Origin: Nitrospirota bacterium
Lineage (GTDB): Bacteria; Nitrospirota; UBA9217
Assembly (NCBI GenBank): GCA_963737155.1
Contig: CAVTRN010000001.1
Location: 640,001 to 704,000, forward strand
Length of the DNA: 64,000 bases
Direction: 5' to 3'
Shown here: in pieces, positions 1-64,000 of the stretch
Layout of the letters: every line of letters begins with the position of its first letter
How positions within the stretch are numbered: the stretch's first letter is position 1
Notes under the pieces: model-generated
Database searches by the model: none
What the model saw: the letters and a program-made list of their open reading frames with translations, nothing else
Told to the model about the DNA's origin: nothing
Position numbers and translations under genes: made by a program

Positions 1-1
1 A

Positions 2-769
2 GTAAAACCCCGTGGCCGCAGACAAGTTGAAGTGGTAAAAGTTTTGATTCAGCCCTATTCGGTGTGCGCGGCGGAGAAGAAACTTCATCAATCCCAGAAA
101 TTGATTGATATCGGCAAGATTGCATCCACCCTGGCGCATGGCGTGCGAAACCCACTGAATGCGATCAAGGGCGCCGTTGTTTACCTAAGGGAAAAATACC
201 GTACCGAGGAGACGCTCGCTGAATTCACCAAGATCATGGAAGATGAGATTACGCGCCTAGAACAATTTATCACGAGTTTTTTGAGTTCGTCGGTTTCGGA
301 AACAGAGCAGCGCGCAACAGACATCAATGCATTATTAAAAAGAATAGAAATCTTCACGTCTCTCCAGATTTATACGCGCAATATACAATCACGGTACGAG
401 TTCGGTGACATCCCCCCCCTTACCATGAATTCTTTTCATCTTGAGCAGGCGATCCTCAACGTTATGAATAACGCGATCGAAGCAATGAAGAACGGCGGCA
501 ATCTGATCATTAAAACAGACACTGCGATACGCTCCGGCAGTCTTTTTAGCGTCATAGCAATCTCCGACAGTGGCCCCGGGATGGCTGCTCAGGGTCCCGA
601 TTATATTAATTTGAGCAACAATGATACTGGGAGGGGATTCGGGCTCGCCATCACCGATGAAATTCTGAAGCACTACGGTGGGTATATGGAGATAGACAGC
701 AAGAAAAATGAAGGAACGACGATAACACTCTTTATTCCCTGCCAGCAAAACGCCAAGAAGTCGCTATGA
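2..769 (+). CDS. Two-component sensor histidine kinase (NtrB/AtoS-like), 5'-truncated by window edge
   Basis: H-box LAHGVRNPLNAI, N-box NVMNNAIEAM, G1 DSGPGM, G2 GRGFGLAI. The frame is open from position 2, so the true start is probably upstream of the window. Overlaps the response regulator by ATGA. Confidence 0.92.
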   Translation, partial: VKPRGRRQVEVVKVLIQPYSVCAAEKKLHQSQKLIDIGKIASTLAHGVRNPLNAIKGAVVYLREKYRTEETLAEFTKIMEDEITRLEQFITSFLSSSVSETEQRATDINALLKRIEIFTSLQIYTRNIQSRYEFGDIPPLTMNSFHLEQAILNVMNNAIEAMKNGGNLIIKTDTAIRSGSLFSVIAISDSGPGMAAQGPDYINLSNNDTGRGFGLAITDEILKHYGGYMEIDSKKNEGTTITLFIPCQQNAKKSL

Positions 770-2106
770 TAAACAATAAGACAATATTGATCGTAGACGA
801 CGAACCCAATGCCATCAGAGTTCTCTCAGCAATTTTACAGGAAGAGGGCTATCGAATTCTCAAGTCGACGAATGTAGACACTGCCATTAGCATAATCCAC
901 AGAGAGAGTGTCGATGCAATCATTACTGACCTGAAGATGCCTGTTAAAGACGGTTTTGAACTTTTTCGGTACGTATCCGATAAAAAGCCCGACATTCCTG
1001 TTGTATTTCTGACTGCCTATGGCTCAGTGGATTCAGCGGTAAACGCAATGAGAAACGGAGCATTCTATTATTTTATTAAACCGCCTGATTACGCCCAATT
1101 AAAAAATGTTCTGGCTCGTGCGTTAGAGCAGCATGAAGTAAAAAAGGAATTTGAAAATCTGAAAAAACGCACAGTAGCCGAAAATAATGTATACCCTCTT
1201 ATCGCAAAATCCTCCTCCATGGCGGGAGTTCTTAAGACCGTTGCCTCAGCCAAAGACTCGGATAGCAGTGTTCTTATTCAAGGCGAGACAGGTACCGGAA
1301 AAGAAATAGTGGCCTGCAATCTTCACTATGGCGGTAAACGCTATAACAAACCCTTTGTCGCTGTTAATTGCGCGGCCATACCGAAAGAACTTATGGAATC
1401 AGAGCTTTTCGGTTACGAAAAAGGTGCATTTACCGGTGCCACGTCGATTAAGGCGGGTAAATTTGAGGTAGCCTCGAATGGGACGATATTTCTCGACGAA
1501 ATCGGCGAGATCGATCTGTCCGTTCAGGCTAAACTGTTACGGGTATTGCAAGAACGCGAAGTAGAGCACTTGGGAACAAACAAAAAAATCAAAGTAAACT
1601 TCCGACTGCTTTCCTCGACAAACCGAGATCTTAAAAAAGAGGTCGAGTCAGGCCGGTTCAGAGAAGATCTATATTACAGGATCAACGTAATACAGATAGA
1701 TGTGCCGCCTCTTAGGGACAGGAAGCATGATATTCCTGTACTGGCGTCGGAATTTCTGGACTTTTTTGCAGTACGTGAAAATAGACCCTTGCTTCTGTCT
1801 GATGAAGTTATGGAAGTTTTTTTGAATTATAACTGGCCGGGGAATGTTCGGCAGCTGAAAAATGTTATTGAACGCGCAGTTGTTCTTGCAGAAGGTCATA
1901 AAATCACGATCAAGGATCTTCCCCAGGATTTTCCGATCAGCAGCAAGGATACGGTCAATGAACTCCCGATAAAATCGCTCAAAGATTTGGAGCAACTTGC
2001 TATTAATGAGGCATTACTTCGTTGCAATGGAAATAAATCTCAAGCGGCAAAACAGCTTGGAATCTCGCGTAAAACATTTTATAAGCGACTGAGGGGTATG
2101 GAGTGA
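766..2106 (+). CDS. Sigma54-dependent response regulator (REC-AAA+-Fis HTH, NtrC/AtoC family)
   Basis: Receiver ILIVDDE...ITDLKMP, Walker A GETGTGKE, GAFTGA, Walker B IFLDEIGE, C-terminal GNKSQAAKQLGISRKT HTH. Confidence 0.96.
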   Translation: MINNKTILIVDDEPNAIRVLSAILQEEGYRILKSTNVDTAISIIHRESVDAIITDLKMPVKDGFELFRYVSDKKPDIPVVFLTAYGSVDSAVNAMRNGAFYYFIKPPDYAQLKNVLARALEQHEVKKEFENLKKRTVAENNVYPLIAKSSSMAGVLKTVASAKDSDSSVLIQGETGTGKEIVACNLHYGGKRYNKPFVAVNCAAIPKELMESELFGYEKGAFTGATSIKAGKFEVASNGTIFLDEIGEIDLSVQAKLLRVLQEREVEHLGTNKKIKVNFRLLSSTNRDLKKEVESGRFREDLYYRINVIQIDVPPLRDRKHDIPVLASEFLDFFAVRENRPLLLSDEVMEVFLNYNWPGNVRQLKNVIERAVVLAEGHKITIKDLPQDFPISSKDTVNELPIKSLKDLEQLAINEALLRCNGNKSQAAKQLGISRKTFYKRLRGME

Positions 2107-2319
2107 TCGGCAACTGAAATGGATTCTCCTGATGTTGTTTAAGATATCGCCCTCGCGATAAGAATGCTTTTTTTATTATTATAAACACTTACTGCAGCCC
2201 GGGAAATCCGGCAACCGATCTAAACAGTACAACAACAGGCAAGTTTATAATTTGTCATTTTCTGTGTATTGTCTTCCATGAAAGCATATTTCGGTTAGAA
2301 GGCACTGGAGCAGTTAGAA

Positions 2320-4152
2320 ATGGCTAACAATGATCTTTATAAAGAAAAATTTTTTGTCCTCCAGGAACTATCCCATGCCGTTGTCCTGACCGACAATATC
2401 AGCGCGATCGCGAATACTCTTCTCGATGCAGCAATCACTTACTCCGATGCCGAAAGAGGCTCGCTGATGATGCTGGCCAATCGAGAGGAGTTCACGATTT
2501 TAGCAGCGCGGGGTGTTGACGCACAGGTCATGGAAGGAAGTCGGGTGAAGTTCGGGGACGAGATCGCCGGCATAATTGCCAAAAAAGGTCTGCCGGTGTT
2601 AGTAGAGGACATCGATCGCGATGGCCGATTCAAAAGTCATCGACAAGAACGCTACAAGACAAAATCCTTCATATCCTGCCCCATTATCAGCAAAAACAAA
2701 TTGCTCGGTCTGCTTAACATAAACGACAAGAAGGATAAAACGCCCTTCACGATGGACGATTTCGAATTGTTAAAAACACTAGCGAACCATTCCGCAATTT
2801 TTCTTGAAAATGCCTTACTTATGACGGAGCTGAAAGCAAAGGCGGTGGAGCTGGAAGACATTAACAAGAAACTGGTGGAAACTGATATTCTGAAAAACGA
2901 ATTTCTCACCCGCGTTTCTCATGAGCTGCGCACGCCCTTGAACTCAATCAAGGGAGCAATTTATTTTTTGGAGCAGACTGAAAATATCCGGGAGAAGGAA
3001 CAAAAGGAATTTCAGGGAATTATTTCATCAGAAATCGACAAGCTGGTTTCCATTGTTGAGAACCTTCTGGGCTTTCTCAGGCTTGAAGATGAAACGATGA
3101 TCATCAAGAAATCTGTTCTGAATCTTCGCGATATATTCAGAGAGCTTCAAAACTCAAAGTCGCTCTCAGCCGTCCTGACGCGCAAAGGGATCCGCTTGGC
3201 GTTTGAGTCCGAGGATGCACGCCTGGACATTGTAGGCGACAAGATAAAGGTCGGCCAGCTTTTTGCTAATCTGATCGATGGTTTCTGTTATTATCTCGAG
3301 CGTGGCGACAGTATTGAAATTGCCGCAGGTGAGACCAGTAATGTAAATGTCAACATCGTTCTGGCCAGACCGCTTCCGGATTTTGCAATGGCCATCCTCA
3401 ATGACGCTCGTTTTGTTTTCGAGATGGACCGCTCAGAAGACCGGCTGAAGCTTTACCTAGCCAAAAACATCGTTGAAACGCATAGATGGAAACTCTCCGC
3501 TCAGAACAGTGACAGCGTTTGCAGGATAATGCTGTCAATTCCGAAAAGCAACAAACAGACCATCGATACCTACGTCGCGCAGAGCATGGACTCGTTTGTC
3601 GAGTTCATATCCGAACTGCTCGATTTAGATATCTGTTCTGTAATGCTCGCTGACGAACTCTCTAGTGAGCTTACTGTGAAGAGCGCAATCGGTCTAGATG
3701 ACGACATTGTCAGGAGAACACGGATAAAATTGGGTGATAAGATTGCGGGATGGGTGGCACTCGAAGGGAAACCATTGTTCATCGAGGACATTGAAAGGGA
3801 TGAGCGATTCTCGAAAGTTAGCATATCGCAGTATACGACCAAATCACTGCTGTCACTGCCGCTCAAGATCGGGGATAGGGTGGTAGGCGTACTCAATCTT
3901 AATAACAAAAAAACGTCGGAACCCTTTAGCCAGCACGACTACAACACTGCGAGTTTTTTGAGTGAAATAATTTCACAGTTTATAAATATCCTTTATTCAG
4001 AAAATTACAGCGATGAAAAGCTTCGCCCTTTGTTCGTTTCTTTAAACGAAATGTTGGCTAACGAAATGACCAGCCGATCCAAAACGAATCTTCTGCCTGC
4101 ATTGACTGGCAAAATCTTCAAAAATTCCCCCTCCTTAAAAAATAGTAAATAG
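2320..4152 (+). CDS. GAF-HisKA-(degenerate HATPase)-GAF signalling protein
   Basis: Two similar GAF domains (GLLNINDKKDKTPFT and GVLNLNNKKTSEPFS), H-box VSHELRTPLNSI, ATP-binding N/G boxes degenerate. GGAG upstream of ATG. Confidence 0.85.
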   Translation: MANNDLYKEKFFVLQELSHAVVLTDNISAIANTLLDAAITYSDAERGSLMMLANREEFTILAARGVDAQVMEGSRVKFGDEIAGIIAKKGLPVLVEDIDRDGRFKSHRQERYKTKSFISCPIISKNKLLGLLNINDKKDKTPFTMDDFELLKTLANHSAIFLENALLMTELKAKAVELEDINKKLVETDILKNEFLTRVSHELRTPLNSIKGAIYFLEQTENIREKEQKEFQGIISSEIDKLVSIVENLLGFLRLEDETMIIKKSVLNLRDIFRELQNSKSLSAVLTRKGIRLAFESEDARLDIVGDKIKVGQLFANLIDGFCYYLERGDSIEIAAGETSNVNVNIVLARPLPDFAMAILNDARFVFEMDRSEDRLKLYLAKNIVETHRWKLSAQNSDSVCRIMLSIPKSNKQTIDTYVAQSMDSFVEFISELLDLDICSVMLADELSSELTVKSAIGLDDDIVRRTRIKLGDKIAGWVALEGKPLFIEDIERDERFSKVSISQYTTKSLLSLPLKIGDRVVGVLNLNNKKTSEPFSQHDYNTASFLSEIISQFINILYSENYSDEKLRPLFVSLNEMLANEMTSRSKTNLLPALTGKIFKNSPSLKNSK

Positions 4153-4251
4153 AAAGCTGGCTTTAAATAAAACTAAAAAGACAAGATAGTATAGGATCAT
4201 AACGTTTTGAATGCGAATATTTTAGGCAGATTCCCGGAGGTTTTTTTGTTG

Positions 4252-4971
4252 CTAAAAGAGGATCGATTCAAACTCTGACTTAAGAAGAATGTATTTATTC
4301 TTGAGAACCTTTATTTCGCCGCTTTTCTGCCATTTATCTAATATCCTTGTAACTGTTTCGCGCGAGAGTCCAGTCATATCGGCGATATTCTGATGAATAA
4401 GCTTTAACTTTAAAACCGTGCCTTCACTTATTTTTTCCCCATAAGATTCTGAAAGCATAAGGAACAACATCTTTATCCGTTGAGAAGCATTGTTAAAATT
4501 TAATATTTGAATTTTTTTCATGCTATCTCGCAACCGCGAGCAAAGGATTTTAAGAAGACTTTCAAGGACTTTATTATGGTTGAATAACAAAGAAAAAAAG
4601 TCTGCTTTTGATATTATAGCGGTTACACAATGCTTTGCAGCGTATACGGCGGCAGGTATGGTTTTACCATCAATCAAAGAAAGCTCACCAAAGAAATCAC
4701 CCGCCTGGTGCACCGTCACAATAATTTCTTTGCCATCGTCCGTTGTTTGTACCACCCTTACCTCTCCCTCAAGAATCATGTACATGAATTGATTCGTTTG
4801 CTCTTCGCGCAGGATTATTTGGTTTTTGGAGAAACTCTTGATGATGATGTTATTTTGCATTTCCTGCACTTCGCGCAACGTCATCGAAGAAAAAAGGCCA
4901 ATTTTCTTCAATGTATTTGCTCTGTCATCTACCTTTATAATTTTTCTATCTATGCTTTTAGAATTTGTCAT
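4252..4971 (-). CDS. Crp/Fnr family transcriptional regulator (CRP-like)
   Basis: cNMP-binding fold motif GDFFGELSLID and HTH IADMTGLSRETVTRIL. No FNR Cys cluster. Confidence 0.93.
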   Translation of the reverse strand: MTNSKSIDRKIIKVDDRANTLKKIGLFSSMTLREVQEMQNNIIIKSFSKNQIILREEQTNQFMYMILEGEVRVVQTTDDGKEIIVTVHQAGDFFGELSLIDGKTIPAAVYAAKHCVTAIISKADFFSLLFNHNKVLESLLKILCSRLRDSMKKIQILNFNNASQRIKMLFLMLSESYGEKISEGTVLKLKLIHQNIADMTGLSRETVTRILDKWQKSGEIKVLKNKYILLKSEFESILF

Positions 4972-5205
4972 TTTGCGTATATTACGTTAAAGGATCACGC
5001 TTGTCAAAAATAGGTTTTATCTCGGCCAGCATTTTTACAGCATAGGGAGTAGCTTTTCAATCATGAGCATGTAGAAAACTGATGAAAATAGCCATTTTCG
5101 GCATTCCGTGTTGCAACGGTCTGCGAAATCGCAGACATCTGCTATTACAGGTGTTCTGGACTTCAACTAGCGCTTATCGTGAACGAATGATCCATCTTGT
5201 ATATT

Positions 5206-6513
5206 TTAAGCTTTTACTATTTTACCATTACCTTCGAGACCCTTCATCGCATCCCTCGTATCCACGACTAGCAAGGAATGTTTAAGGATGAGTTTGTAAT
5301 CATAACAGGAGTGATCTGTAGCAATCACTACACAGTCGTAGTTTTTGAGCGTTTTTTTCGTCAATGGTACTGAGCTTTTTCTAAGATCGTATTTTCGCAT
5401 CTTTTTCGCCTTTGGAATGTAGGGATCATTGTAATCAACGCTGGCACCCTTCTCTGTTAAAAGCTCAATAATCCTCAATGACGGCGATTCTCTAGTATCG
5501 TCTATGTCTTTTTTGTACGCAAGGCCTAAAACCAGAATTTTTGACGATTGGAGGGTCTTCTTTTTCGCATTAAGTGCGCCAGTGATCTTTTCTACGACGT
5601 AATTGGGCATAGAGGTATTAATTTCCCCAGCTAGTTCGATAAATTTGGTGTGGAAATCATACTCCCTAGCCTTCCATGTGAGATAGAAGGGATCAATGGG
5701 AATACAGTGCCCACCCAAGCCAGGACCGGGATAAAATGCCTGAAATCCAAAAGGTTTTGTCTTGGCCGCATCAATCACTTCGAAGATATCAATGCCCATC
5801 TTATCAAATAAGACCTTCATCTCGTTTACCATCGCGATGTTGACAGCACGATAAATATTCTCGAGAAGTTTTGCTGCCTCCGCAACCCTGGTAGATGAAA
5901 CCGGTACCGTCTGTTTAACAATTGCGCTATAGAGTGCATCAGCGACCTTGAGACAATCTTTAGTATACCCACCCACAATCTTTGGTATCATGCTTGTTGA
6001 ATATTGTTTGTTATTTGGATCCTCCCGCTCCGGTGAGAAAGCAAGATAAAAATCTTTACCTGCTCTCAGGCCAGTTGCTTCGAGAATTTCCCGCATATCC
6101 GAGTCTGTTGTGCCCGGGTAAGTAGTTGATTCGAGCACAACAAGCTGTCCTTTGTGAAGGTGTTTGGCAACCGTTTTTGTTGTATCCAGCACAAAGGAGA
6201 GATCGGGCTCACGATGCTTCCCCAAAGGTGTCGGAACACACATGATAATGCAGTCCACATCCCTTAGCATTGAAAAATTTGTGGTAGCCGTAAAACCTTT
6301 ATTGTTCTTAAGTATTTTTACCTCTTTGTCAGGGATATGTTTAATATAGGTCTTTCCCTTGCGCAAGTAACTGATTTTGTCTTCGTCTATGTCGAAACCA
6401 ATAGTTTCAAATCCGGAGATTATAAACTGGAAAACCAATGGTAGCCCGACATAACCGAGGCCAATAATACCTATTATGGCTTTTCTTTTTTTTATTTTAT
6501 CTTGAAGTACCAT
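5206..6513 (-). CDS. wbpA: Nucleotide-sugar 6-dehydrogenase, UDP-GlcNAc dehydrogenase WbpA-like
   Basis: GLGYVGLP, CVPTP, LESTTYPGTT, FSPEREDP, catalytic GPGLGGHCIPIDPFYL, DTRESP. Confidence 0.88.
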   Translation of the reverse strand: MVLQDKIKKRKAIIGIIGLGYVGLPLVFQFIISGFETIGFDIDEDKISYLRKGKTYIKHIPDKEVKILKNNKGFTATTNFSMLRDVDCIIMCVPTPLGKHREPDLSFVLDTTKTVAKHLHKGQLVVLESTTYPGTTDSDMREILEATGLRAGKDFYLAFSPEREDPNNKQYSTSMIPKIVGGYTKDCLKVADALYSAIVKQTVPVSSTRVAEAAKLLENIYRAVNIAMVNEMKVLFDKMGIDIFEVIDAAKTKPFGFQAFYPGPGLGGHCIPIDPFYLTWKAREYDFHTKFIELAGEINTSMPNYVVEKITGALNAKKKTLQSSKILVLGLAYKKDIDDTRESPSLRIIELLTEKGASVDYNDPYIPKAKKMRKYDLRKSSVPLTKKTLKNYDCVVIATDHSCYDYKLILKHSLLVVDTRDAMKGLEGNGKIVKA

Positions 6514-7258
6514 TGTAATTATATGATCTTTGTTCTTAAATAACTTCAGGTTATGTACAGGAATCTCAATATGTTGATAAAGGCTTTTTTCGTAATGAAA
6601 GAAATAACTGCCCGATTATACAAAGCTTTCAACCTTAATTACTGGGGATATACCTTTTCCCTCAATGCTATATTTTGGTGCTTCCCACACTCATTCCGCT
6701 AGAACCTTTTTTATACTTATCTGGTAATTGCAGAAGGTATTAACTCACAATTAGTAGTTGATGATGCTGTCGATAAGCAACATTGTATTTGGTTCTTTAT
6801 TCTGCCACAAGTTGCCTGTACTAGTCAACAGGTTGCGATATTTTTCGTTATTTTGCGTTTTCGTGCAAATGTATATCCAACAAGTATATTATGAAACACT
6901 TCCAGTATTCAGTACAATTGCGGTTGGCTTCATAACCTAGGCTGAAAAAGGGCATAAAAAGCGCAAAAATTGACAATTTGAACATTCAAGATTTGCGATA
7001 TATGACCATAAAATTAAAATGCTGTTCAAAACGAGCAAGTTGAAAATTTACTTTGGACAGGTGTGAATTGTCATATTTTTATACTGAGATTTCGAGTAAT
7101 AGTACGTCTAATCGCTTGCATTTGCATGTTTGTTAATTTGTTAATCATTTTTTTAATATGATATAATTTTAATCATATAAATTGGGTTTTCCTTTAGGCA
7201 CAATCAACAGAATTTTACGTTCAGCCTACAGTTGTTATAATAACAAAGAGATTACAAC

Positions 7259-7621
7259 ATGATGAACGAAAATAAATATTCCCTGTTCCTAACTATACTG
7301 ATCGTTATGATCTCAGGTTGCGGAGGCCAAGCCTCATCTATAACATCTTATACGGGAAATGCGATTTTGTCATGGAGCACTCCCACTGAGTATAGTGATG
7401 GGTCAGCCATGTTAGCAAGCAATATCACTGGGTATGAAATATATACTGGGAGTTCTTCGAGACATTACGATTGCAATCATCTTGTTTCTGCTTCGACCGC
7501 GAGTTTTCGAATAAGCGATCTAAACGTCCCGAAGGGATCTTTCTATGCTGCCATTACTACACTGGACAAATCAGGCTGTGAGAGTACTTTTTCCAGTGAA
7601 GTGTCCGCAACATTAAATTGA
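7259..7621 (+). CDS. Small lipoprotein with a fibronectin type III-like domain
   Basis: Signal peptide with lipobox ISGC. FN3-like pattern LSWSTPTEYSDGS...ITGYEIYTG...ESTFSSEVS. Confidence 0.7.
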   Translation: MMNENKYSLFLTILIVMISGCGGQASSITSYTGNAILSWSTPTEYSDGSAMLASNITGYEIYTGSSSRHYDCNHLVSASTASFRISDLNVPKGSFYAAITTLDKSGCESTFSSEVSATLN

Positions 7622-8175
7622 CAAAGTCTCGATTTTTCCACCAGCTCACTATGGTCTTTTTATGATACCATGTTCATTGATTAGCCCGAGAACAACGCCA
7701 TTTATGTTTTTTGCTTGGACCGCATTATTATTATCCTTCTCGCGCTCCGCAATGCAAAATTACTCTAATACTATTTTTTATCTATTTCAAATTAATGCAA
7801 GAGATTATTTAACCTAAATACGGTCCTTTAATCCTCGCTTCCGATACTTGGATATCCATTCTGTGATGATATGCACCATGGGCACTATGTCGAATTTCCA
7901 TATTGCCATCTTATCATAATAACATTACCAGCTTGCGGCTGGTGCTCTTTCATCCACGATCTTACGCTCGAAGGTCTTCAGTGCCGTTTTTGATAAGCGT
8001 AGCAGACGCTATGGGGTCTAAATCCATAACCTCACAGATAACTGCGTCTGCGGAATCCAAAGAAGGTTAGCGCAATTGCAACAGTGAACAACAAAAAAAC
8101 CAATTGCCTTTCAGATGCAATTGCTCGCGGATGGGAACTCTATCCTTCAGAGTCACGGTATAGTTGCTGCGCTGG

Positions 8176-9090
8176 TCAATCGTACTGCAACCCCTCTTTA
8201 CCTTCTTGTTCGCGGACGATCTGGAGAAGATACTTTCCATAGCCATTTTTTCGCAATGGCTCCGCAAGACTGCAAACGCGCTCTGCATCGATATATCCCA
8301 TTCGATAGGCGACCTCTTCGATACATGCAACTTTGAGCCCCTGACGTTTTTCAATAGTCTCGATAAATGTACCCGCTTCAAGGAGCGACTCATGGGTGCC
8401 TGTATCCAGCCAGGCAAAGCCCCTCCCGAAAAGTTTCACTCTGAGCTCTCTCCGTGCTAGATAGGCATTTATAATGTCCGCGATCTCTAACTCCCCACGG
8501 GCAGACGGCTTAAGCTCTGATGCGATGAAAACGACGTCATTATCAAAAAAATAGAGTCCCGGCACGGCGTAGTTCGACTTGGGGCGGGCCGGTTTTTCTT
8601 CGATACCTAAAGCTCTCCCGGACTCGTCAAATTCCACAACCCCATATCGTTCCGGATCTTTTACCTGGCAGCCAAAGATAAGGCCTCCCTTTTCAATCTG
8701 AACTGCTTTTTTAAGGATGTCCGCCAAACCATGTCCATAAAAAATATTATCGCCGAGGATCAGGCAAACATGGTCCGATCCGATGAAATCCCTTCCGATA
8801 ACAAAAGCCTGTGCAAGACCTTCTGGGCGTGGCTGCTCAGCATAAAAAAACCGAAGGCCCAAAGAGGAACCGTTGCCGAAGAGGCGATTGAACTTCGGGA
8901 GATCCTCGGGCGTGGAGATGATGAGTATTTCGCGGATGCCCGCCAGCATGAGTACTGAGAGCGGGTAATAGATCATCGGCTTATCATATACACTCAAGAG
9001 TTGCTTGTTTACAGCCAAAGTAATGGGATACAGCCTTGTTCCTGCACCTCCCGCAAGGATTATCCCTTTCCATTTATGCCCGCTCTCCAT
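8176..9090 (-). CDS. rfbA: Glucose-1-phosphate thymidylyltransferase
   Basis: [61 protein letters not shown]. Start set at ATG 9090, which follows GGAGG. Confidence 0.95.
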
Positions 9091-9404
9091 GAATGTCCTC
9101 CAGTCCTTTTTTATTGCCAAGCGCGTCTTTCTTACTATATACTATTAGTATTACATAGTGGAAGGAAAGGATTTTCTCTTCTGATGGCTAACAGATAGAG
9201 CCCTGTTCCTGTTCATCCTTAGTTTGTTGACCATCGTGGTCAACCTCATGAGGGGTAATATCACCAAGCGTCGTACGTTGAGCTAACCGACTACCCCTTA
9301 TATAGATACTATTGACGCAGTTATCATATCCTGATAAATTAGGATTCTGATAATTTAGATCTGATAATATTGAAAAAACTATTATTAGAATTCACAATGT
9401 CGTT

Positions 9405-9420
9405 TGTGCTCTGAATCACA
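9405..9420. promoter_or_regulatory. Putative CRP-type binding site TGTGC-N6-TCACA
   Basis: 9/10 match to TGTGA-N6-TCACA in the AT-rich divergent intergenic region. A -10-like TAGACT at 9442-9447 fits class II spacing for the 9505 gene. Confidence 0.4.
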
Positions 9421-9504
9421 GAAAGTATGTCTTGATAATGATAGACTTAGTACAATTGAAATTACATTTTAATTGTTTTTAGAATTTAGCATCGGGAGGT
9501 AGAT

Positions 9505-10986
9505 ATGAAAAAGCTTCTTTTGATCGTATCAATAGTTCTTTGGGCAGCCTCAGCACATGCGGCGAATCTTTATGTCACTCCGTCAGGTACAGGCAGCAAG
9601 ACAGGCGCCAATTGGAGCAATGCCTTGGCGTGGCCTCCGTCATTTGTGAGGGGAAATGTCTACTATCTCTCGTCAGGCTCTTACGCGGGTATAGATTTTA
9701 ACACGCCAGATTCAGGAACTGCAACTATCTCAATTATCGGTGCAACCATTGCGAATAGTGGCACAGTTGCAGGATGGGCTAACAGCCTTTCGGTAAGCAA
9801 CGCAGACGGCGGCAGTCAGGCAACTTTTACATCGGCGATTGAATTTGACACCGATTACTGGGTATGGGATGGAACCGTCGGGCCTAATTGGGACATGAAC
9901 GGGGCCGATTATGGATTCGCATTCAGCAGCGGCGCGACAAACAATGTCACCCTCGGAACCAACGGCAACTCTTCCACTTGCGGGAACAACATAACGAGCA
10001 TTACCCTTAACCATTTTTATTCTGCGGCCATGACGGGCAGCCCAGGTTCTTCGTCGGTTGGGAAAGTATTTCTAGACTCTCAATCATACGGCGGGGTTAT
10101 GTCCAATCTCTATATTGGACATTATCTTATTAATTATTGGCAAGTGTTGATAATGACAAGAAATGGTTACTGCGGTGGGGGAGGGTATAACGCAACCCCT
10201 TGGGGTCCAATAACAATCGAGTATGGAGTTTTTGAAAATGGGTATAGCGACTCCTGCAATCATGGAGAAATGATTGACCCCAACAACGGGCCAATCTCTA
10301 ATATGACATTCAGATATAACTATGTTGTCGGAAATTCCACCGGTACTTCAAGCGGCTGTTCTACCGCAGGATCGACAATGGTAATGGGTGGCAACAATTC
10401 AGATTTAACCAATTCAGAAATTTATGGCAATGTGTTTAATAATACCTTACAAGGGGATGCAATTATCAGCGATACGGCAGGATCAAAAGCTGAAGATACC
10501 GGGGGGGGTTGCCTTATAAATGTACTTGTCTATAATAATGTTTTCGCTAACAGTTTCGTAGATGACTGTTCCGTTCTTCAGGCAAATAATAATGGTGGAT
10601 CGGGAGAGACTTCATCGGGAAATGTTGCCTATAACAATATGTTTTATAATATCACTTCCAGTTGTAGTGGTCCTGCTTACAGTATCAGCGGAAGCTTTAC
10701 GCATGATTATAACTGGTATGAGGGGCAAGGAAGCGGAGCCTCCGCAGAAACACATGGTCAGACAAGTTCTTCAAACCCGTTTGTTAACAACTCTACGACC
10801 GCGCCCTTTACCGGATTTGAGATTAACGCTGACACGAACGCTGGTAATACTCTAGCATCTCCTTATAATGTTGACCCTCTTGGAGCCACGCGCGGAGCAG
10901 ACGGTGTATGGGACAGGGGAGCTTTCCAGTATGTGACCAGCGGTACTGCTGTTCCAATGCCCCCAACCTTACAACTTATTAACTAA
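9505..10986 (+). CDS. Secreted Asn/Gly/Ser-rich protein, probable right-handed parallel beta-helix (pectin-lyase-like) with a choice-of-anchor-Q-like C-terminus
   Basis: RBS GGGAGG, signal peptide ending ASAHA, YVTPSGTG..GANWSNA N-terminal motif, repeated IYGNVF/VYNNVF/AYNNMF strands, terminal DPLGATR...WDRGAFQY. Confidence 0.75.
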   Translation: MKKLLLIVSIVLWAASAHAANLYVTPSGTGSKTGANWSNALAWPPSFVRGNVYYLSSGSYAGIDFNTPDSGTATISIIGATIANSGTVAGWANSLSVSNADGGSQATFTSAIEFDTDYWVWDGTVGPNWDMNGADYGFAFSSGATNNVTLGTNGNSSTCGNNITSITLNHFYSAAMTGSPGSSSVGKVFLDSQSYGGVMSNLYIGHYLINYWQVLIMTRNGYCGGGGYNATPWGPITIEYGVFENGYSDSCNHGEMIDPNNGPISNMTFRYNYVVGNSTGTSSGCSTAGSTMVMGGNNSDLTNSEIYGNVFNNTLQGDAIISDTAGSKAEDTGGGCLINVLVYNNVFANSFVDDCSVLQANNNGGSGETSSGNVAYNNMFYNITSSCSGPAYSISGSFTHDYNWYEGQGSGASAETHGQTSSSNPFVNNSTTAPFTGFEINADTNAGNTLASPYNVDPLGATRGADGVWDRGAFQYVTSGTAVPMPPTLQLIN

Positions 10987-11914
10987 CATTTGTATATCAT
11001 CGATTCTAATGCTAGTCATGATTAGTATAAAAAAGACTTATTTATGTAATAGTCCCAAACTCCGTTAGGGGCGTCTTGAAATCTATCCAGCTTACTGCGG
11101 TTGATACGACGCGATCTGAATGCCGATAAGTTCGTGGAATCAACATAAGGGATTATCACTCCGGGCAGAACCTTCTCGTCGTTTCATCAACCGAGATTGC
11201 CAGAAGTAGGTTAATCGCTACGTCGTAAGGCAGGAGTAGAAAGACCTAAGACTGAGGCAACCGGGTGCAGTCTATAAGAAATCTCCCCCTGACGTGTAAG
11301 CCACCTTGGTCTAATTTCTCTTTTGGGAAGAAAATTGGTCAGTACCATGTATATGCGTTTAGGTACGGGAAGTTTATGAACGGCATTGATAGCCGACTGA
11401 GGGAAGCCTTCAGACCTCTTTTTTTCGATGACCTGGGCAATAGGGAGTTAGGTTTTGGAAAATCGATGCAGCCAAGAGGTGTCAGCGTAGCTGTAAGGGT
11501 TACACCGGTAATGCCGGGAGTATCACGATGCGAGCAGGGGATCCGTTCCAAGTGAAAACAATCCGGAATCGTAATATAGTAACGATATCGTCCTAATAGG
11601 AACAAACGACACAGTGCACTCTTCAGAGGAGGTTACTGGGGTCATCGGATGCGGGCAAACTGCATGTCCGGTAACAACGGGGGCTTGGCTGTGGCGGCAT
11701 GGCCATTTTCTACCCACAGAGGGTTTACCCTTATAATGAGTAAATTGTCATTAGAAGCATAGGTGAAACTGGAACCGTGTTTTTAATGGGCATGTATGCA
11801 TTTCGTTTGAGAATGTTGCGAAAAGATATTTTCTAGCATCATGCTGGAGGTTCACAGCTATTTGAACTATTCGGCTAATTCGCATGGTTGCTTTTATATT
11901 GGATGACCCGTCCG

Positions 11915-12694
11915 CTACTTATCCTCCGGTAATGATCTTGGATCCTCAACCCGATAGATTGGCGCTGATTCTTTGTGCAGTAATCGCGCATAGAGTCTAC
12001 GAAGGCGCCTCATGTGAAGGTCTCCGTCAAATCGTGATATTCTAATACATGGAGTATATATAGGCAGGTATTTTTTCCATCGCTTTTTGACATGCCGATA
12101 ACATTCATAAAATTCTTTAGGCAAGCTCAATATTTGGTTCGTATTATGGATGCAAAAGGCAGGAATCACGTAAGACGTCATCTCGATTTCTTTCGCAGAC
12201 ATGCAGATATCGGTACCATACAAGTGGAAAGATGGTAGGGTTGGATCAAACTTCAGACCAGATGATTTTTTTATAACCAACACTATCTCGTCCAAGGCTT
12301 GAACCGGCTCGGGTTTGTTAATCTCGCGACCAATAGTCCCCCAGCCATTTGAATATACACGTCCAATTTCTTTTCCTCTCTCCCATCCTTCTCTTGTCCC
12401 GAAGCATCCCAGAACTCCCCAATTAATCTTTTCTCTTTCAAAATAGGATAGGGATAGTCTTAGACTCATAAACCATTGTTCCGGTAAATATATATCCTGA
12501 TGAACAAAAAGGATGATTTCGTTTTTCGCTTCTTCGATGGCTTCGTTATAGGCCAAAGATGCAGCATTGTAATTACGTTTGATTATAAGTTGATTTTTGC
12601 CCTCATTACTGAGACCAGGCGACAAACACAGGTTCTTATGAAGTACATCCATATCATTTACAGCGGCAACAATTGTAAATTGCTCCTGTTTCAT
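11915..12694 (-). CDS. Glycosyltransferase, GT2-like
   Basis: AYNEAIEEAKNEIILFVHQDIYLP, DEIVLV, FHLYGTDIC. Start set at ATG 12694 after GAGGA. Confidence 0.85.
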   Translation of the reverse strand: MKQEQFTIVAAVNDMDVLHKNLCLSPGLSNEGKNQLIIKRNYNAASLAYNEAIEEAKNEIILFVHQDIYLPEQWFMSLRLSLSYFEREKINWGVLGCFGTREGWERGKEIGRVYSNGWGTIGREINKPEPVQALDEIVLVIKKSSGLKFDPTLPSFHLYGTDICMSAKEIEMTSYVIPAFCIHNTNQILSLPKEFYECYRHVKKRWKKYLPIYTPCIRISRFDGDLHMRRLRRLYARLLHKESAPIYRVEDPRSLPEDK

Positions 12695-12974
12695 TAGTCC
12701 TCGCTCCAAGGGCTCCCTTGCTGTCAAATTTTTAAAACTTGGCTACAAGGGTAAAATGCCTGCATTCTCAATGGGTTAATCTATAATAAGGTCTCAGAAG
12801 GATGAAGCTACATCTTGAGGCTACCTACACTGAATCCAGAATTGACGAACAGAAATATAACCTTCTCTCTCATCAACCTCAAGACAAAGGCAAGTAAAAC
12901 ACTCAGAGAATATCTTCGTCTCAAAAATCTGACATGCATGCTGCCTGACATCTGACCCAAAATAATGGTAAAAA

Positions 12975-13847
12975 TTACCCACTAGAATTGCACTTGATCC
13001 AAAAATATTTTAAATACATGCGCAAGGTCTTATAATAATATCCGGATCTGCGATATGACCCTGCAAGGCTGCGCATTTCTTGCAACAATCCTTTTTTTGC
13101 CCATTGGGCTAAAGTAGTGTCCTTGGACTTTAGGCGATCAGCTAATGAATATTTTATCGCGTTTATTCTATCCAGGTAAATTCTTTCTTTATCATTTACT
13201 CTGTCATTCCCGGGGCTGTAAACAGCCAAAGCATCGGCTATATAAGCCACTCGATATCTCGATGCAAGTCTAAAATAAAGTTCTAGGTCTTCTGAAGTTC
13301 TAAATTCTTTGTCAAAGTAGCCCACATCCTGAATAACTGTCCGCTTAACCATGAATGTTGTTGTCAGGAATAAATGGCCTGTAGTCATCATTCGTCGATA
13401 TGCCTCCGTCAAAATGCCTGTTTTTATCGGCGGTAAGCCAAGTTCTCCTTTATTAACGTATTCGTTCCACGAAGTAATTTTTTTACCATGCAAATTAGAA
13501 AAAGAAAGATCATGGAAACACAAGTCTGCATTCAGATTAATGCAATGTGAAAGTTGAATTTCTAATTTATTGGGCAACCAAATATCGTCAGAATCGAGAA
13601 AGGCCAGCCATTCCCCGCTTGCGTGGTCAATGCCATTATTTCTTGCCAATGCTGGGCCAGCATTATCTTGATAAACATATTGAATACGGTGCATGTAGGG
13701 TTCCAACGTCTTTCTTGTCTCATCAGTAGAACCGTCATCGACAACAATAATTTCATAATCTTTGTAGGTTTGTGCAAAGACACTGTTAATAGCTCTTACG
13801 ATATAGCTGGCCCGATTATACGTGGGGATTATAACACTGACCTTCAT
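12975..13847 (-). CDS. Glycosyltransferase family 2
   Basis: VSVIIPTYNR, VVDDGSTD, ARNNGI, AFLDSDD, SEDLELYFRL. Confidence 0.95.
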   Translation of the reverse strand: MKVSVIIPTYNRASYIVRAINSVFAQTYKDYEIIVVDDGSTDETRKTLEPYMHRIQYVYQDNAGPALARNNGIDHASGEWLAFLDSDDIWLPNKLEIQLSHCINLNADLCFHDLSFSNLHGKKITSWNEYVNKGELGLPPIKTGILTEAYRRMMTTGHLFLTTTFMVKRTVIQDVGYFDKEFRTSEDLELYFRLASRYRVAYIADALAVYSPGNDRVNDKERIYLDRINAIKYSLADRLKSKDTTLAQWAKKGLLQEMRSLAGSYRRSGYYYKTLRMYLKYFWIKCNSSG

Positions 13848-14422
13848 AGATCTTCTCCAATTTCTTGTGACCGATCAAAATTGAAGCCAGCAGCGCAAAA
13901 CAAATACTGTGATTTCATCGCGATGAGCTTGAGATTTATCTGAAAGGGATACTTTTCTTCGTCTCATCTTTAATTTTTAGTATAGTTTTCAGGGCGCCAT
14001 CCAGGTGCCCGCAGAGAAGTCCATCCCTGCCCAAATCGATTTCTTTAAAATTTCGTGGTAATATGTTGCTTGACCCCTCGTAAGGCCGGGCCCGCTAGTG
14101 GGGTAATTTCTTAAGCCCATTACCGATTCAGAAGTCATGCAGCGACAGCACAACCCTTCTGCAATGATTCTCGTGCGATGGCAACTTGTGTTCGCTCCGA
14201 GACCTAACAACCGAATATCACCTCGACATTATCAGGGCACCCCAATCTGAGGCGGAGTGTCACTAAGTGATAACAGGCCTATCTAAAAATTTTCTTCTTG
14301 TGCAATACATTGCCTGGCAGCGTAAAATTTATCACATAGCATCTGACCGTCCTGCACTGTTGTTAATAGTACAACACCTGGCCCTTCATGGTTTATTTGT
14401 TCTCCATTTCTCCATGGATCAA

Positions 14423-15895
14423 TTAATCTATATTGCCATAAAGTGTGTTGCACTGTCGTAAAAACCTGTTCATCGACAAAATAATATCAAACAACCTCGC
14501 TTTATACCGACGTAAATCCATTACACGTCTCCTAACTTGGCTTTCAATTTTATTGTCTGCACGAAAATATTTCGCATGGTAGGGTTCAGTCGTCTTCATT
14601 GCTCGCAATTTTTTATCATGGACGAGGGCCGCAATCATAGCTATGATCATGTACCAGAATATAATAATTTGATCAAAGTAAGATACCGAGAAGAAAGACG
14701 CGACATGGCCAAATATTGCACAACCCATGGACCAAATCATTAATCGCTCAGGTAGGGTAAAGCGGGTCTCATTACGAACAGATTTGCCGGTAATCTTAAA
14801 GCACTCGACTATCAGCCAAATAAACAGACCCATTGAGAGAATGCCCCCGCTAACCCCTTGAGCGATAAATTGATTCGTCATATCAGCTGAACTAGATTCG
14901 AATGCAAGGCCCGTGGGCATCCAACTTGCTGTGTACCCTGTACCAAAAAGCCACCACTCATTAAAATGACGGACGGCTGCATCTATCAGGGCAGAGCGGT
15001 ACCACCCTCCACCTCCAACCACATCACTTAAGCGAGATATCACGAACCATACTGGCGCCTTCATAACGACTTGTAAAGCCAGCAGGAGTATCACTAATCC
15101 CCACCTGATTTTCTTCATGTGGGACCTGAAAATCCAGCAGAACAACCCGACTATACTTAGCATATAGGCGAGAAGCGGACCACTTGAAGCTGAGAAAGCA
15201 ACGATGGCTGTGGCTGCCAGAATGGCACCACCCACCAGTAGTCGGTTCCGGGCATTGTAGAGCCATAAGCCTACAAAAAGAGGTAATGCAGTTGCTCCAA
15301 AAGTTCCAGCAAGAATAGAATGCCTAAATGGTCCCTGACAACGAATCCGGCCGTCACGAATCTCCGATAATACGGGCACTCCACCCAAAGCGGAAAAAGG
15401 GTTTTTCCCGGTCATATGTTCCACTGCAAAAAGGACGGCAAGAGGGATAATAATAATACCAAGTATCTTAATATTATAAACTACGTCATCTAAATCCCGT
15501 ACCAACGCCCGAACGAAAATATAAATTCCGAGCGTATTGTAAGCTCCTCCAAGGCGCTCGGTGATTTCGATGTTGGTTCCGCCGAAAAGAGGGATGAGCA
15601 AAGAACTCACCATGACCCATGCTATTAAGACCTTATCAATGGAGTTTAATTTAATACTGAATATTTCCTTCTTGGCAAAGATCCTGATAAAGCCGAAGAA
15701 TATTAGGATTCTAATCAAGTAAAAGTGCAATCCGCCTATGATAAGGACCTGCCCAAGCGTCATGTAGCAACCGCCTACCAACAGGGGAGCTAAAGCGTAT
15801 CGGCGTGGTAAAACCAACAAAAGAAACCCTAGACATAACGTAAAAAAAAGGCTGGTTCCCGTTAGGGTACTTATTTCTGGCTCTATATGATACAT
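14423..15895 (-). CDS. O-antigen ligase / Wzy polymerase-like membrane protein
   Basis: About 11-12 hydrophobic segments, RCQGPFRHSILAG, SASSGP, WWLFGTG motifs. Sits among glycosyltransferases. Confidence 0.78.
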   Translation of the reverse strand: MYHIEPEISTLTGTSLFFTLCLGFLLLVLPRRYALAPLLVGGCYMTLGQVLIIGGLHFYLIRILIFFGFIRIFAKKEIFSIKLNSIDKVLIAWVMVSSLLIPLFGGTNIEITERLGGAYNTLGIYIFVRALVRDLDDVVYNIKILGIIIIPLAVLFAVEHMTGKNPFSALGGVPVLSEIRDGRIRCQGPFRHSILAGTFGATALPLFVGLWLYNARNRLLVGGAILAATAIVAFSASSGPLLAYMLSIVGLFCWIFRSHMKKIRWGLVILLLALQVVMKAPVWFVISRLSDVVGGGGWYRSALIDAAVRHFNEWWLFGTGYTASWMPTGLAFESSSADMTNQFIAQGVSGGILSMGLFIWLIVECFKITGKSVRNETRFTLPERLMIWSMGCAIFGHVASFFSVSYFDQIIIFWYMIIAMIAALVHDKKLRAMKTTEPYHAKYFRADNKIESQVRRRVMDLRRYKARLFDIILSMNRFLRQCNTLYGNID

Positions 15896-16368
15896 GTTTT
15901 CACTATTTTATTGTTTTATACATGTCTTTATGATTTATGCATATATCTTCTGGAACTTTTTTCGCTTTGTGCTCGCCAATGGAACCCGTAAGCAATTCAT
16001 TGAAGGCGCAGAGTAGAGAATGCCTATCACCAAGGCAATTATCATCGGACGAGCAGTTTTCGCGCATCCGTCAATCCCGTGCATAGCCCTAATTGGGGAA
16101 CTGGAGACATCGTTAATTGAAGCTGATCAGGGTATAGTACGCAGCAACAATAACTCATCCGCTTAAATTCTCCTCTGTCCGGCTTGTTCAACCCCAGCCA
16201 CTTGTAGGATAGCCAGCGTTTTTGAATATGCAAAAGCAGACGCTTCCTAATCCATGTATCTGATCAAACATTCCAGCCATTTTGTACTAGAACTCTAATG
16301 TAATCTGATCTCTACCCTGCTCAAGCAAAGCACACAAAATTGGGATATAATCGTCTAGGAAAAGTCCC

Positions 16369-17250
16369 CTACTGACGCGGTCTGCGAATACGTATTCCTA
16401 ATCTTCCTAGTTGTTCCCTTCGAAGGTAGTCCACAATCTCAGTCGAAACTTCAATGCGGTCACCCCTTAAGCCAGACCATGCAAATCCAATGAACTGAAA
16501 CAACGCTCGCAGGAAATAAGGTCTTTCCCGGAGCCTACGAATGCACTTCGCTAATTCAAATAAGGGATGGCTACCAACTGTGTAGTCCATCTTACCTTGT
16601 CTGATCGCATCTTTAAATATTCCGCGCTTTGATTCGCCAGGCTTGTGATGATATGCGACAATGTCAGGAAAGGCCGTAACTGCCCAGCCATTCTTACGTG
16701 CAAGGATCTCACACATCCAATCTTCGCCACCATGCGACAATGGCATGTGGCCACCAATTATCTCATAACATTCCCGACGAAATAATTGTATGGCACCCGC
16801 TACGGATTTTCTAGAATTTGACGGCCTGCTCCCGAAAAAATTTCCCTGGCGCTCATAAATGAACCCACCGGCTATGCCGAGCCTTGCATCTTCGTTAAAC
16901 CGGCGGAGGATCCGTTCGTAATAGTCACTTCCAAAGGTGATATCGGCATCTAGGATACCGACGAATCGATACGAGGTATCCTCTAACGATGCATACCCTT
17001 TGTGGATTGCGCGAACCTTTGAGGCAAAGCTAGGTGATGTGACTGGCTTTTCTATGCGGACGTGTTCGATAAATTGATGCTCTTTAGCGAAATGTTGGAT
17101 AATAGTGTCAGTATTGTCAGTAGATCCATCGCTAACGATTACCCACTTGCGCGGGATAACCGACTGAGCCAGCACTGTTTCGATGGTAGCGCCAATATAA
17201 TCTCCTTCGTTGTAAGCGGCTGTAATCAAAACGTATTCACTCTGTAACAT
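16369..17250 (-). CDS. Glycosyltransferase family 2
   Basis: LITAAYNE, IVSDGSTD, ILDADI, GGED. Confidence 0.93.
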   Translation of the reverse strand: MLQSEYVLITAAYNEGDYIGATIETVLAQSVIPRKWVIVSDGSTDNTDTIIQHFAKEHQFIEHVRIEKPVTSPSFASKVRAIHKGYASLEDTSYRFVGILDADITFGSDYYERILRRFNEDARLGIAGGFIYERQGNFFGSRPSNSRKSVAGAIQLFRRECYEIIGGHMPLSHGGEDWMCEILARKNGWAVTAFPDIVAYHHKPGESKRGIFKDAIRQGKMDYTVGSHPLFELAKCIRRLRERPYFLRALFQFIGFAWSGLRGDRIEVSTEIVDYLRREQLGRLGIRIRRPRQ

Positions 17251-17265
17251 AATACTTTCCTTCAG

Positions 17266-18303
17266 TTATGCGGGGCGTGATTCGTGGGTTAAATGGCGCA
17301 CCCACTTCTCGCGACCCAATGACCAGCGAAATATCTTAACCCATTTAGACAAAGATATCCTGAGCGCGTCACGTATGGATCTCCGTGGGATTGTTGCCAT
17401 AAGGCTAACCATTAGCATAACTCGGAAAAATGCTGCACAACCTATGGCTACACGATAGAGATTGCCATACAGTCTACCACGGAATTTAGTCAGAAAGAGA
17501 TACAGTGATTCACGCATGACAATAGCGGCAAAGTGATTGCGCTCCCGCTGTTTGCTACTACCGCCGCCGTGGTGAACGACCGATACGGCAGAGGTATAGT
17601 ATACTACGAAACCAAGGGTGCGAACTTTATAGCACAAATCTGTATCTTCTGCATACATGAAATAGTCATTACTGAAGAGACCTGCAGCTTCGAAAACATG
17701 GCGTTTGATCATCAAACACGCACCGGAAACGACTTCAACCGGTGTCGGGATCTCATTACGTTTAAAAAGTGGTAATGCCCCCCAACAAGCCATTGAAGGG
17801 AAACGCCGCCGCAACAAATCAGCATCAAGCACCTGGTTTAGTATCGTCGGAAACGCCTGAATACTACTCGTTTGAAGAGTGCCGTCAGTATTCAGAAGTT
17901 TACAACCAATAGCACCCGCATCGGGGATTTCCCATAATAGTCGATGCAAAGTGGAGAGGACTTGTCCTAACAATTCAGTATCGGGGTTTAGGAACAACAG
18001 CGTCTTCCCACTGCTTTGTCTATAGGCAAGATTATTAGCTCCTGCGAATCCTAAATTGATGGAGCTTTGAACGAATCTGACCTGTGGATATTGATCCAAA
18101 AGCATCGCATCGCATCCATCATAGGACGCGTTATCAACGACGATAACTTCTAACGAAGGAATGCCTACATCACGGTAGATAGTTTCGAGACATTTCCGCA
18201 CATAATGAGATGATTTCCAGTTGACAATAATAATTGAGATGTCCACAGGAATTGCAGTACACAGAACACTCAAGAGAGGAACCCCCAGTTTTTTTTGAAG
18301 CAA
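17266..18303 (-). CDS. Glycosyltransferase family 2 (WbbL/rhamnosyltransferase-like); true start probably near VDISIIIVNW
   Basis: SIIIVNW, VVDNASYD, NLGFAGANN, LFLNPDT, SGACLMI, FMYAEDTDLC, VVHHGGGS. Confidence 0.92.
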   Translation of the reverse strand: MLQKKLGVPLLSVLCTAIPVDISIIIVNWKSSHYVRKCLETIYRDVGIPSLEVIVVDNASYDGCDAMLLDQYPQVRFVQSSINLGFAGANNLAYRQSSGKTLLFLNPDTELLGQVLSTLHRLLWEIPDAGAIGCKLLNTDGTLQTSSIQAFPTILNQVLDADLLRRRFPSMACWGALPLFKRNEIPTPVEVVSGACLMIKRHVFEAAGLFSNDYFMYAEDTDLCYKVRTLGFVVYYTSAVSVVHHGGGSSKQRERNHFAAIVMRESLYLFLTKFRGRLYGNLYRVAIGCAAFFRVMLMVSLMATIPRRSIRDALRISLSKWVKIFRWSLGREKWVRHLTHESRPA

Positions 18304-18593
18304 CTTAGGCCGCGTATTGCAATGCGTAATGCGTCTCTAGCCTTGACCTTAACAAATACAACGACACAGCTATTAATCGAAAACAGCTTGCTTGATGGCA
18401 GGTAATTGAGGATAGACTCTTATCGCGGTCAAGATGAATGCACGGATCATTGGATGCTTAGAATTGATTTCTTTTATGTGGTCCATCCAGCGTATAAAAA
18501 CATTTAGGCACGATGCACGACTCTCCGCTCTCCGCCACCTGACAACATGATTCCTTCCATAAATGCCGAATTGACCCCAAGTAATTGCCCTTC

Positions 18594-19613
18594 TTACAAC
18601 CATGGATTATGCTTTTTCCTAAATAAGTTAAGCAATGAGACTGATGAACGATATCCATAATGGAGCACAATATTCTTTGCTCCATAATACCGAATCCATT
18701 CTCCCAACGTAAAATTAATTTTCTTATTCCGAACTTCATTTGCCAATTTCTCATTTCTTGTATGAAACGCGAGACGCAATGAATAATTGCACCATTTTGC
18801 TTCTTGCTCACTTCTAATGCTTGCGGGGAGATCGTATTTATTACACAGATAGAGGAAAAGCTCTGAGCATGAAATTGCAAATTGCAAATTTTTTATGATG
18901 TTTTTACTTCTGGCAGCTGATTCTTCCAGAATGTTATAAGTAGCCAGAGATTCAGGTATGTAGTGCAGTTGAGCCTTCGTTGCTATCTCCGCCCAAAGTT
19001 GAGTATCACCCATAAGAAAATGAGCGTTCTGGTGCAGGTAGGGGTCCGCTTCAATAATCTGCTCATAAAGAATCCGCCGGATCATAACAGTCAATGTTTG
19101 AGTTCCAGTCTTACTTTCCACAAAATCAGATACACTCGGATTTTCCGGTATCTTCCACTTTCTGTGTTTTATAAAATCCTCTATTCTTTTCTTTTCTTTG
19201 ACAATATACACATCATAACTGGAATACACCAATCCACATTCGGGGTGGCTCTCCATATAATCCACTTGTTTTTGCAGTTTGTAGGGGTGGTGCCAGTAAT
19301 CATCGCCTTCACAGAAGGCGATGTACTTTCCTTGGCAGGCCTTCACGGTGCGGAGACTATTCTTTTTCATTCCGACATTTTTGTCTGACGTGACCACTCG
19401 AATGATACCTGGGTACTTCTTTTGATATTCAAAAACAATGTCCCGTGTGCCGTCGGTAGAGCAGTCCTCTCCAATAACTAACTCGAACGTGTAGTTCGTT
19501 TTCTGCTGTAAGACGCCCTCGATAGCTTGGGCGATAAATGGCGCGTGGTTATAGGTTAGCATAGGAACGCTTACGAGAGGCTGTGACATTTCAAAAGACT
19601 CCCAACTGGACAT
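18594..19613 (-). CDS. Glycosyltransferase family 2
   Basis: TYNHAPFIAQAIEG, IGEDCSTDGT, GKYIAFCEGDDYW, KLQKQV. Confidence 0.93.
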   Translation of the reverse strand: MSSWESFEMSQPLVSVPMLTYNHAPFIAQAIEGVLQQKTNYTFELVIGEDCSTDGTRDIVFEYQKKYPGIIRVVTSDKNVGMKKNSLRTVKACQGKYIAFCEGDDYWHHPYKLQKQVDYMESHPECGLVYSSYDVYIVKEKKRIEDFIKHRKWKIPENPSVSDFVESKTGTQTLTVMIRRILYEQIIEADPYLHQNAHFLMGDTQLWAEIATKAQLHYIPESLATYNILEESAARSKNIIKNLQFAISCSELFLYLCNKYDLPASIRSEQEAKWCNYSLRLAFHTRNEKLANEVRNKKINFTLGEWIRYYGAKNIVLHYGYRSSVSLLNLFRKKHNPWL

Positions 19614-19953
19614 TTCCCACTGTTAATGAGGCTGACCGACTTCAATAAATAATCAACCACAAGGATCCTTGACGGAATCGGCACTGACTCCAATCGCAAT
19701 GCTCTTTGGTTCATGTCAAACCTAGCGAATGATCCTTCTGCAGCAAGCTGCAGAGCCTCTACGAAGAGGAAGACTATTATCATTTGAGCATCCTGCGGCT
19801 TCTCAAACTCTTCCCATATAAGGTTACCCTCAAGCAATCTATAGGGAATTCCACATTAAAATTTCTTTGATTTTTTGACATTATCGCGATGCCAATCGCT
19901 CTATTATACGTAGAATTTAGAAATAAATCTCTATATCGTGTAATGCATGAAGT

Positions 19954-21420
19954 TTATCGTGTGATTCCAGCCCTTGCTAATGGAAACCTATTCCATGCAG
20001 CTTGCCAGATTTCCATAAAAGCCTTCAGTCGAAATACAAGGCATATACAAAAATAGATTAAACCTCCCGTCGCAATTTGTACTACGAGCCTGGACCACTG
20101 GTTGGGGAACTGCAGTAGCCCAACGGCATAAACTGCAATGCCCATTATTACGGATGATATGAGGTAAGGCAACAGGTCATGCACCTGCTCCCCGATCGTG
20201 TAACCTAGCAGAGTACCGTTGTAATAACTGTTCAAATAATAACTGATAATCGAGGTGACAGTCATACCGTAGATCATCGCGGATATGCCCCACCGCCAGG
20301 TGATCGCGATATTGATGACGATAATGATCTTTTTGATAATCTCAAGGCGTAGAAACAAGTCAGACCTCCCTAGAGCTTGCAGTACATTCAAATTAATCAG
20401 GTGCAATGGAAACAGCAATCCAAACAAACAGAGTATCTGCATGTAGGGAACACAGGGGACCCACTTTTCCGTCAGTAATACCTGCACCAGCGGACGAGAG
20501 ATAACCGCCAATCCGATCATCATGGGGAAATTAACCAATACCAGAATGGTCAATGCTTTTTTCAATCCTCTTTTCAATCGGGCCGGATCATCTTTGATGG
20601 TGGAAAATACAGGAAAAGTGACGCGTCCAACCATTGATGACAGCGTTTGCGTCGGGAGGTCACTAAATGTCTTGGCGCGGGTAAAAAATCCCAGATCTAC
20701 GGCCGAAAACAGCTTGCCGATTATTACATAATATATGTTGTCAAAAATTTGATTGAGTACACTCGAAAACAACAGACGTGACCCAAAACCAAACATTTCC
20801 CGCAGGGCATTGAAGCTAAGGATCAAGGTCGGCCTCCAGGAACTGAAAGACCAGAGACATACGACTCGAAAAAAAGCATTGGATATCTGCTGGATAACCA
20901 GGCTCCATACACCGAAACCAAGAGCGGCTAAGGTAATTCCTATTATACCGGACAGTGTTCCTGCAATCAGACTTACTTTAGTATGTGTTTTAAAATTAAG
21001 TTGTTTAGTGAGGATGGTATCTTGAATCATGCCGAATGAATTGATCACAATGGTCAGTGACAATGCCCTCATCAGTGATGTCAGAATGGGCTGTTTATAA
21101 AAAGTGGCAATCCACGGAGCAACGAGGTACAACAGGCCTACAACCACCAAGCCTACAAATATATTAAAATAAAATATCGAACAGATGTCAGTCTGCGTCA
21201 CCTCCCCTTTCTGAATCAGGGCGGCGCCAAATCCGCTATCAAGAAATGTTTGTGCTATTGCTATGAAAATCGTCAGCATCCCAATCAGGCCGAATTGCTG
21301 AGGAAACAGCAACCGTGCCAAAACAATCCCAATGACAAATTGCACGCCACGTTGCGCAACAGTCTCGAGAAGACTCCATAAGAGAGCATATACTGTTCTA
21401 TGTTGTAGATTATTCGTCAT
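19954..21420 (-). CDS. wzx: Polysaccharide flippase Wzx (WzxC-like)
   Basis: VLARLL.PQQFGLIGM, DSGFGAALIQK, GFGVWSLV, IIGKLFS..DLGFF, many transmembrane segments. Confidence 0.92.
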   Translation of the reverse strand: MTNNLQHRTVYALLWSLLETVAQRGVQFVIGIVLARLLFPQQFGLIGMLTIFIAIAQTFLDSGFGAALIQKGEVTQTDICSIFYFNIFVGLVVVGLLYLVAPWIATFYKQPILTSLMRALSLTIVINSFGMIQDTILTKQLNFKTHTKVSLIAGTLSGIIGITLAALGFGVWSLVIQQISNAFFRVVCLWSFSSWRPTLILSFNALREMFGFGSRLLFSSVLNQIFDNIYYVIIGKLFSAVDLGFFTRAKTFSDLPTQTLSSMVGRVTFPVFSTIKDDPARLKRGLKKALTILVLVNFPMMIGLAVISRPLVQVLLTEKWVPCVPYMQILCLFGLLFPLHLINLNVLQALGRSDLFLRLEIIKKIIIVINIAITWRWGISAMIYGMTVTSIISYYLNSYYNGTLLGYTIGEQVHDLLPYLISSVIMGIAVYAVGLLQFPNQWSRLVVQIATGGLIYFCICLVFRLKAFMEIWQAAWNRFPLARAGITR

Positions 21421-21542
21421 TTAACTTCCAGCCTCATTCTCAGTGCAAATATCGATGAGTGTCTGGCCCTTTCATGTCCCTACATTGTCTACAAGCTATT
21501 TTTCAGTGGAAACCCAGAATGCCATACACAGATCATCGTTAT

Positions 21543-22484
21543 TTATTTTAAGTGAGTGTTCTTTATAACCCTATACGCAGGAAAATAGTCGTTGTTGTGA
21601 GTCTCGCCTCGCTGACAAAGAGATTCATACTTTCCCCTATCAAAGACACGGCCACACAAATATACGGTGCGCTGATCGTTGGACCAGCCCCTTTTGAATT
21701 TGGCTAAGCCATTGTGTGAATCGTCTTTAAACCCAGCCGCCCCCCCCATATCGAAGTATCTGATACCTTGATCGCGAAGGTAAGCGAGCGTCGTCCATTT
21801 GATGCCATAAGAAGCTCCTATTTGGTATCCCTTGTTGCTGCAGGCAGACAAATGGCCGTAAGCATATTCACCGTTAATCAGGACCAGAGCTGCCCCAACG
21901 ATTTCTCCCTCGCACCTGCACAGAACCATGACCATCCCGGGGATCTCAAGCTGTGTCTTGAAGCATTTTCGAGAAAATATTCTGTTATCCTTAATATTGT
22001 GCCTGCGAATTAAGTTATCGTACAATTGTATCCATTCATCGAGGTATTTTGACGGTTTTTGGCAAACTTCAACTTCCATTTTATCAAGCAACTTACGAGA
22101 CCTTTTGCGATGATGCTGATTGATAACACTCTCCAAGGGATGTCCCAGATCGGCCACGTAGTGCTTCTTGAATGGTTTGACAAAATCAAAACAATGTTCC
22201 ATATAAGATGGGACGAATGCGGAGAATGGATCAGAAACTAGCACAAGTGATACAAGTTCGGAACCAAGATGTTCAATGTCTTCGTTAAGCTTCTTCCAAT
22301 TCAGGCATGCAAACAAGGGGTAACATCCGGTGGCATCCTTGTATGTTGTGCCGGGAATCGATCTTACAAGAACCCAACCACCACACCGCGGCAACTCCCG
22401 TGGTTCGCCAAATTCCCGCATAGAATCAGCATAGCGAGGATCGGCATAGCCCATAGTCTTTATAGCGAGTTTCAGATAATTCAT
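21543..22484 (-). CDS. GNAT / FemAB-like N-acyltransferase
   Basis: C-terminal YFDMGGAAG...GLAKFKRGW motif typical of FemAB-like/Acetyltransf_6 proteins in polysaccharide loci. Confidence 0.75.
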   Translation of the reverse strand: MNYLKLAIKTMGYADPRYADSMREFGEPRELPRCGGWVLVRSIPGTTYKDATGCYPLFACLNWKKLNEDIEHLGSELVSLVLVSDPFSAFVPSYMEHCFDFVKPFKKHYVADLGHPLESVINQHHRKRSRKLLDKMEVEVCQKPSKYLDEWIQLYDNLIRRHNIKDNRIFSRKCFKTQLEIPGMVMVLCRCEGEIVGAALVLINGEYAYGHLSACSNKGYQIGASYGIKWTTLAYLRDQGIRYFDMGGAAGFKDDSHNGLAKFKRGWSNDQRTVYLCGRVFDRGKYESLCQRGETHNNDYFPAYRVIKNTHLK

Positions 22485-22962
22485 CCTAAATTCAACATTT
22501 TAGAATCACATTCAGTCATTTAAAGCAGCCCGTCTCACTCATGGCAGAAGGGCTCGTGGGCATCGTTTCCTCTTTTTCCAGAACAGCTTGTACCACTCGC
22601 GCCTAGAAATGCCGGCATCTGATTCGCATCGGGTTAAAAGCCTGAAGCGCCTTCAACAGCCATGCTGTTTCGATTAGGTTGATCTATTGTAGTACGGAAA
22701 CCTTCGAAATACCTTATCAAATATATTAACGATAAGTGGGTGCTACTGCTATAAAAATCGTCATCTTCCCGGTCGGGCCGAAATACTCAGAAAACAGTAT
22801 CCGAACCAAAACGATCCCAATGACGAATTACGCACTCCTCGATGCAACAGCCTCGATAAAACTCCGGGAGGGAGTACATAGTGTTTCATGTTAAGACTAT
22901 CCACAATATTAACTGTTCCGGTCACAGTGTTTATCTGATCGAAATATGGAAATAAAAGCTTC

Positions 22963-24145
22963 TTAGACAGCGAAAGAGGCCCTCTCTCTGTTTTTGCCGT
23001 CAAAATGGGTTGCTTTCTTTGATACATTAAGATATTGGATGATATCACAAATCTTTTCGACATCGGACAGTTCCAGGCTGTCATAGATCGGCAGTGTCAA
23101 AATACATCCGGCCACCCGGCGTGCTACAGTCAAGGGGTCTGTCACTGAAACACTGCGATAGCAGGGGTAATCGCATATCAAGGGGTAGAAATATCGTCGG
23201 GCATATACATTCCACTCCTTAAGCTTTTCATACAGTGCATCGCGGCTCATTCCAAAATCGTTCTCATCCAATTCGATCGGCACATATGCATGGTTGAATT
23301 TTATATCTGGAGATAGCGCCGGCGCGAAACGAATACCGGGAACCTCCTTGAGTCGGGCCCGATATACGTCAGCAATCTTTGATCGCTTGCGTATGATTTC
23401 TTCAATGTACTCCAGAACCTGAATTCCCATCAGTGCTTGCATCTCGTTCATTTTTGCATTGGTGCCGGGCATGACGACTTCGGTCTCGTTTTCGAAACCA
23501 AAGTTTTTCAGATAATCGAATTTGCGCTGCAGCGCTGCCTCCTTGAAAATCAGCATTCCGCCCTCTATAGAGTGGAAAAGCTTGGTGCTGTGGAAGCTGA
23601 ACATGCTTAGGTCACCAAAGTGGGCAATCGACTTATTGCCAACCTTGACGCCGAAGGCGTGTGCGGCATCGTAGATGAGTTTTAAATTGTGCCGCCGTGC
23701 AATGTCGTCCAACGCATCAAGCTTGCACGGATGGCCATAGACATGAACTGCCAAGATTGCTGTCGTCCAGGGGGTGATTGCAGCTTCAACTTTCTCTGGA
23801 TCAAGGGTGTAATAATCAGGCTCTATGTCCACGAAGACAGGCCTGATTTTATTCCAGAACAAGGCGTGGGTCGTCGCAACAAAAGTAAAGGGAGTGGTGA
23901 TGACCTCCCCTGGAGATCTCCATCCCCTGCAAGGCTATCTGAAGGGCCAACGTCCCGTTATTGAATAGACAGACGTTGTTGCTTTCAAAGCTGTTGCACA
24001 ACTCTTGAGTAAAACGCTGGAGGATCGGCCCATTATTCGTGAGCCATTGGTTCTCCCAGATCTCACCAAGTCCCTGGCAGTATTTCTCCAACGGTGGTAA
24101 AAAAGGCCTGGTCACATAAATGGGCTTTTCAAAAGGTTTTATCAT
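22963..24145 (-). pseudogene. vioA: DegT/DnrJ/EryC1/StrS aminotransferase, VioA-like (dTDP-4-amino-4,6-dideoxyglucose synthase), split by one extra base near 23911 (possibly a sequencing error)
   Basis: N-part PIYVTRPFLPPL...WLTNNGP...NGTLAL and C-part YDAAHAFG, SFHSTKLF, PGTNAKMNE. Removing one base from TCC-AGG-GGA restores SGEVITTPFTFVATTHAL. Confidence 0.85.
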
Positions 24146-24223
24146 TAATCTCCTCCAGATGGCACGAACAAATGGGACAGGACACGTTAACGCTAGCTGA
24201 CCTGAAGCCGGTGGTCGGGGAAC

Positions 24224-25336
24224 CTATGCGTTCAGGTCAAATTCCTTAATATGCTGGGCGATATACTTTATTTGACTATCACTCAGCTCGGGATACATAG
24301 GCAAAGACAAAACCTCTTGTGATGCTTTTGTAGCCTCCGGGAAATCGCTACCATTGTGGTTTAAATAAGAATAAGCCTTCAGATTGGGTAGCGCTATGGG
24401 ATAATGAATGCCTGTGGATATACCTTTTGATTTGAGATGATCCTGCAGTTTCTGACGCATCTCCTTTTTTACGCGTACAATGTAAAGATGATACACTGCC
24501 TTCACATTCGCAAGTTCAATTGGCGTGACTAAGTCCGTTCCTTTAAGATTTTCATTATACAGGTAAGCGTTCTTTCTGCGCGCCTCTGACCATGCATCGA
24601 GATGCTTCAACTTGACCCCGAGTACAGCTGCCTGGAGGCCATCCAAACGGCTGTTAATGCCTTCCATTTCATGATCGTATTTGTCAACCCGACCGTGATT
24701 TGCGAACATACGTGCATTTTTTGCTAAGGCCTCATCGTTTACTACTATTGCGCCGGCGTCGCCGTAGGCGCCCAGATTTTTCCCGGGATAAAAGCTGAAA
24801 CATGCCATATCGCCCATCGACCCGATGATTCTACCCTTATAGAGCGCCCCATGAGCCTGGGCGCAATCCTCAACAATTTTTAAATTATGCTTCTTCGCCA
24901 GGGCGAGGATCGGGTCCATATCAGCAGGCTGACCGTAAAGATGGACCGGAATGACGGCCTTTGTCCGAGAAGTGATCTTTTTCTCGATCCTGCTCGTATC
25001 GATATTGTAGGTCTTCGGATCGATGTCAACAAACACGACCCTCGCTCCTGTCTGCGTTATCGCCTCAGACGTCGCAATGAAACTATTCGCAACTGTGATA
25101 ACCTCGTCACCTGCGCCGATCCCGAGTGCTTTTAAAGCGATAAATATTGCATCGGTGCCGTTGCCGACGCCTATGCAATATTTCGTACCACAGAACTTTG
25201 CGAAGGATTCTTCAAATTTCGTAACGTGCTTACCCCCGATAAAGGCTGTTTCCGATACAACCTCTTTTATTGCTGAATCAATTTCATTTTTGATCGTTTC
25301 ATATTGGGCCTTTAAATCGACAAATTGAATATTCAT
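24224..25336 (-). CDS. DegT/DnrJ/EryC1/StrS aminotransferase (WbpE/FdtB-like)
   Basis: FVDLKAQY, GNGTDA, PVHLYGQ, EDCAQAHGA, FSFYPGKNLGAYGDAG, NSRLDGLQAA. Confidence 0.94.
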   Translation of the reverse strand: MNIQFVDLKAQYETIKNEIDSAIKEVVSETAFIGGKHVTKFEESFAKFCGTKYCIGVGNGTDAIFIALKALGIGAGDEVITVANSFIATSEAITQTGARVVFVDIDPKTYNIDTSRIEKKITSRTKAVIPVHLYGQPADMDPILALAKKHNLKIVEDCAQAHGALYKGRIIGSMGDMACFSFYPGKNLGAYGDAGAIVVNDEALAKNARMFANHGRVDKYDHEMEGINSRLDGLQAAVLGVKLKHLDAWSEARRKNAYLYNENLKGTDLVTPIELANVKAVYHLYIVRVKKEMRQKLQDHLKSKGISTGIHYPIALPNLKAYSYLNHNGSDFPEATKASQEVLSLPMYPELSDSQIKYIAQHIKEFDLNA

Positions 25337-26313
25337 GCTTCCTCCATTGCAGTATGTAACTTCGAAATTGCCAAACTATTATCGAAAACAAATCCTGTCT
25401 TTAAACTGTCCATGCTTAAAATAGCTTTTTCAAGTTCACTTGTATTTCTTACAACTTTTGTATAGCCCAGTTCTTCGAGTTTTTCATGTAAATCTTCTTT
25501 CATATCGCTCTTAGTGGGAAGTTCTCCGTATTGATAGTCCCTCGGCATCACGAGAAATTTTGTTCCATGTTTAAGGCATTGGGTGCTGATGCCTGCGCTC
25601 TCCTGCGTGATGACATATTGTGCATTCAAGATCAACTTGTCTATCTTTTCTGGCCCGCAAAAATCGAAGACTTCGACACAGTCCGAGCTGAACTTTGTAT
25701 ACCCTGCCTGGATAATCACTTTCTCCCTTATAACGCCTTTTCGTACAAGATCCTCGACCCCTTTTATCAGCCTGGTGAACTGCTCGTCTCTTGTACCCAA
25801 CGTGACGAATATGTATTTCGAATCGTGGCATTTGTCGTGGTTTTCCTGCTGTTTGAATATCGGTCCAATATATATAGCATTGGCATTTTTCGGATCTTTC
25901 CATTGCGTAAAGATCCTGTTCTTCGTTTTCAGCAAAAAAAGACCAAACTTGGACTGGCCCTTCACACGGGAAAACGTGTCGATATACATAAATTTTATCC
26001 TGAAAAGCCTTGTCAACAGATAAGGGATGAAAGCTGTCCTGCCCGATCCCGTCGAAAGCACATGCGTCGGCTTTTCTTTGGCAAATATTTTCAGGACCGG
26101 CACGATCTGAAATAAATAGGTCCACGGCTTTTTAAAGTGGGCCAGTTCCACATAGTACGCTTTTTCTTTCCTCAACTGCTCCTCGGTCTGGTTATTTCTG
26201 TTTGTTATCCAGAAGTGATCATAATAGCCGTAAAAGTCGGACAGGTTGGTCAGTTGTTCAAAATGTCCGCCTTTTGTGCAGACCAAGGCGATATTTATTC
26301 TTCGATTATTCAT
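25333..26313 (-). CDS. Fused PssD/Cps14F (Alg14-like) + PssE/Cps14G (Alg13-like) glycosyltransferase
   Basis: N-half LVCTKGGHFEQL...VLSTGSG...YIDTFSR...FTQW. C-half IFVTLGT...FTRLI...IIQAG...VITQESAG...MPR. Confidence 0.82.
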   Translation of the reverse strand: MNNRRINIALVCTKGGHFEQLTNLSDFYGYYDHFWITNRNNQTEEQLRKEKAYYVELAHFKKPWTYLFQIVPVLKIFAKEKPTHVLSTGSGRTAFIPYLLTRLFRIKFMYIDTFSRVKGQSKFGLFLLKTKNRIFTQWKDPKNANAIYIGPIFKQQENHDKCHDSKYIFVTLGTRDEQFTRLIKGVEDLVRKGVIREKVIIQAGYTKFSSDCVEVFDFCGPEKIDKLILNAQYVITQESAGISTQCLKHGTKFLVMPRDYQYGELPTKSDMKEDLHEKLEELGYTKVVRNTSELEKAILSMDSLKTGFVFDNSLAISKLHTAMEEA

Positions 26314-26346
26314 GGTCGGTTTTTCACGCTCAGCAGTTGGGCGAAA

Positions 26347-27324
26347 TCATTGCACATTGGCGGTTGCCAGGATTTCGACCACTTTCCTGGCATGTTCCAC
26401 GCCTGTCAGGCATTTTGTTCCATTCTGAATACAGTCTATAAAATGATCCAGTTCCACTTTCAAGGGTTCCTTGAAATCGATTTTCGGAAGTAAAACATCC
26501 CCGGATCTATGGTCAAAGACAGGCAATTGCGAATCACCGGCCGAAGCCTTCCTGTCTATCCCCTTATCGTATATAGCGATTTTGTCCTCCGCCATGTCGT
26601 CGTACACCACCATTTTTTTGGACCCGACAACGACCATCGAGCGGACCTTTAAAGGGTCCAGCCAACTGACATGGATATTTGCCATGACCTTCTTCGGATA
26701 CTTGATGCTCATGAAGACCACGTCATCGATGCTGTCCTGAATATAATCGGCTCCCCGCCTGACCACGGAAAGCGGCTCCGGATCCCCGAGCCAGTATTGA
26801 ATGACGCTGATGTCGTGGGGAGCCAGATTCCACAGGGAATCGACATCGGACCGGATCTTGCCGAGATTCAACCTCTGGCTGTAGATATAGCGGACATCTC
26901 CGAGTTCCGCCGATTCGATCAATTTCTTTACGTACCGCACGGCGCTATTGAATAGAAAGGTGTGCCCTACCATAGCAACACGTTTCTTTTCATCCGCGAG
27001 CCTTCCGATCGCATCAACCTCTGCTACGCTCCGGGCCATCGGCTTTTCGATCAAGATGTGCTTCCCTGCAGCAAGCGCCCGCATGGCAAGGTCAAAATGC
27101 GTCGCTACAGGAGTTGCAATTACGATGGCTTCTATCTCAGGATTTTGGAGGACTTCGTCAACATCACCGGTGACCGTTATAGCGGGATATAGGCCTCGTA
27201 CGAAGTCCCTCCTTTCAGGTGAGAGCTCCGCGACCGCGGATGTCGTACACCTTTTATTGGCCACCAGATTTCTGAGGAGATTTGGTCCCCAGTAACCTAC
27301 GCCGATTTGTGCAATCTGAACCAT
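26347..27324 (-). CDS. Gfo/Idh/MocA NAD-dependent sugar oxidoreductase
   Basis: IGVGYWGPNL, IATPVATH, EKPMA, VGHTFLF, WNLAPHD. RBS AGGAGG. Confidence 0.93.
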   Translation of the reverse strand: MVQIAQIGVGYWGPNLLRNLVANKRCTTSAVAELSPERRDFVRGLYPAITVTGDVDEVLQNPEIEAIVIATPVATHFDLAMRALAAGKHILIEKPMARSVAEVDAIGRLADEKKRVAMVGHTFLFNSAVRYVKKLIESAELGDVRYIYSQRLNLGKIRSDVDSLWNLAPHDISVIQYWLGDPEPLSVVRRGADYIQDSIDDVVFMSIKYPKKVMANIHVSWLDPLKVRSMVVVGSKKMVVYDDMAEDKIAIYDKGIDRKASAGDSQLPVFDHRSGDVLLPKIDFKEPLKVELDHFIDCIQNGTKCLTGVEHARKVVEILATANVQ

Positions 27325-27668
27325 TATACTACCTCCTTAAACTAAGATTACTCGTTTGATAATCATAGCTCTTGATGATAAGTCTTTTCTTTCTATGAGT
27401 GCTGATGTTCATATTCCTTGATACTGATCTGATCATGAAGATCTGGGCATTAGAAGTACCCGTTCCGGTGCAGGGTTAAACACTGTCACCATAGCTGCCC
27501 TGCCTTTGCGTTGTCGTTGTCGGTATTGCCGTCGTGACTCGGTCGAAGAAACATTAGTCGTCGTGCGCTAACCAAGTCTGATTCCACGTCGAAAAACAGC
27601 CCACCTTAGAATGTCCCCTGAACCACCAATACGGAATCAGCAAATATATTTAAATGCAAATTTAGCCT

Positions 27669-29267
27669 CTAATTGAACTTGGTAACGCTTATTCCTTGAA
27701 AATGCCATGTCGAAATAACATCCCTTTTCTGCATTAAGTCGTTGAATACTATCCTGTCCGGATCGAATAGATCTTCTCGCCTGGTGATTAACCAGATAGG
27801 TGATTTACCAGCAATAGCGTTGTTTATTGAGGGAACATCTGAAGGCTTTATCTCGTCATCGTAAAAAGGATGGTCAACTCGGAGTGCTGGATGCAAATTA
27901 TTGTCAAATGGGTACGGCAAAGGGATGATTTGCAGATTATCGTTACTGTTTCTCTTCGCGTAATAGGAAAAAGGAAACTCGATATTATTTGGTACAAGCA
28001 AAACAACATCCCCATTAGCATGCTGGACCATTGTCTGCGCAACCTTGTCCCAAGGTTCCTTCTTATAATCAGTGTAATAGCTATTGTTCCATCTCAAGAA
28101 TATGAGCGTAATGATCATGACAACAAGTACGCGTTTTCGTGGATCGCGCATCATCATAATCCCTGCAGAAATGGCCACAAAAAACGGCACACTGACATAA
28201 ATCAGCGTTCTTTCAACAAAGATGGGCCGAAACAGAAAGCTGTACACGAGTTCCATCAGAATCGGCCCGACAATCGAACCTAGAATGAGAAGGGAAACAT
28301 AGGGACCGGAGTGTCTCCGGATATTCAACAACCCCGCAACGGCAAGAATGATAAGAAAGGTGAAGATTGCGATCTTCACGACATCGTTTACCGTGGCATG
28401 CCATGAGATTCCTTGTCCAAGAAGGAGTAGGATCACAGTATGCATGGCGGACATGACCGTAGGCGTCGGAATCGGAAGGGCCTCACTCATTGCCTGGGGT
28501 ATCAGAAAGACCAAGTATGGCGCCCATAGAAGGAATACTACGGCACTAATTGTCATCATATTGCCGAGGAATATTCTGTTGAACCGCAGCTGGAACAAGA
28601 ACCATGCCAGCATTATCAAATATAGCGTAAAGATGTATAAGACTGCGGTATCGTGGATCCAAAGTGTAAAAGATATGGCGACTGCTATGGTCAACCAAGG
28701 TAGGAAATGAGACCATATTATTCCATATTTTGCGTACTGCTTTACGTCTGACTTCTTTCTGATTATGGGTTCGCAGGCTTCAGCCGGGTTGCGAATAATC
28801 CAAAGAAATGTACACAATGTCAACGTTGTGGCAAAGGTGAGCATTGCATAGGATCGAACCTCCTGAGCATACTGGATATGCACGGGGAATACAGAAAACA
28901 GTAATGCCGCTATTGCACCTATCCAGTTTCCCCCAATCGAATTCCCCATGAGTCTGCCGAGCATGAAGACTAAAAAAATGCATCCGATGCTCATTATAGC
29001 AGACAAGCTTCGTAAACCTGCCTCGCTCGACCCGAATAAAATCCTCCATATTTTCAGTATTGTATAATAAAACGGCGGGTTCATATCAAATTGAGGAACG
29101 ATGGTCCAAAGCTCATGCATCGTTCTGCTTGAAAACCAATGACTATAGGCTTCATCAAGCCACAGCGGTTGCCCCCCAATATGATAAAATCTGAGAAAGC
29201 TACCTAGCAGTATTGAAAATACTAGTAAGTAACGATATGTGATTTTAATTTGTTTTTTTTCTTTCAT
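27669..29267 (-). CDS. GT-C membrane glycosyltransferase (family 39 / PMT / ArnT-like)
   Basis: LRFYHIGGQPLWLDEAYS, NPPFYY, SEAGLRSLS, HIQYAQEVRSY, multiple transmembrane segments and a periplasmic C-terminus. Confidence 0.85.
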   Translation of the reverse strand: MKEKKQIKITYRYLLVFSILLGSFLRFYHIGGQPLWLDEAYSHWFSSRTMHELWTIVPQFDMNPPFYYTILKIWRILFGSSEAGLRSLSAIMSIGCIFLVFMLGRLMGNSIGGNWIGAIAALLFSVFPVHIQYAQEVRSYAMLTFATTLTLCTFLWIIRNPAEACEPIIRKKSDVKQYAKYGIIWSHFLPWLTIAVAISFTLWIHDTAVLYIFTLYLIMLAWFLFQLRFNRIFLGNMMTISAVVFLLWAPYLVFLIPQAMSEALPIPTPTVMSAMHTVILLLLGQGISWHATVNDVVKIAIFTFLIILAVAGLLNIRRHSGPYVSLLILGSIVGPILMELVYSFLFRPIFVERTLIYVSVPFFVAISAGIMMMRDPRKRVLVVMIITLIFLRWNNSYYTDYKKEPWDKVAQTMVQHANGDVVLLVPNNIEFPFSYYAKRNSNDNLQIIPLPYPFDNNLHPALRVDHPFYDDEIKPSDVPSINNAIAGKSPIWLITRREDLFDPDRIVFNDLMQKRDVISTWHFQGISVTKFN

Positions 29268-29402
29268 ATACCATTGCGTTGAACTATTATCTTGGGCAAA
29301 ATATCCAGTTCATGTTGAGCAAAATCACATTCAGCAAAATATATTTCCACTCTTTCTCCGGGGACACTGATAATATTATTTAATCGCATCAGTCGCCCTC
29401 TA

Positions 29403-30326
29403 TCAGACAATGTCAACGCATTGAAGCTTGGCAGTCAGTGCTGGAACAAACTGCATGACGTCGGCCACTACCAGAACATCGGCAATCTCCCCAATGGGGG
29501 CATCCTTATCCTTATTGATAGCGACGATGAAGTCGGACTTTTTCATTCCAACCACATGCTGGATTGCGCCGCTGATGCCGCAGGCTATGTAAAGTTTGGG
29601 ACTAACCGTCTGGCCGGTGATGCCAACTTCCTGGCTGTATTTAACCCAGCCAGCATCAACTACAGGCCGACTGGCCCCGAGTTCGCCTCCGAGTATCTTA
29701 GCAAGTGTGGCGATAACGGGTATGTTATCCTTCTTGCCAACTCCCCTGCCAACGGCAACAATCACCCTGGCCTTAGCAAGGTCAACATCTTTGGGTTCTG
29801 CAGGCTTATAGTCGATAAACTCAACAGCACCTGTGCCATCAACATCCAAGCGCTGCACCTCCGGGGTGCCACTCTGTCGCATAACTGGGAACGCCCCCGC
29901 TTGAATTGTCAGCACCGCTTTGCCACCTGTTGGCTTGACGGTACGCAGCATTTTGCCGTTGCAGCACTTCACCTCGAAGTTGCCATTTTTCAACCCGACG
30001 ACCGCCGAAATCTGGCCCATTCTAATATTGGCAGATACACGAGGCGCCAAGTCCCAGCCGTAGGATGAATGGATAAAAACAATGTAGTCAGGCTTTTCCT
30101 TCTCTATTGCCTGTAAGACCAGTTTTTTGTGCAGGTCAGGGTTATAATCGCTGTATTTCGCGGTTTCCGCCAGATAGAGCTTTCCTTCGTATGCAGGAAG
30201 CTGGTTAACGTTGCCGACGAGTACCATGGAAGTCTCGCCCCCCAGTTGCTCTGCAAAGCCAAGTAGTTCATACGTTGACTCAAGGAGTTGCCCTTCCCGG
30301 TATTCCGCAACTAATAACAGTTTCAT
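29403..30326 (-). CDS. etfA: Electron transfer flavoprotein alpha subunit
   Basis: VAVGRGVG, LGASRPVVDAGW, VGITGQTVSPKLYIACGISGAIQHVVGM, AINKDKDAPI. Confidence 0.96.
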   Translation of the reverse strand: MKLLLVAEYREGQLLESTYELLGFAEQLGGETSMVLVGNVNQLPAYEGKLYLAETAKYSDYNPDLHKKLVLQAIEKEKPDYIVFIHSSYGWDLAPRVSANIRMGQISAVVGLKNGNFEVKCCNGKMLRTVKPTGGKAVLTIQAGAFPVMRQSGTPEVQRLDVDGTGAVEFIDYKPAEPKDVDLAKARVIVAVGRGVGKKDNIPVIATLAKILGGELGASRPVVDAGWVKYSQEVGITGQTVSPKLYIACGISGAIQHVVGMKKSDFIVAINKDKDAPIGEIADVLVVADVMQFVPALTAKLQCVDIV

Positions 30327-30335
30327 TTCGGCCTC

Positions 30336-31112
30336 CTAGCGCAGCACCGTGGTTTTCTCTTTGAGTATGCCCACTAGCTGATCGGCCATCGTCACTACAT
30401 CGCCCTCGAGGACGATCCCCCCACACTTTTTGAGCGGCGGATAAAACATCTCGGTAATTGCAAGGGGTCCTTCATCCAGAAGCGCTACGACCTGGATGGT
30501 TTTAATTTCCTTTTTTTTGGCCTTCATGATGTTGGGGAGGGTCGGGTAGCGTGGGACGTTAAGTCCTAGCTCGCAGGTGAGCAGTGCCGGGATCTTCAAT
30601 TTCACGATACCTTTGATCCCCCCCTCCAACTCACGTTTTCCTGTGACAATACCGTCGGCATATTCAAAACCGACCAAGGTGGTAGCACAGGCATAGCCGA
30701 GCAGTTCAGCCACGGTAACGCCTACCTGGGCCGAGCCCCGATCCTCCGATTGCATACCGGTGAAGATCAGATCAAAGTTCTGGCCTTTTGCATACTTGGC
30801 AATAATGGAAGCGATCTGCCACGGGTCCTTGAGCTGCGCTGCCGGATCCTGGACATGCATTCCCCGGTCACACCCCATGGCCAGTGCCTTTTTGATCGCC
30901 TCCCGCACGCGATCCGGGCCGATGGAAAGTACCGTCACCTCGGGAATATTGCACAGTTGTTCTTTGAGCTGCACAGCCTGCTCCACTGCGAATTCATCAT
31001 ATTCGTTCATCCGCCAAGCGATGTCGGACTCATCGTACCAGATGCCCTCCGTGTTCGGCTTAAATCTCGACTCCATGTCAGGAACCTGTTTAATGCAGAC
31101 AAGTATTTTCAT
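30336..31112 (-). CDS. etfB: Electron transfer flavoprotein beta subunit
   Basis: MKILVCIKQVPD, MNEYDEFAVE, ALAMGCD, NVPRYPTLPNIMKAKKK. Start set at ATG 31112. Confidence 0.96.
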   Translation of the reverse strand: MKILVCIKQVPDMESRFKPNTEGIWYDESDIAWRMNEYDEFAVEQAVQLKEQLCNIPEVTVLSIGPDRVREAIKKALAMGCDRGMHVQDPAAQLKDPWQIASIIAKYAKGQNFDLIFTGMQSEDRGSAQVGVTVAELLGYACATTLVGFEYADGIVTGKRELEGGIKGIVKLKIPALLTCELGLNVPRYPTLPNIMKAKKKEIKTIQVVALLDEGPLAITEMFYPPLKKCGGIVLEGDVVTMADQLVGILKEKTTVLR

Positions 31113-33098
31113 TTTTTCCACGTATTCTCTCGGCGACAATCTCCGTCAAGTCCTTAACCATCAATTCCCCTTCCCAACCTCCAGTCTTAATCCCATCCTC
31201 GAACATGGTGAGGCAGAAGGGACAGCTAGAAACAAGCAGCGGGACGCCGGTGTCCTTCGCCATCTGCACCCGCTTCACACTAATGTGGTCGCCGATCTTC
31301 TCCTCGGCCAGATCCGGCCACCACCTGCACCGCAGCAAAAGCTATCGTAGCCCGACTTCGCCATCTCCATCAATTGCCCTCCCGCCGCCAAAAGCACTTC
31401 CCGTGGCTCTTTGATGATATCCATGTACCGTCCTAGATAGCAGGAGTCGTGGTAAGTAAAATCGAATCGCTCGGGTGTGAGCATCAATCTCTGTTCTTTC
31501 AGTAGCTTGTCAAGGAAGGTTGCAGAGTGTTCCACCGGTAGATCAAGCCCCAGGTCTTTATAATCTCGTGCCAGGGTGTTAAAGCAGTGAGGACAGGTGG
31601 AAACGATCTTCTTGATGCCGTACCCCTTGATCAATTCTATGTTCTGGGCCGCCATCATCTGGTAGAGGTATTCGTTGCCGAGTTTGCGGACTGGCTCACC
31701 GCAGCATTTTTCCTCTTTGCCGAGAATGCCAACCCTAACCCCTGCGGCAGTGCAGATCTCCACAAAGTTTCTTGCCACTTCCTGGTTCCTCTTGTCAAAA
31801 GAAGCATAGCAGCCAACGAAATAGAGGATATCGACTTCCGTGCCGCTCTCCATAAGGGTTACCGGGAGGCCGTTGATCCACTCGCCGCGGGCCGCAAAAA
31901 CCAGGCCAAAGGGGTTGCCATTCACCTCCACGTTGCTGACCGCGGTCCTCACCTCGTTGCCAGGAAATGAACCCTCCATGAGGGTCAGGTGGCGGCGCAT
32001 CTCGATGATCTTGTTCACATGCTCGACATTGGCCGGGCAGATATCCTGGCAGGCGCGGCATGTGGTGCAGGACCAGAGGGCTTCCTGGCCAATAGTTTCT
32101 ATCAGTCCGGAGTCTGGAGAGCTCTCGGCGATCTCGCCCACCTGTTTGATCAGTTTCATGGGGGAGAGCGGTTTTCCGGTGGCTGTGGCGGGACAACGGT
32201 CCTGGCAACGCTTACAACCCATGCAAGCGTCGGCATCGAAAATATCCTTCCAAGTCAGATCGGTGATCTTTGCGGCCCCGAACTGGTCAACTTCTTCTTG
32301 AATTAGGTTTATGGTAGCGATTGATCCCTTCGGTTCTAACGGCGCAAAAAAAGCGTTGGCACTGGTAGTGACGATGTGTCGCAGTTTGGTGTAGGGGATG
32401 GCGCAAATCAAACCAAGAACTAGGACGAAGTGGCCCCACCAGAGGATTTTGTGCGTGATCAGGATCGACGGGAGATCAAATCCGTTAAACAACCGTGCGA
32501 CGACATAGCCGACAGGAGAAAAGAAAGCCAAGGCATGGTTCTGGTGGAGTTCGGTGGCAGCTATCCGCGCACCTTCGATCAGAAATCCGGTGCTCAGTAT
32601 GGCAAGGAGAAGTTGATGGATGAGGTAATGCTGGCCAGTGGTTTCAAGCCCTTCGGGCTTCTTGATGAACCGTCTGTAGAAGAGCCCCCCCAGCATTAAC
32701 AGCGCAACCAGCCCAGCCAGATCCAATACCAGCTTGTACCCCATATAGAACGCGCCGGAAAGAATATTGACCTTCATGATCGGCGTAAAGAAATCGACTT
32801 GGAGCATCACTACCAGAGTGCCGACGAAGAGGGTGAGGAATCCCCAGAAGAATAGGGAGTGGAAAAGGCCACCATCTCTTACCCTGACAACCTTTTTCTG
32901 GCCGAGCGCCTCGGCGATAAGCAACTTAAAGCGCTCCTTGAGATGGTCGAAACGATTGAGTGACTTACCCAACTGATAGAGTGACAGACGCTTCCAGAAT
33001 CCCCATACGCAGAAGGCAATTGCTAGGAACGATAAGAGGTACATGGGCCAAACGGCCCCGTGCCCGACATTCCAGAATATTTCTCTGGTCGCTTCCAT
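31090..33098 (-). CDS. Membrane heme-b/Fe-S oxidoreductase (HdrD/FadF-like, ETF:menaquinone oxidoreductase type); one base missing near 31310
   Basis: N-terminal transmembrane segments with His residues, CMGCKRCQDRCP and CTTCRACQDICP, two CCG domains. The last domain continues in another frame (LAEEKIG...SSCPFCLTMFEDG), so the gene runs to the stop at 31090 if the frameshift is corrected. Confidence 0.88.
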
Positions 33099-33176
33099 AG
33101 TCTGACTTCTATTCATCAGCAATTTTCGGATAAGGTACGACCGTCACAGCAATTCTTCATAGTGCCTTCCGACTCT

Positions 33177-33839
33177 TTATCCTAGGGGCAATGCATCACT
33201 GGCGATAGGAAGCTTAGTTGCCGGTTCACCGATGAATACGCTTTTATCTTCTATAGTTTCGAGTATAATCGCTCCTGCACCAATCACGCATTCTTTTCCG
33301 ATTGATACTTTATTCCTTATCGTTGCGTTTGCACCTAAGTAGGAACCCGAGCCGATATCCACGCTTCCCGCAACAGATACCCCGGGCGAAAAGAAACAAT
33401 GATCGCCGATGGTAACATCGTGAGCTATCATACAACCATTTGCTATAATTACATTGCTCCCAATCTTTGCGTCAGGAGAAACTACAGTATAATGACCAAT
33501 AATACAGTTATCTCCAATTGCGGTTTCAGGCTGTATAATTGAATGAGGGCTTATAAAATTTATCAAATTATAACCCATTTCTTTTGATCGAAAGTACCTC
33601 TCTTTCCTTATTTTGTTATTATGCACGTAACCAACTGCTATCAACATTCTATGCCCATCCGGCGGGAATGCAGATTCAACAGTATCAAACGGTAAAATGG
33701 GCAGATTACAAAGACTGTCGGATTCCAAATATTCTCTGTCTACGGTAAAACCCACTACCTCGTAATGAGAATAATTTTTAAGGTAAAAAAAGGATTCTCG
33801 AGCCATAGATTTATTTCCATAAATTACAACTTTTTCCAT
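33177..33839 (-). CDS. NeuD/PglD/VioB family left-handed beta-helix sugar acyltransferase (copy 2)
   Basis: VVIYGN..AR N-domain, IAVGY, hexapeptide repeats, catalytic-type IAHD, IGAGA. Start set at ATG 33839. Confidence 0.9.
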   Translation of the reverse strand: MEKVVIYGNKSMARESFFYLKNYSHYEVVGFTVDREYLESDSLCNLPILPFDTVESAFPPDGHRMLIAVGYVHNNKIRKERYFRSKEMGYNLINFISPHSIIQPETAIGDNCIIGHYTVVSPDAKIGSNVIIANGCMIAHDVTIGDHCFFSPGVSVAGSVDIGSGSYLGANATIRNKVSIGKECVIGAGAIILETIEDKSVFIGEPATKLPIASDALPLG

Positions 33840-33904
33840 GTACAATTCTCCTCTCGAAGTCCGTGTCAAATACCGCCGTCCGGTTCTGCGTAATTAATCA
33901 GAAA

Positions 33905-36505
33905 TTAAGAAGAGGTATCTATTATCTTGTAAACATTTTCCAAATCAACCTTTTCTTTCTTTGCATTTATAAATTCGGCCTTATGAGCTTTAGCTTTTTC
34001 GATTAACAAAGCTAACTTTGACACCGTCCGTTCTTGAAAAATTACACTTAAAGGGATTTTTATTTTGAAAGTCTGATTGATTTTTGCTATTAAATTTGCA
34101 CTACTAAGTAAATTACCACCTAACTCAAAAAAATCATCGTTTACGCCAATTATTTCTAATTGAAGCACTGTCTGCCAGATGTTAGTGACTGTGCGCTCTA
34201 TCTCCATTCGTACCGCTAAATGAGCGGTTTCTAATTCCGGCCGGAGGTCATCAGGCAACGGTAGGGAAAGGCGGTCTATCTTACCACTTCGTGTCAAAGG
34301 AAACTTCTCCAATATCACGAAAGCATTCGGCACCATGTTCTCCGGTATCTTCATTCTCAAATAATCACGCAATGCGCTCAAGGAGGGAATCTCTCCATCA
34401 TTCAGAACTAGATAAACCACTAACTGCTTGTCTCCATTAGCATCTCCTGTGACTACCGCAACCCCCTTCCGAACGTTTGGATACTGGTCAAGCATCTCCT
34501 CGATCCGCCGAATATTCTCGCTTGTACCCGTAACTTCTGTCAAAAAATCGGCCAAATCGGAAATGGTAGAGCATTCAAACAGGGTCTGGATTGGTAGATC
34601 AAGATTGTAGACATCCCGGATATGCGACACAGCCTTAATCGCCAGTAATGAATGCCCACCCAAATCAAAAAAACTGTCGTTGATCCCGATATTCTCTACT
34701 TTTAGCAATTCGGTCCAAATGGCAGCGAGGGCCTTTTCGGTTTCCGTGTGTGGCCTGACGAAATCGTGGGAGGCTGCGAGATTATCGGAAGTGGGCGCCG
34801 GCAGAGATTTTCGATCAATCTTTCCGTTCGATGTGAGCGGCAGCCGGTCCAGCCTGATAAAATAGGGGGGGAGCATGTAAGCGGGCAATTCCTGGGCGAG
34901 GTGGGCGCGCAGCTCCGCCGCGTTCAACGACTTCTCGCTCACATAATATGCGACCAGCCTATTGATACTCATCTCACCAGTTTTCGACGGCTCAGCGCTG
35001 TCCGCCATTTGTTTGCTGTCCCAGCCAACTACATCGACTACACACTCGCGAACGTCGGCGTGTTTCAGGAGACGGGCCTCGATCTCCCCCAGCTCAATGC
35101 GTACGCCGCCAACTTTCACCTGATTATCAACGCGTCCCAGGAATTCCATGCTTCCCTTGGCGTTCCATCGAGCGAGATCTCCAGTCTTGTAGAGGCGCAA
35201 CAACGCTGACCCAATGACTGATGATTTTGCTGCCGGCAAATTTTGTCTCGGGTCCTTCGCCGTTACGAATTTCTCCTCGGTGAGCTCTGGCCGATTGACG
35301 TAGCCGCGGGCCAATCCATCCCCTGCTATGCACATCTCGCCTATGTCGCCAATGGGCACAGGGTTGAGGTTCTCGTCGAGAATAAAGATGCAGGTATTGG
35401 CAGCAGGATTTCCAATGGGGACCGAAGGGGCGAGATCGTTCTCTCTATCATAACGGTGAATCATGCAACCGACGGTGGCCTCCGTGGGGCCGTACTCGTT
35501 GTATATCTCCACCGGGTAGCCGGCGTTGCGAGTGATATCGCTTGCCAGCTCAGTCTTGAAATCCTCGCCGCCGACGATGAACTTGCGAATCTTGGTGGCA
35601 CTCGAGACCATCCCTTTTATCATGGCAAGGTGAGCTGGCGTCAGCTTCACGATGTCAGCCACGTTGTCCTCAATAACTTTGAAAATCACCGTGCCGTGCA
35701 CACCCGGGTCTTCATGATAGACGACAATGCGGCCACCGGAAATAAGGGGCGTGAATATCGATGTTACCGTGAGATCAAATGCAAGAGAGGAAAACAATGG
35801 CCAGGTCAGCCGTTCACCCCTGCAGTACTTCTCGTTCGCCCACCAGATGTAATTCACCAAGCTACGGTGCTCGATCATAACGCCCTTGGGCGTGCCTGTG
35901 GAGCCGGAAGTGTAGATAACGTAGGCGAGATTGTTTGGGGACACGGGAAACCGTGGATTTGTGACCGGATATTGCCCGATCGAAGCGAAGTCGGCATCCA
36001 ACGTTATCACTCGCGCTATGCCGTCCGGAAGGTCCCTCGCAAAACTCGATTGGGTCACCAACACGGGCATAGTTCCCGCAAGTCCTTTTGCAATATCCTG
36101 CAATATGAAGACAAGGCGCTCTTTCGGGGTGTTAATATCAATAGGCACATATGCAGCACCAGCCTTAAGCACTCCGAGCATTGAGCAAACAACCTCGATT
36201 GAGTTTCCCATGTACAGGGCGACGAGTTGATCCGCATCGGTGCCGAGTGTGCGGAGTTTCACTGCCATCTGATTCGCGCGGTCGTTCAGCTCACGATACG
36301 TCAACCCTTGATCGCCAGAATGGATGGCCTCATCCTCTGGCGTGCGCTCTACCTGGGCTTCAAAGAGTTCAACTATTGTTTTGTCTGCGGGATATGGCGC
36401 CGCAGACTTGTTGTATTCGATAACCAGCGACTGATACCCGCGCTCCAACTGAGGGGCTAACGAATCGATGGGCCGATCGATCACGTAGTCTTTTTCATTG
36501 CTCAT
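33905..36505 (-). CDS. NRPS: A(Asn-type)-T-orphan A-subdomain-T(lacking Ser)
   Basis: LAYVIYTSGSTGTPKG, NEYGPTE, YKTGDL, NGKIDR, T motif FFDLGGHSL, followed by an isolated A C-terminal subdomain (SGKIDR) and FFELGGNLL. Confidence 0.9.
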   Translation of the reverse strand: MSNEKDYVIDRPIDSLAPQLERGYQSLVIEYNKSAAPYPADKTIVELFEAQVERTPEDEAIHSGDQGLTYRELNDRANQMAVKLRTLGTDADQLVALYMGNSIEVVCSMLGVLKAGAAYVPIDINTPKERLVFILQDIAKGLAGTMPVLVTQSSFARDLPDGIARVITLDADFASIGQYPVTNPRFPVSPNNLAYVIYTSGSTGTPKGVMIEHRSLVNYIWWANEKYCRGERLTWPLFSSLAFDLTVTSIFTPLISGGRIVVYHEDPGVHGTVIFKVIEDNVADIVKLTPAHLAMIKGMVSSATKIRKFIVGGEDFKTELASDITRNAGYPVEIYNEYGPTEATVGCMIHRYDRENDLAPSVPIGNPAANTCIFILDENLNPVPIGDIGEMCIAGDGLARGYVNRPELTEEKFVTAKDPRQNLPAAKSSVIGSALLRLYKTGDLARWNAKGSMEFLGRVDNQVKVGGVRIELGEIEARLLKHADVRECVVDVVGWDSKQMADSAEPSKTGEMSINRLVAYYVSEKSLNAAELRAHLAQELPAYMLPPYFIRLDRLPLTSNGKIDRKSLPAPTSDNLAASHDFVRPHTETEKALAAIWTELLKVENIGINDSFFDLGGHSLLAIKAVSHIRDVYNLDLPIQTLFECSTISDLADFLTEVTGTSENIRRIEEMLDQYPNVRKGVAVVTGDANGDKQLVVYLVLNDGEIPSLSALRDYLRMKIPENMVPNAFVILEKFPLTRSGKIDRLSLPLPDDLRPELETAHLAVRMEIERTVTNIWQTVLQLEIIGVNDDFFELGGNLLSSANLIAKINQTFKIKIPLSVIFQERTVSKLALLIEKAKAHKAEFINAKKEKVDLENVYKIIDTSS

Positions 36506-36510
36506 ATGCT
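34632..36510. repeat. Near-identical ~1.88 kb direct repeat, copy B (A-T didomain)
   Basis: Matches 45113-46991 at offset 10481, with about 7 mismatches seen by eye. Confidence 0.95.
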
Positions 36511-36704
36511 ATTCTCATCTATTTCTTTATTTATCTGTGTAGCTGGATTGAGAGAAGAGTGCACAACTGACATATCACCTTGAGCCTTATTATATTATGA
36601 AGAAAAATACACCTAAACCCGTCTATCTGCCTACGATTCTTGAGCGTACTTTAGCGGGTTTTGGTTGATAAAGTTTCGCGTTCGATAAAAATCATTTCTT
36701 GAAT

Positions 36705-37661
36705 TCAAGTTATCCCCCATCGCCAGCACTTTAATTCTAATAAATTGCTATTTACAGCAAAAGCGCCTATATAATTAATGGCAGGCTTCAAACTTTGAAT
36801 CGACCATCGGGAAGCCTTTCTTGCGTCGCCTTCAGTTCCGATTAGCTCAGATGATTCCCCCGGGATCAATGATACATCAAATTTGTCTAGGGGCCGAGAC
36901 AAGCCTTCTCCGAGTGCTTTTACAATAGCCTCCTTGCAAGTCCAGCCTTTAAAGAAAGCTTCTCTCTTCTGGCTCTGAGGAAGCGCACGAAAAGCCTCTT
37001 TTTCTTTAATAGAAAAGAAACGTTCAACAATCTGTTCCATCTCAGACATGTCATGAACGTATTCAATGTCCACACCTATTTCATGGTTTCGAGCGAAGGC
37101 AAAAAGGGCAGCTCCATTTGAATGGGAAAGGTTAAAATGAATAGTGCGTCTCACGAATGGCCCTGCAATCTCAGGCTTTCCGTTTTCCCCCTGATTAAAC
37201 CGCAATTTGTCTGCTTGAACGCTCAGGTAACGTCCCAGAATCGTTCTCAGAATGCCATGTCTGGAGATGAACCACTTCCTGTCTTTCTGAAAATAAAACC
37301 GGTCAGCCCTCATTCTTTCATCAATGGAGAGTGTCTGCATAAACCTGTGCAATTCGGCGTCTGTTTGATCAAGGACAACAAACCAAATGTGGATTTCGTC
37401 ATCTGTCAATTTTAAGTCCAGAGGCGGAATTTCAAACGGAGGACAAAGATTTGTTAAATATTCGACTTCGGCGCTGGAATGTGTGTGTCCGATTTCAATG
37501 ACCATAATTTTCACGATTTCAGCAATGCAGAACTTACACTTTTTGTTTTGCCCCTGTGCGATCCGTGACTCCCGAAGTTCGGTAACTTCGAGTCTTTGAG
37601 CTCTCGTCCGCACTTTCCGGTCTAAACGCTTGGCGTTGGGGCTAGCCAAAACTTGGTTCAC
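36705..37661 (-). CDS. Sfp-type 4'-phosphopantetheinyl transferase; true start probably at or after 37505
   Basis: LSIDERMRADRF, NGKP, FNLSHS, IGVDIE, WTCKEAIVKALGEGL. Confidence 0.93.
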   Translation of the reverse strand: MNQVLASPNAKRLDRKVRTRAQRLEVTELRESRIAQGQNKKCKFCIAEIVKIMVIEIGHTHSSAEVEYLTNLCPPFEIPPLDLKLTDDEIHIWFVVLDQTDAELHRFMQTLSIDERMRADRFYFQKDRKWFISRHGILRTILGRYLSVQADKLRFNQGENGKPEIAGPFVRRTIHFNLSHSNGAALFAFARNHEIGVDIEYVHDMSEMEQIVERFFSIKEKEAFRALPQSQKREAFFKGWTCKEAIVKALGEGLSRPLDKFDVSLIPGESSELIGTEGDARKASRWSIQSLKPAINYIGAFAVNSNLLELKCWRWGIT

Positions 37662-37879
37662 CAGATTCTTTATGATGAAAGCTCAGAATAATCTCGCAGA
37701 CGGTTTCAACATTGGATAAGATAGACTACCGTAAATCAATAGTGGCGATTTGCAATCCGCTTTTATGACACTGCAATAACATTTTCTTCATGGCCGAGCC
37801 TCCTATTACCTTAGAGGTCAATCCGTTGAAATCGTTCAGGAGACTTTTTTATGGAGAACAGCGGTGAAACGACCACTTC

Positions 37880-38542
37880 TCATCCAAGGGGTAATTCATC
37901 GCTGAAAATATCAAGCTTAGTTGCCGGTTCACCAAGATATACGCTTCTATCTTCTATATTTTCAAGTATAATCGCTCCTGCACCGATAACGCATTCTTTC
38001 CCCAGCGATACCCTATTCCTTATTGTTGCATTTGTACCTAAGAAGCAACCTGACCCGACATTCACGCTTCCCGAGACAGACACGCTATTTGAAAAAAAGC
38101 AATGGTCGCCAATAACGACGTCGTGCGCTATCGCACAATTATTTCCGATAATTACATTATTCCCAATTTTAGCATCCGGCCCAATTACAGAGTAATGGCT
38201 GATAGTACAGTTATCCCCAATTTCTGTTCCGGGATGTACAATTGAATGAGGGCTTATATAATTTACCAGCGAATAGCCCATTTCCTTTGCCCGCAGGTAC
38301 CTATCTTTTCTTATATTGTTGTTCTGCACATAACCGACTGCTATCAACATTTTATGCCTGTTCGGCGGGTATACAGTTTCGATAACATCAAAAGGGATGA
38401 CGGGCAGTTGAAAAAGACTGTCCGATTCCAAATACTCTCTGTCTACGGTAAAACCGACGATCTTATAATCGGAATGTTGCTTTAGACCAAGGTAGATTTC
38501 TCGAGCCATAGATTTATTTCCAAAAATTATCACGTTCTCCAC
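37880..38542 (-). CDS. NeuD/PglD/VioB family left-handed beta-helix sugar acyltransferase (copy 1)
   Basis: GTG start, VIIFGN..AR, IAVGY, hexapeptide repeats, IAHD. Close paralogue of 33177-33839. Confidence 0.9.
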   Translation of the reverse strand: MENVIIFGNKSMAREIYLGLKQHSDYKIVGFTVDREYLESDSLFQLPVIPFDVIETVYPPNRHKMLIAVGYVQNNNIRKDRYLRAKEMGYSLVNYISPHSIVHPGTEIGDNCTISHYSVIGPDAKIGNNVIIGNNCAIAHDVVIGDHCFFSNSVSVSGSVNVGSGCFLGTNATIRNRVSLGKECVIGAGAIILENIEDRSVYLGEPATKLDIFSDELPLG

Positions 38543-38618
38543 GATTCAGCCATCCTTTCGAACTCACTGTCAAACACAGATCTTCGATGCTGTGCAATAA
38601 ATCAGCGATTAAGATAAT

Positions 38619-41600
38619 CTATCCTATCAAGTTAATAGCTTTTTTCAGGTCAGTCCTTTTTTTCTGCAAATTTATCAATTCCGCGTTAGGAATTTTGGAT
38701 TTTTCGACCAAATGAGCTAACTTCGCCACTGTTCGTTCTTGAAAGATTACCTTCATCGGTATATTGACATTGAAAGAATGATTAATCTTTGCTATTAAAT
38801 TCACGCTGCTAAGTGAACTCCCGCCTAAATCAAAAAAATTATCGTTTATGCCTATTTTTTCTAAATGAAGAACCTCCTGCCAGATGGCAGTAATTGTGTT
38901 CTCTATCTCCGTCCGTGAAGCGACGCAGACGGATTCTAATTCGGGGATGATACTCGTCGATACAGGTCCTGCCGCCACCCCTGGAGCAACAAAGACGGGT
39001 CCTAATTCGGAACAAATGCTCGTAGAATCAGGTAGAGCTTGGCGATCTACCTTGCCATTATTGCCAACTGACTCAATAAAAAAGCGCTTCCGCTCAAAGG
39101 GGTAGGTCGGCAAAGGGAGCCGATGGCGTCCCTCATCCGCATAAAATCCCGACCAGTCTATCTGAACTCCGGCGAGCCAGATCCGGCCAAGGGCGTTCAA
39201 AATAAAAGCCGAGTCGGATGTTACGTCTTTTGGATGATGGGTCGAGGCGAGCACAATGTGATCTTTCGTTTTGTTTTGCTGCAGATTTGCCAGCACCATG
39301 AATGTTTGACCCGGCCCAACCTCCAGGAGCACTCGATTGGGTTCTTTCATTAATTCATGCAAACAGTCAGAAAATCGCACGGTAGAGCGCATGTGCCTGG
39401 CCCAATAACCTGGGTCCACAGCTTCACCGGGTGTAATCCAGGTGCCGGTAACATTCGATAAAAAGGGAATTCGGGGCGGCTTTGGGCTGGCCTGTTTTAC
39501 TTTTTCACTAAATACCGATAAAATCGGTTCCATCATTTCCGAATGAAAGGCATGGGAAGTTTTCAAATATTGACAAGCAAGATTCCTAGCCATTAGCTGT
39601 TTTTTTAGATCTTCCAAAGGCTCTTTTTCACCGGAGACAACGCAAAGTGAAGGCCCATTGATGACGGCCAAGGAGAGTTTGCTGCCCAAATATGGCTGTA
39701 TCTCTTTCTCCGAAAGAGGGACGACAAGCATGGAACCGCCGGGAAGATCCTGGATGAGCCGGCCTCTCGCAGCTACAAGCGTCAGGGCATCCTTCAGGGA
39801 AAAAACCCCGGCCAGACAGGCAGCAACATATTCTCCGATGCTGTGCCCTACTAATGCTGCCGGCGTCACTCCCCACGACATCCACAATTTTGCAAGAGCA
39901 TATTCAATGGCGAACAAGGCGGGTTGGGTAATATAGGTTTGCATAAGCAACTGCCCTGACTTTTCCAGGCTATTCTCATTTGGATATAAAACATCTCGTA
40001 AATCGAAGGAAAGATAGGGGTGAAGAATATCTGAGCATTGATCGATCTGTTCTCGAAATACTAATTCTGTTTTATAAAGTTCCAGCCCCATGTTTACGTA
40101 TTGCGATCCTTGGCCGGAAAACATGAAGACGACATCCCGCTTGACAGGTTCCTGAAAGGATGTCAATACCCTCTCCGTATTTAGAGTTTCGAGGACAACG
40201 ACGGCATCGTGGATGTCTCGGCAAACAGCCATTCGACGATGATTGAAAACCTTCCGTTCCTTCTGAAGGGTGTACACAACATCTGCGAAGTCCACTTCAG
40301 GATGCTGCTTCAGGTGCTGAACAAGATTCTTCGTCACATTTTCTAAAGCGTTATTTGTCTTGGCCGAAAGAAGCAGCAGTTTCCATGGCCTGGATTTGCC
40401 CGAAGCCTCGATAACAGGAGCTTCCTCCACAATGACGTGCGCATTGGTGCCGCCTATCCCGAACGAACTGACACCCGCCCGCCGGGGAAACGCATCCGTC
40501 TTCCATTCTGAAAGCTGAGTATTGACATAGAAGGGACTCTGCGCGAAATCAATTTGAGGGTTCGGCTTTTCAAAGTGCAGGCTTGGGGGGATGCACCTGT
40601 TTTTGAGCATGAGGACGGTCTTGATCAATCCCGCTATCCCCGCAGCATTATCAGTATGGCCGATATTCGTTTTTACCGAGCCGATGGCGCAAAACCCTTT
40701 CTTTTGGGTGCCCGCTCGAAATGCCTGAGTAAGAGCGGCAATCTCAATGGGATCGCCCATGGCGGTGGCAGTCCCATGAGTTTCGATATAGGTGATAGAC
40801 TCGGGTTTGACCTCGGCCATCATTTGGGCCGTTCTGATGACCTTTGCCTGACCTTCGACAGAAGGCGCCGTGAAGCCAACCTTGAAAGAACCATCGTTAT
40901 TCAGTGCCGCACCTTTGATGACTGCATGAATGCAGTCTCCGTCGGCAAGCGCTTCTTCCAGCCTCTTTAAAACGACTATCCCCACGGCATTGCTAAAAAC
41001 GGTCCCCTGCGCGCTGGCGTCAAAGGCTTTGCAGTGCCCATCGGGAGAAAAAATCGCTCCATCCTGGTAAAGATACCCTACTTTTTTCGGAAAACTTATT
41101 GAGCTGGCGCCGGCCAAAGCCATATCACATTCCCCGCTCAGCAGGCTTTGACAGGCTTGACAAACAGCCACAAGAGACGTGGAACAGGCGGTTTGAACCA
41201 CAACGCTTGGCCCTCTCAGGTTCATTTTATAGGAGACACGGGTGGTCACAAAATCTTTATCATTGCCGATCATCATTTGGACCGAACCCACTGATTCCAT
41301 AAGGGCACGGTTTGGATAAAGATTATTCAAATAATAATTGTTCATGCCCACCCCCCCCCAAACGCCGATGAGGCCCTCATACCGTTCGGGGTTGTACCCG
41401 GCACTTTCCAATGCTTCCCAGGCGCACTCCAGGAAATGCCGGTGCTGTGGGTCCATGGTCTCTGCTTCCAGGGGAGTAAAGCCAAAGAAGGAGGCGTCAA
41501 ACAACTCTGTATCTTCCAATATCCCCTTGGCTTTTACATAATTGGGATCATGCAATAAAACAGGATCTATTCCAGAAGATTCCAATTCCTCAGCCGTGAA

Positions 41601-41738
41601 AAAAGAAATGGATTCCACGCCGTCGCGCAAATTTCTCCAATATTCATCGACGTTTTTGGCGCCGGGAAAACGGCCAGACATCCCGATAATGGCTATTTCC
41701 GAGCCATTCCTAGAGCTAGATGAAGAAGCGTTACTCAT
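38619..41738 (-). CDS. Type I PKS, minimal module KS-AT(malonyl)-carrier domain
   Basis: KS IAIIGMSGRFPGA, TACSTS, ETHGTAT, NIGH. AT FSGQGSQY, GHSIG, HAFH. Carrier FFDLGGSSL. No KR, DH, ER or TE. Confidence 0.95.
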   Translation of the reverse strand: MSNASSSSSRNGSEIAIIGMSGRFPGAKNVDEYWRNLRDGVESISFFTAEELESSGIDPVLLHDPNYVKAKGILEDTELFDASFFGFTPLEAETMDPQHRHFLECAWEALESAGYNPERYEGLIGVWGGVGMNNYYLNNLYPNRALMESVGSVQMMIGNDKDFVTTRVSYKMNLRGPSVVVQTACSTSLVAVCQACQSLLSGECDMALAGASSISFPKKVGYLYQDGAIFSPDGHCKAFDASAQGTVFSNAVGIVVLKRLEEALADGDCIHAVIKGAALNNDGSFKVGFTAPSVEGQAKVIRTAQMMAEVKPESITYIETHGTATAMGDPIEIAALTQAFRAGTQKKGFCAIGSVKTNIGHTDNAAGIAGLIKTVLMLKNRCIPPSLHFEKPNPQIDFAQSPFYVNTQLSEWKTDAFPRRAGVSSFGIGGTNAHVIVEEAPVIEASGKSRPWKLLLLSAKTNNALENVTKNLVQHLKQHPEVDFADVVYTLQKERKVFNHRRMAVCRDIHDAVVVLETLNTERVLTSFQEPVKRDVVFMFSGQGSQYVNMGLELYKTELVFREQIDQCSDILHPYLSFDLRDVLYPNENSLEKSGQLLMQTYITQPALFAIEYALAKLWMSWGVTPAALVGHSIGEYVAACLAGVFSLKDALTLVAARGRLIQDLPGGSMLVVPLSEKEIQPYLGSKLSLAVINGPSLCVVSGEKEPLEDLKKQLMARNLACQYLKTSHAFHSEMMEPILSVFSEKVKQASPKPPRIPFLSNVTGTWITPGEAVDPGYWARHMRSTVRFSDCLHELMKEPNRVLLEVGPGQTFMVLANLQQNKTKDHIVLASTHHPKDVTSDSAFILNALGRIWLAGVQIDWSGFYADEGRHRLPLPTYPFERKRFFIESVGNNGKVDRQALPDSTSICSELGPVFVAPGVAAGPVSTSIIPELESVCVASRTEIENTITAIWQEVLHLEKIGINDNFFDLGGSSLSSVNLIAKINHSFNVNIPMKVIFQERTVAKLAHLVEKSKIPNAELINLQKKRTDLKKAINLIG

Positions 41739-44700
41739 CTTGAAGGCTCCCTTCCATCAGGCCTGCTTGTTCTCTCTGTCTAATTCGTTGATGCAACCGG
41801 TTCTTCCCCTCTTTTAACTTCTCGGCCCTATCGTCATTTTTATTAGAAGGAATTTGCTCACTTCCTCCCACGCTTAAATAGTGAGACAGCGAGTTTATTG
41901 TCGGGTACTTGAACATGTCAAGCATGGACACATTCCGTTCCAGTTTGTTGCACAGTCTGCCGTGAACCTGGGCCATACGTAATGAATTGCCGCCCAAATC
42001 GAAAAAATTATCATTTACGCCTGTCTTTTCCAGATGAAGCACCTCTTGCCATATAGCAGCGATCGTGCGCTCTATTTCCGACCCAGGAGCCATATAGACA
42101 GATTCTAGCTCAGGACGGTGGCTTGCTGGAGCTGACAGGGATCGGCGATCTATCTTGCCATTCAGTGTCAAAGGAAACTTTTCCATCATCGTGAAGCTAC
42201 TTGGCACCATATACTCAGGCAGCTGTTCCCTCAGATATTGGCGCAATTCACTGATAGAAAGGTTTCGGTTCGCATTTGGGATGATATAAGCAGCCAGCTG
42301 TTTGTCCCCAGGGGTGTCCTCTCGGGCTATGACCACAACGTGGCGAACGGCTTCATGCCCTCCTAATACTGTTTCTATCTCGCCTATTTCTATACGAAAT
42401 CCTCGGATCTTGACCTGGTTATCCAAGCGGACAAGGTACTCCAGTTTTCCGTCTGGCAGATAACGGACCAAATCGCCAGTGCGGTATAAACGGGTCCCAG
42501 CTATTTTACTGAACAGATCAGGGATGAACTTTTGTACCGTCAGCTCTGGGCGATTTAAATAACCGCGTGCGAGCCCATCACCGCCGATCAACAACTCGCC
42601 GGGTACTCCTATCGGCAAAAGCTGGAGGTGCTTGTCGACGACGTAGAATTGCGTGTTTGCAATCGGCTGGCCTATCGACACAGACTCTCCCTCCTTGACC
42701 TGGCTGACAGCGGACCAGATAGTCGTTTCTGTCGGTCCGTACATGTTCCAGAGAGAAGCACACTTCGACAGCAGAGGCCTAGCCAGTTCCTGCGACCATG
42801 CCTCACCACCGCAAAGAATCTTCAATCGAGGATTTCCTTCCCAGCCCGATTCCAGCAATAGGCGCCACGTGGTTGGAGTGGCTTGCATCACCGTAGCTCT
42901 GCTTCGGGTCATGGCCATTGCTAATTGTTTCCCATCCATGACCACTTCTTGAGGCACGATTACAACCTTGGCCCCGGTTGTTAGCGGCAACCAAAGTTCC
43001 AGACCCAAAATATCGAAGGATATGGTCGTAACTGATAAGAGAGTATCGTGCTCATCCATTCCCGGCGATCTACGCATAGAGTTCAGAAAATTGACTACTG
43101 CACGATGGGATATTTCAACTCCTTTCGGATTACCCGTCGAGCCAGAAGTATAGAGGACATAAGCCAGATTGCTAGAACTCGGACGATCAGCAGCAGCTTG
43201 CGGCGCAACCGTCTCCGGTAAGGCATCAACACATATCACTTTTGCCTGGTGCGGCGGAGTCTCATCCAGTAACTTCTTCAAGGTAACCAGCACCGGAGGC
43301 TTTGCATCCGCAAGCATGAACGCCAATCGTTCCCGCGGGAACATTCTATCCAGCGGCAGGTAAGCGCCGCCAGCCTTGAGAATCCCCAGTAAGGCGATTA
43401 CCATCTCGAGGGAGCGGTCCATGAAGAGCCCTACGAGTATATCGGGACCAACCCCTAGCCCTCTCAGGTGCTGAGCGAGTTGATTGGCGCGATCATTAAG
43501 TTCACCGTAGGTCAGTGTCTGTTGCTCGAACACCAGGGCCACCTGATCGGGAATTCGCAAGCCCTGCTCTTCGATCAGTTGGTGCAAACAGAGATCTTTC
43601 CCGCGATAGGCCACTGTTGTATCATTCCAATTCACCAGCAGTTGCTGACGTTCAGCTTCGGTGAGCATCGGTAACATAGAAATACTCTGGTCTGGATCGG
43701 AGACTATTGCCTCTAGAAGTTTTTCGTAATGTTTACACAGACGTTGGATGGTATGGGCTTCAAATAAATCGGTACTGTACTCAATCAACCCTTCGAGATG
43801 GTTTCCGGTCTCAGAGAGGAGCAGCGTCAGATCAAACTTTGATGTTCCCGTCTCCAGTGTTCGGTTGCCGGACACCTTCGATACCTCCGAGACTCCGTCA
43901 GGGTTGTGGACAACGAACATCACCTGAAAGAGAGGAGTGCGGCTCGGATCCCGCTCCGGTGTCATTTCCGAAACGAGATGCCCGAAGGGAAGGTCTGCAT
44001 GAGCATAGGCACCTATGGCCCGCTCACGCACTTGTTGCAGCAGGGAGCGGAAGTCCAGGCCGTCATTGAACTTCGCGCGCAAGACGACTGTGTTGAGGAA
44101 GTAGCCGATCATGCGCTCAGTTTCTCTGTGAGTTCGGCCGGTAATGGGGGTCCCCACCAGGATGTCGCCCTGGCCCGTATAGCGGTGCAACAAGGCCATA
44201 AAACTTGCCTCAAGAATCATAAACAGGGTGGCGTTCTCCCGTCGACCCAGAGATTTTATTCGCTCCAATAACTCCTTGGACAACTCAAAGATCTCTGTCG
44301 ATCCACGAAAGCTCTGCACGGCAGGGCGTTGCTTGTCGGTGGGCAGTTCTAGAATGAATGGAGCACCCGCCAGTTCTTCCTTCCAGTAAGATACCTGCCT
44401 CTGTAGTACTTCTCCCTGTAACCAATTTCGCTGCCAACAGGCAAAATCTGCATATTGGATTGGCAACTCCGAAAGAGGAGACGGCTGATTTTGAGAAAAA
44501 GCCTCAAAAAGTTGATTTACTTCCTGGTGAATTATCTCCATGGACCATTCGTCAGCAATAATGTGGTGGATGGTCAGCAGCAACCTGTGTTCTTGATTGG
44601 TCAGATGGACCATGGTCCCTCGAAATAGAGGGGCTTGAGACAAGTCGAAGGGCTTTCGCCCCTCCTCATGCACAACACGGAGCCATTCGCGTTCTTGCTC

Positions 44701-46986
44701 CTGCTCAGGCAAAGAACGTAAATCCAATTCTGACAGCGTCAGGTCGATCATCGGCAGAACAACCTGCATCGGTTGTCCTTCATTGTGAGAAAAGGCGGTG
44801 CGCAATACTTCATGGCGGCGCACCAACTCCATCATGGCTCTTCTCATCGTTTCCGCGTCATACTCCCCACCGATACGGATCACGTCCACGAGATTGTAGA
44901 CAGGACTGCCGGGTGACAGTTGGTCCAAAAACCAGAGCGGTTCCTGAGTAAAGGATAGTGAACATGGTCCACTCTGTTTACGCTGCCCGATCTCTTGAAT
45001 ACTTCCACCCTTGGCTTTAGTCAGGGCCTTGGACACATCGGTAATGGTAGGGTTTTCAAACAAAGTTTCGATCTCTAGATCCACGCCGAATACATCACGA
45101 ATTCTCGATATGGCCTTAATCGCCAGCAATGAATGCCCACCCAAATCAAAAAAACTGTCGTTGATCCCGATATTCTCCACTTTTAGCAATTCGGTCCAAA
45201 TGGCAGCGAGGGCCTTCTCGGTTTCCGTGTGTGGCCTGACGAAATCGTGGGAGGCTGCGAGATTATCGGAAGTGGGCGCCGGCAGAGATTTTCGATCAAT
45301 CTTTCCGTTCGATGTGAGCGGCAGCCGGTCCAGCCTGATAAAATAGGGGGGGAGCATGTAAGCGGGCAATTCCTGGGCGAGGTGGGCGCGCAGCTCCGCC
45401 GCGTTCAACGACTTCTCGCTCACATAATATGCGACCAGCCTATTGATACTCATCTCACCAGTTTTCGACGGCTCAGCGCTGTCCGCCATTTGTTTGCTGT
45501 CCCAGCCAACTACATCGACTACACACTCGCGAACGTCGGCGTGTTTCAGGAGACGGGCCTCGATCTCCCCCAGCTCAATGCGTACGCCGCCAACTTTCAC
45601 CTGATTATCAACGCGTCCCAGGAATTCCATGCTTCCCTTGGCGTTCCATCGAGCGAGATCTCCAGTCTTGTAGAGGCGCAACAACGCTGACCCAATGACT
45701 GATGATTTTGCTGCCGGCAAATTTTGTCTCGGGTCCTTCGCCGTTACGAATTTCTCCTCGGTGAGCTCTGGCCGATTGACGTAGCCGCGGGCCAATCCAT
45801 CCCCTGCTATGCACATCTCGCCTATGTCGCCAATGGGCACAGGGTTGAGGTTCTCGTCGAGAATAAAGATGCAGGTATTGGCAGCAGGATTTCCAATGGG
45901 GACCGAAGGGGCGAGATCGTTCTCTCTATCATAACGGTGAATCATGCAACCGACGGTGGCCTCCGTGGGGCCGTACTCGTTGTATATCTCCACCGGGTAG
46001 CCGGCGTTGCGAGTAATATCGCTTGCCAGCTCAGTCTTGAAATCCTCGCCGCCGACGATGAACTTGCGAATCTTGGTGGCACTCGAGACCATCCCTTTTA
46101 TCATGGCAAGGTGAGCTGGCGTCAGCTTCACGATGTCAGCCACGTTGTCCTCAATAACTTTGAAAATCACCGTGCCGTGCACACCCGGGTCTTCATGATA
46201 GACGACAATGTGGCCACCGGAAATAAGGGGCGTGAATATCGATGTTACCGTGAGATCAAATGCAAGAGAGGAAAACAATGGCCAGGTCAGCCGTTCACCC
46301 CTGCAGTACTTCTCGTTCGCCCACCAGATGTAATTCACCAAGCTACGGTGCTCGATCATAACGCCCTTGGGCGTGCCTGTGGAGCCGGAAGTGTAGATAA
46401 CGTAGGCGAGATTGTTTGGGGACACGGGAAACCGTGGATTTGTGACCGGATATTGCCCGATCGAAGCGAAGTCGGCATCCAACGTTATCACTCGCGCTAT
46501 GCCGTCCGGAAGGTCCCTCGCAAAACTCGATTGGGTCACCAACACGGGCATAGTTCCCGCAAGTCCTTTTGCAATATCCTGCAATATGAAGACAAGGCGC
46601 TCTTTCGGGGTGTTAATATCAATAGGCACATATGCAGCACCAGCCTTAAGCACTCCGAGCATTGAGCAAACAACCTCGATTGAGTTTCCCATGTACAGGG
46701 CGACGAGTTGATCCGCATCGGTGCCGAGTGTGCGGAGTTTCACTGCCATCTGATTCGCGCGGTCGTTCAGCTCACGATACGTCAACCCTTGATCGCCAGA
46801 ATGGATGGCCTCATCCTCTGGCGTGCGCTCTACCTGGGCTTCAAAGAGTTCAACTATTGTTTTGTCTGCGGGATATGGCGCCGCAGACTTGTTGTATTCG
46901 ATAACCAGCGACTGATACCCGCGCTCCAACTGAGGGGCTAACGAATCGATGGGCCGATCGATCACGTAGTCCTTTTCGTTGCTCAT
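41731..46986 (-). CDS. NRPS: A(Asn-type)-T-C-A(Gly-type)-T
   Basis: Two complete A domains, T motifs LGGHSL and LGGNSL, C domain HHIIADEWS. Codes read manually: DLTKIGEVGK and DILQLGMIWK. Start set at ATG 46986, shared with the paralogue. Overlaps the PKS start. Confidence 0.95.
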   Translation of the reverse strand: MSNEKDYVIDRPIDSLAPQLERGYQSLVIEYNKSAAPYPADKTIVELFEAQVERTPEDEAIHSGDQGLTYRELNDRANQMAVKLRTLGTDADQLVALYMGNSIEVVCSMLGVLKAGAAYVPIDINTPKERLVFILQDIAKGLAGTMPVLVTQSSFARDLPDGIARVITLDADFASIGQYPVTNPRFPVSPNNLAYVIYTSGSTGTPKGVMIEHRSLVNYIWWANEKYCRGERLTWPLFSSLAFDLTVTSIFTPLISGGHIVVYHEDPGVHGTVIFKVIEDNVADIVKLTPAHLAMIKGMVSSATKIRKFIVGGEDFKTELASDITRNAGYPVEIYNEYGPTEATVGCMIHRYDRENDLAPSVPIGNPAANTCIFILDENLNPVPIGDIGEMCIAGDGLARGYVNRPELTEEKFVTAKDPRQNLPAAKSSVIGSALLRLYKTGDLARWNAKGSMEFLGRVDNQVKVGGVRIELGEIEARLLKHADVRECVVDVVGWDSKQMADSAEPSKTGEMSINRLVAYYVSEKSLNAAELRAHLAQELPAYMLPPYFIRLDRLPLTSNGKIDRKSLPAPTSDNLAASHDFVRPHTETEKALAAIWTELLKVENIGINDSFFDLGGHSLLAIKAISRIRDVFGVDLEIETLFENPTITDVSKALTKAKGGSIQEIGQRKQSGPCSLSFTQEPLWFLDQLSPGSPVYNLVDVIRIGGEYDAETMRRAMMELVRRHEVLRTAFSHNEGQPMQVVLPMIDLTLSELDLRSLPEQEQEREWLRVVHEEGRKPFDLSQAPLFRGTMVHLTNQEHRLLLTIHHIIADEWSMEIIHQEVNQLFEAFSQNQPSPLSELPIQYADFACWQRNWLQGEVLQRQVSYWKEELAGAPFILELPTDKQRPAVQSFRGSTEIFELSKELLERIKSLGRRENATLFMILEASFMALLHRYTGQGDILVGTPITGRTHRETERMIGYFLNTVVLRAKFNDGLDFRSLLQQVRERAIGAYAHADLPFGHLVSEMTPERDPSRTPLFQVMFVVHNPDGVSEVSKVSGNRTLETGTSKFDLTLLLSETGNHLEGLIEYSTDLFEAHTIQRLCKHYEKLLEAIVSDPDQSISMLPMLTEAERQQLLVNWNDTTVAYRGKDLCLHQLIEEQGLRIPDQVALVFEQQTLTYGELNDRANQLAQHLRGLGVGPDILVGLFMDRSLEMVIALLGILKAGGAYLPLDRMFPRERLAFMLADAKPPVLVTLKKLLDETPPHQAKVICVDALPETVAPQAAADRPSSSNLAYVLYTSGSTGNPKGVEISHRAVVNFLNSMRRSPGMDEHDTLLSVTTISFDILGLELWLPLTTGAKVVIVPQEVVMDGKQLAMAMTRSRATVMQATPTTWRLLLESGWEGNPRLKILCGGEAWSQELARPLLSKCASLWNMYGPTETTIWSAVSQVKEGESVSIGQPIANTQFYVVDKHLQLLPIGVPGELLIGGDGLARGYLNRPELTVQKFIPDLFSKIAGTRLYRTGDLVRYLPDGKLEYLVRLDNQVKIRGFRIEIGEIETVLGGHEAVRHVVVIAREDTPGDKQLAAYIIPNANRNLSISELRQYLREQLPEYMVPSSFTMMEKFPLTLNGKIDRRSLSAPASHRPELESVYMAPGSEIERTIAAIWQEVLHLEKTGVNDNFFDLGGNSLRMAQVHGRLCNKLERNVSMLDMFKYPTINSLSHYLSVGGSEQIPSNKNDDRAEKLKEGKNRLHQRIRQREQAGLMEGSLQDE

Positions 46987-46991
46987 ATGCT
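45113..46991. repeat. Near-identical ~1.88 kb direct repeat, copy A (A-T didomain)
   Basis: Matches 34632-36510. The one amino-acid difference seen is ISGGHIVV vs ISGGRIVV. Confidence 0.95.
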
Positions 46992-47031
46992 GTTCTCCTC
47001 TTTCAGCCAACTGAAGACCATTTTCATAATT

Positions 47032-47916
47032 TCATTCGCTCCGCTTTGGTTGTATAAGAACATCAGGTAAATCCAGTTCGTCCACGTGATCGTCAACGAT
47101 CGAAATATTACCGTTGCCGTGAATGCTGTTGATGAAACTCGATATTCTGTAGCTCAATGAATTAAACTCGTAAGTAATCTTGATTCGTCCTTGATTTCGC
47201 ACAAATGATTCTCTAAACATTAATGTAAGAAGATCTTCATCTGATATCAAGTCCATAAACTTACGTTTAAGCATGTCGTAACAGTCATAATAGTTCATTT
47301 GGATCGAAAATCGGTGATCTGTACCGTACGAAAAATCATCAAGTGTTCTTTCATGCCTTTTGAGAACGAGGGTCTCTCGGTCGAAGAGAATTTTCTGGAT
47401 GCGTCCGCCGTTGATCGATGCATCACTGTCAAGGATGAACGGGGAGCACGTTCCGAAACTCATTCCGTTGGGCAATGTTGAAGCTTTCTTGAGGTGGGTT
47501 TCTTGAGGTAATCGAAGCGCACTTATGATTTGAGATCGATCGATAAAGCATCCGGTTTCCGGGGTAACAATCGCGTACAGGGCCCCTGTATCCGGACACT
47601 CAAAATAAAGAGCTTTGATGACATTCAACGGACTCCATTCACCCAAAAGCTCCGCCTTTTCGTAGCATGTGTTCGTTTTTTTCGGATGCGTGACAATGCT
47701 ACACTCACCATGACTTTTCTCAAAATGATCAGCGATGTACTCAAGACCCCATTTCGACAGAAATAGCTTTCGAAATTCCTCACCATTAACTTGAAGTTCT
47801 TTCGCAAAACTTGGCAAGCACTTCCCATTCAATGATGGATCATTTTTTTCAATATCATAGTCTTCGGGTGTAAGTGGTGATGCCTGGGACTTCAATCGAT
47901 AAGAGCTCATAATCAA
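47032..47916 (-). CDS. Hypothetical protein with a YbaK/ProXp (aminoacyl-tRNA editing)-like domain
   Basis: HPKKTNTCYEKAELLG...VIKALYF, GMSFGTCSPF, ILFD, SYG..HRFSIQM match the order and spacing of YbaK/INS family motifs as I recall them. Confidence 0.6.
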   Translation of the reverse strand: MIMSSYRLKSQASPLTPEDYDIEKNDPSLNGKCLPSFAKELQVNGEEFRKLFLSKWGLEYIADHFEKSHGECSIVTHPKKTNTCYEKAELLGEWSPLNVIKALYFECPDTGALYAIVTPETGCFIDRSQIISALRLPQETHLKKASTLPNGMSFGTCSPFILDSDASINGGRIQKILFDRETLVLKRHERTLDDFSYGTDHRFSIQMNYYDCYDMLKRKFMDLISDEDLLTLMFRESFVRNQGRIKITYEFNSLSYRISSFINSIHGNGNISIVDDHVDELDLPDVLIQPKRSE

Positions 47917-48215
47917 TCCCTAAGAGGAGCATAGTTTCGGTTCTGCTCCAGTACCAATGTCGATATATTCGATTCGAAAAGAAGATTTGGATGAATGTAA
48001 ACTTTCAGAACCTGCCCGCATTCCTGTTATGTTCGTGAGTAGAAATTCTTTTGGTTGGTGAAGCGTAATCGCATGATGCTACTTTTTACCGTGTCGCTGG
48101 CCAGGCTCTCGGCATGATACATCTTGCAAGTCTGCAGATCCTGTCCGGGTGATCCCCCCGGCCGGGTCTCCCCGCCAATGTAAAGCTTGTGTCTCGAGTG
48201 CTTCTTCTTGTATAT

Positions 48216-49364
48216 TCATAGCGACCATCCAATCACTTCCTTCATAATTTCATTTGTGCCAGCGTAAATTCGTTGTCCGCGTCCATCCGCCCACATGCGG
48301 GCGATCGGATATTCCAGCATATAGCCGTAGCCGCCATGCAACTGAACACATTCATCGACGATGCGCCACTCACAGTCAGTGAGCCAATACTTCGCCATGG
48401 CAGCGGTAATAGCGTCGAGCTGACCTGCGATGAAACGCTCTATGCAGTTGTCGATAAAAATCCGACCAATGTGGGCTTCGGTCTTGCATTCGGCCAGTTT
48501 GAAACGCGTATTCTGAAAATCAATCAGTGGCTTGCCGAACACAATGCGCTCTTTCACATACTTAGTCGTTATGGCCACAGCTCGTTCTGCTGTTGCGATT
48601 GCGGCAACGCCAATCGTGAGGCGCTCATAGGGTAATTGCGCCATCATTTGAGAAAATCCTTTGCCTTCAGCGGGACCTAGAAGGTTTGAGGCCGGAACAC
48701 GCACGTCATCGAAGAAAAGCTCGCAGGTATCCCGTTCATGCATACCGATTTTTTCGAAAGGGTGGCCAACTTTGTATCCGGGAAGATCCTTCGTTTCGAC
48801 GATGATGAGCGAGATGCCTTTCGGGCCGACAGCTTTAGCGTCGGTCTTCACGGCAAGGCAGACAATACCTGCTAGCCAACCGTTGGTGATGAACGTCTTT
48901 GAGCCATTGATTACATAGTGATCACCGTCGCGACGAGCGGTGGTTTTGATGCTCTGCACGTCCGAGCCGGCAGTAGGTTCGCTCATAGCAATTGCGCCCA
49001 CCAGCTCGCCACGCGCCATGGGAGGGAGCCACTTGCGTTTCTGCTCCTCACTACCGTAGGCGAGGATATAATGTGCCATAATGCTATGGACCGTACAGCC
49101 AAAGTGGACTCCCGCTTGAGCGAGCTCCTCTATAATGACAGCTTCGTAAGCGAAGGTACCTCCTCCGCCATATTCTTCTGGTGCGTCTGGGAGCAGGATG
49201 CCTATGCCACCCGCTGCTATCCAAGCTTCGGCATCGGGATAATGCTGTTGACGCCAACGGGCTTGGTGCGGCACGAATTCTTTTTGTATGAATTTGCGGA
49301 CCGTTTCGCGAAACATCCGAAGCTCGTCATTCATCCACGAAGATTGGTAGGCAATAGGAGACAT
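48216..49364 (-). CDS. Acyl-CoA dehydrogenase (LCAD-type catalytic arrangement)
   Basis: [56 protein letters not shown]. Confidence 0.95.
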
Positions 49365-49457
49365 TTTGAGACCTCTGCGCTGAAATTATAGCTATATATT
49401 TGACAATACAAGTACTGACGCACCTAGACTTTGCAGAATTTTCTTTACCGGCATGTT

Positions 49458-50306
49458 TCAGGAGTCAGCAAAAATCTCCATCCACCGTGATTTAAGCAGC
49501 CCCATTCTCACAATATTATGCCATGTGCTGTTGATCAGAGCGTCGTCGAGAAACAGCCCCTCCAGTTCAAATCCAAACTTGCTGTTCAAATTGATGTTAC
49601 GTATATTCGCATTTCCTGAATGAATAAAGACCTTGTTAAAATTAAGAATGCAAAAAACGTAATACAAAAAAACGAATGTGGCATGTTTCCCTATCCCTTT
49701 TCCCTGCGAATTTAACTCACCGACCAGTTTTTTCATTTCCAATTTTTTTGACTCATTATCAAGAGAGTCCGCGCCAATAATCCCAACTGGTTTTTCGCAA
49801 TAATATATCCCAAAATAGGTTCGACCATAATATTCAAAATACTTTATTAAATCACTTTCTGTGTCAGGCAGTGCGGGTATAAAATTATACTTGATCCCCG
49901 GCTGACTCAACCAGTTCGCGACTTGGTTGTACAGTTCCGGCCGGAGTGGCGATATTTCGACGTCCTCAATTCTTAATTTCTTCTCTGTGGACCAGTTATC
50001 TTTAATGTCGCTAACTCTAAACAGATCATTATAAAATTGATTGCCGCCCTTCTGAATTCTCTTGTCTTTGATCAGACAGTCCAGTAAATGAGTCGACACT
50101 GAGACAATATCTTTTTCCTCGACGCCGAAATTGATGAGTTCCTTATAAAATCCCTTAGAAATTATTTTTAACATTTGCTGCTGCTGCAGATCTTGAACTT
50201 CAGGGTCGGTTTCTGGGCCCATAGGTGCTTGCTGTACCTCGGTCAATTTCAGGTTTTCAGCCATGCCGTCGAACATCGGTAATCTGTTTTTTTGCATTGC
50301 AGTCAT
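49458..50306 (-). CDS. GNAT N-acyltransferase (RimJ/PseH-like) with a helical N-terminal extension
   Basis: QGKGIGK acyl-CoA motif A, LNFNKV, NIRNINLNSKFGFELEG, VRMGLL. Confidence 0.82.
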   Translation of the reverse strand: MTAMQKNRLPMFDGMAENLKLTEVQQAPMGPETDPEVQDLQQQQMLKIISKGFYKELINFGVEEKDIVSVSTHLLDCLIKDKRIQKGGNQFYNDLFRVSDIKDNWSTEKKLRIEDVEISPLRPELYNQVANWLSQPGIKYNFIPALPDTESDLIKYFEYYGRTYFGIYYCEKPVGIIGADSLDNESKKLEMKKLVGELNSQGKGIGKHATFVFLYYVFCILNFNKVFIHSGNANIRNINLNSKFGFELEGLFLDDALINSTWHNIVRMGLLKSRWMEIFADS

Positions 50307-50467
50307 TTTTCCTTCACCGTCGATTTTTCTGAGAAGATTCTCCGAATTATCGGGAAAAGACGACCTCTCTTGCTGCCAGCATGGATACGAACAACATAAT
50401 GTTCAAAATTGTAGCCCGCTTGACCGTATGCCTCCGGCCGGTAAAGAAGAAGGGAACACGGCTGGCA

Positions 50468-50947
50468 TTACTCATCTTTGATGTTCCTTATGAATTTTGC
50501 TGGATTTCCCGCGACAATTGCATTTGCCGGAACGTCCTTTGTCACAACGCTGCCGGAACCCACGATGGCCCGTTCGCCTATCGTAATGCTACAGAGTATC
50601 GTTGATCCCGAACCGATGGATGCACCCTTTTTTACAATTGTCGGCATCACCTTCCAGTCCGCCTCACTCTGCAGGCCTCCGCTTCCATTCGTGGCCCGCG
50701 GGTACTTGTCGTTGATGAATGTTACCCCATGCCCGATTAGGACATCGTCTTCAATGGTCACACCCTCGCATATGAACGTATGGCTCTGAATCTTGCAGTT
50801 CTTGCCGATGAAGGCGTTCTTCTGCACCTCGACAAAAGTGCCGATCTTCGTATTATCGTCGATGGCACACCCGTACAGGTTGACGAAGTTTGCAATCTTG
50901 ACGTTTTTGCCGAGCCGCACATCTTCGGCGATGCAATGGTATTTCAT
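50468..50947 (-). CDS. Hexapeptide-repeat N-acetyltransferase, WbpD/WlbB-like
   Basis: [44 protein letters not shown]. Start set at ATG 50947, overlapping the upstream stop. Confidence 0.9.
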
Positions 50948-51945
50948 AGCGCCACTTCTCTCCCATTCTCTTTGATTGATTGGTTGCATGCCTGGAGCAG
51001 CTTTACGACGCGAAGCCCCGAATGCCCGTCATTGATCGGTCGTTCGCCGCTCATGGCGCAGCGGACGAAATATTCGGTTTCGAGCTTGAGCGCCTCTATC
51101 TGCTCCACGCGCGGGGCGTACATGTCCCCGGAACGGTAATTGACCAGCAGTTTGTACGATGACTCTTTGCTGTTGATGTCGATGCCCTTGTCATAGATTT
51201 TGATTTTCTCGTCGGCCTCAAGGTCGTTCCAGAGGAGCATCTTTTTCTCGCCGCCGATTAAGGTCGTGCGAACCTTGACCGGCGATAGCCAGTTGACGTT
51301 GAAGTGCGCAATAATGCTGTTGTTGAATTGGACTGTTACGTAAGCAGTGTCCTCATACGCGTTGACATGGGCCTTGCCGCACGCCGAGACCGCCGCTGGC
51401 TTCTCGTCAATGAGATAGTCCATAACGGAAAAATCGTGTGGTGCGAGGTCCCAGATAACGTTCACATCGGGCTGAAAGAGCCCCAAGTTCACGCGGATGG
51501 AATCGTAATAGTAGAGGTCGCCCAGGACCTTATCGTCGATAAGCTGTTTTATCTTTTTCACCGCGCCAGTGAAGAGAAAGGTGTGGTCTACCATGATGGT
51601 GCGCCGCTTCTGCTCTGCTAGTTCTATCAGCTGTTCTGCCTGAGCCACCGTTGCCGTGAACGGTTTCTCCACGAATACGTGCTTGCCATTTTGAATCGCT
51701 TTTTTTGCCAGTTCGAAATGCGTCGACACCGGCGTGATGACGGCGACGGCGTCGACTTCCGGCGAGTTGAGAATGTCGTTGGGCTCGGTCGTCAAATTGA
51801 CATGAGGATACGATTTACGTGCGCGGTTCATGGCGTCCTGATTGCGATCACAGATGGAGGAGACCTTGACCCCCTCAATGCTGTTGAAATTCCGCACGAT
51901 ATTCGGCCCCCAGTAACCGTATCCTATAATCCCAATGTTTATCAT
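50944..51945 (-). CDS. Gfo/Idh/MocA NAD-dependent sugar oxidoreductase (WbpB/WlbA-like context)
   Basis: [35 protein letters not shown]. Confidence 0.93.
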
Positions 51946-51988
51946 AATTCACTCCTCTTTCCGTTAATCTTCGTTCATTGGTGTGGTG

Positions 51989-53134
51989 CTAGTAAGCGCC
52001 CTTTCCCGTAAATACAGCCTTTGGTGTCATCAAGAGAATCTTGGTGTCCAGCCATAGGGACCAGTATATTGCATATTGAAGGTCGAGGCGAACCATCTCG
52101 TCGAAGGTGGTGGAACTCCGCCCGTAGACCTGCCATAGCCCGGTGATTCCCGGTTTTACCTCCAACACCCGGCGACGGTGCCAGCTGCTATATTTCTCGA
52201 TTTCATATGGAATCGGGGGCCTCGGCCCTACCAGCGACATATCGCCTTTCAGCACGTTAAAAAACTGAGGCAGCTCGTCAAGGCTCATTTTCCGGATGAT
52301 TTTCCCGACCGGCGTAATCCTCAGATCGTTTTTGATCTTGTAGAGGGGCTTGCCGTCTCCATTCCCGTCGGATGCACGTGATTGCTTGTTCGCAATGAGG
52401 TTGTAGACGAACTCTTTATGGACATCATCGCGGTTGTTTACGTACATGCTCCTGAATTTAAAAAAAATAAACTTGCGCTCATATTGGCCAACCCGCTCCT
52501 GCCGAAACAACACCGGTCCTCGCGATGTCAGCTTGATGATTATCGGTACCAGGAGGAAGAACGGTGAAAATATCAGGATTCCCGCGATACTCCCGATGAT
52601 GTCAATAATCCGTTTTAACTTGAGTTCTTTTTTTTTCTTAAGATCTTTCTGGGGGAAGTCCGTATAGAATGTAAAATGGCTCGGGCTGCCCGGTTTGTTC
52701 GGTTTTCCGTCGTCGGGAAAGCGGTAAAAGGAAATTTGTATCATTTCTATGAGTTCCTCCGACAGGCTGGTGCGGAGGTTCTCGGAGATCTTTTTCTGGA
52801 GCGTTTCCGTCTCGAGGCTGTTCATTTCCGTAAATATGACGCCCAGCACCGATGAAGTCTGGTACCAGCCTTTGATGTCTGTATCGCGGGTGAGCAACGA
52901 CAACCCTTTCATCGCTTCCTTGACAGATTCGCGCCTGATCCGCGGTTTGACAATGTCACTAAAGTCCAGCGTCATCACCAGAAACGGCCTTCCCGAACGT
53001 TCGCTTCGTTTGCGCTCGAAAGTAAGCATTTCGTGGAAGTACTCCTCCACGTAACAGCCGATATAGCTGTCACAAAATTCCTGGGATGGCTGTTGTGAGA
53101 TTTCATGATCGTTGGTGATCAGTGATTTTTTCAT
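51989..53134 (-). CDS. Priming polyprenyl-phosphate sugar transferase with an N-terminal degenerate GGDEF-like domain
   Basis: KRIIDI, FRQERVG, KFRSM, SLDELPQFFNVLKGDMSLVGPRP, KPGITGLWQV. Start set at ATG 53134. Confidence 0.94.
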   Translation of the reverse strand: MKKSLITNDHEISQQPSQEFCDSYIGCYVEEYFHEMLTFERKRSERSGRPFLVMTLDFSDIVKPRIRRESVKEAMKGLSLLTRDTDIKGWYQTSSVLGVIFTEMNSLETETLQKKISENLRTSLSEELIEMIQISFYRFPDDGKPNKPGSPSHFTFYTDFPQKDLKKKKELKLKRIIDIIGSIAGILIFSPFFLLVPIIIKLTSRGPVLFRQERVGQYERKFIFFKFRSMYVNNRDDVHKEFVYNLIANKQSRASDGNGDGKPLYKIKNDLRITPVGKIIRKMSLDELPQFFNVLKGDMSLVGPRPPIPYEIEKYSSWHRRRVLEVKPGITGLWQVYGRSSTTFDEMVRLDLQYAIYWSLWLDTKILLMTPKAVFTGKGAY

Positions 53135-53831
53135 GGCTTGTTTCCGTTCTTCCTTCAAATTTGAATTTGTGTGTAGTAGCTTTTAATTACGCAATATCTA
53201 CGCACTGAATTCATGGTGGAGTGTCCTAGGTGATCACAGGATGCTCGCCCATGACCGTATAGAATGTAAAATGGCTTGGGCTGCCCGGTTTGTTCGGCTT
53301 TCCGTCGTCGGGAAAGTGGTAAAAGGAAATTTGTATCATTTCAATGAGTTCCTCCGACAGGCTGGTGCGGAGGTTCTTGGAGATCTTTTTCTCGAGCGTT
53401 TCCGTCTCGAGGCTGTTCATTTCCGTAAATATGACGCCCAGCACCGATGAAGTCCGGTACCAGCCTTTGATATCGGTCTCGCGGGTATGCAGCGACAACC
53501 CTTTCATCGCTTCCTTGACAGATTCGCGCCTGATCCGCGGTTTGATAATGTCACTAAAGTCCAGCGTCATCACCAGAAACGGCCTTCCCGAACGTTCGCT
53601 TCGTTTACGCTCGAAGGTAAGCATTTCGTGGAAGTACTCCTCCACGTAACAGCCGATATAGCTGTCACAAAATTCCTGGGATGGCTGTTGTGATATTTCA
53701 TGATCATTGGTGAGCAGTGTTTTTTTCATGACTTCTTTCCATTCTTCCTTTAAAATTGAATTTGTGTATAGAAGCTCTTACCTATGCATATATTTGCGAT
53801 GAACCCGCGGTGGAATCTCCTTGGCGATCAC
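52660..53831. repeat. Diverged tandem duplication, period ~595 bp
   Basis: 52660-53237 aligns with 53255-53831, including the upstream intergenic spacer. Confidence 0.92.
53226..53729 (-). CDS. Stand-alone duplicate of the N-terminal (degenerate GGDEF-like) domain of the priming transferase
   Basis: About 158 aa nearly identical to the N-terminus of the next gene, then 9 unrelated residues and a stop. The frame is intact. Confidence 0.75.
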   Translation of the reverse strand: MKKTLLTNDHEISQQPSQEFCDSYIGCYVEEYFHEMLTFERKRSERSGRPFLVMTLDFSDIIKPRIRRESVKEAMKGLSLHTRETDIKGWYRTSSVLGVIFTEMNSLETETLEKKISKNLRTSLSEELIEMIQISFYHFPDDGKPNKPGSPSHFTFYTVMGEHPVIT

Positions 53832-56800
53832 TAAAAGTCCGCTATGACCGTGCAGTCCGTCGTGATCGGAAGGGTGGTATAGATAGTTCCTGTTATATCC
53901 AGCGAGCCGCCACAGGTACCAGTCATAGTGGGGGTGGATCCGGTAGTCGGAGTAACCGTGAACTGTATGGTGTTATCATAGGTCACCGGCTGTGGAGTGC
54001 TCGGGCTGATGGTCCCTGCTCCGTTAGTCGACGGCGTCACCGTATAGGTGTTGATCGTGAAGTTAGCCACAACCGAACAGTCTGCCGTAATCGCGCTCGT
54101 CGTGTATGTAGTGCCGTTAAGCGTTCCGCCGCAGGTACCACCCACCGAAGCGGTGTATCCGGTGTTTGGAGTAACCGTGAACTGCGTGGTGTTATCATAG
54201 GTCACTCCCTGAGGAGTATTCGGGCTGATAGTCCCGTTCCCGTCAGTCGATGGCGACACCGTATAGGTGTTTATCGAGAAGTTCGCCACAACCGTGCAGT
54301 TCGCCAGTATTTCATTCGTCGTGTAAGTATCTCCACTAAGCGTGCCGCCGCAGGTCCCGCTTACCGAAGCAATGCTATATCCAGCGTTCGGAGTGATCGT
54401 GAACTGCGTGGTATTACCATAGGTCACTGGCTGTGGAGTGCTCGGGCTGATAGTCCCGTTCCCGTCAGTCGACGGCGACACCGTATAGGTGTTGATTGAG
54501 AAGCTCGCGCTGATCGTGTGGTTCTCTGTTACATCCGTGAACGTATAGGAGGTCACCGCGCCGACCGAAACGCCGTCTGCCAGCACCCCGGCGATAGAGT
54601 ACCCCGAAGCCGGGGTGATCGTGAATGTCTGGCTTGCACCATAATTCACCGGCACGGAGCCCGATGGGCTGATGGTTCCGTTTCCGCTGGACACCGACGC
54701 CGTTATAGTATAGGTGTCAATCGAGAAGCTCGCCACGACGCTACAGTTCGCAACAATCGCGTTCGTCGTATATTTTTTCCCCGACAGCGTGCCGCCGCAG
54801 GTGCCGCTCACCGTGCCGGTGTATCCCGTAGCCGGCGTTATGGTGAATGCCGTCGTAGAATTGTAGTCAACCGTCTGGGCGGTCGACGGGCTGATGGTCC
54901 CATTACTGCCGACGACCGATGGCGTCACCGTAAACGTTTTAATCGAGAAGCTCGCGCTGATCGTGTGATTCTCTATAACATCCGTGAACGTGTAGGAGGT
55001 CACCGCGCCGGCCGAAACACCATCCACCAGCACGCTGGCAACAGAGTACCCCGTAGACGGGGTGATCGTGAATGTCTGGCTTGCACCATAATTCACCGCC
55101 ACGGATCCTGATGGGCTGATGGAACCGCTTCCGCTGGAAACCGTCGCAGTTATGGTGTTGGTGTTTATCGAGAAGCTCGCCACAACTGTGCAGTCCGCCG
55201 TGATCGCGTTCGTCGTGTAAGTGCTGCCATTAAGCGTGCCGCCGCAGGTACCACCCACCGAGGCGGTGTATCCCGTGGTCGGCGTTACGGTGAATGCCGT
55301 CGTCGTGTTGTAAGTAACCGTCTGGGCAGTCGACGGGCTGATGGTCCCATTACTGCCGCTAACCGACGGCGTCACCGTAAACGTTTTGATCGAGAAGCTC
55401 GCGCTGATCGTGTGATTCTCTATAACATCCGTGAACGTGTAGGAGGTCACCGCGCCGGCCGAAACACCATCCACCAGCACGCTGGCAACAGAGTACCCCG
55501 TAGCCGGGGTGATCGTGAATGTCTGGCTTCCGCCATAATTCACCGCCACGGAGCCTGATGGGCTGATGGTTCCGTTTCCGCCGGAAACCGTTGCCGTTAT
55601 AGTGTTGGTGTTGAGCGAGAAGCTCGCCACGACCGTGCAGTTCGCCGTGATCGCGTTCGTCGTGTATGTGGTGCCATTAAGCGTGCCGCCGCAGGTGCCG
55701 CCCATGACAGCGGTGTATCCTGTAGCCGGCGTTACAGTGAATGCCATCGTCGTGTTGTAGTTAACCGTCTGGGCGGTCGACGGGCTGATGGTACCATTAC
55801 TGCCGCTGACCGACGGCGTCACCGTAAACGTGTTGATTGAGAAGCTTGCGCTAATCGTGTGATTCGCTATAACATCCGTGAATGTGTAGGAGGTCACCGC
55901 TCCGGCTGATTGGCCATCCACCAGCACGCTGGCAACGGAGTACCCCGTAGCCGGGGTGATCGTGAATGTCTGGCTTGCGCCATAATTCACCGCCACGGAA
56001 CCCGATGGGCTGATGGAACCGCTTCCGCTGGAAACCGTTGCCGTTATGGTATTGGTGTTGATCGAGAAGCTCGCCACAACCGTGCAGTTCGCCGTGATCG
56101 CGTTCGTCGTGTATGTGGTGCCGTTAAGCATGCCGCCGCAGGTGCCGCCCACGGAGGCGGTGTATCCCGTGGCCGGCGTTACGGTGAATGCCACCGTCGA
56201 ATTGTAGCTAACCGTCTGGCCGGTCGACGGGCTGATGGTACCATTACTGCCGCTAACCGACGGCATCACTGTAAACGTGTTGATCGAGAAACTCGCGATA
56301 ATCGTGTGATTCGCTGTAACATTCGTGAACGTATAGGAGGTCACCGCACCGACCGAAACGCCGTCTACCAGGACTCCGGCAATACTGTAGCCCGTAGCCG
56401 GTGATATGGTGAATGTCTGACTTCCACCATATGTCACCAGCATCTGGCTGGATGGCGCAATCGTCCCTCCTGCCCCGGCAGTAGGGGTGATCGTATAGGT
56501 GAGAGACTGAAAACTTGCGGCGATAGTATGATTGGCCGACACATTGCTGAAGGTATACGATGTCGCCAATGTCGCCGGTGAGCCATCTACACTCAGATTG
56601 GAAAGGTAATAACCGGTATTGGGTTGGATCGTGAATGTTACAGACGAGCCATAGTTTACGATCTGCGCAGTCGACGGGCTGATGCTTCCGTTCGATCCGG
56701 CCGACGGCGTCACTGTGAACGTGTTAATTGCGAAATTCACGCTGATCGTGTGATTCGCTATGACATTCGTGAACGTGTAGGAGGACACCGCACCGACCGA

Positions 56801-59041
56801 TACGCCATCTACCAGCACGCCGGAAACGGAATATCCCGTAGCCGGGGTGAACGTGAATGTCTGGCTTGCACCATAATTTACCCCCACCGAACCCCCTGGG
56901 CTGATGGTTCCGTTTCCACTTGAAACCAATGCCGTTATGGTGTTGGCGTTGATCGAGAAGCTCGCCACAACCGTGCAGTTTGCCGTGATGACGTTCGTCG
57001 TGTAAGTGGTGCCGTTAAGCGTGCCGCCGCAGGTACCACCCATAACCGTGGTGTATCCCGTGGACGGAGTTACAGTGAAGGCCGTCGTCGCATTGTAGGT
57101 AACCGTCTGGGCGGTCGACGGGCTGATGGTCCCATTACTGCCGGTGACCGACGACGTCACCGTAAACGCGTCAATCGAGAAACTTACCGATATGGTGTGG
57201 CTCGTTGTTACATTGTTGAACGTGTAGGAGGTCACCGCACCGACCGAAACGCCGTCTGCCAGCACGCCGGCAACAGAGTACCCCGTAGCCGGGGTGAACG
57301 TGAATGTCTGGCTTGCACCATAATTCACCGTCATGGAGCCCGATGGGCTGATGGAACCGCTCCCGCTGGATACCGTCGCCGTTATGGTGTTGGTGATGAT
57401 CGAGAAGCTGGCGCTGATCGTGTGGTTCGCCGTTACGTTCGTGAACGCGTAGGAGGCCACCGCGCCGACCGAAACGCCGTCTACCAGCACGTCCGCAATT
57501 TGGTAGCCGGCATTCGGCGTGATACTGAACGTCTGGGTCGCACCCGAGACCAGCATCACTGCTCCGGACGGCGTGATACTGCCGTTCCCCCCCGCTGTCG
57601 ATGCCGTGATGATGAACGTAGCAATGGCCTCGGTAGTAAAGGACCAGGCATACCCCCCGGACGTATTGCTGACAAGCGGGTTTCCCGCAAGGTTGGTGGC
57701 ATGGGAGGTAATTTCGGCAACGTAGTTTGTACTGTATGCCAGGGGCTGCGTAGGCGTAAATACAAGCGTGGCGCCGCTGGAAGTGACCCACCCGGGGATG
57801 CTTGTTCCATTCCCGTCGACAAGCGTAAAGGTAGTGGTCGGCGTGATCGAGCTCGTAAGCACGGCTTCACTGCAGAGCGCGACCACGTCGTTGTAGATTG
57901 GCACATTGACCGCAGAGCCGGTCGGGAATGTGGAAAGGACGGCAGGCGGAACGCTGTCCGAGGCCTCTGGTTCTGTAGTAAAGCTCCAGGTATATTCGGA
58001 CGACAACGAATTCAGGGACAGATCGCTGACCGCTTCGGGGATGCTGACCGTATAGAGGGTCGACGGTGCGAGAGACGTGCTTGGCATGAAAATGACCGTA
58101 TTGTCGACATACATGATCGTGCCGGGAATCCCGGCCTTGCCGTTACTGACGATGATCGACGAAGGCGTGAGGCCCGTCAGGAGCATCGGTTCGCTGAAGG
58201 TAACACTGATCGGCGTGTTCACATCGGCCGCCGAGGCGGTGGTGGACGGGATGGTGAGCGCCGACATGACCATGGGAGCTGTAGTGTCAGGTCCTGCTCC
58301 GGTCACAAAACTCGCTACGAAGGAGTCTGTCATGGGAGTGCCCGACTCAGTTTGCACGCCGGTTGTGACGTTGACGATGTAGATAGAATTGGAAGAAAGC
58401 GGACTCAGGGGTTCGAACGTGGCCGAGGCCGTCGCCGCATTATAGTAAACATTGCCCGGAACGTTTCCAGTCGGCGTACTGAGTATTATCGTGTCCGAGG
58501 AAATCGTAGACGGGTCGACAGGCTGACTGAACATGATTGAAATAGCGGTCGTCGTGCCTACATTTTGTGACCGGTCTTCGGGCTGGACATCGATGACCCT
58601 GAGCGGCATGGTCAACCCGGTAATGAAAGAGCTGGTGAATGCCGCGGACATGGCGATCCCGGTCGTGTCCAGTACGGTATTGGCGACTGTTACCGTGTAG
58701 AGGGTACTCGGATTCAATACGACTGATGGCATAAGAACGGCGGTATACTTGCCGTTCGCGTCGCTGTAGGTAACCGATAAGGGAACCGTACCCTGCTCGC
58801 CGTTGTAACAAAGCGTAATCGTTTTGTTATTGATGGTCGAAGCATCCATTTCGTTGCTGAACGTTATCACGATACCGTTGTTTATGGTTACGGGGACATT
58901 CAGTGCCCCATCGGTAGGCGTGACGGAGGTCACGATGGGCGGCGTCGTAGGCGCCGGCGGAAGCGGCCCCTTCTGGCCGCACGTCGAAAGCAGCATGACT
59001 GCTGCCTGCAACACCATAAGTATAATAAATCGTTTCCTCAT
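53831..59041 (-). CDS. Large surface lipoprotein/adhesin: 4 SbsA-type Ig-like (Big_5) domains plus 17 InlB-B-like beta repeats
   Basis: Lipobox LLSTC, four P.V....P...A..V.....I.+.FS.......L.PST.Y domains, and Thr/Ser/Gly-rich ~75 aa repeats. Confidence 0.88.
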   Translation of the reverse strand: MRKRFIILMVLQAAVMLLSTCGQKGPLPPAPTTPPIVTSVTPTDGALNVPVTINNGIVITFSNEMDASTINNKTITLCYNGEQGTVPLSVTYSDANGKYTAVLMPSVVLNPSTLYTVTVANTVLDTTGIAMSAAFTSSFITGLTMPLRVIDVQPEDRSQNVGTTTAISIMFSQPVDPSTISSDTIILSTPTGNVPGNVYYNAATASATFEPLSPLSSNSIYIVNVTTGVQTESGTPMTDSFVASFVTGAGPDTTAPMVMSALTIPSTTASAADVNTPISVTFSEPMLLTGLTPSSIIVSNGKAGIPGTIMYVDNTVIFMPSTSLAPSTLYTVSIPEAVSDLSLNSLSSEYTWSFTTEPEASDSVPPAVLSTFPTGSAVNVPIYNDVVALCSEAVLTSSITPTTTFTLVDGNGTSIPGWVTSSGATLVFTPTQPLAYSTNYVAEITSHATNLAGNPLVSNTSGGYAWSFTTEAIATFIITASTAGGNGSITPSGAVMLVSGATQTFSITPNAGYQIADVLVDGVSVGAVASYAFTNVTANHTISASFSIITNTITATVSSGSGSISPSGSMTVNYGASQTFTFTPATGYSVAGVLADGVSVGAVTSYTFNNVTTSHTISVSFSIDAFTVTSSVTGSNGTISPSTAQTVTYNATTAFTVTPSTGYTTVMGGTCGGTLNGTTYTTNVITANCTVVASFSINANTITALVSSGNGTISPGGSVGVNYGASQTFTFTPATGYSVSGVLVDGVSVGAVSSYTFTNVIANHTISVNFAINTFTVTPSAGSNGSISPSTAQIVNYGSSVTFTIQPNTGYYLSNLSVDGSPATLATSYTFSNVSANHTIAASFQSLTYTITPTAGAGGTIAPSSQMLVTYGGSQTFTISPATGYSIAGVLVDGVSVGAVTSYTFTNVTANHTIIASFSINTFTVMPSVSGSNGTISPSTGQTVSYNSTVAFTVTPATGYTASVGGTCGGMLNGTTYTTNAITANCTVVASFSINTNTITATVSSGSGSISPSGSVAVNYGASQTFTITPATGYSVASVLVDGQSAGAVTSYTFTDVIANHTISASFSINTFTVTPSVSGSNGTISPSTAQTVNYNTTMAFTVTPATGYTAVMGGTCGGTLNGTTYTTNAITANCTVVASFSLNTNTITATVSGGNGTISPSGSVAVNYGGSQTFTITPATGYSVASVLVDGVSAGAVTSYTFTDVIENHTISASFSIKTFTVTPSVSGSNGTISPSTAQTVTYNTTTAFTVTPTTGYTASVGGTCGGTLNGSTYTTNAITADCTVVASFSINTNTITATVSSGSGSISPSGSVAVNYGASQTFTITPSTGYSVASVLVDGVSAGAVTSYTFTDVIENHTISASFSIKTFTVTPSVVGSNGTISPSTAQTVDYNSTTAFTITPATGYTGTVSGTCGGTLSGKKYTTNAIVANCSVVASFSIDTYTITASVSSGNGTISPSGSVPVNYGASQTFTITPASGYSIAGVLADGVSVGAVTSYTFTDVTENHTISASFSINTYTVSPSTDGNGTISPSTPQPVTYGNTTQFTITPNAGYSIASVSGTCGGTLSGDTYTTNEILANCTVVANFSINTYTVSPSTDGNGTISPNTPQGVTYDNTTQFTVTPNTGYTASVGGTCGGTLNGTTYTTSAITADCSVVANFTINTYTVTPSTNGAGTISPSTPQPVTYDNTIQFTVTPTTGSTPTMTGTCGGSLDITGTIYTTLPITTDCTVIADF
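53834..57620 (-). repeat. Intragenic tandem repeats of two types (A ~75 aa without Cys, B ~74 aa with 2 Cys); AB period 447 bp in the central part
   Basis: Counted by eye: 9 A-type (VNYGASQTFTITP..VLVDG..NHTISASF) and 8 B-type (GGTCGGTLNG..ANCTVVASF). Confidence 0.9.
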
Positions 59042-59123
59042 ACCCCTCGTTGATTTCCACTCATATCACATGCAGCGAGTGGCTTTCTTCATTTCGGCCC
59101 TGCAGCGGACGCTCCCGGAAAGA

Positions 59124-60503
59124 TCAAAACGCTATGTTCACTTGCCCCGTGACCCTGTTGTTCCAATAATTGTCGTCGTACGCGGTCGGGGCAGGGGCAT
59201 ATGCATTCGAATAATCGTATTCCAATGCTAGGGTCAGATTCTTCAATACCGTGTGTTCGAACCTCAGGTGGTTTAAATACACGGTTTGGTTGACGTCGTT
59301 CTGATATACGAGTTGGTTGATGTAGATCGGATATTCGCGAAGGTACAGGACTGAAACGCCAACGTCGATCTTTGACGTCGGCGAGAGCGCGTAGTTTATC
59401 GACCCGGAGAGTGAGTAGGCGCTATCCTCGAGGTAGGTTTTTTCCGCGTTTCGGTACTCAGTGAAGCCACCAGAAACCAGCATCGTCATCCTTGGCGTCG
59501 CCTTTTTTAAGGTTGCGATGTAACTTTCCGTCATTCTCACGACTTCGACCGGGTCGGGAATGTAGCTTAACGCTGTATCGAACGAAAGGGTAATCGTTGA
59601 GTATTGATGTGTGATTCCCGCATTCCAGAATGGACGGCTGGTTTGCTCTCTGGTTTGCCCTGTCATGTCGAAGTCGAAAAAACTATTTCCCAGGCTGATG
59701 TAAACGTATGAGTTTGGAGCGAAGGTATAACTAGGACCGGTGAATACATCGAGCTCATCGAACGTAACAAAGCTATTCATGTTCTGCGTATAACGTACGC
59801 CGGTGGTTAAGGTTGCCTCTGACGAGAGCTCCGTCCTCAACTCTACAGATCCCGTCTGCGTGATTGAATCAATGGCATTTTCCGGCAGCCCGAGCGTAGT
59901 GATGACAGTGGGCTGCTTGTACCATGTGTCGACATACAGATAGCCAAGTACAGCAGTGGTGCTATCAGTGATTTTTCTGATTATATAAGGATTGACGGTA
60001 AAAACATTCGTGTCTGTTTGGTTTACAACCTGGCTTTCCAGCGTATAGTCTCGTGCGGTATTGAGCGATACTCTGCTGTATGTATCCTTCAGCGTAACGT
60101 ATAACGTATTGTCAATCAACTCCATCTTGTTTGTGACGTTCGCCGTTTGCGTTGAGTCGTTCGTTATCTTGTCCTGGGAGTAGTACCGGTAAATATAGGC
60201 ATAATCTAGGTTCCAGTCCCAGAAGCCGGTCTCGTAGACAAGCTTTACGGAAGGGATGGCCTGTGACACGAAATCCTGCTGTCTGTCCGTAGGCGTCAGA
60301 AAGAGGTTGTCGGTGTATTCTTCGCTCATCGAAAGCCCAGTCTGTATGTTGAAGAGCGCACCGGAGGCACGATGAGGCGGCATCGCGAGTACGAGCAGAA
60401 ATCCCGCAATCGTCAGAACGATAATGCGGAACGGCAGTGTACAGATGGCCAAAGCGTTAGGTTTTTTTTGATGCACCGTCATTCTCTCCGCCATCGGCGG
60501 CAT
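59124..60503 (-). CDS. Outer-membrane beta-barrel of EPS export (TIGR03016 PEP-CTERM-associated type); start uncertain
   Basis: Signal-like hydrophobic stretch, SEEYTDNLFLT motif, amphipathic strands, terminal NRVTGQVNIAF. Directly after the autokinase. Confidence 0.78.
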   Translation of the reverse strand: MPPMAERMTVHQKKPNALAICTLPFRIIVLTIAGFLLVLAMPPHRASGALFNIQTGLSMSEEYTDNLFLTPTDRQQDFVSQAIPSVKLVYETGFWDWNLDYAYIYRYYSQDKITNDSTQTANVTNKMELIDNTLYVTLKDTYSRVSLNTARDYTLESQVVNQTDTNVFTVNPYIIRKITDSTTAVLGYLYVDTWYKQPTVITTLGLPENAIDSITQTGSVELRTELSSEATLTTGVRYTQNMNSFVTFDELDVFTGPSYTFAPNSYVYISLGNSFFDFDMTGQTREQTSRPFWNAGITHQYSTITLSFDTALSYIPDPVEVVRMTESYIATLKKATPRMTMLVSGGFTEYRNAEKTYLEDSAYSLSGSINYALSPTSKIDVGVSVLYLREYPIYINQLVYQNDVNQTVYLNHLRFEHTVLKNLTLALEYDYSNAYAPAPTAYDDNYWNNRVTGQVNIAF

Positions 60504-61359
60504 TCGCCGCGTCTGCTGTTACCGACGAGCCGTATCGGTAATAATACGAGTATCGGCCCTGCGAGGGATAAATCAACACATCGTTGAATACCGTGCCCAG
60601 AATGGTGTGGTCTTTTACGAGCGAGAGTGCCTGTGTCGCAGTCTTCGGATCGGTAACCCCGGCACGTGTGACAAAGATTACACCGTCGACGTAATTACAA
60701 AGCGATATGCTGTCAGCCGTCAGGAGGAGCGGTGAAGAGTCGATGATAATGTACCGGTCCCGGTACCGCTCCTTGAGCTCTAAGACCAAGTCCCGCATCC
60801 GTTCCGAGGCAATAAGCTCCGCCGGGTTCTCCACCGGATTCCCCGCCGGCATGACAACAAGCTTGCCGATTCCGGTCTTGACCAGGACATCGGGCAGCTT
60901 CGCCTGGGACGACAGATAATCACTGAGGCCCCGCTGTGGCTGCAAACCAAGATATGTGTGAATGGTCGGTTTTCTCAAATCGGCATCCACGAGAAGCACA
61001 GTATGGTCAAGTTCATGCGCAATGGCGACTGCCAGGTTTATGGCGGTTATGCTCTTTCCCTCGCCACCCTGAGCGCTCGTTATCATAATCGTATTCTGGA
61101 AATCCTTTTCCGTTGCCCGCAGCACTCTCGCGCGGAGTTTCCGGTATTCCTCTGCAGCGTGTGAATAGGGGTCCGTTATTGTGACGACGTGCGGATTCAC
61201 CGCGTCTCTGTTTACTCCTCCATCACGGACTTCGAAGACCGACGGGTCGTACAAAGTGGATGAAGCGGTCCGTGTGGACATAATATCGCTACGGTCATTC
61301 TCCGCATTGCCTCCCCGTGTCTTTGCAGCCCGTTCCAATGCTCGTGTTATCCTACTCAT
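60457..61359 (-). CDS. Polysaccharide tyrosine autokinase (CpsD/Wzc C-domain, XrtA-associated type)
   Basis: AEEYRKLR, Walker A SAQGGEGKS, LLVDADLRKP, IIIDSSP, Tyr cluster YSYYYRY. Confidence 0.93.
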   Translation of the reverse strand: MSRITRALERAAKTRGGNAENDRSDIMSTRTASSTLYDPSVFEVRDGGVNRDAVNPHVVTITDPYSHAAEEYRKLRARVLRATEKDFQNTIMITSAQGGEGKSITAINLAVAIAHELDHTVLLVDADLRKPTIHTYLGLQPQRGLSDYLSSQAKLPDVLVKTGIGKLVVMPAGNPVENPAELIASERMRDLVLELKERYRDRYIIIDSSPLLLTADSISLCNYVDGVIFVTRAGVTDPKTATQALSLVKDHTILGTVFNDVLIYPSQGRYSYYYRYGSSVTADAANAADGGENDGASKKT

Positions 61360-61371
61360 TGCGTTCCCCCA

Positions 61372-62928
61372 CTAAATATGCATGATGGTAATTCCCGCAT
61401 ACCGATAAAGCACCTCTCCTACGAACACAATTCCTATGAGGCTAAGATAGGCGATCGCGGCTGTATATATTTTCTTGTCGAGCTTCGCCTCGGCCTGGAC
61501 ATCCGCTTCAGTGACGATGCTTGGTATCGTTGCCAGGACGGGAAGCTTCAGCACATCTCGGACGGTTTCTTCTTCCTTGAACGAATGATCGAGTTTGTCA
61601 AGACCTACCGCCGACCCAACACCTGCGGCTATTCCGAGCACAATGCCGACAAGAATCAGGATGACCCTATTCGGACTGACAGGAACGACAGGCATGCTTG
61701 GCGGATCAAAAATGCGAAAATTCATGGTTTTGTCTGTGTTCTCCAGGTTCTTCGAAACCCTTGCGCCTTCTCGTTTCTGTAGGAGATCATCGTAGACCTT
61801 CTGATAGGTGCTCTGGTCCTGCTGCAGCTTCTTCCATTCCTCTTGCTCCTTCGGCATTTGCCCCAGCATCGAGCGCTCCTCGCTCTGCTGATTCGCTAAC
61901 TCACTCAGTCGAGCCTTAAGAGAGTCGATTTCGGTATCGGTTTTCAACAAGTCCTCTTTTATCTGTTGATAAGCGGGGTTGAGCGCCTTCATTTCACTCC
62001 CGGCGCCGTCGCCCGCCGAGTTCTCCGGGTCGGTTTTTGTTGATTGTGACCGCCGCTTCTGGATCTCCCTTATTTCGTTCCTCACCTTGATCACTTCGGG
62101 ATAATCTTCCGTATATTTGGTCAACAGGAGTGTGAGCTCGTTATTGAGTTGATCCAGCCGCCCTGCCGTCATTTCTTTTTCGCCGGAAAGCTGTTTTTGA
62201 AGGTTTTCTCGTCTTCTCTGAAGTTCCTTCAACTCGATCGTGGCGTTTATTTGAGCGGTCTGATAGTTTTCTATTCGCCCCACGATCGTGCCGTCATTCT
62301 GCGGGATCATATTCGGGTGCTTTGCTCGAAATTCCTGGATCGCCTTATCCGTATCGTCAATCTGTTTCTTGTAGAGGGACAGTTGATCATCTATGAAATT
62401 GTAGGCCCCGATTGCTTCCGACCGCTGAAGCCCGGCATTTTCACTGATCAATTCTTTCACAAGTACGTCAACGAAATTCATGACGCCCTTCGGGTCGCGT
62501 CCGCGGTATGCAACTGTGAAATAATCTTGACCCGGCGGCAATCCAACACTTCCGGCTCCTCCGATGGTTAATTTGAGATTTTTTTTGATTGTCGCTACCA
62601 ATCCGTTGTATTGAGCTTCATTTTTCGTGTATTTGTCGAGCCCAATTTTTTTGATAACCTGTTCGATGAAACTCCTGCTCATGATGGTATTTTGGATATA
62701 CAACAACCGATCTTCATCTTGTTTAGAAGTGTCACCCAATGGGTTGGAGATGCCGCTCTTGTCTATAATTATGTTGGAACTTGACTCATAGGTCTTTGGC
62801 CATATAAAACTCCCCCACGTAAGCAGAGATAGAATTCCAAGGGCGACAGAAATTACCAGATATCTCCTCTTTCGGATAATCCTGACATATTCATCGATAT
62901 CAAAAGTAGCCGAATTTTCTTCTTCCAA
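61372..62928 (-). CDS. Polysaccharide co-polymerase / chain-length determinant (GumC/Wzc N-domain, XrtA-associated type)
   Basis: N- and C-terminal transmembrane segments, PKTYESS, coiled coils, YTEDYPEV, FRIFDPPSMP..PVSPNR. TTG start after GGAGG. Confidence 0.92.
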   Translation of the reverse strand: MEEENSATFDIDEYVRIIRKRRYLVISVALGILSLLTWGSFIWPKTYESSSNIIIDKSGISNPLGDTSKQDEDRLLYIQNTIMSRSFIEQVIKKIGLDKYTKNEAQYNGLVATIKKNLKLTIGGAGSVGLPPGQDYFTVAYRGRDPKGVMNFVDVLVKELISENAGLQRSEAIGAYNFIDDQLSLYKKQIDDTDKAIQEFRAKHPNMIPQNDGTIVGRIENYQTAQINATIELKELQRRRENLQKQLSGEKEMTAGRLDQLNNELTLLLTKYTEDYPEVIKVRNEIREIQKRRSQSTKTDPENSAGDGAGSEMKALNPAYQQIKEDLLKTDTEIDSLKARLSELANQQSEERSMLGQMPKEQEEWKKLQQDQSTYQKVYDDLLQKREGARVSKNLENTDKTMNFRIFDPPSMPVVPVSPNRVILILVGIVLGIAAGVGSAVGLDKLDHSFKEEETVRDVLKLPVLATIPSIVTEADVQAEAKLDKKIYTAAIAYLSLIGIVFVGEVLYRYAGITIMHI

Positions 62929-62938
62929 TTCTACCTCC

Positions 62939-63802
62939 CTAGAAGATGCTGCTCTTCACTGTAATAATATCGCCGGGCTTCAGATTGACGTTTTTCTTGA
63001 GATTCCCGTTCATGACATCCTTTAATTCGACCTCGATGTTCTCCACCACATTCCCTTCCCTTCTAACGATCAGCACGTCATTCCTGCTGGCGAAGTCCGT
63101 AAATCCCCCTGCGCTTAACACGGCATCGAGTGCGGTCATTCCTTCGAAGTAGGGAATGAGGCTCGGCGTCTTGACAGCACCAATGACCCGGATACGGCTG
63201 CGTGGGCCGCCCGGCAGGTAAATGAGGTCGTTCGGTTCGAGCTCGACGTCACGCGAAACATCCCCCTTTGCGACCAATTGCTCAAAATCTATGTTCAGCT
63301 TTTTTCCCTTTCTCATCAGATAGGCATCAGCAAAATTTACCTCACCCAGGGAGCCGAACTGCGTAAGAAGTTGCAGCAAGGTTGTGTGCCTTCGTAACGT
63401 CATCTGGCCGCCCTGGCTGCCGCCTTGGCCACCGCCTTGGCCGCCGCCTTGGCCGCCTGCCTGCGTCCCAGAAACACCATCTCCAAAAACATAGACCTTG
63501 AAGCTGTTGATCGCCGTGACCATGACACTGACGACCGGCGCTTTAATAAACCGAGCTAGATTTTTTTCCAGGGTCCTTTTTAGCTCTTGGGGAGTAAGTC
63601 CGGACGCTTGCACGTCTCCCACGAGCGGCATGGAGATCATCCCATCGGGTCGCACCGGAACGGTCACACCTAGTTCAGGATTTCCCCAGACGGATATCTG
63701 GAGCATGTCCTCGTCTCCAATTACATATTCTTCGGCGTATACAGATCCGATGGCGGCGAACAGTAGTGCAGAAATAATCAATAAATATATGCTTTTTTTC
63801 AT
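62939..63802 (-). CDS. Polysaccharide export protein (Wza/OPX family, PES + SLBB domains)
   Basis: YVIGDEDMLQISVW, VPVRPDGMISMPLVG, SAGGFTDFA, LKPGDII. Confidence 0.93.
   Translation of the reverse strand: MKKSIYLLIISALLFAAIGSVYAEEYVIGDEDMLQISVWGNPELGVTVPVRPDGMISMPLVGDVQASGLTPQELKRTLEKNLARFIKAPVVSVMVTAINSFKVYVFGDGVSGTQAGGQGGGQGGGQGGSQGGQMTLRRHTTLLQLLTQFGSLGEVNFADAYLMRKGKKLNIDFEQLVAKGDVSRDVELEPNDLIYLPGGPRSRIRVIGAVKTPSLIPYFEGMTALDAVLSAGGFTDFASRNDVLIVRREGNVVENIEVELKDVMNGNLKKNVNLKPGDIITVKSSIF
63408..63455. repeat. 12-bp in-frame tandem repeat (4 units) encoding a GGGQ linker
   Basis: CCGCCTTGGCCR x3 plus a degenerate CCGCCCTGGCTG. Confidence 0.85.
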
Positions 63803-64000
63803 ATCTTCGCCTCTCGCGCCCCTTTTCCTCTAAGCATGTTATCGAACACCGTAGTATTCCGTCTCGAAACATCAAAACGGCCGCCTTCATCGGGATGACG
63901 AATAGAGGAACGTTTACAATGCTTCGCCCTCTCAGTTACATACGCAATTAACTGGCAAGGGCTCTTCTTTATTCTCATGCGCAGCATCCTAATAGTACAA

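Follow-up and report, generated by a model that had tools for sequence, protein, structure and literature searches.

Gene content of the locus

Within the window (the whole stretch of 64,000 nucleotides that was analysed), a block of 12 genes at 29403-50306, all on the minus strand, lies in an XrtA/PEP-CTERM exopolysaccharide (EPS) locus of a soil bacterium. Annotation was based on Pfam and NCBIfam profile scans of minus-strand ORFs (41 window ORFs scanned), by which all 12 genes named in a preliminary description of this DNA were recovered in their places. In the direction of transcription, the block begins with a 282-aa GNAT acetyltransferase (49458..50306; Pfam Acetyltransf_3, 28 bits), an acyl-CoA dehydrogenase family flavoprotein (ACAD, 48216..49364; three Pfam ACAD domains) and a 294-aa protein of predicted YbaK/ProX fold (47032..47916). 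These are followed by NRPS1 with the organisation A1(Asn-type)-T1-C-A2(Gly-type)-T2 (41731..47010; Pfam, motifs and codes), a PKS module KS-AT-T3 (38619..41738; Pfam and motifs), AcT1, a left-handed beta-helix N-acyltransferase of the NeuD/PglD/VioB family (37880..38542), a Sfp/HetI-type 4'-phosphopantetheinyl transferase (PPTase, 36705..37661; Pfam ACPS and AASDHPPT_N), NRPS2 (33905..36505; Pfam and sequence comparison) and AcT2, a paralogue of AcT1 (33177..33869). A membrane Fe-S oxidoreductase (CCG, 2x4Fe-4S; 31275..33122; Pfam CCG, Fer4 families and Nitrate_red_gam), etfB (30336..31139; Pfam ETF) and etfA (29403..30326; Pfam ETF_alpha and ETF), the latter two encoding the beta and alpha subunits of electron transfer flavoprotein, complete the block.

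The neighbouring glycan genes are likewise on the minus strand. Upstream lie the XrtA/PEP-CTERM export genes (59124..63802; TIGR03027, 03007, 03018 and 03016, each above cut-off), i.e. an export protein, a chain-length determinant, a tyrosine autokinase and an outer-membrane protein. Profile scans further identified a priming sugar-phosphate transferase (51989-53158) and, among the amino-sugar genes, a WbpB-like 3-dehydrogenase (50944-51945) and a small LbH acetyltransferase (50468-50989). Downstream are two DegT aminotransferase genes, namely DegT a (24224..25336; intact, Pfam DegT 417 bits) and the DesI/VioA-like DegT b (22963..24223; profile scans), a FemAB-like gene (21543..22484; Pfam Acetyltransf_6), a Wzx flippase (19954..21420; Pfam Polysacc_synt_3), GT2 glycosyltransferases including the one at 18594..19613 (Pfam) and a Wzy-like gene. 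RmlA, a glucose-1-phosphate thymidylyltransferase, is encoded at 8176..9120 (TIGR01207, 476 bits against a cut-off of 361), and RmlB elsewhere in the genome, outside the window. The operon also encodes a 1736-aa Ig-repeat surface protein.

As the preliminary description had stated, the block has no TE, reductase, terminal C domain or small-molecule exporter: Thioesterase, NAD_binding_4, a second Condensation and transporter domains found no Pfam match among the 41 window ORFs. No plausible small ORF was seen in the gaps between the genes of the block. The junctions of the PKS end with AcT1 and of the Fe-S gene with AcT2 are both spanned by independent soil-metagenome contigs, which makes the misassembly considered in that description unlikely.

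Assembly line and acyltransferases

The NRPS1 stop and the PKS start overlap by 8 nt. The NRPS1 motifs are intact (HHIIADE, GGHS and GGNS), and the specificity codes extracted from it, DLTKIGEVGK for A1 and DILQLGMIWK for A2, agree with the earlier calls of Asn and Gly. Here and in the related loci, the substrates of the codes (Asn, Gly and others) are presumptive assignments from general landmark positions and code tables. The PKS contains the catalytic motifs TACS/HGTAT/NIGH, GHSIGE, HAFH and GGSS and an A10-like remnant, NGKVDR, preceding T3; no KR, DH, ER or TE was detected in this module in the Pfam domain scan. The second NRPS of the preliminary description is present, but it is rather a copy of A1-T1 (98.1% at the DNA level over 1971 nt) followed by an A-subdomain (AMP-binding_C) remnant and a carrier-like domain, T*. 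T* reads GGNLL, with Leu and no Ser at the phosphopantetheine serine position, so AcT2 would need to draw its substrate from T1. The C-terminal tail of the PKS is ...KKRTDLKKAINLIG, and that of NRPS2 after T* is ...KKEKVDLENVYKIIDTSS. Carrier domains adjoining an AcT terminate in a shared tail, ..KKxxDLxxxIxLIG, which is absent from carrier domains feeding a KS. T*+AcT2 and T3+AcT1 match each other at 75.7% over 1035 nt and are copies of a single unit.

Both DegT aminotransferases (22963-25336) from which the preliminary description had derived the acceptor sugar were found, but DegT b is cut in two by one additional base at 23912. The extra base is retained in contig X2, from a relative of about 95% identity. 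This frameshift, the Ser-less GGNLL of the last NRPS2 carrier domain and the recent A1-T1 duplication might indicate that the block is decaying in the present strain and makes nothing now. We consider this very unlikely. Every other catalytic motif is intact, both halves of DegT b are still open and 68-75% identical to the orthologue in locus L012, and one soil-metagenome contig (X3) without the extra base carries an intact DegT b frame. Moreover, a Ser-less second carrier domain is kept in the independent loci L029 and L038, which marks it as a feature rather than decay.

Both acyltransferases pass the curated cut-off of TIGR03570 (161 bits), AcT1 with 188 and AcT2 with 196 bits, and are aligned over profile positions 2-201 of 202, i.e. 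at full length. They share 71% identity. His140 of AcT1 is invariant, and the His aligned with the PglD catalytic region is retained in both. The best PDB matches are PglD, PerB, VioB and LpxD, and LpxD and LpxA rank next after the TIGR03570 family when family and PDB matches are considered. LpxD and LpxA depend on acyl-ACP donors. The PglD-family enzymes characterised to date use, to our knowledge, acyl-CoA (acetyl-CoA or short acyl-CoA). This donor preference and the matches to PglD, PerB and VioB are in line with another reading of the locus, in which the AcTs are ordinary acetyl-CoA-dependent sugar N-acetyltransferases of a mosaic locus and the product of the NRPS-PKS is a free small molecule. 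This could be, for instance, a pyrrolidinedione derived from Asn-Gly, which would leave the line by cyclising spontaneously or through a hydrolase encoded elsewhere.

As for the accessory genes, ACAD has its best NCBIfam matches in AcrC (294 bits) and RedW prolyl-PCP dehydrogenase (209 bits), neither of which reaches its cut-off. The 294-aa protein found no Pfam or NCBIfam match, and none of its 153 homologues (a family of about 290 aa) has an assigned name. Its predicted structure (AF2 with alignment, pLDDT 84) retrieved YbaK/ProX deacylases as the best Foldseek hits (E 6e-6, TM on target 0.65-0.74), so the model assigns it a YbaK/ProX trans-editing fold. GNAT consists of a RimL/SpeG-like domain (residues 117-262) preceded by an N-terminal extension.

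Related loci and the carrier-linked clade

AcT1, AcT2 and their closer relatives form one distinct, well-separated clade in a quick ML tree (SH-aLRT 100). The 19 rows of the clade tree comprise 14 loci with carrier adjacency, three without flanking sequence and two not classed. Adjacency was surveyed in 80 metagenome loci, 14 of which have an AcT of at least 60% identity; in 11 of the 14, the upstream sequence extends over 300 nt or more. In nine of the 11 evaluable loci, the AcT is preceded on the same strand by a carrier domain whose end lies 78-291 nt away; since three of the nine have identical AcTs, they represent seven distinct lineages. Among the more distant AcTs (66 loci, 40-50% identity), carrier adjacency was found in one of 59 evaluable loci (L040). 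In Spirochaetota genome loci (AcT 61-65% identity), an NRPS begins 122-226 nt downstream of the AcT in three of three cases. For loci L034 and L035, which belong to the clade (61-63% identity), the roughly 900-1000 nt of upstream sequence contain no carrier domain, and the downstream stretch is short.

Recurrence in EPS loci, on which the preliminary description had made its reading depend, was observed: the TE-less NRPS/PKS with AcT recurs, and all loci with sufficient flank are polysaccharide loci (e.g. L012, L028, L037, L038, L039 and L040). The hosts are Spirochaetota and deltaproteobacterial MAGs as well as soil and sediment metagenomes. In L038, for instance, the order is PPTase-ACAD-YbaK-like-A..T-T*-AcT-Wzx-GT2, and L039 contains ABC-2, DegT, ACAD, A(MT)-T, AcT, three GT2, FemAB-like, DegT, exosortase EpsH and EpsI genes. 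The scanned ORFs of nine related loci (L010, L012, L013, L028, L032 and L037-L040) were free of TE, R and terminal C domains, and no exporter was seen in any locus scanned. PPTase orthologues occur in L037, L038, L040 and the same-genus genome G010. A-domain codes are of Asn type in five cases (window A1, L033, L037, L038 and G010), Asp type in two, Ser type in three and Gly type in two (window A2 and L040). Such variation of A domains beside a constant AcT is the pattern expected for variable glycan decoration.

Further points are compatible with a free small molecule. GC content is slightly higher in the block than in the remaining window (0.489 vs 0.464), and a search of 400 other Nitrospirota genomes gave no carrier-linked AcT, so the block could be an inserted biosynthetic island. 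The A1-T1 orthologue of G010 carries a fused alpha/beta-hydrolase domain resembling hydrolase 2 (TIGR03101) and is followed by a hydrolase-1-like gene (TIGR03100); both domains fit the 'exosortase A system-associated hydrolase' type, with scores below the curated cut-offs, and no AcT is visible on this 7.4-kb contig. Nevertheless, we find a free product improbable, as the AcTs of this clade, unlike more distant ones, adjoin the last carrier (9/11 and 3/3 vs 1/59), glycan genes flank the block on both sides in several phyla, neither exporter nor TE occurs in any scanned locus, and T* and its AcT were duplicated together.

Alternatively, the AcTs might act on the assembly line, for example by N-acetylating the free alpha-amine of carrier-bound Asn, with release by another enzyme such as the FemAB-like protein, GNAT, the YbaK-fold protein or a membrane enzyme. 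The N-terminal amine is indeed capped in many natural N-acyl groups, for example on Qui4N (PMC3210612), and the FemAB-like gene is also co-conserved, with counterparts of 40-50% identity in L010, L012, L013, L044 and L057/58. However, the C-A-T/KS-AT-T versions (L028, L040 and L010-L012) keep the AcT beside the last carrier, and a chain that starts with a C domain may offer no free amine. The full-length fit of the AcTs to a sugar-nucleotide family profile and the lack of any other candidate release enzyme conserved across all loci also speak against such a role, which appears rather improbable to us.

As for the sugar genes, DegT b orthologues (69-82% identity) are present in L012, L032, L037, L039, L044, L054 and L068, by which DegT b appears as the best co-conserved sugar gene of the block. 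Wzx orthologues (54-72% identity) occur in L012, L028, L031, L038 and L040. Orthologues of the GT2 at 18594..19613 (54-57% identity), a candidate transferase of the acylated sugar, occur in L011, L012, L027, L038 and L039. One could also imagine that the AcT passes the acyl chain to something other than a nucleotide sugar, be it the repeat unit on undecaprenyl-PP, a lipid, which would become a lipo-amino-acid glycolipid, or a PEP-CTERM protein. The acceptor is deduced from its genes, the window locus and L039 are of exosortase type, and the Ig-repeat surface protein lies within the operon. Tight co-conservation with the DesI/VioA-like aminotransferase and RmlA makes this distinctly improbable, and the only acceptors we know of for the NeuD/PglD/VioB family are NDP-amino sugars.

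ACAD orthologues (72-86% identity) lie beside A-T in L032, L037, L038, L039 and G010, and in related loci ACAD accompanies Asn/Asp-type A-T genes. ETF and Fe-S genes were absent from the flanks of every related locus; judged by these comparisons, the dehydrogenase/ETF block lies outside the conserved core. No GNAT homologue was found in the related loci, GNAT being specific to the window.

Proposed pathway and known systems

Taken together, the block is probably a carrier-protein-dependent N-acylation cassette with two branches, built into a Wzx/Wzy XrtA-type EPS pathway, and the acyl groups made by its assembly line from amino acids most likely end up on an amino sugar of the polymer. The off-loading of a TE-less line by beta-helix AcTs onto an NDP-amino sugar, as put forward in the preliminary description, is supported by comparative genomics (clade, adjacency and co-conserved sugar genes). 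In the short branch, NRPS2 would adenylate an Asn-type amino acid and load it onto T1. In the long branch, NRPS1 would load the same Asn-type amino acid and condense it with Gly, and the PKS would extend the product by one malonyl unit, leaving a beta-keto acyl thioester on T3. With no release domain, each branch would terminate in a tailed carrier or carrier-like domain adjoined by a dedicated AcT of the PglD/VioB clade, AcT1 off-loading T3 and AcT2 off-loading NRPS2. The AcT would take over the acyl chain from phosphopantetheine, in the manner of LpxD/LpxA with acyl-ACP, and N-acylate a nucleotide amino sugar with it. The most likely acceptor is a dTDP-4-amino-4,6-dideoxyhexose synthesised via RmlA/RmlB and the DesI/VioA-like DegT; a 3-amino sugar from the WbpB-like and DegT genes is a possible alternative. 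GT2 would then build the acylated sugar into the lipid-linked repeat unit, which would be flipped by Wzx, and the XrtA-type machinery would export the polymer. The carriers would be primed by the PPTase. ACAD probably modifies carrier-bound Asn/Asp and would be re-oxidised via EtfAB and the membrane Fe-S oxidoreductase, a likely connection between ETF and the quinone pool. Proofreading of aminoacyl esters or thioesters is a possible role of the YbaK-fold protein, and GNAT might N-acylate the Asn amine.

Parts of this scheme have counterparts elsewhere. The AcTs resemble the NeuD/PglB/VioB family (TIGR03570; structures of PglD, PerB and VioB) in the full-length profile and the conserved beta-helix His, but unlike its characterised members they are encoded beside carrier domains, with acyl-S-carriers as proposed donors. 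LpxD/LpxA are likewise left-handed beta-helix enzymes that transfer an acyl group from a phosphopantetheinyl carrier onto a UDP-sugar; they differ in using fatty acyl-ACP of primary metabolism, in the N-terminal domain and in the acceptor. In Dlt (DltA/DltC), an NRPS-like A domain and a carrier protein decorate a glycopolymer, although the esters are made outside the membrane via an MBOAT, and in butirosin biosynthesis (BtrI/BtrH) a carrier-bound aminoacyl chain is passed to an amino sugar amine by BtrH, which does not belong to the beta-helix enzymes and has an aminoglycoside as its acceptor. TIGR03098 (exosortase A system-associated acyl-CoA ligase), matched by the window A domains below cut-off, and TIGR03100/03101 are NCBIfam hypothetical equivalogs that similarly place adenylating and accessory enzymes within PEP-CTERM EPS loci, but this set has no beta-helix acyltransferase, C domain or PKS.

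Known glycan N-acyl groups include aminoacyl and short polyketide-like ones on Qui4N, Qui3N, GlcNAc3NA and bacillosamine, Qui4N carrying N-acetylglycyl and N-acetylalanyl in natural glycans (PMC3210612). In Vibrio cholerae O1, the tetronate genes VC0248-VC0252 (wbeK-O / rfbKLMNO) acylate perosamine, and O-antigen assembly requires this acylation (PMC3441752). The likeness consists in an adenylating enzyme and a carrier in an O-antigen locus, serving the N-acylation of a 4-amino sugar; condensation/ketosynthase modules are absent, export is ABC-transporter-dependent and the pathway is assigned by homology only. The ACP, ligase and acetyltransferase among these genes were reportedly assigned by Morona and colleagues in 1995.

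The viosamine island of Pseudomonas syringae pv. tabaci (vioA, vioS, acp, vioR, vioB, vioM and vioT) yields dTDP-N-(3-hydroxybutanoyl)-2-O-methylviosamine for flagellin glycans, and the sugar is lost in vioA, vioB, vioR and vioT mutants (PMC3927599). By this description, it clusters, like our block, a DegT-type aminotransferase, a VioB-family acyltransferase, a carrier, a ketosynthase and a dedicated glycosyltransferase, and it places a carrier-built acyl group onto a 4-amino-4,6-dideoxyhexose, as proposed here. It differs in its discrete type II parts (KAS III, ACP and KR) and four-carbon acyl group, whereas the present block has multimodular type I NRPS/PKS using amino acids, no KR and a fused carrier with a special tail, and would serve Wzx/Wzy EPS instead of flagellin glycans. 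With the viosamine island and the tetronate genes, older genetic precedents exist, so the concept is less unprecedented than the preliminary description had implied.

Gene content and polysaccharide setting of the block

Scans of the window ORFs against Pfam and NCBIfam confirmed each gene that the preliminary description had listed for the block. All lie on the minus strand, beginning with a GNAT gene (49458-50306), an acyl-CoA dehydrogenase (ACAD, 48216-49364) and a 294-aa protein without family match (47032-47916). These are followed by NRPS1 (41731-47010, domains A-T-C-A-T), the PKS (38619-41738, KS-AT-T), the beta-helix acyltransferase AcT1 (37880-38542), an Sfp/HetI-type PPTase (36705-37661), NRPS2 (33905-36505), a second acyltransferase AcT2 (33177-33869, 71% identical to AcT1), a CCG/4Fe-4S membrane oxidoreductase (31275-33122), etfB (30336-31139) and etfA (29403-30326). 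The intergenic gaps contained no plausible small ORF. The description's claim that a release domain is missing also held: Pfam detected no thioesterase (TE), reductase or second condensation domain in the 41 ORFs scanned, and no transporter was found among them.

Upstream of the block, four XrtA/PEP-CTERM export genes are followed by a gene for a 1736-aa Ig-repeat protein, the priming transferase, a WbpB-like 3-dehydrogenase and a small LbH acetyltransferase. Downstream are a PMT_2-like membrane protein, a second WbpB-like dehydrogenase, a PssD/E-type GT and two DegT aminotransferases, and then a FemAB-like protein, Wzx, four GT2s and a Wzy-like protein. All four export components that define an XrtA/PEP-CTERM EPS locus scored above their curated cut-offs (in brackets): the export protein TIGR03027 216 bits (180), the chain-length determinant TIGR03007 366 (279), the tyrosine autokinase TIGR03018 244 (231) and the outer-membrane protein TIGR03016 131 (91). 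No exosortase gene was found in the window; the best match was on the other contig (C2:2680360-2681121, 221 bits). The gene for the 1736-aa protein (53831-59041) separates the PEP-CTERM outer-membrane gene from the priming transferase. The protein contains Big_5 and InlB B-repeat-like Ig domains, and its last 89 residues include no PEP-CTERM tail. On the plus strand, the opposite end of the locus (2-4152) encodes a fragment of a histidine kinase, a sigma-54 response regulator and a GAF-HisKA protein, which may represent the PEP-CTERM-type regulatory pair.

The 294-aa protein had been called YbaK-like, which is correct at the level of fold but not of Pfam family. It gave no match to PF04073 (Pfam, E up to 1), nothing meaningful elsewhere in Pfam (E up to 1) or NCBIfam (E up to 0.01), and no PDB sequence match; its 153 homologues of about 290 aa are all unnamed. 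Folding with an alignment of 43 homologues gave a model with pLDDT 84 (the single-sequence fold, pLDDT 37, was unusable), and the best structural matches of this predicted structure were YbaK/ProX aminoacyl-tRNA trans-editing enzymes (Foldseek: 2cx5, 2z0k, 1dbu, 2dxa and 1wdv; E 6e-6 to 3e-5, TM on target 0.65-0.74). The Atlas feature match to tRNA_edit clusters was 0.90. The family is encoded in four of 401 Nitrospirota genomes. In the same-genus genome G010 the gene order is PPTase-ACAD-YbaK-like-A-T, and two further loci (L023, G350:C8, 11893-15920; L025, G046:C32, 416-4576) carry the gene without any NRPS at the end of Wzx/Wzy loci. There it lies directly behind an asparagine-synthase-like gene and a gene of about 450 aa; the latter resembles AMP-binding genes in L023 but matches nothing in Pfam in L025.

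Architecture and duplication of the assembly line

A, T and C domains typical of a type I NRPS are present, and their core motifs are intact (HHIIADE in the C domain, NGKIDR, and the carrier serines GGHS in T1 and GGNS in T2). The PKS is a cis-AT module in which all catalytic motifs are intact (KS TACS, HGTAT and NIGH; AT GHSIGE and HAFH; GGSS in its terminal carrier domain T3); an A10-like remnant, NGKVDR, precedes T3, and KR is not present. We take the HAFH motif to be malonyl-type. Specificity codes of ten residues were extracted by alignment at landmark positions and were read against code tables. Read in this way, A1 (DLTKIGEVGK) is presumably Asn-type and A2 (DILQLGMIWK) Gly-type, in agreement with the substrates named in the preliminary description. 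Because of these two codes, the acyl group expected on T3 would be Asn-Gly plus one malonyl unit, held as a beta-keto acyl thioester.

The first approximately 660 residues of NRPS2 are a copy of A1-T1 (34550-36520 and 45031-47001), with 97% protein identity and 98.1% DNA identity over 1971 nt. They are followed by an AMP-binding_C remnant and a carrier-like domain, T*, with Leu in place of the phosphopantetheine Ser (GGNLL). The last carrier domain and its acyltransferase are duplicated as one stretch as well (33179-34211 and 37882-38916), at 75.7% over 1035 nt. The difference between 98.1% for A1-T1 and 75.7% for T*/AcT2 and T3/AcT1 suggests that the loading didomain was duplicated or gene-converted recently.

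The genome assembly comprises two contigs. The region is also matched by Logan contigs of soil-metagenome origin: in set X1, 37 of 46 pieces were at least 99% identical, and set X2 represents a relative at about 95%. The runs with matches come from soil and peat, their shares being small, and no RNA run was listed among them. The junction of the PPTase side, AcT1 and the PKS end is bridged by X2 (37761-38752) and X1 (38368-38624), and that of the Fe-S oxidoreductase and AcT2 by X2 (31966-33381). Over 34340-36340, X2 shows a two- to threefold increase in depth, which is what collapse of the two A1-T1 copies would produce. The gene for the DesI/VioA-like aminotransferase DegT b (22963-24223, minus strand) is split by a single-base frameshift at 23912 (site 23905-23915); residues 1-79 of the orthologue in L012, one of the Spirochaetota loci described below, align in one frame up to this position and the remainder in another. 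One soil contig of set X3 lacks the base, which restores the frame (...EISGEVITTPFTF), and an X2 contig, from the approximately 95%-identical relative, retains it. The split may mean that the gene is a true pseudogene, or it may be a polymorphism that is shared or an error in the consensus.

Large ORFs of 2500-2800 aa in the source genome (C2:1551740-1553677) and in the relatives G007, G023, G024 and G043 contain KS-AT regions 31-33% identical to the window PKS; they are a different, large synthase.

Association of the acyltransferases with carrier domains

Both acyltransferases exceed the curated cut-off of TIGR03570 (NeuD/PglB/VioB family, 160.8 bits), AcT1 with 187.8 bits (profile 2-201 of 202) and AcT2 with 195.5 bits (1-201). 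Their AIAHD motif aligns to IEHE of PglD, whose catalytic His we take to be His125, and His140 is invariant in 6/6 and 16/16 clade members. A co-fold of three AcT1 chains with the T3 domain, both with alignments, scored 0.01, which speaks neither for nor against an interaction.

The preliminary description had asked whether such cassettes recur inside glycan loci, and they do. Scanning genomes with AcT1, one per species, returned eight loci. The three closest (61-65% identity) belong to Leptospirales and Spirochaetes MAGs, where AcT lies 122-226 nt upstream of an NRPS (C-A-T), accompanied by a PKS (KS-AT-T) 50% identical to that of the window. These are polysaccharide loci with orthologues of DegT b (74%), Wzx (61%), GT2 (54%) and the FemAB-like protein (50%). 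In all three, the PKS is followed by two conserved genes without Pfam match, of about 250 and 375 aa (L012:17236-19154, L010:11509-13409, L011:7484-9404), which have no counterpart in the window. In a deltaproteobacterial MAG with AcT at 44%, PEP-CTERM-type EPS genes are followed by a FemAB-like gene, AcT, GNAT, an ACAD that seems to be split, and an AMP-binding gene.

Metagenomes were scanned with an alignment of six AcTs, and the flanks of the best 80 of 411 relatives were searched by tblastn with the window domains. Among these 80, 14 loci had AcT at least 60% identical to AcT1, 11 of them with at least 300 nt of upstream sequence, and in nine of the 11 a same-strand carrier domain ended 78-291 nt upstream of AcT. 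At 40-50% identity (66 loci, 59 with at least 300 nt upstream), in contrast, the carrier domain was adjacent in only one of 59, L040, and four further loci (L042, L057/L058, L080) had A or T domains within 1.4-2.5 kb. As L029, L030 and L032 share an identical AcT, the nine loci represent seven distinct lineages. For the remaining two of the 11, L034 and L035, just 264 and 129 nt of downstream sequence are available, and their gene order may be that of the Spirochaete loci. In a quick ML tree of 88 AcTs, every carrier-adjacent AcT at 60% identity or more fell into one clade (SH-aLRT 100), whose 19 rows comprise 14 carrier-adjacent, three flank-less and two undetermined cases. Within Nitrospirota the cassette is patchily distributed, since no AcT closer than 44% was found in 400 other genomes and the window-type PKS cassette was absent from the 60 relatives searched. 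The sole close PKS match among these 60 (G060, 55%) was rejected as a homologous cassette, being located in a large conventional multi-synthetase cluster.

Architectures of the related loci vary, and Pfam detected no TE in any of six loci compared. L038 contains PPTase, ACAD, YbaK-like, A..T-T*, AcT, Wzx and GT2; L037 DegT, PPTase, AsnB, ACAD, A-T, AcT and GT2; L032 DegT, ACAD, A(MT)-T-remnant-T*, AcT and GT2. L039 is longer, with an ABC-2 transporter pair, DegT, ACAD, A(FkbM methyltransferase)-T, AcT, three GT2, FemAB-like, DegT, exosortase EpsH, EpsI and GT4. The PKS design is found in L028 (C-A-T, KS-AT-T, AcT, Wzx) and L040 (C-A-T, KS-AT-T, AcT, PPTase, Wzx, MBOAT). The A-domain codes differ by locus as well: Asn-type in L033, L037, L038, G010 and the window, Asp-type (DLTKIGHVG) in L032 and L039, Ser-type (DVWHxSLVDK) in L010, L012 and L028, and Gly-type in L040 and the window's A2. 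ACAD accompanies the Asn/Asp-type A-T genes and the PKS accompanies the C-A(Ser/Gly)-T genes; the window has both designs. The FkbM-type methyltransferase of the Asp-type proteins lies between the A core and the carrier domain (L039:5060-7924, L032:1835-5269), and L038 and L037 have an insert of about 400 aa at the same site, with a weak PP-loop ATPase match in L038. In L022 (G010:C262:1-7379), a fusion joins an A1-T1 orthologue (72%) to a domain similar to 'hydrolase 2, exosortase A system-associated', and the next gene, where the contig ends, is similar to 'hydrolase 1'; both hydrolase matches are below cut-off. These hydrolase-like domains are a putative alternative partner of A-T, instead of a beta-helix acyltransferase.

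The carrier domains preceding AcT share a C-terminal tail, ..KKxxDLxxxIxLIG (window PKS, L028, L029/L032, L037, L038 and L039), of which NRPS2 has a variant (..VDLENVYKIIDTSS) and to which the PKS ends of the Spirochaete loci and L040 are related (..KLGLSN, ..KMLGLTD, ..KLGIV). Carrier domains that feed a KS end in basic tails unrelated to it. L033, whose translated stretch has a stop codon, was left out of this alignment. Where T and T* occur in tandem (window NRPS2, L029, L038), the second of the two domains keeps the tail, although Leu occupies the canonical Ser position. From this, we infer that T* with its tail serves as an adaptor recruiting AcT to the true carrier, T1.

Proposed route and comparison with known systems

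In the proposed route, the carriers would be primed by the PPTase of the locus. In a short branch, Asn would be loaded on T1 by A1 and transferred by AcT2, possibly after modification by ACAD; in a long branch, Asn-Gly would be formed on the line, extended with malonyl on T3 and transferred by AcT1. The acceptor would be the amino group of a nucleotide amino sugar, most likely a dTDP-4-amino-4,6-dideoxyhexose made via RmlA (8176-9120), RmlB (encoded elsewhere in the genome) and DegT b; for one of the two branches it might alternatively be a 3-amino sugar, made by the WbpB-like genes and DegT a (24224-25336). The acylated sugar would then be handled by the co-conserved GT2 and Wzx. Electrons from ACAD would be drained via EtfAB and the Fe-S oxidoreductase. 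The closest named models of ACAD include the prolyl-PCP dehydrogenase RedW (209 bits, below cut-off), which makes oxidation of a carrier-bound Asx residue plausible. This ACAD/ETF part is the weakest of the mechanism, because no ETF genes were found in the flanks of the related loci searched.

The idea of the preliminary description that the line is off-loaded onto a glycan amino sugar gains support from the comparative evidence, i.e. the AcT clade, the carrier adjacency and the glycan loci. We consider it somewhat probable that the products reach a glycan via AcT1 and AcT2, and on sequence grounds we rate the cassette as a candidate for carrier-protein-dependent N-acylation of nucleotide amino sugars. 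A broader reading, to which we give even chances, is that these loci form a widespread, undescribed class of TE-less NRPS and NRPS-PKS lines. Their final carrier, or a Ser-less adaptor, would bear a conserved docking tail for an AcT of the PglD/VioB clade, and peptide-polyketide chains would be released as amides on nucleotide amino sugars, yielding polysaccharides with modular, exchangeable side chains (Asn, Asp, Ser, Gly, with or without malonyl). If true, such polymers would represent a hybrid class of glycoconjugates that is new, and their assembly would involve a novel way of releasing NRPS products. To our knowledge, the enzymes that build and attach N-acyl groups of this kind are mostly unknown; this locus and those related to it suggest a specific route that can be tested, with an A/carrier line, optional C and KS modules and LbH readout. 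Confirmation would add to NRPS/PKS enzymology a release mode in which a trans-acting LbH enzyme forms an amide on a sugar nucleotide, account for 'orphan, TE-less' clusters that genome-mining tools call incomplete, and provide a modular handle to engineer decorated polysaccharides.

In a literature search that covered few subscription journals, and hence provisionally, we found no PglD/VioB-type enzyme described as reading out a multimodular NRPS or NRPS-PKS, and neither the carrier tail nor the Ser-less adaptor. PMC3102044 was rejected as a precedent, as its NRPS and LPS sections are unrelated. Aminoacyl and short polyketide-like N-acyl amino sugars occur in many bacterial O-antigens and capsules. 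According to PMC3210612, their N-acyl groups in many bacteria include N-acetylglycyl, N-acetylalanyl, 3-hydroxybutyryl-alanyl, malyl and dihydroxyhexanoyl, borne by Qui4N, Qui3N, GlcNAc3NA and bacillosamine. LpxA and LpxD, the second-best matches of AcT1 and AcT2, are LbH enzymes that take their acyl group from a phosphopantetheine arm and so offer a precedent for the proposed chemistry.

The P. syringae viosamine island clusters vioA (aminotransferase), vioS (KAS III), acp, vioR (reductase), vioB (of the acyltransferase family), vioM and vioT (GT). Its product is dTDP-N-(3-hydroxybutanoyl)-2-O-methylviosamine, and the sugar is missing in vioA, vioB, vioR and vioT mutants (PMC3927599). The V. 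cholerae O1 tetronate genes VC0248-0252 provide a second, homology-based precedent (PMC3441752). Like the viosamine island, the window unites an aminotransferase (DegT b), AcT1/AcT2, T domains, a KS and GT2 in one operon-like block, a likeness that is a functional analogy only. While the island employs a discrete ACP, KAS III and a ketoreductase, the carrier and KS of the window are domains of type I megasynthases, and KR is absent.
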